64,000 bases of DNA from Eledone cirrhosa (lineage: Eukaryota), in contig OZ024748.1 in NCBI GenBank assembly GCA_964016885.1, positions 34,720,001 to 34,784,000 of the forward strand, written 5' to 3'. Within the stretch, counting starts at the first letter, position 1. Every line of letters starts with the position of its first letter. Below the pieces are notes generated by a model that made no database searches, was not told the origin of the DNA, and saw nothing but the letters and a program-made list of their open reading frames with translations. Both the position numbers and the translations under genes were made by a program. Shown one piece after another: positions 1 through 64,000 of the stretch.

Positions 1-3000
1 ACCCAACATCCCACATGAGGCCACATCACAACATTCTACTACCCAACATCACACATGCGGCCACATCACAACATTCTGTTACCCTACATCCCACATGAGG
101 CCACATCACAACATTCTACTATCCAACATCCCATATGAGGCCACAGCAGGCCATTCTTTTACCTAACATCCCACATGGGGCCACATCACAACATTCTGTT
201 ACACGACATCCAAAATGAGGCCACATCACGGCATTCTATTACCCAACATCCAACATGGGGCAACATCACAACATTCTGTTACCCAACATCCCACATTAGG
301 CCATATCACGGCATTCTGATACCCAACATCCCACATGACGCCACATTACGGCATTATGTTACCCAACATCACACATGAGGCCACATCACAACATTCTGTT
401 ACCCAACATCTCACATGAGGCCACATCACAACATTCTGTTACCCAACATCCCACATGAGGCCACATCACAACATTCTGTTACCCAGCATCCCACATGAGG
501 CCACAACACGGCATTCAGTTACCCAACATCCCACATGAGGCCACATCACGGCATTCTGTTACCCAAAACCCCACATGAGGCCACATCACATATTTCTACT
601 ACCCAACTTCCTACATGAGGCCACATCACGTCATTCTGCTACCCAACATCCCACATGAGGCCACATAACAACATTCTAACTCCCAACATCTCACATGAGG
701 CCACATCAAAACATTCTGCTACCCAACTTCCCACATGAGGCCACATCACGGCATTCTGTTAGCCAACATACAACATGAGATGAAATCACAACATTCTACT
801 ACCCAACATCCCACATGAGATCACATCTCAACATTATGTTACCCTACATCCCACATGAGGCACATCACAGCATTCTGTAACCCAACATCCCACATGAGGC
901 CACATCACGGCATTCTGTTTGCCAACATCCCACATGAGGCCACATCACGGCATTGAGTTACCTAAAATCCCACAAGAGGCAACATCACGTCATTCTGTTA
1001 CCCAACAACCCACATGAGGCCACATCACAACATTCTGTTACCCAACATCCCACATGAGGCCACATCACGGCATTATTTTATCCAACATCCCAATTGAGGC
1101 CACATCACCACATTCTACTACCCAACATCCCACATGAGGCCACATCACGACATTCTTTTACCCAACATACCACATGAGGCCACATCACGGCATTCTGTTC
1201 CCCAACATTCCACATGAAGCCATATCACAACATTCTGTTACCCAACATCCCACAGGAGGCCACATCACGGCATTCTGTTACCCAACATCCCATATGAGGC
1301 CAAATCACAACATTCTACTACCCAACATGCCACATGACTACACATCACGGCATTCTGTTACCCAACAATCCACATGAGTCCACATTACAACATTCTGTTA
1401 CCGAACACCCCACATGAGGCCACATCACGGCATTCTGTTACCCAACATCCCACATGAGGCCATATCACGGCATTCTGTTACCCAACATCCCACATTAGAC
1501 AACATCACAACATTCTGCTATCCAACATCCCAGATGAGGCCACATCACGGCATTATGTTACCCGACATCCCACATGAGGCCACATCACAACATTCTACTA
1601 CCCAACATCCCACATGAGGCTACATTACAACATTCTGCTACGCAACATCCCACATGAGGCCACATTACGGCATTCTGTTACCCAACATCCCAAATGAGGC
1701 CACATCAAACATTCTGTTACCCAACATTCCAGATGAGGCCACATCACGGGATTCTGTTTACCAACATCACACATGAGGGCACACCACACCATTCTACTAC
1801 CCAACATCCCACATGAGGCCACATCACAACATTCTACTACCCAACATGCCACATGAGGCCACATCACAACATTCTAAAACCCAACATCCCACATGAGGCT
1901 ACATCACAATATTCTGCTACCCAACATCCCACATGAGGCCACATCACAACATTCTAATAGCCAACATCCCGCATGAGGCCACATCACAACATTATGCTAC
2001 CCAACATCCCAAATGAGGCCACATCACAACATTCTAATACCCAACACCCCACATGAATCCACATCACAGCATTCTGTTACCCAACATCTCACATGAGGCC
2101 ACATCAGAACATTCTGTTACCCAACATCCCACATGAGGCCACATCGCAACATTCTGTTACCCAACATCCTACATGAGGCCACATCACGGCATTCTGTTAC
2201 CCAACATCCCACATGAGGCCACATCACGGCATTCTGTTACCCAAAATCCCACATGAGGCCACATCACAACTTTCAACTACCCAACTTCCTACATGAGGCC
2301 ACATCACAACATTCTACCTCCCAACATCCCACATGAGGACACATCAAAACATTCTGCTACCCAACATCCCACATGAAGCCACATCACTGCATTCTGCTAC
2401 CAACATCCCACATGAGGCCACATCACAACATTCTACCTCCCAACATCCCACATGAGGACACATCTAAACATTCTGCTACCCAACATCCCACATGAAGCCA
2501 CATCACGGCATTCTTTTACCCAACATACCACATGAGGTCAAATCACAACATTCTACTACCCAACATCCCACATGAGATCACATCTCAACATTAAGTTACC
2601 CTACATCCCACATGAGGCACATCACAGCATTCTGTTACCCAACATCCGACATGAGACCACATCACGGCATTCTATTTACCAACATCCCACATGAGGCCAC
2701 ATGACAGTCTGTTACCCAACATCCCACATGAGGCCACATCAATGCATTGAGTTACCTAAAATCCCACATGAGGCCACATCACGGCATTCTGTTACCCAAC
2801 AACACACATGACGCCACATCACAACATTCTGTTACCCAACATCCCACATGAGGCCACTTCACGGCATTATTTTATCCAACATCACAATTGAGGCCACATC
2901 ACCACATTCTACTACTCAACATCCCAGATAAGGCCACATCACAACGTTCTACTACCCAACATCCCACATGAGGCCACATCACGGCATTCTTTTACCCAAC

Positions 3001-6000
3001 ATACCGCATGAGGCCACATCACGGCATTCTGTTGCCCAACATTCCACATGCGGCCACATCACAACATTCTGTTACCCAACATCCCACAGGAGGCCACATC
3101 ACGGCATTTTGTTAACCAACATCCCATATGAGGCCACATCACAACATTCTAGTACCCAACATCCCACATGAAGCCACATCACGGCAGTCTGTTACCCAAC
3201 ATGCCACATGACTACACATCACGGCATTCTGTTACCCAACAATCCACATGAGGCCACATTACAACATTCTGTTACCGAACACCCCACATGAGGCCACATC
3301 ACGGCATTCTGATACCCAACATCCCACATGAGGCAATATCACAGAATTCTGTTACCCAACATCCCACATTAGACCACATCACAACATTCTGCTATCCAAC
3401 ATCCCACATGAGGCCACATCACGGCATTATGTTACCCGACATCCCACATGAGGCCACATCACAACATTCTACTACCCAACATCCCACATGAGGCTGCATA
3501 ACAACATTCTGCTACCCAACATCCCACATGAGGCCACATCACGGCATTCTGTTACCCAACATTCCAGATGAGGCCACATCACGGGATTCTGTTTACCAAC
3601 ATCCCACATGAGGCCACACCACACCATTCTACTAGCCAACATCCCACATCAGGCCACATCACAACATTCTACTACCCAACATGCCACATGAGGCCACATC
3701 ACAACATTCTAAACCCAACATCCCACATGAGGCACATCACAATATTCTGCTATCCAACATCCCAAATGAGGCCACATCACAACATTCTACTACCCAACAA
3801 CCCACATGAGGCCACATCACAACTTTCTGTTAACCAACATCCCACGTGAGGTCACATCACGGCATTTTGTTACCCAACATCCCACATGAGCCCACATCAC
3901 GGCATTCTGTTACCCAACATCCCACATGAGGCCACATCACAACATTCTGTTACCCAACATTCCAGATGAGTTCACATCACGAGCTTCTGTTTACCAACAT
4001 CCCACATGAGGCCACATCACAACATTCTACTACCCAACATCCCACATGAGGCCACATCACAACATTCTACTACCCAACATCCCACATGAGGCCACATCAC
4101 AACATTCTACTAACCAACATCCCGCATGTGGCCACATCACAACAATATGCTACCCAACATCCCACATGAGTCCACATCACAAAATTCAGTTACCCAACAT
4201 CCCACATGAGGCAACATCACAAAATTCTACTACCCAACATCCCACATGCGGCCACATCACGACATTCTGTTACCCTACATCCTACATGAGGCCACATCAC
4301 AACATTCTACTAATCAACATACCAGATGAGGCCACAGCACGGCATTCTTTTACCTAACATCCCACATGGGGCCACATCACAACATTCTCTTACTCGACAT
4401 CCAACATAAGGCCGCATCACGGCATTCTTTTACCCAAAATCCAACATCGGGCAACATCACAACATTCTGTTACCCAACATCCCACATTAGGCCATATCAT
4501 GCATTCTGATACCCAACATCCCACATGAGGCCACATTACGGCATTCTGTTACCCAACATCCCATATGAGGCTAAATCACGGCATTCCGTTACCCAACATC
4601 CCACATGAAGCCACATCACAACGTTCTGTTACCCACCATCCCACATGAGGCCACATCACAACATTCTGTTAACCACAATCCCACATGAGGCCACATCACG
4701 GCATTCTGTTACCCAACATCCCACATGAAGCCATATCACGGCATTCTGTTACCCAACATCCCACATGAAGCCACATCACAACATTCTGTTACCCAACATC
4801 CCACAGGAGGCCACATCACGTGATTCTGTTACCCAACATCCCAGATAAGGCCACATCACAAATTTCTGTTACCCAACATCCCACATGAAGCCACATCACG
4901 GCAGTCTGTTACCCAACATGCCACAAACTACACATCAGAGCATTCTGTTACCCAACAACACACATGAGGCCACATTACAACATTCTGTTACCCAACATCC
5001 CACATGAGGCCACATCACGGCATTCTGTTACCCAACATCCCACATAACGCTATATCACGGCTTTCTGTTACCCAGCTACCCACATTAGACCACATCACAA
5101 CATTCAACTACCCAACATCCCACATGAGGCCACATCACAACATTCTACTAACCAACATACCGCATGTGGCCACATCACAACATTATGCTACCCAACATCC
5201 AACATGAGTCCACATCACAAAATTCAGTTACCCAACATCCCACATGAGGCTACATCACAAAATTCTACTACCCAACATCCCACATGAGGCCACATCACAA
5301 CATTCTACTAACCAACATCCCAGATGAGGCCACAGCACGGCATTCTTTTACCTAACATCCCACATGGGGCCACATCACAACATTCTCTTACCCGACATCC
5401 AACATAAGGCCGCATCACGGCATTCTTTTACCCAAAATCCAACTTCGGGCAACATCACAAAATTCTCTTACCCAACATCCCACATTAGGCCATATCAGGC
5501 ATTCTGTTACCCAACATCCCATATGAGGCCAAATCACGGCATTCCGTTACCCAACATCCCACATGAAGCCACATCACAACATTCTGTTACCCACCATCCT
5601 ACATGAGGCCACATCACAACATTCTGTTACCCAACATCCCACATAAGGCCACATCACAACATTCTGTTACCCACCATCCTACATGAGGCCACATCACGGC
5701 ATTCTGTTACCCAACATCCCACATGAAGCCACATCACGGCATTCTGTTACACAACATCCCACATGAAGCCACATCACAACATTCTGTTACCCAACATCCC
5801 ACATGAGGCATCTTCACAACATTCTACTACCCAACAGCCCAGATAAGGCCACAACATACTGTTACCCAACATCCCACAGGAGGCCACATCACGTGATTCT
5901 GTTACCCAACATCCCATATGAGGCCACATCACAACATTCTACTACACAACATCCCACATGAAGTAACATCACGGCAGTCTGTTAACCAACATGCCACAAA

Positions 6001-9000
6001 CTACACATCAGAGCATTCTGTTACCCAACAACACACATGAGGCCACATCACAACATTCTGTTACCCAACATCCCATATGAGGCCACATCACGGAATTCTG
6101 TTACCCAACATCCCACATGACGCCACATCACAACATTCTGCTATCCAACATACCACATGAGGGCACATCACAACATTCTACTACCCAACATCCCACATGA
6201 GGCCACATCACAACATTCTGCTACCCAACATCTCATATGACTACACATCACGGCATTCTGTTACCCAACAACCCACATGAGGCCACATCAGAACATTCTG
6301 TTACACAAGATCCCACGTGAGGTCACATCACGGCATTCTGTTACACAACATCCCACATGAGGCCACATCACAACATTCTGTTACCCAACATCCCACACGA
6401 GGCCACATCACGGCATTCTGCTACCGAACATCCCACATGAGGCCACATCACGGAATTCTGTTACCCAACATACCACATGAGGCCACATCACAACATTCTG
6501 TTACACTACATCCCACATTAGACCACATCACAACCTTCTTCCATCCAACATCCCACATGAGGTCACATCACGGCATTCTGCTACCCAACATACCACATGA
6601 AGCCACATCACGGCATTCTGTTACCCAACATCATATATGAGGCCATATCACAACATTCGGTTACCCAACATTCCAGATGAGGCCACATCACATGATTCTG
6701 TTTACCAGCATCCCACATGCGGCCACATCACAACATTCTACTACCCAACATCCCACATGAGGCTACATCCCAACATTCTGCTAACAAAACATCCCACATG
6801 AGGCCACATCACAACATTCTACTACCCAACATCCCACATGAGGCCACATCACAACATTCGACTACCCAACATCCCACATGAGGCCACATCACAACATTCT
6901 GCTACCCAACATCCCACATGAGGCCACATCACAACATTCTACTAACCAGCATCCCGCATGAGGCCACATCACGACGTTATGCTACCCAACATCCCACATG
7001 AGGCCACATCACAACATTCTACTACCAAACATCCCACACGAATCCACATCACGGCAGTCTGTTACCCAACATCCCACATGACTACACATCACGGCATTCT
7101 GTTGCCCAACAACCCACATAAGGCCACATCACAACGTTCTGTTACTCAACATCCCACGTGAGGTCACATCACGGCATTCTGTTACACAACATCCCACATG
7201 AGGCCACATCACGGCATTCTGTTACCCAACAACCCACATGAGGCCACATCACCACATTCTGTTACCCAATATTCCAGATGAGTCCACATCAGGCGATTCT
7301 GTTTACCAACATTCCACATGAGGCCACATCACAACATTCTACTACCCAAGATCCCACATGAGGCCACATCACAACATTCTGCTACCCAACATCCCACATG
7401 AGGCCACATCACAACACTCTACTAACCAACATCCCACATGAGTCCACATCTCAAAATTCAGTTACCCAACATCCACATGAGGCCACATCACAACATTCTA
7501 CTACCCAACATCCCACATGCGACAAAAAAACAACATTCTATTACCCTACATCCCACATGAGGCCACATCACAACATTCTACTACCCAACTACCAAGATGA
7601 GGCCACAGCACGGCATTCTTTTACCTAACATCCCACATGGGGCCACATCACAACATTCTGTTACCCGACATCCAACATAAGGCCACATCACGGCATTCTT
7701 TTACACAACATCCAACATGGGGCAACATCACAACATTCTGTTACCCAACATCCCACATTAGGCCATATCACGGCATTCTGATACCCAACATCTCACATGA
7801 GGCCACATTACGGCATTCTGTTACCCAACATCAGACATGAGGCCACATCACCACATTATACTACCCAACATCCCATATGAGGCCACATCACGGCATTCTG
7901 TTACGCAACATCCCACATGAGGCCACATCACAACATTCTGATACCCAACATACCACATGAGGCCACATCACAACATTCTACTACCCAACATCCCAGATAA
8001 GGCCACATCACAACATTCTGTTACCCAACATCCCACAGGAGGCCACATCACGTCATTCTGTTACCCGACATCCCATATGAGGCCACATCACAACATTCTA
8101 CTACCCAACATTCCACCTGAAGTTACATCACGGCAGTCTGTTACCCAACATCCCATATGAGGCCATATCACGGCATTCTGTTACCCAGCTACCCACATTA
8201 GACCACATCACAACATTCTGCTATCCAACATCCCACATGAGGGCACATCACAACATTCTGTTACCCTACATCCCACATGAGGCCACATCACAACATTCTA
8301 CTATCCAACTACCCAGATGAGGCCACAGCACGGCATTCTTTTACCTAACATCACACATGCGGCCACATCACAACATTATGTTACCCGACATCCAACATGA
8401 GGCCACATCACGGCATTCTGTTACCCAACATCCCACAGGAGGCCACATCACGTCATTCTGTTACCCAACATCCCATATGAGGCCACATCACAACATTCTA
8501 CTACCCAACATCCCACATGAGGCCATATCACGGCATTCTGTTACCCAGCTACCCACATTAGACCACATCACAACATTCTGTTACCCAAGATCCCACGTGA
8601 GGTCACATCACGGCATTCTGTTACCCAACATCCCACATTGGACTACATCACTAAATTCTGCTATCCAACATCCCACATGAGGCCACATCACGGCATTCTG
8701 TTACCCGACATCCCACATGAGGCCACATCACAACATTCTACTACCCAACATCCCACTTGAGGCTACATCCCAACATTCTGCTACCCAACATCCCACACGA
8801 AACCACATCACGGCAGTCTGTTACCCGACATCCCACATGACTACACATCACGGCATTCTGTTGCCCAACAACTCACATGAGGCCACATCACGGCATTCTG
8901 TTACGCAACATCCCACATGAGGCCATATCACGGTATTCTGTTACCCAACATCCCACATTGGACCACATCACAAAATTCTGCTATCCAACATCCCACATGA

Positions 9001-12000
9001 GGCCACATCATGGCATTCTGTTACCCGACATCCCACATGAGGCCACATCACAACATTCTACTACCCAACATCCTACATGAGGCTACATCCCAACATTCTG
9101 CTACCCAACATCCCACATTAGACCACATCACAACATTCTGCTATCCAACATCCCACATGAGGTCACATCACGGCATTCTGCTACCCAACATCCCACATGA
9201 AGCCACATCACGGCATTCTGTTACCCAACATCCTAAATGAGGCCATATCACAACATTCTGTTACCCAACATTCCAGATGAGGCCACATCACAGGATTCTG
9301 TTTACCAACATCCCACATTTGGCCACATCACAACATTCTACTACCCAACATCCCACATGAGGCTCCATCCCAACATTATGCAACCCAACATCCCACATGA
9401 GGCCACATCACGGCATTCTGCTACCCAACATCCCACATGAAGCCACATCACGGTATTCTGTTAACCAACATCCTAAATAAGGTCATATCACAACATTCTA
9501 TTACCCAACATTCCAGATGAGGCCACATCACGGGATTCTGTTTACCAACATCCCACGTGAGGCCACATCACAAAATTCTACTACCCAACATCCAACATGA
9601 GGCCACATCACAACATTATGCTACCCAACATCCCACATGAGGCCACATCACAACATTCTACTACCCAACATCCCACACGAAACCACATCACGGCAGTCTG
9701 TTACCCAACATCCCACATGACTACACATCAGGAATTCTGTTGCCCAACAACCCACATGAGACCACATCACAACATTCTGTTACCCAACATCCCACGCGAG
9801 GTCACATCACGGCATTCTGTTACACAACATCCCACATGAGGCCACTTCACGGCATTCTGTTACCCAACATCCCACATGAGGCCACATCACACCATTCTGT
9901 TACCCAACATTCCAGATGAGTCCACATCTCAAAGTTCAGTTACCCAACATTCCACATGAGGCCACATCACAACATTCTACTACCCAACATCCCACATGCG
10001 ACAAAAAAACAACATTCTATTACCCTACATCCCACATGAGGCCACATCACAACATTCTACTACCCAACTACCAAGATGAGGCCACAGCACGGCATTCTTT
10101 TACCTAACATCCCACATGGGGCCACATCACAACATTCTGTTACCCGACATCCAACATAAGGCCTCATCACGGCATTCTTTTACACAACATCCAACATTAG
10201 GCCCTATCACGGCATTCTGATACCCAACATCTCACATGAGGCCACATTACGGCATTCTGTTACCCAACATCAGACATGAGGACACATCACCACATTATAC
10301 TACCCAACATCCCATATGAGGCCACATCACGGCATTCTGTTACGCAACATCCCACGTGAGGTCACATCACGGCATTCTGTTACCCAACATCCCACATTGG
10401 ACTACATCACTAAATTCTGCTATCCAACATCCAACATGAGGCCACATCACGGCATTCTGTTACCCGACATCCCACATGAGGCCACATCACAACATTCTAC
10501 TACCCAACATCCCACTTGAGGCTACATCCCAACATTCTGCTAACCAACATCCCACATGAAGCCACATCACGGTATTCTGTTACCCAACATCCTAAATGGG
10601 GCCATATCACAACATTCTATTACCCAACATTCCAGATGAGGCCACATCACGGGATTCTGTTTACCAACATCCCACATGAGGCCACATCACAAAATTCTAC
10701 TACCCAACATCCCACTTGAGGCTACATCCCAACATTCTGCTACCCAACATCCCACACGAAACCACATCACGGCAGTCTGTTACCCGACATCCCACATGAC
10801 TACACATCACGGCATTCTGTTGCCCAACAACTCACATGAGGCCACATCACGGCATTCTGTTACGCAACATCCCACATGAGGCCATATCACGGTATTCTGT
10901 TACCCAACATCCCACATTGGACCACATCACAAAATTTTGCTATCCAACATCCCACATGAGGCCACATCATGGCATTCTGTTACCCGACATCCCACATGAG
11001 GCCACATCACAACATTCTACTACCCAACATCCCACATGAGGCTACATCCCAACATTCTGCTACCCAACATCCCACATTAGACCACATCACAACATTCTGC
11101 TATCCAACATCCCACATGAGGTCACATCACGGCATTCTGCTACCCAACATCCCACATGAAGCCACATCACGGCATTCTGTTACCCAACATCCTAAATGAG
11201 GCCATATCACAACATTCTATTACCCAACATTCCAGATGAGGCCACATCACAGGATTCTGTTTACCAACATCCCACATGCGGCCACATCACAACATTCTAC
11301 TACCCAACATCCCACATGAGGCTCCATCCCAACATTATGCAACCCAACATCCCACATGAGGCCACATCACGGCATTCTGCTACCCAACATCCCACATGAA
11401 GCCACATCACGGTATTCTGTTAACCAACATCCTAAATAAGGTCATATCACAACATTCTATTACCCAACATTCCAGATGAGGCCACATCACGGGATTCTGT
11501 TTACCAACATCCCACGTGAGGCCACATCACAGAATTCTACTACCCAACATCCAACATGAGGCCACATCACAACATTATGCTACCCAACATCCCACATGAG
11601 GCCACATCACAACATTCTACTACCCAATATCCCACACGAAACCACATCACGGCAGTCTGTTACCCAACATCCCACATGACTACACATCACGGCATTCTGT
11701 TGCCCAACAACCCACATGAGACCACATCACAACATTCTGTTACCCAACATCCCACGCGAGGTCACATCACGGCATTCTGTTACACAACATCCCACATGAG
11801 GCCACATCACGGCATTCTGTTACCCAACATCCCACATGAGGCCACATCACACCATTCTGTTACCCAACATTCCAGATGAGTCCACATCTCAAAGTTCAGT
11901 TACCCAACATTCCACATGAGGCCACATCACAACATTCTACTACCCAACATCCCACATGCGACAAAAAAACAACATTCTATTACCCTACATCCCACATGAG

Positions 12001-15000
12001 GCCACATCACAACATTCTACTACCCAACTACCAAGATGAGGCCACAGCACGGCATTCTTTTACCTAACATCCCACATGGGGCCACATCACAACATTCTGT
12101 TACCCGACATCCAACATAAGGCCACATCACGGCATTCTTTTACACAACATCCAACATTAGGCCCTATCACGGCATTCTGATACCCAACATCTCACATGAG
12201 GCCACATTACGGCATTCTGTTACCCAACATCAGACATGAGGACACATCACCACATTATACTACCCAACATCCCATATGAGGCCACATCACGGCATTCTGT
12301 TACGCAACATCCCACGTGAGGTCGCATCACGGCATTCTGTTACCCAACATCCCACATTGGACTACATCACTAAATTCTGCTATCCAACATCCCACATGAG
12401 GCCACATCACGGCATTCTGTTACCCGACATCCCACATGAGGCCACATCACAACATTCTACTACCCAACATCCCACTTGAGGCTACATCCCAACATTCTGC
12501 TAACCAACATCCCACATGAAGCCACATCACGGTATTCTGTTACCCAACATCCTAAATGGGGCCATATCACAACATTCTATTACCCAACATTCCAGATGAG
12601 GCCACATCACGGGATTCTGTTTACCAACATCCCACATGAGGCCACATCACAAAATTCTACTACCCAACATCCAACATGAGGCCACATCACAACATTATGC
12701 TACCCAACATCCCACATGAGGCCACATCACAACATTCTACTACCCAACATCCCACACGAAACCACATCACGGCAGTCTGTTACCCGACATCCCACATGAC
12801 TACACATCACGGCATTCTGTTGCCCAACAACTCACATGAGGCCACATCACGGCATTCTGTTACGCAACATCCCACATGAGGCCATATCACGGCATTCTGT
12901 TACCCAACATCCCACATTGGACCACATCACAAAATTCTGCTATCCAACATCCCACATGAGCCCACATCACGGCATTCTGTTACACGACATCGCACATGAG
13001 GCAACATCACAACATTCTACTACCCAACATCCCACATGAGGCTACATCCCAACATTCTGCTACCCAACATCCCACATGAGGCCACATCACGGCATTCTGT
13101 TACCCAACATACCACATGAGGCCACATCACAACATTCTGTTACCCTACATCCCACATTAGACCACATCACAACATTCTGCTATCCGACATCCCACATGAG
13201 GTCACATCACGGCATTCTGCTACCCAACATCCCACATGAAGCCACATCACGGCATTCTGTTACCCAACATCCTAAATGAGGCCATATCACAACATTCTGT
13301 TACCCAACATTCCAGATGAGGCCACATCACAGGATTCTGTTTACCAACATCCCACATCCGGCCACATCACAACATTCTACTACCCAACATCCAACATGAG
13401 GCCACATCACAACATTATGCTACCCAACATCCCACATGAGGCCACATCACAACATTCTACTACCCAACATCCCACACGAAACCACATCACGGCAGTCTGT
13501 TACCCAACATCCCACATGACTACACATCACGGCATTCTGTTGCCCAACAACTCACATGAGGCCACATCACAACATTCTGTTACCCAACATTCCACGCGGA
13601 GTCACATCACGGCATTCTGTTACACAACATCCCACATGAGGCCACATCACGGCATTCTGTTACCCAACATTCCAGATGAGTCCACATCTCAAAATTCAGT
13701 TACCCAACATCCCACATGTGGCCACATCACAACATTCTACTATCCAACATCCCACATGAGGCCACATCACAACATTCTGTTACCCTACATCCCACATGAG
13801 GCCACATCACAACATTCTACTACCCAACTACCCAGATGAGGCCACAGCACGGCATTCTTTTACCTAACATCCCACATGCGGCCACATCACAACATTCTGT
13901 TACCCGACATCCAACATAAGGCCACATCACGGCATTCTGTTACCCAACATCCCACAGGAGGCCACATCACGTCATTCTGTTACCCAACATCCCACATGAG
14001 GCCACATCACAACATTCTACTACCCAACATTCCACATGAAGCCACATCATGGCACTCTGTTACCCAACATCCCACATGAGGCCATATCACGGCATTCTGT
14101 TACCCAGCTACCCACATTAGACCACATCACAACATTCTGTTACCCAAGATCCCACGTGAGGTCACATCACGGCATTCTGTTACCCAACATCCCACATTGG
14201 ACTACATCACTAAATTCTGCTATCCAACATCCCACATGAGGCCACATCACGGCATTCTGTTACCCGACATCCCACATGAGGCCACATCACAACATTCTAC
14301 TACCCAACATCCCACTTGAGGCCACATCGCGGCATTCTGCTACCCAACATCCCACATGAAGCCACATCACGGTATTCTGTTACCCAACATCCTAAATGAG
14401 TCCATATCACAACATTCTATTACCCAACATTCCAGATGAGGCCACATCACGGGATTCTGTTTACCAACATCCCACATGAGGCCACATCACAAAATTCTAC
14501 TACCCAACATCCAACATGAGGCCACATCACAACATTATGCTACCCAACATCCCACAAGAGGCCACATCACAACATTCTACTACCCAACATCCCACACGAA
14601 ACCACATCACGGCAGTCTGTTACCCGAAATCCAACATGACTACACATCACAGCATTCTGTTGCCCAACAACCCACATGAGGCCACATCACGGCATTCTGT
14701 TACCCAACATCCCACATGAGGCCATATCACGGCATTCTGTTTCCCAACATCCCACATTGGACCACATCATAAAATTCTGCTATCCAACATCCCACATGAG
14801 GCCACATCACAGCATTCTGTTACCCGACATCCCACATGAGGCCACATCACAAAATTCTACTACCCAACATCCAACATGAGGCCACATCACAACATTATGC
14901 TACCCAACATCCCACATGAGGCCACATCACAACATTCTACTACCCAACATCCCACACGAAACCACATCACGGCAGTCTGTTACCCTACATTCCACATTAG

Positions 15001-18000
15001 ACCAAATCACAACATTCTGCTATCCAACATCCCACATGAAGCCACATCACGGCATTCTGTTACCCAACATCCTAAATGAGGCCATATCACAACATTCTGT
15101 TACCCAACATTCCAGATGAGGCCACATCACAGGATTCTGTTTACCAACATCCCACATGCGGCCACATCACAACATTCTACTACCCAACATCCCACATGAG
15201 GCTACATCCCAACATTATGCAACCCAACATCCCACATGAGGCCACATCACGGCATTCTGCTACCCAACATCCCACATGAAGCCACATCACGGTATTCTGT
15301 TACCCAACTTCCTAAATGAGGCCATATCACAACATTCTATTACCCAACATTCCAGATGAGGCCACATCACGGGATTCTGTTTACAAACATCCCACATGAG
15401 GCCACATCACAAAATTCTACTACCCAACATCCAACATGAGGCCACATTACAACATTCTGGTACCCAACATCCCACATGAGGCCACATCACAACATTCTAC
15501 AAACCAACATCCCGCATGAGGCCACATCACAACATTATCCTACCCAACGTCCCACATGAGTTCACATCACAACATTCAGTTACCCAACATCCCACATGAG
15601 GCCACATCACAACATTCTACTAACCAACATCCCTGATGAGGCCACAGCACGGCATTCTTTTACCTAACATCCCACATGATGCTACATCACAACATTCTAC
15701 TACCAAACATCCCACATGAGACAACATCACAACATTCTGTTACCCAACATTCCAGATGAGTCCACATCACGGGATTCTGTTTACCAACATCCCACATGAG
15801 GCCACATCACAACATTCTACTACCCAACATCCCACATGAGGCCACATCACAACATTTTGTTACCCAACATCCCACATGAGGTCACATTACAACATTCTGG
15901 TACCCAACATCCCACATGAGGCCACATCACAACATTCTACTAACCAACATCCCGCATGAGGCCACATCACAACATTATCCTACCCAACGTCCCACATGAG
16001 TTCACATCACAACATTCAGTTACCCAACATCCCACATGAGGCCACATCACAACATTCTACTACCCAGCATCCCACATGCGGCCACATCACAACATTCTGT
16101 TACCCTACATCCCACATGAGGCCACATCACAACATTCTACTACCCAACATCCCTGATAAGGCCACATCACGGCATTCTGTTACCCGATATCCCACATGAT
16201 GCTACATCACAACATTCTACTACCAAACATCCCACATGAGACAACATCACAACATTATGTTACCCAACATTCCAGATGAGTCCACATCACGGGATTCTGT
16301 TTACCAACATCCCACATGAGGCCACATCACAACATTCTGCTACCCAACATCCCACATGAGGCCACATCACAACATTCTACTAACCAACATCCGGCATGAG
16401 TCCACATCACAACATTATGCTACCCAACTTCCCACTTGAGTCCACATCACAACATTCAGTTACCCAACATCCCACATGAGGCCACATCTCAACATTCTAC
16501 TACCCAACATCCCACATGCGGACACATCACAACATTCTGTTACCCTACATCCCACATTAGGCCACATAACAACGTTCTACTGCCCAACATCCCAGATGAG
16601 GCCACAGCACGGCATTCTTTTACCTAACATCCCACATGGGACCACATCACGGCATTCTGTTACCCAACATTCAACATGGGGCAACATCACAACATTCTGT
16701 TACCCAAAATCCCACATTAGGCCATATCACGGCATTCTGATACCCAACATCCCACATGAGGCCACATTACGGCATTCTGTTACCCTACATCCCACATGAG
16801 GCCACATCACAACATTCTACTACGCAACATCCCAGATGAGGCCACATCACAACATTCTGTTACCCGACATCCAACATAAGGCCACATCACGGCATTCTGT
16901 TACCCAACATCCCACAGGAGGCCACATCACGTCATTCTGTTACCCAACATCCCACATGAGGCCACATCACAACATTCTACTACCCAACATTCCACATGAA
17001 GCCACATCACGGCACTCTGTTACCCAACATCCCACATGAGGCCATATCACGGCATTCTGTTACCCAGCTACCCACATTAGACCACATCACAACATTCTGT
17101 TACCCAAGATCCCACGTGAGGTCACATCACGGCATTCTGTTACCCAACATCCCACATTGGACTACATCACTAAATTCTGCTATCCAACATCCCACATGAG
17201 GCCACATCACGGCATTCTGTTACCCGACATCCCACATGAGGCCACATCACAACATTCTACTACCCAACATCCCACTTGAGGCTACATCCCAACATTCTGC
17301 TACCCAACATCCCACATGAGGCCACATCGCGGCATTCTGCTACCCAACATCCCACATGAAGCCACATCACGGTATTCTGTTACCCAACATCCTAAATGAG
17401 TCCATATCACAACATTCTATTACCCAACATTCCAGATGAGGCCACATCACGGGATTCTGTTTACCAACATCCCACATGAGGCCACATCACAAAATTCTAC
17501 TACCCAACATCCAACATGAGGCCACATCACAACATTATGCTACCCAACATCCCACAAGAGGCCACATCACAACATTCTACTACCCAACATCCCACACGAA
17601 ACCACATCACGGCAGTCTGTTACCCGAAATCCAACATGACTACACATCACAGCATTCTGTTGCCCAACAACCCACATGAGGCCACATCACGGCATTCTGT
17701 TACCCAACATCCCACATGAGGCCATATCACGGCATTCTGTTTCCCAACATCCCACATTGGACCACATCATAAAATTCTGCTATCCAACATCCCACATGAG
17801 GCCACATCACGGCATTCTGTTACCCGACATCCCACATGAGGCCACATCACAAAATTCTACTACCCAACATCCAACATGAGGCCACATCACAACATTATGC
17901 TACCCAACATCCCACATGAGGCCACATCACAACATTCTACTACCCAACATCCCACACGAAACCACATCACGGCAGTCTGTTACCCTACATCCCACATTAG

Positions 18001-20367
18001 ACCACATCACAACATTCTGCTATCCAACATCCCACATGAAGCCACATCACGGCATTCTGTTACCCAACATCCTAAATGAGGCCATATCACAACATTCTGT
18101 TACCCAACATTCCAGATGAGGCCACATCACAGGATTCTGTTTACCAACATCCCACATGCGGCCACATCACAACATTCTACTACCCAACATCCCACATGAA
18201 GCTACATCCCAACATTATGCAACCCAACATCCCACATGAGGCCACATCACGGCATTCTGCTACCCAACATCCCACATGAAGCCACATCACGGTATTCTGT
18301 TACCCAACTTCCTAAATGAGGCCATATCACAACATTCTATTACCCAACATTCCAGATGAGGCCACATCACGGGATTCTGTTTACAAACATCCCACATGAG
18401 GCCACATCACAAAATTCTACTACCCAACATCCAACATGAGGCCACATTACAACATTCTGGTACCCAACATCCCACATGAGGCCACATCACAACATTCTAC
18501 TAACCAACATCCCGCATGAGGCCACATCACAACATTATCCTACCCAACGTCCCACATGAGTTCACATCACAACATTCAGTTACCCAACATCCCACATGAG
18601 GCCACATCACAACATTCTACTAACCAACATCCCTGATGAGGCCACAGCACGGCATTCTTTTACCTAACATCCCACATGATGCTACATCACAACATTCTAC
18701 TACCAAACATCCCACATGAGACAACATCACAACATTCTGTTACCCAACATTCCAGATGAGTCCACATCACGGGATTCTGTTTACCAACATCCCACATGAG
18801 GCCACATCACAACATTCTACTACCCAACATCCCACATGAGGCCACATCACAACATTTTGTTACCCAACATCCCACTTGAGGTCACATTACAACATTCTGG
18901 TACCCAACATCCCACATGAGGCCACATCACAACATTCTACTAACCAACATCCCGCATGAGGCCACATCACAACATTATCCTACCCAACGTCCCACATGAG
19001 TTCACATCACAACATTCAGTTACCCAACATCCCACATGAGGCCACATCACAACATTCTACTACCCAACATCCCACATGCGGCCACATCACAACATTCTGT
19101 TACCCTACATCCCACATGAGGCCACATCACAACATTCTACTACCCAACATCCCTGATAAGGCCACATCACGGCATTCTGTTACCCGATATCCCACATGAT
19201 GCTACATCACAACATTCTACTACCAAACATCCCACATGAGACAACATCACAACATTATGTTACCCAACATTCCAGATGAGTCCACATCACGGGATTCTGT
19301 TTACCAACATCCCACATGAGGCCACATCACAACATTCTGCTACCCAACATCCCACATGAGGCCACATCACAACATTCTACTAACCAACATCCGGCATGAG
19401 TCCACATCACAACATTATGCTACCCAACTTCCCACTTGAGTCCACATCACAACATTCAGTTACCCAACATCCCACATGAGGCCACATCTCAACATTCTAC
19501 TACCCAACATCCCACATGCGGACACATCACAACATTCTGTTACCCTACATCCCACATTAGGCCACATAACAACGTTCTACTGCCCAACATCCCAGATGAG
19601 GCCACAGCACGGCATTCTTTTACCTAACATCCCACATGGGGCCACATCACGGCATTCTGTTACCCAACATTCAACATGGGGCAACATCACAACATTCTGT
19701 TACCCAAAATCCCACATTAGGCCATATCACGGCATTCTGATACCCAACATCCCACATGAGGCCACAATACGGCATTCTGTTACCCTACATCCCACATGAG
19801 GCCACATCACAACATTCTACTACGCAACATCCCAGATGAGGCCACATCACAACATTCTACTACCCAACATCCCACATGAGGCCAAATCACGGCATTCTGT
19901 TACCCAACATCCCACATGAGGCCACATCACAACATTCTACTACCCAACATCCCAGATAAGTCCACATCACAACATTCTGTTACCCAACATCCCACATGAG
20001 GCCACATCACGGCATTCTGTTACCCAACATCCCAAATGATGCCACATCACAACATTCTTTTACCCAACATTCCAGATGAGGCTACATCACGGGATTCTGT
20101 TTACCAACATCCCACATGAGGCCACATCACAACATTCTACTACCCAACATCCCACATGAGGCTACATGACAACATTCTGCATCCCAACATCCCACACGAG
20201 GCCACGTCACGGCATTCTGTTACCCAACATCCCAAATGAGGCCACATCACAACATTCTGTTACCCAACATCCCACATGAGGCCACATCACAACATTCTAC
20301 TACCCAACATCCCACATGAGACCACATCACGGTATTCTGTTACCCAACATCCCACATGAGGCCACAT
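1..20367. repeat. 40-bp satellite DNA array (~509 monomers, runs off the left edge); consensus ACCCAACATCCCACATGAGGCCACATCAC(AA/GG)CATTCT(GT/AC)T
   Basis: Continuous tandem repetition with 40-bp period; ends abruptly at GCCACAT|GTTAGC at 20367. Confidence 0.98.
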
Positions 20368-20471
20368 GTTAGCTATAGAAAATGCAGCAATAATGACGGT
20401 GCTCCAGCAGCGCCGCGGCCTATGAGTTGGAGCTGGTAAATTAGTGAAAGAGTGCATATACATACATGTAT

Positions 20472-20668
20472 GCACACACACACACACACAAACATACACA
20501 TGTGAGAGAGGCAGAGAGAGAGAGAGGGTGTGTGTGTGAGAAAGAGAAATAATGTGTGTGTATGTGAGTGTGAGAAAGATAGTGAGAGTGAGGGAGAGTG
20601 CGCGTGTGTGTGAGAAAGAGTGTGTGTGTGTGTGAGTGTGTGTGAGAACGAGAGTGAGAGAGAGAGAG

Positions 20669-20764
<96 letters not shown>

Positions 20765-20793
20765 TGTGTGTGTGTGCGTGTGTGTGTGTGTGT
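20472..20793. repeat. Compound (CA)n/(GA)n/(GT)n microsatellite
   Basis: Directly visible; near-pure (GT)n from about 20672 to 20793. Confidence 0.95.
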
Positions 20794-21097
20794 ACTTAGT
20801 GGATAGAGTGTTTGTTTCAATCGTAAGACCAGGAATTCAATTCCCGACAGCACATTGTGACCTTCAGCAAGACACTTCACTTCATGTTGTTCCAGTAGAA
20901 TAAACAGGAAAAATAAATTAGTTGTACTAGTAATTCAAACGTCCACTCATTGGGCCTGGCTGAATCACTCTCAGAATGACATTAACAGATACATGTGTCT
21001 GTGGAATGTTTAGCCACTTGCATGTTAAGTTCAGGAGCAGGCAGTTCTGTTGTTTGGCCAACTGGAAGATTGGTCGTTGTTAGAGACGGAGGTCCAG
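20791..21097 (+). mobile_element. Degenerate tRNA-derived SINE with CORE-like central domain
   Basis: A-box-like TACTTAGTGG, B-box-like GAATTCAATTCC, and CORE-like TTGTGACCTTCAGCAAGACACTT. Related fragments occur at 61159-61220 (-), 61258-61368 (+) and 63285-63327 (+). Confidence 0.65.
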
Positions 21098-21274
21098 CAG
21101 TGTATAATCTATATCGACGCCAGTGTGTTTACTGTGATACTTCTAAGAAGGCTTCAACCATAACTGAAATGTTAATATTTGCAGAGTTTTCAAATTTCAT
21201 TGCTTGTCCCTGCCACTAATTATCGCATATAACGTACGGAAACATATTCCATATATCAAACAGATACACATTTG

Positions 21275-22436
21275 TATACACACACGTACGCACATCTACA
21301 CATACGTACAGTCATACACAGGAACACACATCTACACATACGTACAGTCATACACACGTACACACATCTACACATACGTACAGTCATACACACGCACACA
21401 CATCTACACATACGTACAGTCATACACAGGAACACACATCTACACATACGTACAGTCATACACACGTACACACATCTACACATACGTACAGTCATACACA
21501 CGTACACACATCTACACATACGTACAGTCATACACACGTACACACATCTACACATACGTACAGTCATACACACGTACACACATTTACACATACGAACAGT
21601 CATACACACGCACACACATCTACACATACGTACAGTCATACACACGTACACACATCTACACATACGAACAGTCATACACACGCACACACATCTACACATA
21701 CGTACAGTCATACACACGTACACACATCTACACATACGTACAGTCATACACACGTACACGCATCTACACATACGTACAGTCATACACAGGAACACACATC
21801 TACACATACGTACAGTCATACACACGTACACACATCTACACATACGTACAGTCATACACAGGAACACACATCTACACATACGTACAGTCATACACACGTA
21901 CACACATCTACACATACGTACAGTCATACACACGTACACACATCTACACATACGTACAGTCATACACAGGAACACACATCTACACATACGTACAGTCATA
22001 CACACGTACACACATCTACACATACGTACAGTCATACACATGCACACACATCTACACATACGTACAGTCATACACACGTACACACATCTACACATACGTA
22101 CAGTCATACACACGTACACACATCTACACATACGTACAGTCATACACACGTACACACATCTACACATACGTACAGTCATACACAGGAACACACATCTACA
22201 CATACGTACAGTCATACACACGTACACACATCTACACATACGTACAGTCATACACACGTACACACATCTACACATACGTACAGTCATACACACGTACACA
22301 CATCTACACATACGTACAGTCATACACACGTACACACATCTACACATACGTACAGTCATACACACGTACACACATCTACACATACGTACAGTCATACACA
22401 CGTACACACATCTACACATACGTACAGTCATACACA
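21275..22436. repeat. 36-bp minisatellite (TACACACGTACACACATCTACACATACGTACAGTCA)n, ~32 copies
   Basis: Highly homogeneous tandem repeat; 12-aa periodicity in the ORF track confirms the 36-bp unit. Confidence 0.97.
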
Positions 22437-22493
22437 ACAAACACACACAACAAATATATACATAAAGCAAAGTAAATACGCATATATATATAT

Positions 22494-22676
22494 AATTGTT
22501 TCTACTTTAGGCACAAGGCCAGCATTAACCCAGTGCATTACTGGTACTTTATTTTATCGACCCCGTAAGGATGAAAGGCAAAGTCAACCTCGGCGGGATT
22601 TGAACTCAGATCGTAAAGGGACGTAACTATGCTGGAAAGCATGGCGTCCGATCCTCTACCGATGCTGCCAATCCAC
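22494..22676 (-). mobile_element. tRNA-derived SINE of a second family (central domain resembles Meta/Sauria-type SINEs)
   Basis: Minus strand: A-box-like TGGCAGCATCGG, B-box GAGTTCAAATCC, then GCCTTTCATCCTTACGGGGTCGATAAAATAAAGTACCAG, ending CCTTGTGCCTAAAGTAGAAACAAT. Resembles an abundant octopus SINE as I recall it. Confidence 0.7.
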
Positions 22677-22882
22677 ATGCATATAGATATATATATACAT
22701 ATATACATATACATACATATATACTTACTTACAAACACACACACACATTTACATACACTTACATACACACATATAATGTGATGTAGAGAAGGTGGGTTGT
22801 AAATTTGATTAATTACTTGGGATGTTCTGAGTTTGGTGAAATCTGACATAATTGTACGGGAGTTGCTATCTTTGGTGTATGA

Positions 22883-23417
22883 TGGGTGGGGTGGGGTGGC
22901 AGTTGAGGTGGGCGTTTGGTGGGGTGGGGTGGGGTGGTGGGTGGGTGGGGTGGCGGTGAAGGTGGGCGTTTGGTGGGGTGGGGTGTATTTGGTTATGAGG
23001 AGAGGTGGGGTGTGATGGTATAGTGTAGTGTGGTGGTATGGTGTAGTGTGGTGTGTGGTGGTATGGTGTCGTGTGGTGGTATGGTGTAGTGTGGTGTGTG
23101 GTGGTATGGTGTAGTGTGGTGGTATGGTGTAGTATGGTGGTATGGTGTAGTGTGGTGTGTGGTGGTATGGTGTAGTTTGGTGGTATGGTGTAGTTTGGTG
23201 GTATGGTGTTGTGTGGTGGTATGGTGTTGTGTGGTGGTATGGTGTTGTGTGGTGTGTGGTGGTATGGTGTTGTGTGGTGGTATGGTGTTGTGTGGTGGTA
23301 TGGTGTTGTGTGGTGTGTGGTGGTATGGTGTTGTGTGGTGGTATGGTGTTGTGTGGTGGTATGGTGTAGTGTGGTGGTCTGGTGTAGTGTGGTGTGTGGT
23401 GGTATGGTGTAGTGTGG
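22883..23417. repeat. G-rich (GGGGT)-type tract followed by an ~18-bp GTGTGGTGGTATGGTGT(A/T) minisatellite
   Basis: Directly visible; multiple GGG/GGGG runs at 22883-22985. Confidence 0.9.
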
Positions 23418-23476
23418 CCTCCTCGGTCTCAGCACCGCAAACTCCATCTCTCTCTCACTTTATGTATATATGTATG

Positions 23477-24007
23477 TTTAGTCGCTGACGACCCGACCAT
23501 GCGACAGGTTGTACTGGGTTACATGTTACCAGTAATACTCAAGAGTGACCCGGCAACCCCACCAAGTTCATTTGGTGAGGAGGGTGATTTTGGACACCCT
23601 GCAAGACAAAATCAAAACCTGACAAAGAGTGGAAGAACTCATAAGAGTCAACGGCCATCCAAAAGTGTGTAAATATGTATATACACATGTACCGCCCGGT
23701 TAAACCACTGGGAGTGAAGGACCCCTAGCCTTTGTCAGAGCCTTCTTTTAGGAGAAGGCAACTCAGGAAACTGGGATAACTCCAACATAAAACCTGCGGC
23801 TCAGTAGTTACCGATGATGTTGATCTTTTCTTCTTTTCGGGTTATAGCTACTGTCGCACAGAGAGTGGGATTGGCTCAGTGCACAGTCTTTCCTCACTTT
23901 AAAAAATATCTTTACGCACAGGCATTGCACGATAGAATTAATTATTAATTATTAATAATGGTATATCGTGCAATGGCCATACTCGATAACGAGGGGGCAG
24001 CCATCAT
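23477..24007 (+). mobile_element. Non-autonomous RTE-like retroelement, copy 1 (5' ~74 bp inverted)
   Basis: Colinear homology with 28281-28920 (GGCAACCCCACCAAG, AGGAGAAGG.AACTC, GCACAGGCATTGC, 3' stem-loop). 23477-23550 is the reverse complement of the 5' end of copy 2. Confidence 0.7.
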
Positions 24008-24504
24008 GTATGTATGTATAAGTGTATATATATACAGAGGCGGTGGAACTGGAGGAGTGACATGCCACCACCCAATAATTATATTTTTCTCCCCAAAATA
24101 CCAAAACACATCTATTTGTATATGCGCTATAATTTATGTAAATGTTGTGTAGAGATAGATATAGAGAGGGGGAGAGTTCGGTGTTAATTCATATAGAGAG
24201 TAAGGTTGGGAGAGTGTGTTGTATATTAGATATAGAGGGAGGGGGATTGATATATATTTCTATTTATTTGCCACCAGGGCATCAAAGATTGGGACAAATA
24301 CAAAGGAGGGAGTTTACATACATTTAAAAAGACGTGTAAAAAACATATAACAAATTAAATTTAACAATCGATGTCCTCAATAGGGAGGGGCGTTGACATG
24401 GGTCGCACCCCCCCCCCCCTCCCCCGAAAAAATGTGCAACCCTCCTCTTCAGGAGCACAAAGAGCGGGTGCTTCCTTCCTCTTCTCATTCTTCTCCTCTC
24501 TCAC

Positions 24505-25715
24505 CTACAGGCTGATATAGAGAGAAGTCCCATTCACTCGGGCCATTCTCGCTACTTTCACCCATCTTTCATAAAACTTGCTGGGGTAGAGCACCTCTCT
24601 CTCCATTCTGATCCTTCTAAAGTGGTACTTGAAAAAAAAGACCAGTTGTTGGCCGGAGAGAAAGGTGTCTGACCTCAGCCCTTTCAACCTTGTCCACCAT
24701 ACAACTTCTTTCGCCATGGCTATCACACAGAGGAAAACCGCCTCTCCTTCGTTTTTGAAAGGGGGGGGGGGGAGGTTTGATCTTGACAATGTTCTCGGTG
24801 GTCAACCGGATTGGGCCCACCCGCGACAGTAGTCATTCTACATAGCCCCACAGGTCAGCAACGCCCGGACAGTGTACGAATGCGTGTGCGACGGTTTCCT
24901 CGTCACGCACGCATCTTGGACAGATCTTCTTCGAGGGGTCCCTACCCGGGCGCCCGTGTCTGTAGAGCTTGTCCCGAACGGGTAGAGCTCCTCGGTAACA
25001 TTGCCAAGCCAGGGACTTTTGGAAGTTGTCCATCGGTCCCGGGCCAAACGTTCTACCGAACAGACTGGCCACCTCGCCTTCCTCCATGCCCAGAGCCTCT
25101 CCGAGAGCGTCGTCGCACTTACTGCGCACCAACCCTCTATAGAATGTTGAGGTTGAGTCTCCACTGATTGCCGGATCCGCTTGCCAGAGGGCCGTGAGCG
25201 CCTGGGCAAATTCAATGTGCCAGTCGCCCACTTTTCTCGGTCTTTGCTTGACCCATGATTGCAGCTCGGTGAGTGAGACGAGTCTCGGAAAGGCTCGCCT
25301 CACAAACAGGGCCCACACCGGCTGACCGGTGAGGAATACCTGGAGGTGCCGTAGCCTTAATGTGTGTCCCAGATGGGGCATACGCTGCCACCAGCCTGAA
25401 AGCTCCACCTTCACCACTGCCGACGTCTAAAACCACCAGTCGACCCTCCGAGTCCAGGTGTACCTTCTGTGTGGCAAGACCCAGGTATTTTCGCAGCAGA
25501 ACGACAACCCCACCCCCACCCCTCGGCTGACAGAGAGATGCGTAGATCTCAAAGTCGTCGAAGATGGGGGCCAGTTGGCGCTCGCTGCTGATCCTGGACT
25601 CGCAAATAACCATTACATCCACTCTGTGCGACCTGAGGTCATTTAAGAGTTTGCCCTGTTTCCAGGACATCCCCAAGCCGCGTGCATTCACACATCCAGC
25701 TCTTATATTGGCCAT
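24505..25715 (-). pseudogene. Copy A ORF2 remnant: APE N-terminus plus C-terminal zinc-binding region, RT domain deleted
   Basis: MANIRAGCVNARGL...ICES...YAPSGT is joined at ~25365 to HTLRLRHL...CPRC...ETVAHAFVHC; additional frameshift near 24790-24835. Confidence 0.9.
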
Positions 25716-25757
25716 GTTGGTGCTGAAGAGTTAAAAAGGAAGAGGAAAGGAAGTTAC

Positions 25758-27480
25758 TTACCTCTTCGTCTCCTGGGGACCAGGCTGCACAATTTCCATG
25801 GAGCTGTTGGAAGGGTTGTTTGGTGGGGTGGTGGTTTGTGGTCGGGTGAGGACATCAGTGTGTGGTGGGATTAGGGTGTTTGGTGGGGTGTGGGATTCTG
25901 GTGTGGGGGTGGGGAAACATCTCAATAGGACGCTGTTATGTGGTTTGGTGCAGTTGGTCCCCACATGCATTGGATGGTTCTTTTTCAAAGTTACATAGGT
26001 TTCCGTTGGGACCCTAATCATCATTAGGTGCGGTTTGTTCGCTGCGTAGGTGAAAGTGATCCCTTCGGTTTCCACCGAAGGGTTATTTTCTATCGCTTTC
26101 ATCAACGTTTTATTGTTCTTGTTAATGTATGTATAGAGTTTTTGTTGTGTTGTGTTTGTTTTTGTTTGTTGTTCTTGTGCGTGTTTGCGTTTTGTAGTAT
26201 GTGTTATGTTTTGGGGAGGGGTGGTTTTTTTTATTTGTGATGTTTGTTCTGTTTGTGCTGGTGGTTGTGTGTTTGTGGCATTTTTGTTAATGTGGTGCCT
26301 TTTTTTTTCCTTTTCACCTGTTGAAAGGGTTCTCCCTCGTCGTCACTGGGTGACGTTGATACGGAGTCCTCTTCCGTGTTGTTGGGGAGGGGTATATTTG
26401 GGGGTTTTGTTGTGGCTGCTTTTGTATTTGTTTTAGGTGGGGAGGGGTTGGGTGGAACAGTGTTTTGTGTTGTTATTTTTCCGTGTTGTTGTGGTTGTTG
26501 TTGTTGTTGTTGTGGTGGTGGTGGTGGTGGTGGTTGTGTTGTTGTGTTCGGGGTTGGCAGAAGAGCCTTTTTTTTTACTCGTTAATTGAGGACAGGCATA
26601 CCTCAGGTGACCCCTGCTTAAGCAGTGGTAACATGACGGCCGCCTTCCCTCCACTGAAATGTTTATATAAGTTAGCCCGTCCAGAGGCACGCGTTGTGGG
26701 ATATTCGCTATTCGTTCTGGGCTCATTTGCACCAGAACTTCTACGCTGGTCCCACCAAATACACCTCCGGAGGACTTTCCTATTGAAATTATCTTGTCTT
26801 CGTCAAAGTTAATGATTCCACATAGTATCCACCAAATATTTACATTTGGTGTGATACTCATTCTTTTTATTCTTTGTGTCCTTTTTCCCCTGTATATGGG
26901 GAAAAAGGTGAAGCGGGGGGACACAATGGGTGATACCGAGTACTTTTGAGCTGTTGACTGGTTGTTCATTAGCACCGAAATGCTACCAAACAGTTTACCT
27001 TTTTGTATGAAGGTTAAGTCCTTCATTGCATCTTTTAGAACCAGCTCAATTTCATTTTGTGATAATTGAGCTGGTTTTCTTGTTTCGTTCGATATTGTCC
27101 TGAAAACTGTGGTTTTCAGGACAGCTTCTCTACGTAATTCCTGTGGAGAATTGATGCCAAAAGCACCTTTTTCGCCAAAAGTCACGAATTGTTTTGCGTC
27201 TTGTAATAGTTGTTTAGCATTTGTTATGTCTATTGGCGTGTATAGTTCGTTTTTTTTTTACAGTCTGTGCGAATGTTGTTTTGGTGTTGTTGTCTTTTTT
27301 GTTGCTGTCACTGTTGGTAATATTGTTCATGTTTTCCTTGGTGCTGCTATTGTTGCAGTTGTTGGTTGTGGTGTTATTGTCATTGTTCTTGTTGTTGGTG
27401 CTGGTATTATTTACCGGGTTTGGTTTCGTGGTTTCGATATTTTTAACGTTTTTCGATAATGCGAGGGGGGAAGGCTGCAA
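25758..27480 (-). pseudogene. Copy A ORF1 (gag-like nucleic-acid-binding protein), frameshifted
   Basis: ORF pieces 27214-27693, 26433-27185 (CYHCLSRGHLRYAC zinc knuckle) and 25758-26105 are homologous to copy C ORF1. The start position is approximate. Confidence 0.85.
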
Positions 27481-27847
27481 GCTTTGTACTCCTACCTTCC
27501 CTCCACCACTTTTCTTAGTGGGCGTGGCACTCACGACAGTGTGCGAGGCGGAAATGACATACATTGCGCCCAAGTCTACAGTTTTGAGATGAAAATTGAA
27601 AATTTCGCCCCAGAAAGGGGCGAAAATTAGTTGACTCATCGTCTGACGACCCAGGCAAGGGGTTAAACTAAAAAATGTTATTAAATTGAGCAATAAACTT
27701 ACAGTTTTTTTGACAATAATCCGTAAAAATCCGGAGCGAAGTAAATCACGTCTATATCAAGTGGTAATTGATATAGAGAGAGGGATAGAAAAAGAGTGTT
27801 GTATGGTTGATTTTGGCTTCTTGGGGCTCAATTTTCGTTCTTTGTAC

Positions 27848-27992
27848 TGAAATATTCGTTGTAATGAATTCCGTTATAACGCGATTCTTTTATTGTTGTA
27901 TTAATAAGCTTTTACCCGGAGCTTGAAAACAATTTCGTTATACTGAGAAATTCGTTATAATGATATTCATTATAACGGTATTTTACATATAT
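27848..27992. mobile_element. Possible Tc1/mariner- or pogo-type MITE remnant
   Basis: Repeated TTCGTTATA(A) subterminal-type motifs ending in TTATAACGGTATTTTAC; only one end was recognised. Confidence 0.4.
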
Positions 27993-28219
27993 GTATACAG
28001 ATGTACAGTAGTATGTATATATATACATACATGCACACATATATATATGCATGTATCGGTTTACCGAACATTTATTATAATGCTCGGTTTGTTTGTTTGT
28101 AAACAAACAAACAGCCCGAATTACGCCGTACAGTGTTTAGGCAACCACGTCACCTTTTTGTTCAACACTGACATATATATATATGTATACACACACATTC
28201 ACACACTCGCGCATGCATT

Positions 28220-28229
<10 letters not shown>

Positions 28230-28278
<49 letters not shown>
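28230..28278. repeat. (GT)n microsatellite
   Basis: Directly visible. Confidence 0.95.
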
Positions 28279-28279
<1 letters not shown>

Positions 28280-28280
28280 A

Positions 28281-28358
28281 GGTCACCAGATGGTGCTACT
28301 GGTAACATGTATCCCAGTACAACCTGTCTCATGGTCGGGTCGTTGGCGACTAAACTGG
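28281..28358 (+). ncRNA. Putative (degenerate) HDV-like self-cleaving ribozyme
   Basis: P1 GGUCA/UGGUC (28281-85/28332-36), P2 CCAGU/ACUGG (28314-18/28354-58), CC in L3 with GG (28337-38) for P1.1, P4 UCG-UUGG-CGA, J4/2 C-UAA. P3 is imperfect. Confidence 0.55.
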
Positions 28359-28477
28359 CAACCCCACCAAGGTTTCTTGGTGAGGAGGGTGACGTTGGAC
28401 ATCCTGCAGGACTAAAAACAAAACCTATCAAAGGGCAAAGGAGCTCTGAAGAGTCAATGGCCATCCAAAATCACCGG

Positions 28478-28533
28478 GAGATGACGCCTTAGAGATGACC
28501 CCTTAGAGATGACCCCTTAGAGATGACCCCTTA
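28478..28533. repeat. 4 x 14-bp direct repeat GAGATGACCCCTTA
   Basis: Directly visible; the homologous site is single-copy in RTE-like copy 1. Confidence 0.9.
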
Positions 28534-28917
28534 GCCTTTGTCAAGGCAGAATTCTAGGAGAAGGAAAACTCTGATATAACACCTGCAACCCTGATGGTAT
28601 CCAATGATGTTGACTTGTTCTTCTTTTTGGTAAATATCATCTTGGTTAAGAGAGTGGGACTGGCTTTGTGCAGTGCCTTTGCTCACTATAAAAGCTTCAC
28701 GGCACAGGCATTGCTTTATATCTGGAGATCTCTTTGCACTTGTCGTCACATGGTGCCATGGGCCCAGCACTGTGTGTCTATAATTGTCACAAGTGTTTGT
28801 ACCAGAGTTTTCAAGTCGCTGGCTGGACTAAAAAGTCACACTCGTTCAGCACATCGGTAAGGGTTCTCCTACATGAATATAAAGTAGTGGCCGTACTCGA
28901 AAACGAGTTGGCAGCCA

Positions 28918-28919
<2 letters not shown>

Positions 28920-28985
<66 letters not shown>
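28920..28985. repeat. (AT)n microsatellite
   Basis: Directly visible. Confidence 0.95.
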
Positions 28986-28988
<3 letters not shown>

Positions 28989-29253
28989 TACACATATGAT
29001 GGAGCAATATGTATTTGAATACGTATAGCAACAGTGAGTGGGCGTTTGATTAGAAGAGTTGGTTGGATAGTGTGGTGTGGTTTGGGTGGGGAAGTTTGTT
29101 CTCACTAATTATATTGTTATATTATACACATACATTCACATACGGTCAGACAGACTGACAGACAGACAGAATTGGAACAACTGTGACCTCACATTGAGGT
29201 CAGCAATTAATCACTGAACTTAGATCTCTGTCGTTTTATCGCACAAACCTAAC

Positions 29254-29460
<207 letters not shown>

Positions 29461-29599
29461 CGTATGTGTGTTTTACGCAAAATACTCTTTTATGATGCAA
29501 ATTATCCTGGTTGTTTGCGGCATTGAATGATTGCTGGGTAGTTAGATAAATATGGAGATAGCGATATAGAGACAGAAGGATGGGGTAGAAGATTAATGG

Positions 29600-29636
29600 A
29601 CAGAGAGATAGATAGACAAGTAGGTATATAGATAGG

Positions 29637-29667
<31 letters not shown>

Positions 29668-29735
29668 ATGGAGGAAGAGAGAGAGAATGAGAGAGTGAGG
29701 GGCAGATAGACATACAGTTACATAGATAGATAGAT
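29600..29735. repeat. Degenerate (GATA)n/(GA)n microsatellite, left flank of the Tx1 tandem array
   Basis: Interrupted ATAG repeats. Confidence 0.85.
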
Positions 29736-29841
29736 ATGTTTCTTTATTAGCCACAGGGGCACAAAAGAAGGAGACAAATACAAAGGGGGAAGTTTACGTA
29801 CTATAAAAACGTGTAAAATGTTGTCACAAATGGAATTTAAA
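29736..29841 (-). mobile_element. ~105-bp 3'-terminal fragment of the copy B-type Tx1 element
   Basis: Near-identical to 29862-29968; flanked on both sides by ATAG repeats. Confidence 0.9.
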
Positions 29842-30101
29842 TAGATAGATAGATAGATAGATATGTTTCTTTATTAGCCACAGGGGCACAAAAGAAGGGG
29901 ACAAATACAAAGGGGGAAGTTTACATACAATAAAAACGTGTAAAATGTTATCACAAATGGAATTTAAAAAGTTAGTCGATTTTCCCCAATAGAGGGAGAC
30001 AGTTTATATGGGTAACACATACCCCCGAAAAAAAATGTGCAACCCTCATCTCCAGGAGTACGAAGAGTTTGTACTCCTTTCCTCTCCTCCTTTTCCTCAA
30101 C

Positions 30102-33100
30102 CTACAGGCTGATATAGAGAGAAGGCCCATTCACTCGGGCCATTCTCGCCACTTTCACCCACCTTTCATAAAACTTGCTGGGGTACAGCACCTCTCTCTC
30201 CATCCTGATTCTTCTTCCAAAGTGGTATTTGAAAAAAAGAATCAGTTGTTGGCTGGAGAGAAAGGTGTCTGACCTCAGCCCTTTCAACCTTGTCCACCAT
30301 ACAACCTCTTTCGCCATAGCTATCACACAAAGGAAAACCGCCTCTCCTTCGTTTTTGAAGGAGGGTGGCGGTTTGATCATGACAATGGACTCGGTGGTCA
30401 ACTGGATTGGTCCCACCCGCGACAATAGTCGTTCTACATAGCCCCACAGGTCAGTGACGCCCGGGCAGTGTATGAATGCGTGCGCGACGGTTTCTTCGTC
30501 TCGCACGCACCTCGGACAGATCTTTTTTGCAGGGTCCCTGCCCGGGCGCCCATGTCTGTAGAGCTTGTCTCGAACTGGTAGAGCTCCTCGGTAGCACTGC
30601 CAGGCTAGGGACTTTTGGAAGTTGTCCATCGGTCCCGGGCGGAATGTCCTACCGAACAGACTGGCCAGTTCATCTTCCTCTACGCCGAGAGTTTCACCGA
30701 GCGCGTCGTCGCACTTGCTGCGGACCAACCCTCTATAGAATGACGAAGTGGAGTCTCCACTGATCGCCGGGTCCGCCTGCCAGAGGGCTGTGAGCGCCTG
30801 AGCACATTCGATGTGCCAGTCGCCCATTTTCCTCGGTCTTTGCTTGACCCAGGACTGCAGCTCCGTCAGCGAGACGAGTCGTGGGAAGGCTCGCCTCACG
30901 AACGGGGCCTACACCGGTTGTCCGGTGAGGAATACGGAGAGATGCCGCAGCCTGAGCGCGTGTTTGCGCATCGTCAACCACGGCATCCCCAGCCCTCCGT
31001 TAGAAGGGTGTTGGCAGCAGATGGATCTTCTCACCAAAGGAGCCCGCCTCTTCCAAAGGAATCGGAAGAGCGCGCGCTCCATTTTGGCGAGCGTTTTGGC
31101 TGGACAAGGCACGACGGTCAAGCGGTAGTAGATGGCGGACGCTATAAAAGTGTTCGCCACCTCCGCTCGACCTTTCAAGGATAGTTTGCACTCGGCCCAC
31201 TTCTGGGTGAGTGCAAACACCTTGGCCGTCACTTCGTTCCAGTTCTTCTCCACCTGGAGGTCCGGACCAAACCAGACCCCGACCAGCTTTACCGGTCCTT
31301 CCGTCCAGCGTCCGACGACGCCATCGGAAGGCATCGGTCTGCCTCTCCACGATCCGAGTTGCAAACCGATGGACTTGTCCCGGTTCAGCTTCGCTCCTGT
31401 GACACTTTCGTATTCCTTCAGTAAGGTGCCGACTTCCTCGATTTGCGAGGCGCTCGACACCATTACTGTCACGTCGTCGGCGGCGTAGGCCGACGACGCT
31501 TTCCGCAGTCCCGGTTCCAGAGGGATGCCCTGCAATAGCTCCAGCTTCCGCAGTAGTGGCTTGAGAGTCAGTACGCACAGAAGGGAGGAGAGAGGGCATC
31601 CCTGTCGAATGGATCGCGTGATATGGAACGGCTCCGAGAGCTAGCCGTTCACCTTGACCCTTGAGCAGATGTTGCTGTTGTGCATTGCAGCAATCCAGCC
31701 CCTGAACACGGGTCCGAACCTGCCGCCTCGAGCACCGCATCCAGGTAACGATGGTCAACCCTATCGAAAGCCTTAGACTGATCCAAGTTGATCAGGGCCC
31801 CACCGAAGCCGGGTTTACACCCTACCCTCTCTATGATGTATCGCATGAGGTGGAGGTTGTCGTGTATGGACCTGGTCGGGATTGCACATGTCTGCGCTTC
31901 TCCCACCAGGTTCTCGATGACAAGCGCCAGCCTCTTTGCCAACACCTTGGCCAAAATCTGTAACTCTGTGTTTAGCAGAGTTATGGGCCGGAAGTTTCCT
32001 ATGTCATCCCCCTTATTCTCGTCCTTCCTGATTAGTGTGACCACGCCCCTGGTTACAGAACTGGGAATTCTCCCGTTCAGTTGCCAGTTGCAGTAGACCG
32101 CTTCCAGGAGACCGGAGAATAAGTCCGGCATTGCTACGTAAAATTCGTAGGGTAGACCGTCGAGACCTGGAGATTTGCGTTTGCCGCATTGGCTCAGCGC
32201 GTCCCCTATCTCAGTGGCTGAAATCGGCTTTTCGCAGAACTTTGCCTCGCTGTCCGAGAGTCGCGGTAGGCCGTCGAGGTATGGACCGAAATCCATAGCC
32301 TCTCCCGGCGCGCCGCTCCCCCCGAACAGCCGAGCAAAGTGCCGCTGAAAAGCCGCACACATCTGCTTCGGCTCACGTATCACGCGTCCGTTTTGGTCCT
32401 TCAAAGACCGAGTCGTGGACTTGTTGCCACTTTTTGCCTCCGTCACTCGGGCCCAGCTAACAGCTTTGGCTCCCTCGTTTCCCAGAGTACGTATTTTGCT
32501 TCTGACAACGCAGCCCTCGTGCTTTGCGTCGAAGAACTGGTCCAAGGCCGTTCTCGTTGCTAGCACGCTGGCTACGTTGCCACTTCTAATTGCCTCTTCT
32601 ACTTTATCTACCAGTTCCTTCTCGGTTCTATTTCTATCTAACGCTAATTCTTTACTAAAAACTATCGAGTCTAATCTAACTACCCTCTTGAGAGAGTACC
32701 ACCATCTGTTGTTGACAATGGCCCCTGTCAAGTGCTGTTTAACTAAAGTGCTAATCCGTCTACTGTAGGCTTTGCTTGTCGGTAACGACAAGTTCAGCTT
32801 CCAGTAGCCGGGTCCTTGTCTATGGGTTCTATCAAGGTTGGCCATGCAGGTCACTAGTTTGTGATCTGAATAGGCAACCATGAACATTTGTGGACAGCTT
32901 AACATGTCCCTATCCTTATTTCTAACTAGAACCCTGTCTAGGTACGATCTAGATGTTCCGCTACGATTACTCCACGTCCACAGTGGCGCAGTCGGAAAAT
33001 CTAGTCGATATCTATTGGCCAGGTCAAATCGGTCGATTAACTGTTTGAGGCTGTTACACCCCCCTTTATCGGGACATGCTCCCACATAGTCCCAACGTGC

Positions 33101-33540
33101 ATCTAGGATTCCATTCTAGCCCCCCACTAAAAGCAAGGAGCGGGACGTTCCCAAAAAAGTCTCTAGACGTTTGAAGAAGTCTGGCCGCGGTGTCCCGGAT
33201 GGGGCATATGCGGCCACCAGCCTGAAGGCTCCACCTTCACTACCGTCAACGTCTAGGACCACCAGTCGACTCTCCGGGTCCAGATGTACCGTCTGTGTTA
33301 CGAGGCCCAGGTGTTTCCGCAGCAAAACGGCAACTCCGCCCCACCCCCCGGTTGACAGAGAGATGCGTAGATCTCAAAGTTATCGAAGATGGGGGCCAGC
33401 TGTCGCTCGCCGTGGATCCTGGACTCGCAAATGGCTACCACATCCATACTGTGCGACCTGAGGTCGTTTAAGAGTTTGCCCTGTTTCCAGGGCATCCCCA
33501 GGCCGCGTACGTTCACACATCCAACTCTTATATTGGCCAT
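30102..33540 (-). pseudogene. Copy B ORF2 (APE endonuclease, reverse transcriptase, zinc-binding C-terminus) with frameshifts and a nonsense codon
   Basis: SYLDR, SDH, NFRPITLLNTE, LDQSKAFDRV and CPRC motifs are spread over several ORF pieces; TGG>TAG at 30909-30911. Confidence 0.93.
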
Positions 33541-33577
33541 GTTGGTGCTGAAAAGTTAAAAGAGGAAAAGAGATCAC

Positions 33578-35400
33578 TCACCCTTCGCCTCCTGGGGACC
33601 AGGCCGCACGATTTCCATGGGGGTGTTGGAGGGGTTGTCTGGATGCGTGGTGGTTTCCGGCGGGGTGGGGATGCAGAAGTTTGGTGGGGTGGGGTCTGGT
33701 GGGATGGGGGTGTCTGGGTGGGGAGGCATTTGAGAAGGACGCGGTTGAGTGGTTTCACGCAGGAATTCCCCACATCCTTCTCAAATCTTTCTTTTAGGGA
33801 CCTATAAGTTTGTATAGGGACCCTAATCAGTTTTAGGTTCAGTTTTTTGTTATTTTTAATAGAGTGGGCGAAAGTTTTCCCTTCGGTGAAAACCGAAGGG
33901 TCGTTCGTGATGGTCTCCATTAGTGTTTTGTTTTCAGTGTTTATGTAAGTGTAAGTGTCATTTTCTTGTGTTGTGTTTGTTTTTGTCTGTAGTTCTTGTG
34001 TGTGCTTTCGTTTTGTTGTAGGTATTTTGTCTTCAGGAGGTGGGGGTTTTGTTTGTGATGTTTTGCTGTTTGTGTTGGTGGTTGTATGTTTGTGGTAGTG
34101 TTTGCTGGTTTTTTGCTTTTGTGATGTCTTTTCTTTCTTTTCGAGCGATGGGGTTCTCCCTCGTCTTCACTGGGTGATGGCGAGATAGCCTCATCTGTTG
34201 TATCGTCTGTGTGATTGGGGAGGGGTATGTCTTGGGGAGCTGTTGTGTCTGTATGTGATTTTGCAGTGGTTTTAGGTGGAGTGGGGTTGGGTGGGACTGT
34301 GTTTGTTGTGGTTATTTTTGTGTGTTGGTGTTGTTGTTGTGGTGGTGGTGTTGGTGGTTGTGTTGTTTTGATGGGTGTCGGCAGAAGAGCCTTTTTTGGT
34401 TCATTAGTTTAGGACAGGAAGCCCTCAGGTGACCCCTGCTAAACAATGGTAACATGAAGGCCGCCTACCCTCAACCGAAAAGTTTATGTACGTGAGTCCG
34501 TCCAGGAGTACACGCTGTGGGATCATAGCTATTCGCTCTGGGCTCATTTGCACCAGAACTTCAATGCTAGTCCCATTGAATACATCTCTGGGGGACTTGC
34601 CTACTGACAGTATTGTCTTCATCAAAATTGATGAAGCCGCACAGTATCCACCATATGTTCACCTTTGGTGTGACACTCGTGATACTGATCTTTTGTGTCC
34701 TTTTTCCCATGTATGTAGGGAAAAAGGTGTACAGGTTGGATACAATTGGCGACACAGAGTAATTTTGGGCCGTCAATTGATCCTTCATGAGTACTGAAAT
34801 ACTCCCAAAAAGTTTGCTTCTTTGAATGAATGCAATATCATTCATTGAATTTTTGAAAACCAGTTAAAATTCTTTCTGTGACAATTGGACTGGTTTTCGG
34901 GTAGAATTGGAAACTGTCCTAAAAACTATCGTTTTGAGAGCAATTTCCTTGCGAATTTCTACCGGAGAATTGATGCTGAAAGCACCATTTTTTTCGAAAG
35001 TGACATATCTCTTAGCGTCCTTTAAAAGTTGTTCAACATTTGTTATGTCGAGATATATCAATTCTTCTTTCTTTTGAACTTTCTCTGCAAAGGAGATTTT
35101 TGGTTTCTTTGTGGAATCCGTATTGGTGGTGTTGTCATTATTGTTGTTATTCTTGTTGTTATTCTTGTTGTCACCGATGTTGGTATCATCCGTATTTTCC
35201 TTGGTGTTGTTGTTGTCTTCGATGCTGGTGTTATTGGCGTTGTCTTTATTTTTTTTCTTTGTTGTTGTTATCATTGTTGCTTTTATCATCATTATTGGTT
35301 TTGCTGTTATTTTTGTTGTCATTGAACTGTTTGGTGTCATTTGTGTTGTTTGGATATGAATTCGTTTTTTTATTTTTCATTTTGTCTTTCCATCTCTATA
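33578..35400 (-). pseudogene. Copy B ORF1 (gag-like), multiply frameshifted
   Basis: Pieces 34864-35340, 34567-34845, 34425-34625 (SCYHCL) and 33528-33920 are homologous to ORF1 of copies A and C. The start position is approximate. Confidence 0.85.
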
Positions 35401-35697
35401 GTATCTAGTGAAGAAGACGTTGTTGACTGCGAGCTTTGTAGTCTTATCGCCTCTCCACCACCATTATCGTTGGACGCAAACGTAATCAAAATTTTACAAT
35501 ATTTTTTCCAAGATTCGATGGAGAAACATTTTTTTAATGGATATTCCGCCCCTGTAGGGGCGAAAATGAGTTGACCCACCACCTGAAGGTCCAGACGGGT
35601 GGTCAAGTTACACAATGATATAAAATTTAACTAAAAACTCACGTTTTTTTCTTACATAAATTAACGGAAACTTCCCGCGAAGTTACACACGTCTGAT

Positions 35698-35698
35698 T

Positions 35699-35757
<59 letters not shown>
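35698..35757. repeat. (GATA)n spacer between Tx1 copies B and C
   Basis: About 15 perfect units. Confidence 0.97.
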
Positions 35758-35971
35758 TTCTTTATTTACCATAAAGGCATAAAAAGAAGGGACAAATACA
35801 AAGGGGGAGTTTACATACAATCGAGTAAAAAGGGTATAAAATGAAAATAATCGAAAATAACCTCAAAAGGGAGGGGACGTGATGGGGGTTGCACACACCC
35901 CCGAAAAAGTGTGCAATCCTTTGCCCGGGGAGCACATGGAGAAGGTGCTCCCCTATCCTTTACTTCTTTAC

Positions 35972-38900
35972 TTACAGGATGGTATACAGAGAAGGCCCAT
36001 TTACACGAGCCATTCTCGCCACTATCACCCACCTTTCATAAAACTGCCTGTGGCCAAGCACCTCTCTCTCCATTCTTATCCTTCTTCCGAAGTGATATCG
36101 GAAGAAGTAGACCAGGCTATGGCCAGAGAGGAAGTTGCCTGACCTCAGACCTTTCAATCGTGTCCACCAAACAACCTCTTTCAACATGGCTATTACGCAC
36201 AGAAAAACCGCCTTTGCTTCCTTTGTGAAGAGGGGAGGCGGTTTGATTGTCATCACGGACTCGGCGGTCAATTGAATCGGCGCCACCCGCGACAGCAGTC
36301 GTTCGGCGTAGCCCCACAGATCAGCCACGCCCGGACATTGCACCAATGCGTGCGCAACGGTTTCTTCGTGACGCACGCATCTAGGGCAAATCTTTTCTGA
36401 GGGATCCCTGCCCGGGCGCCCGTGTCTGTAGAGCCTCTCTCGAACGGGTAGAGCCCCTCGGTAGCACTGCCAGGCCAGTGACTTCTGGAAGTTGTCCATT
36501 GGTCCTGGGCCGAAAGTCCTACCGAACAGGCTGGCCAGTTCGTCTTCTTCCATGTCCAGCGACTCTCCAAGGGTGTCATCGCCCCTGCTAGCCACCAGCC
36601 CTCTATAGAATGATGAGGTGGATTCTCCACCGATGGCCTTGCCCGCTTGCCAGAGAGCCCTGAGCGCCTGAGCACACTCAGTGTGCCAGTCTTCCAGTTT
36701 TCCGGATCTTTGCTTGACCCAGGACTGTAGCTCGGTGAGCGAGACGAGTCTCGGAAAGGCTCGTTTCACGAACGGAGCCCACACCGGTTGACCAGTGAGG
36801 AATACCTGTAGGTGCCGTATCCTTAATGCGTGCCTACGCATCATCAACCACGGCATCCCCAGCCCTCCTTTCGAAAGTTGTTGGCAGCAGATGGATCTTC
36901 TCACCATAGGAGGCGCTTCTTCCAAAGAAATTGGAAGAGCATGCGTTCCATGGTGGTGAGTGTTTCCTTAGGGCAAGGCACGACAGTCAGGCGGTAGTAA
37001 GTGACGGACGCTATGTAAATGTTCGCCACCTCCGCCCGGCCTTTTAGGGACAGCTTACACTTGGCCCATTTCTGGGTTAGTGCAAACACCTTGTTCGTAA
37101 CCTCGTTCCAGTTCTTTTCCACCTGGAGGTCTGGTCCAAACCAGACCCCAAGCAACTTTACCGGGCCCTCCGTCCAGTGTCCGACGACACCGTCGGGAGG
37201 CATCGGTCTGCCTCTCCACGTTCCGAGTTGCAGCCCGATGGATTTTTCCCGGTTCAGTTTCGCTCCTGACAACCTTTCGTAATCCTCCAGTAAGGTACCG
37301 ATCGCCTCGATCTCCGAGTCGGTCGATACCATTACTGTTACGTCATTGGCGTAGGCCGACGCCGCTTTGCTCAATCCTGGTTCTAGGGGTATACCATGCA
37401 ACAACTCCAACTTCCTCAGTAAAGGCTCGAGAGTCAATACGTATAGAAGGGAGGAGAGAGGGCACCCCTGTCGAATGGATCGTGTGATTTCGAACGGCTT
37501 CGAAAGGTAGCCGTTCACTTTGATCCTAGAACAGATGTGGTTGCTATGTAAGGCAGTGATCCAGCCTCTGAAAACAGGACCGAACCCAGCCGCCGCTAGC
37601 ACCGCATCCAGGTAACCATGGTCGACCCTATCGAAGGCCTTAGACTGATCCAAGTTGATCAGGGCCCCACCGAAGCCGGGTTTGTTGCCAACCCTCTCTA
37701 TGATGTATCGCATGAGGTGGAGGTTATCGTGAATGGACCTGGATGGGATAGCACATGTCTGCGCATCTCCCACCAGGCCACCCACGACAAGCGCCAACCT
37801 CTTTGCTAACACCTTGGCCAAAATCTTTAACTCTGTGTTTAACAGGGTTATGGGCCGAAAATTATTTATACTATCTCCATTGTGCTCGTCCTTCCTCACC
37901 AGCGTGACTACGCCCTTGGCTACAGAACAAGGAATTCTCCCGTTCTGCTGCGAATTGCAGTAGACCGCTTCGAGGAGTTCGGAGAAGAAGACCGGCATTG
38001 CTAAATAAAGTTCGTAAGGTATACCATCGAGACCTGGAGATTTGCGTCTGCTGCATTGGCTCAGCGCATCTCCGATCTCATCAGCCGAGATTAGTCCCTC
38101 GCAGGACTCTGCCTCTTCGCTCGAGAGACGCGGCAGGCCGTCGAGGTATGGACCGAAATCCACGTCCCCGCCCGGACCCTCTCCTCCCCCGAACAATCGG
38201 GCAAAGTGCCTTTGAAAGGCCTCGCACATCTGCTTAGGCTCCCGGATCACCCGTCCATCTTCGTCTTGCAACGACCGGATGGTGGATCGATTTCCACTCT
38301 TAGCTTCTGTCACGCGGGCCCAGCCAACGGCTTTGGCCCCCTCATTACCTAGAGCACGTATTTTACTTCGAATGACGCAGCCTTCATGCTTTGCATCGAA
38401 AAACTGGTTCAAGGCCGTCCTCGATGCCAGCACTCTGGCCACATCTTCGCTCTTGATTGCCTCTTCTAATTTACCTGTTAATTCTTTCTCGTTTCTATTC
38501 CTATCGACAGCTAACATCTTGCTATAACTTATTGATTCTGTTTTAATCTCTCTTTTGAGAGATGCCCACCATCGGTTGTTGACGATTGCACCCGTCAACC
38601 TCTCCTTAACTAATCTGCTAATCGGGTTTCTGTAAGTCTCTTTTGCCGGTAAAGACAAATTAAGTTTCCAGTAACCGGGACCCTGTTTATGTGTTTTCTC
38701 GAGATTGACTACGCAGGTCACTAATTTGTGATCCGTGTAGCCAACCGTGCGCATTTCTGGACAGCATAATATGTCCCTATCCTTACTTCTAACTAAGAAT
38801 CTATCTAAGTACGATCTAGATTGACCACTGTGGTTTCTCCAAGTCCAGGTAGGCACAGTTGGAAAATCTAGTCGATATCTATCGACCAAGTTAAAACGGT

Positions 38901-39408
38901 CGAGTAACCCCTTGAGGCTGTTACACCCCCCTCTATTAGGACATGCTCCTGCATAGTCCCAACGTGCATCTAGGATGTCATTCCAATCCCCCGCTAGAAT
39001 CAGGGAACGCGACGTTCCCAGAAAAGTCTCTAAACGCTGGAAGAAGTCGGGCCGTTCAGCTCCGAAAGGGGAGTAGACGGCGACCAGTCTTAAGGCCGCA
39101 CCTTCACTACTGCCAACGTCTAGCACCAACAAACGACCCTCCGGGTCCGAGTGCACAACCTGTACGGCAAGACCCAGGTGTTTTTGCAGCAGTACGACAA
39201 CCCCACCCCCACCTCCAGGTTGACAGAGAGATGCATGCACCTCAAAGTCATCGAAGGTAGGGGCCAGCTGCCGCACGACGCTGATCCGAGTCTCACAGAT
39301 AACCATTACATTTATACCACATGACCTGAGGTCATTTAGAAGCTTTGCTTGCTTCCAAGTTGAGCCCAGGCCACGTGCATTCAAACATCCTACTCTTAAC
39401 ACATCCAT
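35972..39408 (-). pseudogene. Copy C ORF2 (APE-RT-zinc finger); one frameshift near 36913 and catalytic YADD>YAND
   Basis: 835-aa ORF with GCLNARGL, ICET, GDWN, SYLDR, TDH, LDQSKAFD, RQGCPLS, YAND; the C-terminus continues in 35972-36925. Confidence 0.95.
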
Positions 39409-41172
39409 GTGGGCGGCAGAGCCAAAGGAGAGTGTAGAGACCTACCTTTCCGCTTCCCGGGGTTCGGGTCGCACGACTTCCATGGGTCGGGGGTGTTGGG
39501 TGAAGGGGTGTCTTGTGGTGGTGTGGGGTCGTCAGTGTGTGGTGGGGTTGGGGTGTTTGGAGTTGTGTTGGGGAGGGGAAGGGGAGGGGGAAAGCTTTTT
39601 AGTAGGACGCGGTTTATGGGTTTGACAGAGGGTGGTCCTACGTCCTCCTTAAAATCCTTTTTTAGTTTTTGGTAGAGGTTCATTGGGATCTTTATTAATT
39701 TTAAATGTGGGTAGTTTTCTGAAGAAACAAAGTTTACACCTTCGGTTTGTACCGAAGGATTATTGTTTATGAGTTCATTTAATTTATTATTGTTTCTGTT
39801 GATGTAAGTATAGTGTAATGTCTTTTTTTCGGATGGTGTGAGTGTTTCGAAGAGGGGAGGGGCAGGTTTGGTTTTGTTTGTTGCTGGAGGGGTGTTTTCT
39901 GTTTTGTTGGATTGTGTTGACATTTGGGTGGGGGTTGTTTGGCCTTGTGTGTTTTGCACATGTTTTCTTTTTTTCCTTTTAATCTGTCTGAAGGACTCCG
40001 TTTCTTCCTCCGAATTCGTTGGGTTATCTTCAGTGTTGGAGGGAAGAGGTATGTTTGCTGGTAATGTTTCCGTGTTGGTTTTCTTTGTGGGGGAGATGGA
40101 TGTCACTATGTTAGACTGTGTTGTGTGTTGTGTCTGCGGTGGTTGTGTTGTTTTATTGAGTGAGGGGTTGGGTGGGCCTGTATTTTGTTTTGGGGTAATG
40201 TGTTGTGACTGTTTGTGTTGTGGTGGTGGTGTAGTTTTACTGAGGGACGGGTTGGGTGGGACTGAGTTTTGTTGTTTGTTTATCTGTTGTGGTGGTGGTG
40301 GTGGAGCTGGTGTTGGTAGCAGGGTTTTCTTTTTGTTGAGTTGGGGACAAGCGGCCTTCAGGTGCCCTCTGCCTGCACAGATATGACAGGACAGCCTTCT
40401 CCCATCCACGCTAATGTTTATATACCCGTGGCCCTCTAATAGGATTCTGTCGGGTATTTGGGCGATGCGTTCAGGCTTCATTTGCACTACCAGCTCTATA
40501 CCTGTTCCACTGAACGCATTGCCTGTGGTTTTCCCAATGGAAATCACGTTGTCATTCACTGGATCGATGAAGCCAGCTATGAGCCAGCAGTAGTCCACAT
40601 CTGGCATCATTGCATCCAGCCATATGCGTTGAGTTCTTTTACCCATATAAGATGGATAAAAGGTAAAATTTTTTGAACGAATCGGTGACAAAGCACATTT
40701 TTTTGCCGCCGATTCGTTCTTCATAATAATTGCTAGGCTTCCATACAGTCTGTCTTTTCTTATGAAAGTGGTTTCATTAAGTACTTCTGTGAGTACTGTT
40801 TTGATATCTGCCTGAGTTGGCTGTTCAGGTTTTTTTGAAGTGTTGTTGATGGTGCGGAACACGACCGTTCGACTTTCAATGTCTTTGGTGAGTTCTTGAG
40901 GCATTTTTACCGATAAAATACCATTCTCTCCTTCACTTATGTATTGTTTGGCGTCTGTGATTCTTCGTGCCACATCTGAAATATTTTCAGGTATATATGT
41001 CAAAGATTTCTTTGTTGTTTGTGCAAATGAAATCTTGTTGACTGTCGTCTGCTTTGCTTTCTGTTATGGTGTTATTTTCAAATGTTATTTTTGTGTTTGT
41101 TGTGTCTTTGTTTGTGGTATTAGTATTGTCATGCAATTTTTCAAATTTTCTTTTTTCGTTGTTGGAATCCAT
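39396..41172 (-). CDS. Copy C ORF1 gag-like protein with one CCHC zinc knuckle and Pro/Thr-rich linker (N-terminal frameshift near 41000)
   Basis: 535-aa frame containing CHICAGRGHLKAAC, plus upstream piece 40987-41172. The true stop may be 39442-39444 (see findings). Confidence 0.85.
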
Positions 41173-41578
41173 GTCCAGATTTGTGTTTTCGTCATTTTTC
41201 TCCGCAGATTCGTCTGTTTTTATTTTATTTTGTCCTTCCTTCTCTATGACGTTAGTTGGGAAGGAAGGGGGGGACTAAAGCGTGCGAGCTTACAACTCTT
41301 ACCGCTGTCCCCCCACCACTATTTTCGTTCGCTTCGTTTAACATTTCTGTCAGACGATTGAAATTTTTTTGCCACAAATTTTTTTAAAACAGGTTTTTCA
41401 CCTCTAGGAGGGGTAAAGATGAGCTGACCCACCGCCTGACAGTTCAGACGGGGGGTCAAGCTACACAATAGTGTCAAAATTAAATTTGAACTCACAAAAT
41501 TTCCGCCATAAATTTGAACAAAACTTCTGCGCGAAGTGAATTACATCCACACTGTAGAACAGACGACAGCTAGATTAT

Positions 41579-41855
<277 letters not shown>

Positions 41856-41856
41856 T

Positions 41857-41903
<47 letters not shown>
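41856..41903. repeat. (GATA)n spacer
   Basis: Directly visible. Confidence 0.95.
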
Positions 41904-44900
41904 TATTTCTTTTATTTGCCACTAGGGCATCAAAAGTGGGACAAGTACAAAGGGGGGAGTTTACACAAAAAGGCGTCCTCAATAAGGAGGAGGCAATAAC
42001 AAAATATAAAAATAAAATAAGATATAACAAAAAATAAAATTTTTAACAAAATCCTCAATAGAGAGGAGGCGCCTTGGGGGGTCGCACACACCCCCGAAAA
42101 AAGTGTGCAACCCTTCTCCTCAGGAGCACAGAGAAGGGGTGCTCCCTTGGTCTTTCATCTTCCTCACCTATAGTCTGATGTAGAGTGAAGGCCCATTCAC
42201 ACGGGCCATTCTCGCCACTTTCACCCATCTTTCATAGAAACGGCTGGGGTGCAGCACCTCTCTCTCCATCCTGATCCTTCTTCCGAAATGATATCGGAAG
42301 AAACGGACCAGTTGTTGGCCAGAGAGAAAGGTGCCCGACCTCAGTCCTTTCAGACGCGTCCACCATACAACCTCTTTCGCCATGGCTATTACGCACAGAA
42401 ACACCGCCTCTGCTTCATCTTTGAAGGGGGGAGGCGGCTTGATCATTACAATAGACTCGGTGGTCAACCGGATCGGTCCCACCCTTGACAGCAGTTGTTC
42501 GACATAGCCCCACAGATCGGCTACGCCCGAGCAGTGTACTAATGCGTGTGCAACGGTTTCCTCGTCGCACACGCATCTGGGACAGATCTTTTTGGCGGGG
42601 TCCCTACCCGGGCGCCCGTGTCTGTAGAGCCTTTCTCGAACGGGTAAAGCCCCTCGGTAGCACTGCCAGGCCAGGGACTTCTGGAAGTTGTCCATAGGTC
42701 CCGGGCTGAATGTCCTACCGAACAGGCTGGCCAGTTCGTCCTCCTCCATGTCTAGGGCTTCTCCGAGGGCGTCGTCGCACCTGCTGCGCACCAGCCCTCT
42801 ATAGAATGTTGCGGTGGAGTCTCCACTGATAACCGGATCCGCCTGCCAGAGGGCGGTGAGCGCCTGGGCACACTCAGTGTGCCAGGCGCCCAGTTTTCTC
42901 GGTCTTTGCTTGACCCAGGATTGCAGCTCGGTGAGTGAGACGAGTCTGGGAAAGGTTCGTCTCACAAACGAGGCCCACACCGGTTGTCCGGTGAGGAATA
43001 CGTAGAGGTGCCGTAGCCTTAATGCGTGTTTACGCATCATTAGCCACGGCATCCCCAGCCCTCCTTTCGAAGGGTGTTGACAGCAGATGGATCTCCTCAC
43101 CATAGGAGCCCGCCTCTTCCAAAGGAATTGGAAGAGCGCGCGCTCCATCTTGGTGAGGGTTTCCCTTGGGCAGGGCACTACGGTCAGGCGGTAGTAGATG
43201 ACGGACGCTATGTAGGTGTTCGCCACCTCCGCCCGACCTTTCAGGGATAGTTTGCAACTGGCCCACTTCTGGGTCAGTGCAAACACCCTGTTCGTAACCT
43301 CCGCCCAGTTTTTCTCCACCTGGAGGTCCGGTCCGAACCAGACCCCGAGCAACTTCACCGGGCCCTCCGTCCAGCGTCCGACGACGCTATCGGAGGGCAT
43401 CGGTCTGCCCCTCCACGTGCCGAGTTGCAAACCGATCGACTTGTCCCGGTTCAGCTTAGCCCCTGTGAACTTTTCGTACTCCTCCAGTAAGGTGCCGACC
43501 GCCTCGATTTCGGAGGCCGTCGACACCATTACTGTCACGTCATCGGCGTAGGCCGACACCGCTTTCCGCAATCCCGGTTCCAAAGGGATGCCCTGCAACA
43601 ACTCCAACTTCCGCAGTAGTGGCTCGAGAGTCAACACATACAGAAGGGAGGAGAGAGGGCACCCTTGTCGGATGGACCGCGCGATTTTGAACGGCTCCGA
43701 GAGGTAGCCGTTCACCTTGACCCTAGAGCAGATGCGGCTGCTGTGCATAGCAGTGATCCAGCCCCTGAAAACGGGTCCGAAGCCTGCCGCCGCTAGCACC
43801 GCATCCAGGTAACCATGGTCGACCCTATCGAACGCCTTAGATTGATCCAAGTTGATCAGAGCCCCACCAAAGCCGGGTTCGTTCCCAACCCTCTCTATGA
43901 TGTATCGCATGAGGTGGAGGTTGTCATGGATGGACCTGGACGGGATAGCGCATGTCTGCGCATCTCCCACCAGGTTGCCCACGACAAGCGCCAACCTCTT
44001 TGCTAGCACCTTGGCCAAAATCTGTAACTCTGTATTTAGCAGTGTTATGGGCCTGAAGTTACTTATTTCGTCCCCCTTGTTCTCGTCCTTCCTCACTAGC
44101 GTGACTACGCCCTTGGTCACAGTACAGGGAATTCTCCCGTTCTGTTGCCAGTTGCAGTAGACCGCCTCGAGGAGATCGGGGAACAAGTCCGGCATAGCTA
44201 GATATAATTCGTAAGGAAGACCATCGAGACCCGGGGATTTGCGTTTGCCGCATTGGCTCAGCACGTCCTCTATCTCAGCGGCCGAAATCGGCTCCTCGCA
44301 GGACTTCGCCTCCCTGTCCGAGAGGCGCGGCAGGCCGTCGAGGTATGGACCGAAGTCCACGTTCCCAACCGGCTCCCCGCCCCTCCCGAACAGTCGGGCA
44401 AAGTGCCTTTGAAAGGCCTCACACATCTGCTTAGGCTCAAGAATCGCCCGTCCATCCAGGTCTCGCAAAGACCGGATGGTGGATTTAGTTCCACTGTTGG
44501 CCTCTGTCACGCGGGCCCAGCTAACAGCTTTGGTCCCCTCGTTCCCTAGAGCACGTATTTTACTTCGGACAACGCAGCCTTCGTGCTTCGCGTCGAAAAA
44601 CTGGCTCAAAGCCGTTCTCGACGCTAGCACTCTGGCCACGTCGCCGCTTCTAATTGCCTCTTCTACTCTATCTATTAGCTCCCTTTCCTTCCTATTCCTA
44701 TCCGCAGCTAGAACCTTACTAAATTCTATCGAGACTACTCTAATCTCTCTCTTTAGAGATACCCACCACCTGCTGTTGACGATCGCTCCAGTCAACCGTT
44801 CCTTAACTAACGTACTAATCCGATTCCTGTAGGCTCTACTTGCCGGCAAGGACAAGTTGAGCTTCCAGTAACCGGGGCCCTGTCTATGAGTTCTGTCAAG

Positions 44901-45158
44901 GTTGACCATGCAGGTCACTAATTTGTGGTCTGAATAGCCAACAATGCGCATTTTTGGACAACTTAAAAAGTCCTTAGCCTTAATTCTAACTAAGAACCTA
45001 TCTAGGTACGACCTAGATGATCCGCTACGATTTGCCCAAGTCCAGGTTGGCGCAGTCGGAAAATCTAGTCGATATCTATCGGCCAGGTCAAATCGACCGA
45101 TTAACCCTTTGAGGCTATTACACCCCTCTCTATCGGGGCAGGCCCCTACGTAGTCCCA
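41904..45158 (-). mobile_element. Tx1-clade non-LTR retrotransposon copy D, 5'-truncated within the endonuclease
   Basis: 3' UTR with AATAAA next to (TCTA)n; homology to copies B and C stops at TAGTCCCA (45158), where the satellite begins. Confidence 0.95.
42168..45158 (-). CDS. Copy D ORF2 (partial APE, RT with intact YADD, C-terminal zinc motif), uninterrupted frame
   Basis: The 927-aa ORF extends in frame upstream (WDYVGACPD...SYLDR) to the satellite junction. Confidence 0.93.
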   Translation of the reverse strand, partial: WDYVGACPDREGCNSLKGLIGRFDLADRYRLDFPTAPTWTWANRSGSSRSYLDRFLVRIKAKDFLSCPKMRIVGYSDHKLVTCMVNLDRTHRQGPGYWKLNLSLPASRAYRNRISTLVKERLTGAIVNSRWWVSLKREIRVVSIEFSKVLAADRNRKERELIDRVEEAIRSGDVARVLASRTALSQFFDAKHEGCVVRSKIRALGNEGTKAVSWARVTEANSGTKSTIRSLRDLDGRAILEPKQMCEAFQRHFARLFGRGGEPVGNVDFGPYLDGLPRLSDREAKSCEEPISAAEIEDVLSQCGKRKSPGLDGLPYELYLAMPDLFPDLLEAVYCNWQQNGRIPCTVTKGVVTLVRKDENKGDEISNFRPITLLNTELQILAKVLAKRLALVVGNLVGDAQTCAIPSRSIHDNLHLMRYIIERVGNEPGFGGALINLDQSKAFDRVDHGYLDAVLAAAGFGPVFRGWITAMHSSRICSRVKVNGYLSEPFKIARSIRQGCPLSSLLYVLTLEPLLRKLELLQGIPLEPGLRKAVSAYADDVTVMVSTASEIEAVGTLLEEYEKFTGAKLNRDKSIGLQLGTWRGRPMPSDSVVGRWTEGPVKLLGVWFGPDLQVEKNWAEVTNRVFALTQKWASCKLSLKGRAEVANTYIASVIYYRLTVVPCPRETLTKMERALFQFLWKRRAPMVRRSICCQHPSKGGLGMPWLMMRKHALRLRHLYVFLTGQPVWASFVRRTFPRLVSLTELQSWVKQRPRKLGAWHTECAQALTALWQADPVISGDSTATFYRGLVRSRCDDALGEALDMEEDELASLFGRTFSPGPMDNFQKSLAWQCYRGALPVRERLYRHGRPGRDPAKKICPRCVCDEETVAHALVHCSGVADLWGYVEQLLSRVGPIRLTTESIVMIKPPPPFKDEAEAVFLCVIAMAKEVVWWTRLKGLRSGTFLSGQQLVRFFRYHFGRRIRMEREVLHPSRFYERWVKVARMARVNGPSLYIRL

Positions 45159-48100
45159 GTAGGAAGAGCTAGTAGCTGCTCCCTCAGTACTCAGGGAGAT
45201 TCAGCATCTAGAACACATCAGCTAGTAGTGAGAAGAACTGCAGTGAAGTAGGAATAGCTAGTAGCTGCTCCCACCCTCAGTACTCAGGGAGATTCAGCAT
45301 CTAGAACACGTCAGTTAGAATTGAGAACTGCAGTGAAGTAGGAATAGCTAGTAGCTGCTCCCTCTCTCAGTACTCAGGGAGATTCAGCATCTAGAACAAG
45401 TCAGTTAGAAGTGAGAAGAACTGCAGTGACGTAGGAATAGCTAGTAGCTCCTCCCTCAGTACTCAGGGAGATTCAGCATCTAGAACACGTCAGTTAGATG
45501 TGAGAAGAACTGCAGTGAAGTAGGAATTGCTAGTAGCTGCTCCTTCTCTCAGTACTCAGGGAGATTCAGTATCTACATTACATCATAGGAAGTGAGAAGA
45601 ACTGCAGTGAAGTAGGAATAGCTAATAGCTGCTCCCTCTCTCAGTACTCAGGGAGATTCAGCATCTAGAATACGTGAGTTAGAAATGAGAACTGCAGTGA
45701 AGTAGGAATAGTTAGTAGCTGCTCCCACCCTCAGTACTCAGGGAGATTCAGCATCTAGAACACGTCAGTTAGAAGTGAGAAGAACTGCAGTGAAGTAGGA
45801 ATAGCTAGTAGATGCTCTCTCAGTACTCAGGGAGATTCAGCATCTAGAACACATCAGTTAAAATTGAGAAGAACTGCAGTGAAGTAGGAATAGCTAGTAG
45901 CTGCTCGGTCAGTACTCAGGGAGATTCAGCATCTAGAACACGTCAGTTAGAAGTGAGAAGTACTGCAGTGAAGTAGGAAGAGCTAATAGCTGCTCCCACC
46001 CTCAGTACTCAGGGAGATTCAGCATCTAGAACACGTCAGTTAGAAGTGAGAAGAACTGCAGTGAAATAGGAATAGCTAGTAGCTGCTCCCTCAGTACTCA
46101 GGGAGATTCAGCATCTAGAACACGTCAGTTAGAAGTGAGAAGAACTGCAGTGAAGTAGGAATAGCTAGTAGCTGCTCCCTCAGTACTCAGGGAGATTCAG
46201 CATCTAGAACACGTCAGTTAGAAGTGAGAAGAACTGCAGTGAAGTAGGAATAGCTAGTAGCTGCTTGGTCAGTACTCAGGGAGATTCAGCATCTAGAACA
46301 CATCAGTTAGAAGTGAGAAGAACTGCAGTGAAGTAGGAATAGCTAGTAGCTGCTCCCTCAGTACTCAGGGAGATTCAGAATCTAGAACACGTCATTTAAA
46401 AGTGAGAAGAACTGCAGTGAAGTAGGAATAGCTAATAGCTTCTCCCTCGGTACTCAGGGAGATTCAGCATCTAGAACACGTCATTTAGAAGTGAGAAGAA
46501 CTGCAGTGAAGTAGGAAGAGCTAGTAGCTGCTCCCTCTCTCAGTACTCAGGGAGATTCAGCATCTAGGACACGTCAGTTAGAAGTAAGAAGAACTGCAGT
46601 GAAGTAGGAAGAGCTAGTAGCTGCTCCCTCAGTACTCAGGGAGATTCAGCATCTACATCACATCATTAGAAGTGAGAAGAACTGCAGTGAAGTAGGAATA
46701 GCTAGTAGCTGCTCCCTCAGTACTCAGGGAGATTCAGCATCTACATCACATCGATAGAAGTGAGAAGAACTGCAGTGAAGTAGGAATAGCTAGTAGCTGC
46801 TCGCTCAGTACTCAGGGAGATTCAGCATCTACATCACATCATTAGATTCAGCATCTAGAATACGTCAGTTAAAAGTGAGAAGAACTGCAGTGAAGTAGGA
46901 ATAGCTAGTAGCTGCTGCCTCAGTACTCAGGGAGATTCAGCATCTAGAACACGTCAGTTAGTAGTGAGAAGAACTGCAGTGAAGTAGGAATAGCTAGTAG
47001 CTGCTCCCACCCTCAGTACTCAGGGAGATTCAGCATCTAGAACACGTCAGTTAGAAGTGAGAAGAACTGCAGTGAAGTAGGAATAGCTAGTAGCTGCTCC
47101 CTCAGTACTCAGGGAGATTCAGCATCTAGAACACGTCAGTTAGATGTGAGAAGAACTGCAGTGAAGTAGGAATTGCTAGTAGCTGCTCGGTCAGTACTCA
47201 GGGAGATTCAGCATCTAGAACACGTCAGTTAGAAGTGAGAAGTACTGCAGTGAAGTAGGAAGAGCTAATAGCTGCTCCCACCCTCAGTACTCAGGGAGAT
47301 TCAGCATCTAGAACACGTCAGTTAGAAGTGAGAAGAACTGCAGTGAAATAGGAATAGCTAGTAGCTGCTCCCTCAGTACTCAGGGAGATTCAGCATCTAG
47401 AACACGTCAGTTAGAAGTGAGAAGAACTGCAGTGAAGTAGGAATAGCTAGTAGCTGCTCCCTCAGTACTCAGGGAGATTCAGCATCTAGAACACGTCAGT
47501 TAGAAGTGAGAAGAACTGCAGTGAAGTAGGAATAGCTAGTAGCTGCTTGGTCAGTACTCAGGGAGATTCAGCATCTAGAACACATCAGTTAGAAGTGAGA
47601 AGAACTGCAGTGAAGTAGGAATAGCTAGTAGCTGCTCCCTCAGTACTCAGGGAGATTCAGAATCTAGAACACGTCATTTAAAAGTGAGAAGAACTGCAGT
47701 GAAGTAGGAATAGCTAATAGCTTCTCCCTCGGTACTCAGGGAGATTCAGCATCTAGAACACGTCATTTAGAAGTGAGAAGAACTGCAGTGAAGTAGGAAG
47801 AGCTAGTAGCTGCTCCCTCTCTCAGTACTCAGGGAGATTCAGCATCTAGGACACGTCAGTTAGAAGTAAGAAGAACTGCAGTGAAGTAGGAAGAGCTAGT
47901 AGCTGCTCCCTCAGTACTCAGGGAGATTCAGCATCTACATCACATCATTAGAAGTGAGAAGAACTGCAGTGAAGTAGGAATAGCTAGTAGCTGCTCCCTC
48001 AGTACTCAGGGAGATTCAGCATCTACATCACATCGATAGAAGTGAGAAGAACTGCAGTGAAGTAGGAATAGCTAGTAGCTGCTCGCTCAGTACTCAGGGA

Positions 48101-51100
48101 GATTCAGCATCTACATCACATCATTAGATTCAGCATCTAGAATACGTCAGTTAAAAGTGAGAAGAACTGCAGTGAAGTAGGAATAGCTAGTAGCTGCTGC
48201 CTCAGTACTCAGGGAGATTCAGCATCTAGAACACGTCAGTTAGTAGTGAGAAGAACTGCAGTGAAGTAGGAATAGCTAGTAGCTGCTCCCACCCTCAGTA
48301 CTCAGGGAGATTCAGCATCTAGAACACGTCAGTTAGAAGTGAGAAGAACTGCAGTGAAGTAGGAATAGCTAGTAGCTGCTCCCTCAGTACTCAGGGAGAT
48401 TCAGCATCTAGAACACGTCAGTTAGAAGTGAGAAGAACTGCAGTGAAGTAGGAATAGCTAGTAGCTGCTTGGTCAGTACTCAGGGAGATTCAGCATCTAG
48501 AACACATCAGTTAGAAGTGAGAAGAACTGCAGTGAAGTAGGAATAGCTAGTAGCTGCTCCCTCAGTACTCAGGGAGATTCAGAATCTAGAACACGTCATT
48601 TAAAAGTGAGAAGAACTGCAGTGAAGTAGGAATAGCTAATAGCTTCTCCCTCGGTACTCAGGGAGATTCAGCATCTAGAACACGTCATTTAGAAGTGAGA
48701 AGAACTGCAGTGAAGTAGGAAGAGCTAGTAGCTGCTCCCTCTCTCAGTACTCAGGGAGATTCAGCATCTAGGACACGTCAGTTAGAAGTAAGAAGAACTG
48801 CAGTGAAGTAGGAAGAGCTAGTAGCTGCTCCCTCAGTACTCAGGGAGATTCAGCATCTACATCACATCATTAGAAGTGAGAAGAACTGCAGTGAAGTAGG
48901 AATAGCTAGTAGCTGCTCCCTCAGTACTCAGGGAGATTCAGCATCTACATCACATCGATAGAAGTGAGAAGAACTGCAGTGAAGTAGGAATAGCTAGTAG
49001 CTGCTCGCTCAGTACTCAGGGAGATTCAGCATCTACATCACATCATTAGATTCAGCATCTAGAATACGTCAGTTAAAAGTGAGAAGAACTGCAGTGAAGT
49101 AGGAATAGCTAGTAGCTGCTCCCTCAGTACTCAGGGAGATTCAGCATCTAGAACACATCAGTTAGTAGTGAGAAGAACTGCAGTGAAGTAGGAATAGCTA
49201 GTAGCTGCTCCCACCCTCAGTACTCAGGGAGATTCAGCATCTAGAACACGTCAGTTAGAAGTGAGAAGAACTGCAGTGAAGTAGGAATAGCTAGTAGCTG
49301 CTCCCTCAGTACTCAGGGAGATTCAGCATCTAGAACACATCAGTTAGTAGTGAGAAGAACTGCAGTGAAGTAGGAATAGCTAGTAGCTGCTCCCACCCTC
49401 AGTACTCAGGGAGATTCAGCATCTAGAACACGTCAGTTAGAATTGAGAACAACTGCAGTGAAGTAGGAATAGCTAGTAGCTGCTCCCTCTCTCAGTACTC
49501 AGGGAGATTCAGCATCTAGAACAAGTCAGTTAGAATTGAGAAGAACTGCAGTGAAATAGGAATAGCTAGTAGCTGCTCCCACCCTCAGTACTCAGGGAGA
49601 TTCAGCATCTAGAACACGTCAGTTAGAATTGAGAAGAACTGCAGTGAAGTAGGAATAGCTAGTAGCTGCTCCCACCCTCAGTACTCAGGGAGATTCAGCA
49701 TCTAGAACACGTCAGTTAGAAGTGAGAAGAACTGCAGTGATGTAGGAATAGCTAGTAGCTGCTCCCTCAGTACTCAGGGAGATTCAGCATCTAGAACACG
49801 TCAGTTAGATGTGACAAGAACTGCAGTGAAGTAGGAATTGCTAGTAGCTGCTCCTTCTCTCAGTACTCAGGGAGATTCAGAATCTAGAACACGTCATTTA
49901 GAAGTGAGAAGAACTGCAGTGAAGTAGGAATAGCTAATAGCTTCTCCCTCAGTACTCAGGGAGATTCAGCATCTAGAACACGTCATTTAGAAGTGAGAAG
50001 AACTGCAGTGAAGTAGGAATAGCTAGTAGCTGCTCCCACCCTCAGTACTCAGGGAGATTCAGCATCTAGAACACGTCAGTTATAATTGAGAAGAACTGCA
50101 GTGAAGTAGGAATAGCTAGTAGCTGCTCCCTCTATCAGTACTCAGGGAGATTCAGCATCTAGAACAAGTCAGTTAGAAGTGAGAAGAACTGCAGTGACGT
50201 AGGAATAGCTAGTAGCTGCTCCCTCAGTACTCAGGGAGATTCAGCATCTAGAACACGTCAGTTAGATGTGAGAAGAACTGCAGTGAAGTAGGAATTGCTA
50301 GTAGCTGCTCCTTCTCTCAGTACTCAGGGAGATTCAGTATCTACATTACATCATAGGAAGTGAGAAGAACTGCAGTGAAGTAGGAATAGCTAATAGCTGC
50401 TCCCTCTCTCAGTACTCAGGGAGATTCAGCATCTAGAATACGTGAGTTAGAAATGAGAACTGCAGTGAAGTAGGAATAGCTAGTAGCTGCTCCCACCTTC
50501 AGTACTCAGGGAGATTCAGCATCTAGAACACGTCAGTTAGAAGTGAGAAGAACTGCAGTGAAGTAGGAATAGCTAGTAGCTGCTCCCTCAGTACACGGGG
50601 AGATTCAGCATCTAAAACACATCAGTTAAAATTGAGAAGAACTGCAGTGAAGTAGGAATAGCTAGTAGCTGCTCCCACCCTCAGTACTCAGGGAGATTCA
50701 GCATCTAGAACACGTCAGTTAGAAGTGAGAAGAACTGCAGTGAAATAGGAATAGCTAGTAGTTGCTCCCTCAGTACTCAGGGAGATTCAGCATCTAGAAC
50801 ACGTCAGTTAGAAGTGAGAAGAACTGCAGTGAAGTAGGAATAGCTAGTAGCTGCTCCCTCAGTACTCAGGGAGATTCAGCATCTAGAACACGTCAGTTAG
50901 AAGTGAGAAGAACTGCAGTGAAGTAGGAATAGCTAGTAGCTGCTTGGTCAGTACTCAGGGAGATTCAGCATCTAGAACACATCAGTTAGAAGTGAGAAGA
51001 ACTGCAGTGAAGTAGGAATAGCTAGTAGCTGCTCCCTCAGTACTCAGGGAGATTCAGAATCTAGAACACGTCATTTAGAAGTGAGAAGAACTGCAGTGAA

Positions 51101-54100
51101 GTAGGAATAGCTAATAGCTTCTCCCTCAGTACTCAGGGAGATTCAGCATCTAGAACACGTCATTTAGAAGTGAGAAGAACTGCAGTGAAGTAGGAAGAGC
51201 TAGTAGCTGCTCCCTCAGCACTCAGGGAGATTCAGCATCTAGGACACGTCAGTTAGAAGTAAGAAGAACTGCAGTGAAGTAGGAAGAGCTAGTAGCTGCT
51301 CCCTCAGTACTCAGGGAGATTCAGAATCTACATCACATCATTAGATTCAGCATCTAGAACACGTCAGTTAAAAGTGAGAAGAACTGCAGTGAAGTAGGAA
51401 TAGCTAGTAGCTGCTCCCTCAGTACTCAGGGAGATTCAGCATCTAGAACACATCAGTTAGTAGTGAGAAGAACTGCAGTGAAGTAGGAATAGCTAGTAGC
51501 TGCTCCCTCTCTCAGTACTCAGGGAGATTCAGCATCTAGAACAAGTCAGTTAGAATTGAGAAGAACTGCAGTGAAGTAGGAATAGCTAGTAGCTGCTCCC
51601 TCTCTCAGTACTCAGGGAGATTCAGCATCTAGAACAAGTCAGTTAGAATTGAGAAGATCTGCAGTGAAGTAGGAATAGCTAGTAGCTGCTCCCTCCCCTA
51701 GTATTCAGGGAGATTCAGCATCTAGAACACGTCAGTTAGAAGTGAGAAGAACTGCAGTGAAGTAGGAATAGCTAGTAGCTGCTCCCACCCTCAGTACTCA
51801 TGGAGATTCAGCATCTAGAACACGTCAGTTACATGTGAGAAGAACTGCAGTGAAGTAGGAATAGCTAGTAGCGGCTCCTTCTCTCAGTACTCAGGGAGAT
51901 TCAGTATCTACATTACATCATAGGAAGTGAGAAGATCTGCAGTGAAGTAGGAATAGCTAATAGCTGCTCCCTCTCTCAGTACTCAGGGAGATTCAGCATC
52001 TAGAACACATCAGTTAGAAGTGAGAAGAACTGCAGTGATTTAGGAATAGCTAGTAGCTGCTCGGTCAGTACTCAAGGAGATTCAGAATCTAGAACACGTC
52101 ATTTAGAAGTGAGAAGAACTGCAGTGAAGTAGGAATAGCTAATAGCTTCTCCCTCAGTACTCAGGGAGATTCAGCATCTAGAACACGTCATTTAGAAGTG
52201 AGAAGAACTGCAGTGAAGTAGGAAGTGCTAGTAGCTGCTCCCTCAGTACTCAGGGAGATTCAGCATCTAGGACACGTCAGTTACAAGTAAGAAGAACTGC
52301 AGTGAAGTAGGAAGAGATAGTAGCTGCTCCCTCAGTACTCAGGGAGATTCAGCATCTACATCACATCATTAGATTCAGCATCTAGAACACGTCAGTTAGA
52401 AGTGAGAAGAACTGCAGTGAAGTAGGAATAGCTAGTAGCTGCACCCTCAGTACTCAGGGAGATTCAGCATCTACATCACATCGATAGAAGTGAGAAGAAC
52501 TGCAGTGAAGTAGGAATAGCTAGTAGCTGCTCGCTCAGTACTCAGGGAGATTCAGCATCTACATCACATCATTAGATTCAGCATCTAGAACACGTCAGTT
52601 AAAAGTGAGAAGAACTGCAGTGAAGTAGGAATAGCTAGTAGCTGCTCCCTCAGTACTCAGGGAGATTCAGCATCTAGAACACATCAGTTAGTAGTGAGAA
52701 GAACTGCAGTGAAGTAGGAATAGCTAGCAGCTGCTCCCACCATCAGTACTCAGGGAGATTCAGCATCTAGAACACGTCAGTTGGAATTGAGAAGAACTGC
52801 AATGAAGTAGGAATAGCTAGTAGCTGCTTCCTCTCTCAGTACTCAGGGAGATTCAGCATCTAGAACAAGTCAGTTAGAAGTGAGAAGAACTGCAGTGATG
52901 TAGGAATAGCTAGTAGCTGCTCCCTCCCTCAGAGCTCAGGGAGATTCAGCATCTAGAACAAGTCAGTTAGAAGTGAGAAGGACTGCGGTAAAGTAGGAAT
53001 AGCTAGTAGCTGCTCCCTCAGTACTCAGGGAGATTCAGTATCTAGAAAACGTCAGTTAGAAGTGAGAAGGACAGCAGTGTAGTAGGAATAGCTAGTAGCT
53101 GCTCCCTCCCTTAGAACTCAGGGAGATTCAGCATCTAGAACACGTCAGTTAGAAGTGAGAAGGACTGCAATGAAGTAGGAATAGCTAGTAGCTGCTCCCT
53201 CAGTACTCAGGGAGATTCAGCATCTAGAACACGTCAGTTAGAAGTGAGAAGGACTGCAGTGAACTAGGAATAGCTAGTAGCTGCTCCCTCCCTCAGAACT
53301 CAGGGAGATTCAGCATCTAGAACAAGTCAGTTAGAAGTGAGAAGAACTGCAGTGAAGTAGGAATGGCTAGTAGCTGCTGCCTCAGTACTCAGGGAGATTC
53401 AGCATCTAGAACACGTGAGTTAGAAATGAGAACTGCAGTGAAGTAGGAATAGCTAGTAGCTGATCCCACCCTCAGTACTCAGGGAGATTCAGCATCTAGA
53501 ACACGTCAGTTAGAAGTGAGAAGAACACCATTGAAGTAGGAATAGCTAGTAGCTTCTCCCTCCCTCAGAACTCAGGGAGATTCAGCATCTAGAACACGTC
53601 AGTTAGAAGTGAGAAGAACTGCAGTGAAGTACGAATAGCTAGTAGCTGTTCCCTCAGTACTCAGGGAGATTCAGCATCTAGATCACATCAGTTAGTAGTG
53701 AGAAGAACTGCAGTGAAGTAGGAATAGCTAGTAGCTGCTCCCTCAGTACTCAGGGAGATTCAGCATCTAGAAGACGTCAGTTAGAAGTGAGAAGAACTGC
53801 AGTGAAGTAGGAAGAGCTAGTAGCTGCTCCCTCAGTACTCAGGGAGATTCAGCATCTACATCACATCATTAGATTCAGCATCTAGAACACGTCAGTTAAA
53901 AGTGAGAAGAACTGCAGTGAAGTAGGAATGGCTAGTAGCTGCTCCCACCCCTAGTACTCAGGGAGAGTCAGCATCTAGAACACGTCAGTTAGAAGTGAGA
54001 AGAACTGCAGTGAAGTAGGAATAGCTAGTAGCTGCTCCCTCAGTACTCAGGGAGATTCAGCATCTAGAACACATCAGTTAAAATTGAGAAGAACTGCAGT

Positions 54101-57100
54101 GAAGTAGGAATAGCTAGTAGCTGCTCCCTCCCTCAGAACTCAGGGAGATTCAGCATCTAGAACAAGTCAGTTAGAAGTGAGAAGAACTGCAGTGAAGTAG
54201 GAATGGCTAGTAGCTGCTGCCTCAGTACTCAGGGAGATTCAGCATCTAGAACACGTCAGTTAGAAGTGAGAAGTACTGCAGTGAAGTAGGAATAGCTAGT
54301 AGCTGCTCCCACCCTCAGTACTCAGGGAGATTCAGCATCTAGAATACGTGAGTTAGAAATGAGAACTGCAGTGAAGTAGGAATAGCTAGTAGCTGCTCCC
54401 TCAGTACTCAGGGAGATTCAGAATCTAGAACACGTCATTTAGAAGTGAGAAGAACTGCAGTGAAGTAGGAATAGCTAATAGCTTCTCCCTCAGTACTCAG
54501 GGAGATTCAGCGTCTAGAACACGTCATTTAGAAGTGAGAAGAACTGCAGTGCAGTAGGAAGAGCTAGTAGCTGCTCCCTCAGTACTCAGGGAGATTCAGC
54601 ATTTAGGACACGTCAGTTAGAAGTGAGAAGAACTGCAGTGAATTCTGAAGAGCTAGTAGCTGCTCCCTCAGTACTCAGGGGATTCAGCATCTAGAACACG
54701 TCAGTTAGAAGTGAGAAGAACTACAGTGAAGTAGGAATAGCTAGTAGCTTCTGCTTCAGTACTCAGGGAGATTCAGCATCTAGAACACGTCAGTTAGAAG
54801 TGAGAAGAACTGCAGTGAAGTAGGAATTGCTGGTAGCTGCTTCTTCTCTCAGTACTCAGGGAGATTCAGTATCTACATTACATCATTAGAAGTGAGAAGA
54901 ACTGCAGTGAAGTAGGAATAGCTAATAGCTGCTCCCTCTCTCAGTACTCAGGGAGATTCAGCATCTAGAATACGTGAGTTAGAAATGAGAACTGCAGTGA
55001 AGTAGGAATAGCTAGTAGCTGATCCCACCCTCAGTACTCAGGGAGATTCAGCATCTAGAACACGTCAGTTAGAAGTTAGAAGAACTGCAGTGAAGTAGGA
55101 ATAGCTAGTAGCTGCTCCCTCCCGCAGAACTCAGGGAGATTCAGCATCTAGAACACGTCAGTTAGAAGTGAGAAGAACTCCATTGAAGTAGGAATAGCTA
55201 GTAGCTGCTCCCTCCCTCAGAACTCAGGGAGATTCAGCATCTAGAACACGTCAGTTAGAAGTGAGAAGAACTGCAGTGAAGTAGGAATAGCTAGTAGCTG
55301 TTCCCTCAGTACTCAGGGAGATTCAGCATCTAGATCACATCAGTTAGTAGTGAGAAGAACTGCAGTGAAGTAGGAATAGCTAGTAGCTGCTTCCTCAGTA
55401 CTCAGGGAGATTCAGCATCTAGAACACGTCAGTTAGAAGTGAGAAGAACTGCAGTGAAGTAGGAAGAGCTAGTAGCTGCTCCCTCAGTACTCAGGGAGAT
55501 TCAGCATCTACATCACATCATTAGATTCAGCATCTAGAACACGTCAGTTAAAAGTTAGAAGAACTGCAGTGAAGTAGGAATGGCTAGTAGCTGCTCCCAC
55601 CCCTAGTACTCAGGGAGAGTCAGCATCTAGAACACGTCAGTTAGAAGTGAGAAGAACTGCAGTGAAGTAGGAATAGCTAGTAGCTGCTCCCTCAGTACTC
55701 AGGGAGATTCAGCATCTAGAACACGTCATTTAGAAGTGAGAAGAACTGCAGTGAAGTAGGAATAGCTAGTAGCTGCTCCCTCCCTCAGAACTCAGGGAGA
55801 TTCAGCATCTAGAACAAGTCAGTTAGAACTGACAAGAACTGCAGTGAAGTACAAATAACTAGTAGCTGCTCCCTTGGTACTCAGGGAGATTCAGCATCTA
55901 GAACAAGTCAGCTAGAAGTGAGGAGAACTGCAGTGAAGTACAAATAACTAGTAGCTGCTCCCTTAGTACTCAGGGAGATTCAGCATCTAGAACACATCAG
56001 TTAGAAGTGAGAAGGACTGCAGTGAAGTAGGAATAGCTAATAGCTTCTCCCTCAGTACTCAGGGAGATTCAGCATCTAGAACACGTCATTTAGAAGTGAG
56101 AAGAACTGCAGTGAAGTAGGAATAGCTAGTAGCTGCTCCCTCAGTACTCAGGGAGATTCAGCATCTAGAACAAGTCAGTTAGAAGTGAGAAGAACTGCAG
56201 TGAAGTAGGAATAGCTAGTAGCTGCTCCCTCAGTACTCAGGGAGATTCAGCATCTAGAACAGGTCAGTTAGAAGTGAGAAGAACTGCAGTGAAGTACAAA
56301 TAACTAGTAGCTGCTCCCTCAGTACTCAGGGAGATTCAGCATCTAGAACAAGTCAGTTAGAAGTGAGAAGAACTGCAGTGAAGTACAAATAACTAGTAGC
56401 TGCTCCCTTAGTACTCAGGGAGATTCAGCATCTAGAACACATCAGTTAGAAGTGAGAAGAACTGCATTGAAGTACGAATAGCTAATAGCCTCTCCCTCAG
56501 TCCTCAGGGAGATTCAGCGTCTAGGACACGTCAGGTAGAAGTGAGAAGGACTGCAGTGAATTCTAAAGAGGTAGTAGCTGCTCCCTCAGTACTCAGGGAG
56601 AGTCAGCATCTAGAACACGTCAGTTAGAAGTGAGAAGAACTGCAGTGAAGTAGGAAGAGCTAGTAGCTGCTCCCTCAGTACACAGGGAGATTCAGCATCT
56701 ACATCACATCATTAGAAGTGAGAAGAACTGCAGTGAAGTAGGAATAGCTAGTAGCTGCTCCCTCAGTACTCAGGGAGATTCAGCATCTAGAACACGTCAG
56801 TTAGAAGTGAGAAGAACTGCAGTGAAGTAGGAATACCTAGTAGCTGCTCCCTCAGTACTCAGGGAGATTCAGCATCTAGAACACATCAGTTAGTAGTGAG
56901 AAAAACTGCAGTGAAATAGGAATAGCTAGTAGCTGCTCCCATCCTCAGTACTCAGGGAGATTCAGTATCTAGAACACGTCAGTTAGAAGTGAGAAGAACT
57001 GCAGTGAAGTAGGAATAACTAGTAGCTGCTCCCTCTCTCAGTACTCAGGGAGATTCAGCATCTAGAACAAGTCAGTTAGAAGTGAGAAGAACTGCAGTGA

Positions 57101-60100
57101 CGTAGGAATAGCTAGTAGCTGCTCGGTCAGTACTCGGGGAGATTCAGCATCTAGAACACATCAGTTAGAAGTGAGAAGAACTGCAGTGAAGTAGGAATAG
57201 CTAGTAGCTGCTCGGTCAGTACTCAGGGAGATTCAGCATCTAGAACACGTCATTTAGAAGTGAGAAGAACTGCAGTGACGTAGGAATAGCTAGTAGCTGC
57301 TCGGTCAGTACTCGGGGAGATTCAGAATCTAGAACACGTCATTTAGAAGTGAGAAGGACTGCAGTGAAGTAGTAATAGCTAATAGCTTCTCCCTCAGTAC
57401 TCAGGGAGATTCAGCATCTAGAACACGTCATTTAGAAGTGAGAAGAACTGCAGTGAAGTAGGAATAGCTAGTAGCTGCTCCCTCCCTCAGAACTCAGGAA
57501 GATTCAGCATCTAGAACACGTCAGTTAGAAGTGAGAAGGACTGCAGTGAAGTATGAATAGCTAGTAGCTGCTCCATCCCTCAGAACTCAGGGAGATTCAG
57601 CATCTAGAACACGTCAGTTAGAAGTGAGAAGAACTGCAGTTAAGTAGGAATAGCTAGTAGCTGCTCCCTCCCACAGAACTCAGGGAGATTCAGCATCTAG
57701 AACAAGTCAGTTAGAAGTGAGAAGGACTGCAGTGAAGTATGAATAGCTAGTAGCTGCTCTCTCCCTCAGAACTCAGGGAGATTCAGCATCTAGAACACGT
57801 CAGTTAGAAGTGAGAAGGACTGCAGTGAAGTAGGAATAGCTAGTAGCTGCTCCCTCAGTCCTCAGGGAGATTCAGCATCTAGAACACGTCAGTTAGAAGT
57901 GAGAAGAACTGCAGTGAAGTAGGAATAGCTAGTCGCTGCTCCCTCAGTCCTCAGGGAGATTCAGCATCTAGAACACGTCAGTTAGAAGTGAGAAGAACTG
58001 CAGTGAAGTAGGAATAGCTAGTAGCTGCTCCCTCAATACTCAGGGAGATTCAGCATCTGCATCACATCATTAGAAGTGAGAAGAACTGCAGTGAAGTAGG
58101 AATAGCTAGTAGCTGCTCCCACCCTCAGTACTCAGGGAGATTCAGCATCTAGAACACGTAAGTTAGAAGTGAGAAGAACTGCAGTGAATTAGGAATAGCT
58201 AGTAGCTGCTCCCTCAATACTCAGGGAGATTCAGTATCTAGAACACGTCAGTTAGAAGTGACAAGAACTGAAGTGAAGTAGGAATAGCTAGTAGCTGCTC
58301 CCTTAGTACTCAGGGAGATTCAGCATCTAGAACACGTCAGTTAGAAGTGAGAAGAACTGCAGTGAAGTAGGAATAGCTAGTAGCTGCTCCCTCCCACAGA
58401 ACTCAGGGAGATTCAGCATCTAGAACACGTCAGTTAGAAGTGAGAAGAACTGCAGTGAAGTAGGAATGGCTAGTAGCTGCTCCCACCCCTAGTACTCAGG
58501 GAGAGTCAGCATCTAGAACACGTCAGTTAGAAGTGAGAAGAACTGCAGTGAAGTAGGAATAGCTAGTAGCTGCTCCCTCCCTCAGAACTCAGGGAGATTC
58601 AGCATCTAGAACACGTCAGTTAGAAGTGAGAAGAACTGCAGTGAAGTAGGAATAGCTAGTAGCTGCTCCCTCCCTCAGAACTCAGGGAGATTCAGCATCT
58701 AGAACACGTCAGTTAGAAGTGAGAAGGACTGCAGTGAAGTAGGAATAGCTAGTAGCTGCTCCCTCAGTACTCAGGGAGATTCAGCATCTAGAACAAGTCA
58801 GTTAGAAGTGAGAAGAACTGCAGTGAAGTACAAATAACTAGTAGCTGCTCCCTTAGTACTCAGGGAGATTCAGCATCTAGAACACATCAGTTAGAAGTGA
58901 GAAGAACTGCAGTGAAGTACGAATAGCTAGTAGCTGCTCGGTCAGTACTCAGGGAGATTCAGAATCTAGAACACGTCATTTAGAAGTGAGAAGGACTGCA
59001 GTGAAGTAGGAATAGCTAATAGCTTCTCCCTCAGTACTCAGGGAGATTCAGCCTCTAGAAAACGTCATTTAGAAGTGAGAAGAACTGCAGTGAAGTAGGA
59101 ATAGCTAGTAGGTGCTCCCTCCCTCAGAACTCAGGGAGATTCAGCATCTAGAACACGTCAGTTAGAAGTGAGAAGGACTGCAGTGAAGTATGAATAGCTA
59201 GTAGCTGCTCCCTCCCTCAGAACTCAGGGAGATTCAGCATCTAGAACACGTCAGTTAGAAGTGAGAAGAACTGCAGTTAAGTAGGAATAGCTAGTAGCTG
59301 CTCCCTCCCTCAGAACTCAGGGAGATTCAGCATCTAGAACAAGTCAGTTAAAAGTTAGAAGGACTGCAGTGAAGTATGAATAGCTAGTAGCTGCTCCCTC
59401 AGTACTCAGGGAGATTCAGCATCTAGAACACGTCAGTTAGAAGTGAGAAGGACTGCAGCGAAGTAGGAATAGCTAGTAGCTGCTCCCTCAGTCCTCAGGG
59501 AGATTCAGCATCTAGAACACGTCAGTTAGAAGTGAGAAGAACTGCAGTGAAGTAGGAATAGCTAGTCGCTGCTCCCACCCTCAGTACTCAGGGAGATTCA
59601 GCATCTAGAACACGTCAGTTAGAAGTGAGAAGAACTGCAGTGAAGTAGGAATGGCTAGTAGCTGCTCCCACCCCTAGTACTCAGGGAGATTCAGCATCTA
59701 GAACACGTCAGTTAGAAGTGAGAAGAACTGCAGTGAAGTAGGAATGGCTAGTAGCTGCTCCCACGGTCAGTACTCAGGGAGATTCAGCATCTATAACACG
59801 TCAGTTAGAAGTGAGAAGAACTGCAGTGAAGTAGGAATAGCTAGTAGCTGCTCTCTCAGTACTCAGGGAGATTCAGCATCTAGAACACGTCAGTTAGAAG
59901 GGAGAAGATCTGCAGTGAAGTAGGAATAGCTAGTAGCTGCTCCCTCCCCTAGTATTCAGGGAGATTCAGCATCTAGAACACGTCAGTTAGAAGTGAGAAG
60001 ATCTGCAGTGAAGTAGGAATAGCTAGTAGCTGCTCCCTTCCCTAGTACTCAGGGAGATTCAGCATCTATAACACGTCAGTTGGAAGTGAGAAGATCTGCA

Positions 60101-61178
60101 GTGAAGTAGGAATAGCTAGTAGCTGCTCCCTCAGTACTCAGGGAGATTCAGCATGTAGAACACGTCAGTTAGATGTGAGAAGTACTGCAGTGATGTAGGA
60201 ATAGCAAGTAGCTGCTCCCACCCCCAGTACTCAGGGAGATTCAGCATCTAGAACACGTCAGTTAGAAGTGAGAAGAACTGCAATGAAGTAGGAACAGCTA
60301 GTAGCTGCTCCCACCCTCAGTACTCAGGGAGATTCAGCATCTAGAACACGTCAGTTAGAAGTGAGAAGAACTGCAGTGATGTAGGAATAGCTAGTAGCTG
60401 CTGCCTCAGTACTCAGGGAGATTCAGCATCTAGAACACGTCAGTTAGAAGTGAGAAATACTGCAGTGAAGTAAGAATAGCTAGTAGCTGCTCCCACACTC
60501 AGTACTCAGGGAGATTCAGCATCTAGAACACGTCAGTTAGGAGTGAGAAGAACTGCAGTGAAGTAGGAATAGCTAGTAGCTGCTCCCTCAGTACTCAGGG
60601 AGATTCAGCATCTAGAACACGTCAGTTAGAAGTGAGAAGAACTGCAGTGAAGTAGGAATGGCTAGTAGCTGCTGCCTCAGTACTCAGGGAGATTCAGCAT
60701 CTAGAACACATCAGTTGGATGTGAGAAGAACTGCAGTGAAGCGGGAATAGTTAGTAGCGGTTCCCACCCCAGTACTCAGGGAGATTCAGCATCTAGAACA
60801 CGTCAGTTAGAAGTGTGAAGAACTGCAGTGAAGCAGGAATAGCTAGTAGCTGCTCCCCCCTCCAGTACTCAGGGAGATTCAGCATCCAGAACACGTCAGT
60901 TAGAAGTGAAAAGAACTGCAGTGAAGCAGGAATAGCTAGTAGCTGCTCCCTCAGTACTCAGCGAGATTCAGCATCTAGTACACGTCAGTTAGAAGTGAGA
61001 AGAACTGCAGTGAAGCAGGTATAGCTAGTAGCTGCTCCCACCTCCAGTACTCAGGGAGATTCAGCATCTAGAACACTTCAGTTAGAAGTGAGAACCACTG
61101 CAATGAAGCAGAAATAGCTAGTAACTGCTCTCCCACCCCTCCCCCACCTCATCCCTCCAGTACTCAGGGAGATTCAGC
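45158..61178. repeat. 89-bp satellite array (mostly 89 or 93-bp variants, ~175-180 monomers); consensus AGTAGGAATAGCTAGTAGCTGCTCCCTCAGTACTCAGGGAGATTCAGCATCTAGAACACGTCAGTTAGAAGTGAGAAGAACTGCAGTGA
   Basis: Period measured at 46081 to 46170; ScaI, XbaI and PstI sites in most monomers. Confidence 0.98.
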
Positions 61179-61220
61179 TTGAGACAAGGTTTGGGAAGTC
61201 TGGTCTTTTGAACTACAACT
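61159..61220 (-). mobile_element. SINE fragment (same family as 20791-21097) overlapping the last satellite monomer
   Basis: Reverse complement GTAGTTCAAAAGACCAG...GCTGAATCTCCCTGAGTACT resembles 20929-20975 and 61258-61292. Confidence 0.55.
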
Positions 61221-61257
61221 GAGATCTGGACCAACAAAAGATTTTCACCCTCAAATT

Positions 61258-61365
61258 CCAGTCTTGTCACACTGAATCTCCCCGAGAACTACGTTATAGG
61301 AACATATCCTTGTGGAATGCTCAGCCACTTACACGTCAATTTCACGAGAAGGCTGTTTTATTGAT

Positions 61366-61368
<3 letters not shown>
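61258..61368 (+). mobile_element. SINE 3' fragment (same family as 20791-21097)
   Basis: TGTGGAATGCTCAGCCACTTACACGTCAATTTCACGAG aligns with TGTGGAATGTTTAGCCACTTGCATGTTAAGTTCAGGAG at 21000-21037. Confidence 0.7.
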
Positions 61369-61401
<33 letters not shown>

Positions 61402-61711
61402 GATGAATGTGTGTGTTTGTATGTGTATGAATGCATGAGTGTGTGTATCTATGTGTGTGCGTGTATGTTTATGTATGTTTTTATGTGTGTCTATGTGTGT
61501 GTTTATTTGTGCGTGTGTGTGTATCTATGTAAGTGTATGTGTGTGTGTATATTTATGTATGTGTGTATGTGTGTATGTATCTGTGTAAGTGTATGTGTGT
61601 ATGTGTGTGTTTATTTGTGCGTGTGTGTGTGTGTATCTATGTAAGTGTATGTGTGTGTGTGTATCTATGTGTTTGTGTATATTTATGTATGTGTGTATGT
61701 GTGTGTGTGTC
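61369..61711. repeat. (CA)n followed by a degenerate (GT)/(GTAT)-rich tract
   Basis: Directly visible. Confidence 0.9.
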
Positions 61712-62084
61712 AGAGCCGTGTGCAGTTTTGTTTTTCTTTGTAAAGTTTAGTCAACATTTTACCAAATAGTAAAAAATAAATTACTAAAACTATTTTATTG
61801 TTTCGAAGAATATGGAGACAGCATTGGTGATTGTTGGATAGACTGGTGGACTTTACTGACACTTTCTACCTATGTCTACAGCACTTTATATATGTGTGTG
61901 TGGTATGGTAAGGCTTGTATGTGTGTTTAAATACATATATGTGTATGCGTGTGTTTCATTGTGTATTTCTCTCAGTATATGTAAGTGGATGTCTGTATGT
62001 GTTTGTATATGTGCCTGCTTTTGAGGTATGGTGTGTGGTGGTTCGATTCTCTCTCTTTCTCTTTCCCTCCCACTTTCTCTCTTT

Positions 62085-62160
62085 ATATATATGTGTGTGT
62101 GTGTGTATGTGTGTGTGTGTGTGCGTGTGTGTGCGTGTGTATGTGTGTGTGTATGTGTAT
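62085..62160. repeat. (AT)n/(GT)n microsatellite
   Basis: Directly visible. Confidence 0.9.
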
Positions 62161-62492
62161 TCGTGATATGAATATGAATTAAACAGATATGAATTAAATT
62201 GCATGCTGATTTTATTTTCCAGGAGATAAGCTAAATCATATTCTTCCATTGCAACACACATTGTGTCATTATGCATAACAACAACCTGAGAAAATAGTGA
62301 TAGAAAGCAGCCGACACCGTGTTATACATAAACGAATATATTTAGAGAGAAAATTATGAGAAAAAATGGCCAAACTTGTATAAAATGACAGACAATTGGT
62401 AAAATGAAGGTGATAGTTATACAATTGTATAATTGTATAGGTGATTTATTTCAGACTCATCTCATGATAAATATATGTGTATGACACTTCAA

Positions 62493-62528
<36 letters not shown>

Positions 62529-62585
62529 TTGTGCGTGTGTGCGCGCGCGTCTGTGTGTGCGTGTGTGTGCGTGTGTGTGTGTGTG
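62493..62585. repeat. (AT)n/(GT)n/(GC)n compound microsatellite
   Basis: Directly visible. Confidence 0.9.
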
Positions 62586-62867
62586 AATAAAGGAATAGAA
62601 GAAAAAATCAACATCTCTTTTTTATTAATAATATAGCTTTTGTTGTGTAGTAACACTAACACACGTATATACAGACACTGCGACAGGTTTTTTCAATTGC
62701 ATAGCATGTATGTACATATTACTCACGTCTATATACGTATATTATACACAGACAGAAATATATACATATATGGACGTACTTATAATATATGTATGTACAT
62801 ATCCAATTATATGCGTCTGCAAACTTATAAATAGATATTATATCAACATAATAATAGTCACACAACC

Positions 62868-62987
<120 letters not shown>

Positions 62988-63284
62988 TGCTTTTGGTAGG
63001 TGTTTTTGTTAAATAAGTTATGTATTTATTTATTCAAACAACAAAACAACCATTCAAACTAGCGTAAACTTTAAAATTTCAAGGGAGGAAATACATTAAG
63101 TTCAATAGTCTGATAGACAGAAATAAGCAAATTTCTCAGCGATACCTTCTGCACGACGAATATATAGTTAAGTGGAGGTTAGTATTCTTAATGTAGCGTG
63201 TGTGTGTGTGTGTGTTTCTGGAGGAGGCAATCGGTTCTACATGAATTCTCAGTAGAAATGGTCACCGGTACGCTTCCTGGACCG

Positions 63285-63327
63285 TCACGTTGTATTCTTG
63301 AGCCAGACACTTCATTTCATGTTGCTT
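63285..63327 (+). mobile_element. Degenerate SINE CORE-like fragment
   Basis: TTGTATTCTTGAGCCAGACACTTCATTTCATGTTG aligns with 20855-20889. Confidence 0.5.
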
Positions 63328-63400
63328 TTCAACGAAAGACTGGGGGGCTCTCTCAACGAAAACCCCTGCGAAATATTTTCTATATTTGCCCAGTATGAGA

Positions 63401-64000
63401 TGTAGCAGAAAGCGAAATTGTGAAGATCACATGTCTAAAACAACCAATCAAAATAATACATTCGCCCACGACTGATTTAAGGTGTTCAGCTTTTATTTGA
63501 TTAGTAATTTTCTGTCCTATTTTAATGTAATTATATATAAAGGGGGTTACCATTAACATTATTTTGTAAAACCTGTGGTTAGAAAAAGCTATCTCACTTA
63601 CCGCTTTTCACAGGCGCCGCTAAATTCCACTGCAGGTACTCCTCTTCCACGTGCGTCCGACTGCTTAACACCGGGAGCTGCCCCAAACTCGCGTCCACAC
63701 CGTGTGCTGGTCACCACTAGAGAGAGGCCCTCTCCTGGCCCTTCCGGTCGAGCATCCTTCCGGCCAAAGACCCCTTCCGGTCGAGCACTCAAAAACCCCT
63801 TCCGGTCGAGCACTCCCCCCGCCTCCGGCCACCGCACGCCACACCATACCCACACGCCCCCCTGATCTCAAGGATCAATTTCCCCCTCGTCCCTCTGCAT
63901 ATGAAAGTCTGCCGTCCAGGTCGGTGGTCTACGACTTCGTTGCGATCTTCGTAGTATTGGGGCAGAGCTCTGGGTTTCCACCTCATCTTGGGTTTCCTCT
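63401..64000 (-). mobile_element. 3' end of an LTR retrotransposon (probably Ty3/Gypsy): pol C-terminus, polypurine tract and ~454-bp 3' LTR (63401-63854)
   Basis: Minus strand: ORF end, then AGGGGGGCG (63855-63863), then TGTGG...CTACA; TATA-like at ~63535 and AATAAA at 63492-63497 lie inside the putative LTR. Confidence 0.65.
63868..63999 (-). CDS. C-terminal 43 aa of a putative LTR retrotransposon pol/integrase (partial)
   Basis: My translation: EETQDEVETQSSAPILRRSQRSRRPPTWTADFHMQRDEGEIDP-stop. The RRSxRxRxPP motif is typical downstream of retrotransposon integrases. Confidence 0.6.
   Translation of the reverse strand, partial: EETQDEVETQSSAPILRRSQRSRRPPTWTADFHMQRDEGEIDP

What the first reader, a model, noticed from the sequence alone, without database searches (positions are those of the whole stretch)
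24256..45158. Same-orientation cluster of divergent Tx1 retrotransposons apparently targeting (GATA)n
Seen: six insertions, all on the minus strand. From 29736 to 45158 five of them are separated essentially only by (ATAG)n (29842-29861, 35698-35757, 41579-41748, 41856-41903). Their 3' ends read AATAAA plus a few bases and then (TCTA)n, with no poly(A); 5' ends, including truncated ones, also abut or lie close to the repeat. Copy A lies apart in degenerate GATA/GA sequence. The long copies differ strongly in ORF1 and UTRs, so they are not a tandem duplication. None of these 3' ends lies in the abundant local (GT)n tracts or long (AT)n runs. Established: Tx1-clade families can be microsatellite specific (Kibi for (TC)n, Koshi for (TTC)n). 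Inference: a multi-subfamily lineage with strand-specific (GATA)n targeting in which each insertion preserves or regenerates the target, giving self-growing arrays. I do not know of a described GATA-specific family but cannot search.
Basis: partly seen in the sequence, partly recalled or inferred. Interest (0 to 1): 0.78.

Follow-up and report, generated by a model that had tools for sequence, protein, structure and literature searches.

The report
GATA-targeting LINE lineage with target switch
A very abundant, recently mobile family of jumping genes (LINE retrotransposons) inserts in one orientation into GATA repeats across this animal genome and stacks into chains, while a close sister subfamily lands in a different repeat, a natural pair that would let one test which enzyme changes likely redirect targeting.

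Summary
The cluster is real and reflects genome-wide targeting. The six minus-strand pieces belong to four subfamilies of one L1/Tx1-group LINE lineage with about 13,000 or more 3' ends. For the youngest subfamily (copy F; 758 exact 3' ends; an intact copy exists), 32 of 39 copies elsewhere have a TATC run within 30 nt of the 5' junction: 19 of 25 truncated copies, 0 of 39 on the other strand, background 0.3%. Nine copies have 12-25 bp target duplications with non-repeat letters, so the 3' (TCTA)n is target DNA, not a tail. The recognised site is short (TATCTAT), so long GATA arrays are preferred, not required. Copy F's 5' end abuts a 91-bp satellite. Copy A is not in degenerate GATA: its subfamily targets CTCTC|TATATC in a 32/39-bp minisatellite, although a sister about 92% identical still targets TATC. 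The two differ at seven majority endonuclease-region sites plus others; two are arginine gains near DNA-facing loops (inferred). Full-length copies carry a piece of their target at the 5' end. No GATA-targeting family turned up in my searches; Repbase could not be searched. Tx1 membership is likely but unresolved.

The parts
24255..27763 (-). Copy A: both ends present, about 2.2 kb of ORF2 deleted at 25364-25368; subfamily A (minisatellite-targeting)
   Evidence: 95.5-97.1% to natural full-length A copies, reference 1-2402 and 4624-5722
27764..27780 (-). 5' leader of subfamily A (CTCTCTATATCAATTAC-type copy of the target unit)
   Evidence: near-invariant before 30 of 30 A 5' ends, the window's included (by eye); differs from the 3' flank unit in 8 of 12 full-length copies
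24035..24254 (-). Target of copy A: 32/39-bp CTCTCTATATC minisatellite units, then the right end of an older dispersed host repeat
   Evidence: the right-end block is shared by 16 of 30 A 3' flanks
29736..29848 (-). 3'-UTR fragment, subfamily B (short insertion or local duplication)
   Evidence: 94.5% to B copies; 94% to the adjacent end of copy D
29841..29860 (+). (ATAG)5 spacer/target
29862..35697 (-). Copy D: full-length subfamily B element; ORF1 and ORF2 broken by stops and frameshifts
   Evidence: 97.2% over 5,850 bp to another B copy; RT and zf-RVT in pieces
35699..35754 (+). (GATA)14 spacer/target
35758..41577 (-). Copy C: full-length subfamily C element; ORF1 with CCHC knuckle (39396-41063); APE-RT ORF (36901-39441) frameshifted before the C-terminal part (35972-36967)
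   Evidence: 98.5% to another C copy
41579..41746 (+). (ATAG)42 spacer/target
41749..41855 (-). Copy E: 107-bp 3' fragment of subfamily B
   Evidence: 98.2% to B copies
41857..41900 (+). (ATAG)11 spacer/target
41904..45159 (-). Copy F: 5'-truncated member of the youngest subfamily; open frame with RT and zf-RVT; 5' end abuts the 91-bp satellite
   Evidence: 99.85% to intact copy L032

Best explanation
These are independent insertions of an APE-RT LINE lineage that land in one orientation at TATCTAT sites, mostly in GATA repeats, and duplicate 12-25 bp of the site; its endonuclease likely nicks the GATA-reading strand there and reverse transcription likely starts from that nick. Shown: orientation, site consensus, duplications, no poly(A), same-strand chains. 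Each insertion leaves a TATC site on both sides through the duplication. Full-length copies also carry a short copy of the target at their own 5' end (shown for subfamily A and for two F copies), which likely pairs with the upstream target during 5' joining. Later copies reuse these sites, which builds head-to-tail arrays such as 29736-45159. Subfamily A, closest to a TATC-targeting sister, uses CTCTC|TATATC in a minisatellite that often lies inside an older dispersed repeat (shown). The cause of the shift is inferred to be endonuclease change (candidates G65R and L/T187R), possibly helped by the changed terminal RNA letters and leader.
For: F subfamily, 40 copies fetched, 39 usable: TATC run at 32 of 39 5' junctions, 0 of 39 in the GATA orientation, background 0.30%. 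(AT)n is about 40 times more abundant than (TATC)n in the sampled DNA (5,614 vs 144 bp). The first seven target bases are TAT 40/40, C 37/40, TAT 39/40. Nine duplications contain non-repeat letters (L037, L038, L054, L055, L058, L059, L064, L065, L068). In three minisatellite insertions where the 5' copy of the site is visible (L055, L056, L062) it is the TATC unit variant, which makes up 18 of 140 other units counted in four such arrays. Subfamily C: 27 of 30 full-length 5' ends. Whole lineage: 9,462 3' ends are followed by TATCTATC against 13,342 counted by a wider pattern. Arrays: 19 of 39 F loci have another lineage piece within 500 bp, 25 of 26 on the same strand, against 35 of 400 sampled 500-bp bins. 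Subfamily A: 0 of 30 5' flanks and 1 of 30 3' flanks have a TATC run, 27 of 30 3' flanks begin TATATC; 17 of 20 further copies have the minisatellite motif upstream; 18-bp duplications in L290 and L179 (by eye). Intact ORF1 (593 aa) and ORF2 (1,144 aa from the start region) in L032; APE, RT and zf-RVT.
Against: 7 of 39 F 5' junctions miss the strict test: two lie in TA-rich runs, two in minisatellites, two are joins to other lineage members and one (L069) is unexplained. 3 of 6 truncated A copies in the unbiased set have 5' flanks outside the minisatellite (L276, L279, L287), and 3 truncated A copies (L164, L165, L180) also lack it there. Many duplications fall in pure repeat and cannot be measured. 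The B 5'-end sample (30 of 30) is biased because the query included the repeat. The F sample is the 40 best hits, all on two contigs and at least 497 bp long. L055 and L056 lie in the same array. No nicking or RNA data exist here, so endonuclease read-out and RNA-primer pairing cannot be separated. In L1-EN single point mutants lost activity but kept specificity (PMC1950540, passages), which cautions against a one-residue cause of the switch. The hairpin loop itself shows no A-unique change; R187 lies just before it.
Confidence: 0.8

Rival explanations
1. Targeting is set mainly after nicking. A loosely specific endonuclease nicks TA-rich DNA, and only nicks whose 3' end pairs with UAUCUAU at the RNA 3' end (read through from the donor locus) prime reverse transcription; the 5' leader adds a second pairing step.
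For: No poly(A) in 40 of 40 F copies and a fixed junction register. Terminal letters track the target (GT then TATCT in 24 of 25; the other ends then TATAT in 73 of 75; first 100 rows, counted by eye). The elements carry target-like 5' leaders. PMC1950540 (passages) names RNA-target pairing as a possible post-nicking filter.
Against: The fourth base after the junction follows the local target (A in 3 of 40 TA-rich sites), and no extra TATC units are seen at the 3' junction of the informative copies, so pairing would be only a few bases. Truncated copies lack the leader and are still targeted.
Confidence: 0.3
2. (TCTA)n is an element-encoded 3' tail and the element inserts at random; arrays arise from template jumping or tandem duplication.
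For: Every window 3' end is followed by TCTA or a related run; one 127-bp piece may be a tandem duplication; two F copies are chimeric joins (L050, L052).
Against: Truncated 5' ends sit in TATC (19 of 25 vs 0.30%); duplications include non-repeat letters; the perfect run after the 3' end is 7 nt or shorter in 11 of 40; neighbours in the array belong to different subfamilies of different ages.
Confidence: 0.04
3. Insertion is unspecific and copies survive preferentially in GATA arrays or satellite-rich regions.
For: The window array lies between two large satellites.
Against: The F copies are 98.9-100% identical to the reference, leaving little time for selection, and are dispersed along whole contigs. 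Selection would not give strand bias or a base-exact register.
Confidence: 0.03

Closest known systems
Kibi ((TC)n) and Koshi ((TTC)n) of teleosts; crocodilian Tx1 families in (TTCC)n/(TTTC)n
   Same: APE-RT LINEs of the Tx1 clade that insert into a microsatellite (PMC4494074 passages; PMC3812793 passages).
   Different: The target here is (TATC)n/(GATA)n, absent from the lists I read. The lineage forms its own long, fully supported branch with unnamed relatives of 39-69% identity and is not sister to the fish Tx1-type proteins in my tree. Which named families those fish proteins are could not be established.
Tx1L (into the DNA transposon Tx1D) and Tx1-Mar (into Mariner-N4_AMi)
   Same: Subfamily A targets a site that often lies inside an older dispersed repeat (shared left arm in 18 other loci of 30 upstream flanks, shared right end in 16 of 30 downstream flanks). 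Tandem insertions that sandwich a target duplication are reported for SINEU-3.
   Different: The site is a repeated minisatellite unit, not one fixed position. The host repeat's class was not determined. A sister about 92% identical keeps the microsatellite target.
Waldo/Mino (R1 clade; ACAY, AC) and Dong (TAA)
   Same: Microsatellite-specific non-LTR elements.
   Different: Other clades and targets; the best solved-structure matches here are L1 ORF2p and L1-EN, far above R2.
SART1/TRAS1 and R2 (recalled, no call)
   Same: Recalled: target-like sequence at the RNA ends assists priming or 5' joining, and same-orientation arrays form in a repeated target.
   Different: Different clades and targets; the pairing role of the leader here is inferred only. 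My one paper search for this mechanism returned nothing.

Membership tests
L1 group non-LTR retrotransposon (L1/Tx1) | ORF2 with N-terminal APE endonuclease, RT and C-terminal cysteine-rich zinc motif | tested here: met
   Exo_endo_phos 2e-9, RVT_1 1e-24, zf-RVT 1.8e-6 in copy C; profile matches L1 ORF2p at 1e-183 and L1-EN at 5e-40, R2 at 1e-58
L1 group non-LTR retrotransposon (L1/Tx1) | Separate ORF1 upstream of ORF2; 5' truncation; target-site duplications | tested here: met
   ORF1 593 aa then ORF2 in L032; 25 of 39 usable F copies truncated; duplications of 12-25 bp
Tx1 clade | RT phylogeny within Tx1, apart from L1 | tested here: inconclusive
   FastTree of 100 RT regions: own clade with support 100, backbone 81-86, no named L1 or Tx1L reference in the set. 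ORF2 scores 280 bits against a fish Tx1-type protein and 167 against human L1 ORF2p. Nine fetched proteins were dropped for short coverage.
Tx1 clade | ORF1 with RNA-binding domains and a CCHC knuckle (label recalled) | tested here: inconclusive
   CX2CX4HX4C is in the sequence; Pfam zf-CCHC only E 0.05, no ZCCHC3-type RBD hit; Atlas look-alikes at 0.90-0.92 include CCHC and ZCCHC3-RBD clusters, a lead only
Tx1 clade | Target preference: over 20% of flanks of one type (criterion in PMC4494074) | tested here: met
   F 32 of 39, C 27 of 30, A 17 of 20
Kibi/Koshi | (TC)n or (TTC)n target | tested here: not met
   Targets are TATCTAT and CTCTC|TATATC
Sequence-specific APE LINE | Endonuclease cleaves the target specifically in vitro | not testable with these tools
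   No biochemical data
Any Repbase/Dfam family already described | Identity to a catalogued family with a stated target | not testable with these tools
   Repbase and Dfam are not held; the supplement of PMC4494074 could not be read

The most novel reading that the evidence does not exclude
An undescribed, still mobile LINE lineage has colonised GATA repeats with well over ten thousand copies, regenerates its landing site at both ends, and has been caught in a recent change of target: two sister subfamilies about 92% identical aim at (TATC)n and at a transposon-borne CTCTCTATATC minisatellite, and a few endonuclease substitutions (two arginine gains on DNA-facing loops) cause the change.
Probability: 0.3. 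Interest if true: 0.78.

Novelty: new variant of a known kind. Interest (0 to 1): 0.6.

Why it matters
How APE-type LINEs recognise microsatellites is described as not well understood (PMC3812793, passage). This lineage supplies an intact young element, hundreds of near-identical insertions that define the site to the base, and a close sister pair with different targets. That makes the question of endonuclease read-out versus RNA pairing directly testable with few candidate residues. It also shows that LINEs can interrupt and extend GATA arrays at genome scale, which bears on how these repeats evolve and on their use as markers in this animal. The microsatellite target alone is a modest addition to a known list.

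Tried and rejected
Sequencing runs: no RNA holder listed. Four runs laid as contigs gave no information on RNA ends; low-depth pieces in two other coded organisms were not used as evidence. A maximum-likelihood tree did not finish and FastTree was used instead. No fold of the endonuclease was obtained, so residue positions rest on sequence alignment. The fish proteins BAC82621.1 and BAD04856.1 could not be tied to family names. Paper searches for a GATA/TATC-targeting LINE found none; on read-through priming found nothing. The Octopus vulgaris repeat paper (PMC13282606: first third of the text plus passages) lists 13 recently active L1-Tx1 families and never uses the word 'target'; its supplement was not read. 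PMC85248 (Tx1L endonuclease) is not held. Earlier notes of this scan had nothing on this genome or sequence. Rejected: tail-only model, tandem duplication of the long copies, passive survival. L053 was dropped from junction counts because my script picked the neighbouring copy, cut by the locus edge. In one search, 6 of 20 A, 2 of 10 C and 2 of 10 B loci gave no 3' end in the fetched stretch. The host taxon comes from no call; an octopod is my guess from recalled repeat features and genome size.

Full report
Setting. The window is G000:C8:34720001-34784000 of a 3.0-Gb animal genome. The finding lies between a 40-bp satellite (1-20367) and a roughly 90-bp satellite (45158-61134). The host taxon is not given by any search.

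Observation. Six minus-strand pieces of one LINE lineage are present: A 24255-27763, a B-type fragment 29736-29848, D 29862-35697, C 35758-41577, E 41749-41855 and F 41904-45159. The five right-hand pieces are separated by (ATAG)n. The long pieces are 76-84% identical to each other but 95.5-99.85% identical to natural copies of their own subfamilies elsewhere, so they arrived separately. The 29736 fragment is 94% identical to the adjacent end of D and may be a local duplication. F's 5' end abuts the satellite, not TCTA.

What the element is. A natural full-length F copy (L032, 5,720 bp) has an intact ORF1 (593 aa, one CX2CX4HX4C) and ORF2 (1,144 aa as searched). Pfam gives APE, RT and zf-RVT, and a profile matches L1 ORF2p at 1e-183. 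The closest database proteins are unnamed, at 69% and 39-44% identity. In a FastTree of 100 RT regions they form one long, fully supported branch with the window copies; the backbone is unresolved and the fish Tx1-type proteins are not its sister. ORF2 scores higher against a fish Tx1-type protein (280 bits) than against human L1 (167 bits). L1 group is therefore shown, Tx1 clade likely.

Abundance. F has 758 exact 33-bp 3' ends; the 40 best hits are 98.9-100% identical to L032 over their length. A degenerate pattern for the shared 3' end counts 13,342 places; it excludes ends with G at one flank position and can count a place twice. 9,462 ends are followed by TATCTATC.

Target or tail. Of the 40 F copies fetched, 39 were usable. 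A TATC run of 8 nt or more lies within 30 nt of the 5' junction in 19 of 25 truncated and 13 of 14 full-length copies, never in the opposite orientation, against 169 of 57,000 background windows. In the same 200 kb, (AT)n covers 5,614 bp and (TATC)n 144 bp. The seven misses are two TA-rich sites with scattered TATCTA, two minisatellites, two chimeric joins to other lineage members, and L069. Nine copies show duplications of 12-25 bp that start at the first base after the element and include non-repeat letters (L037, L038, L054, L055, L058, L059, L064, L065, L068); a few bases of each are shared with the element end. The first seven bases after the element are TAT 40/40, C 37/40, TAT 39/40; the perfect run is 7 nt or shorter in 11 of 40; none has poly(A). 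In three minisatellite insertions the visible 5' copy of the site is the TATC unit variant, which is 18 of 140 other units in four arrays (two of the three share one array). The repeat is therefore target DNA, and the recognised unit is about TATCTAT. Subfamily C agrees (27 of 30, the window's copy included). Subfamily B agrees (30 of 30), but that query included the repeat.

Arrays. 19 of 39 F loci have another lineage piece within 500 bp, 25 of 26 neighbours on the same strand; 35 of 400 sampled bins contain lineage DNA. Two full-length F copies in minisatellites (L048, L062) carry extra TATC units at the 5' end beyond what the local repeat explains.

Copy A and the target switch. None of 30 A 5' ends has a TATC run; all 30 follow a CTCTCTATATC-type motif in a degenerate minisatellite with 32- and 39-bp spacings. 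27 of 30 A 3' ends continue with TATATC and 1 of 30 with a TATC run. The motif CCCCTCTCTATATCWA occurs 3,709 times against 20 for its reversed control, in clusters. In 20 further A copies taken in genome order, 17 have the motif upstream, 14 are full-length, and 3 of the 6 truncated ones have 5' flanks outside the minisatellite. Duplications of 18 bp are seen in L290 and L179. In 8 of 12 full-length copies the 5' side reads TATATCAATTAC although the 3' unit is a different variant, so this leader belongs to the element (also L212, L215, L226). The minisatellite often lies in an old dispersed repeat with a shared left arm and right end. A 33-bp 3'-end pattern (452 places) splits into ends with GT or AT then TATCT (24 of 25) and other ends then TATAT (73 of 75), counted by eye in the first 100 rows. 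The GT group is older (88-94% pairwise) and about 92% identical to A over ORF2; few of its 20 fetched copies gave a clean 5' junction, and several full-length ones begin in TATC runs. Over the first 250 residues of ORF2, A and this sister differ in majority residue at 15 positions, six of them unique to A among five subfamilies: V32, R65, Y77, R124, N128, R187 (14 A and 15 sister copies). By alignment, 65 falls in the loop that reads NGKQKKAG in L1-EN and 187 just before the beta-hairpin. That hairpin affects L1-EN specificity, but single point mutants did not change it (PMC1950540, passages). That the first loop faces DNA is recalled. Since B, C, F and the sister all use TATC, A is the likely derived state (inference; no subfamily tree was built).

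Mechanism. Shown: site consensus, orientation, duplications, leader, arrays, two targets. Inferred: a bottom-strand nick by the APE domain at or within ATAGATA, priming there, second-strand cleavage about 12-25 bp downstream, and leader-assisted 5' joining. The share of specificity due to RNA pairing is open.

Known systems. Microsatellite-specific LINEs are established: Kibi (TC), Koshi (TTC), crocodilian Tx1 (TTCC/TTTC), Waldo, Mino and Dong (PMC4494074 and PMC3812793, passages), Togen (TG) (PMC4640811, passages). Targeting of another transposon is known for Tx1L and Tx1-Mar. PMC8869645, PMC2684134 and PMC4889948 were seen as passages only. Six searches found no GATA/TATC-specific family, but Repbase, Kojima and Fujiwara 2004 and the supplement of PMC4494074 could not be read and may list one.

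Verdict. Real, genome-wide and well supported. It is a new target for a known behaviour, with an apparent recent target switch between close sisters as the more valuable part. Novelty: new variant of a known kind; interest 0.6.

Noticed in passing
window 1-20367 and 45158-61134: Two large satellites (40-bp unit, about 510 copies; 89-91-bp unit with a 182-bp dimer) bracket the LINE cluster; copy F's 5' end abuts the second one.
   Followed up: no
L131-L190 flanks; window 24035-24254: An old dispersed repeat (70-90% identity) with a shared left arm of about 450 bp, an internal 32/39-bp minisatellite and a right end resembling CCAGTTCCACCGCCCCTG followed by TA runs hosts many A copies; class undetermined.
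   Followed up: partly
L271, L284: A variant of subfamily A with a different 5' leader that matches the other minisatellite unit, identical at two separate loci.
   Followed up: no
L271-L290: 14 of 20 A copies taken in genome order are full-length, a high share for a LINE; it would fit leader-assisted 5' joining.
   Followed up: no
L032 upstream flank: The only opposite-strand neighbour of 26: an F segment 99.8% identical lies inverted 49 bp upstream, and the 3' flank contains an inverted GATA run.
   Followed up: no
L050, L052: F copies joined directly to other lineage members without TATC, at a homologous position in L052; possible recombination or template switch.
   Followed up: no
window 23552-23928 and 28357-28714: Two 68%-identical copies of a roughly 380-bp dispersed repeat on either side of copy A.
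   Followed up: no
window 21280-22436 and 23005-23417: A 36-bp minisatellite (32 copies, 96%) and a GTGGT-rich tandem array.
   Followed up: no
window 41749-41855, 29736-29848; G000:C1:12380134-12380325: 3'-UTR-only pieces of about 110-130 bp recur in arrays; extreme truncations, local duplications or a short non-autonomous form.
   Followed up: no
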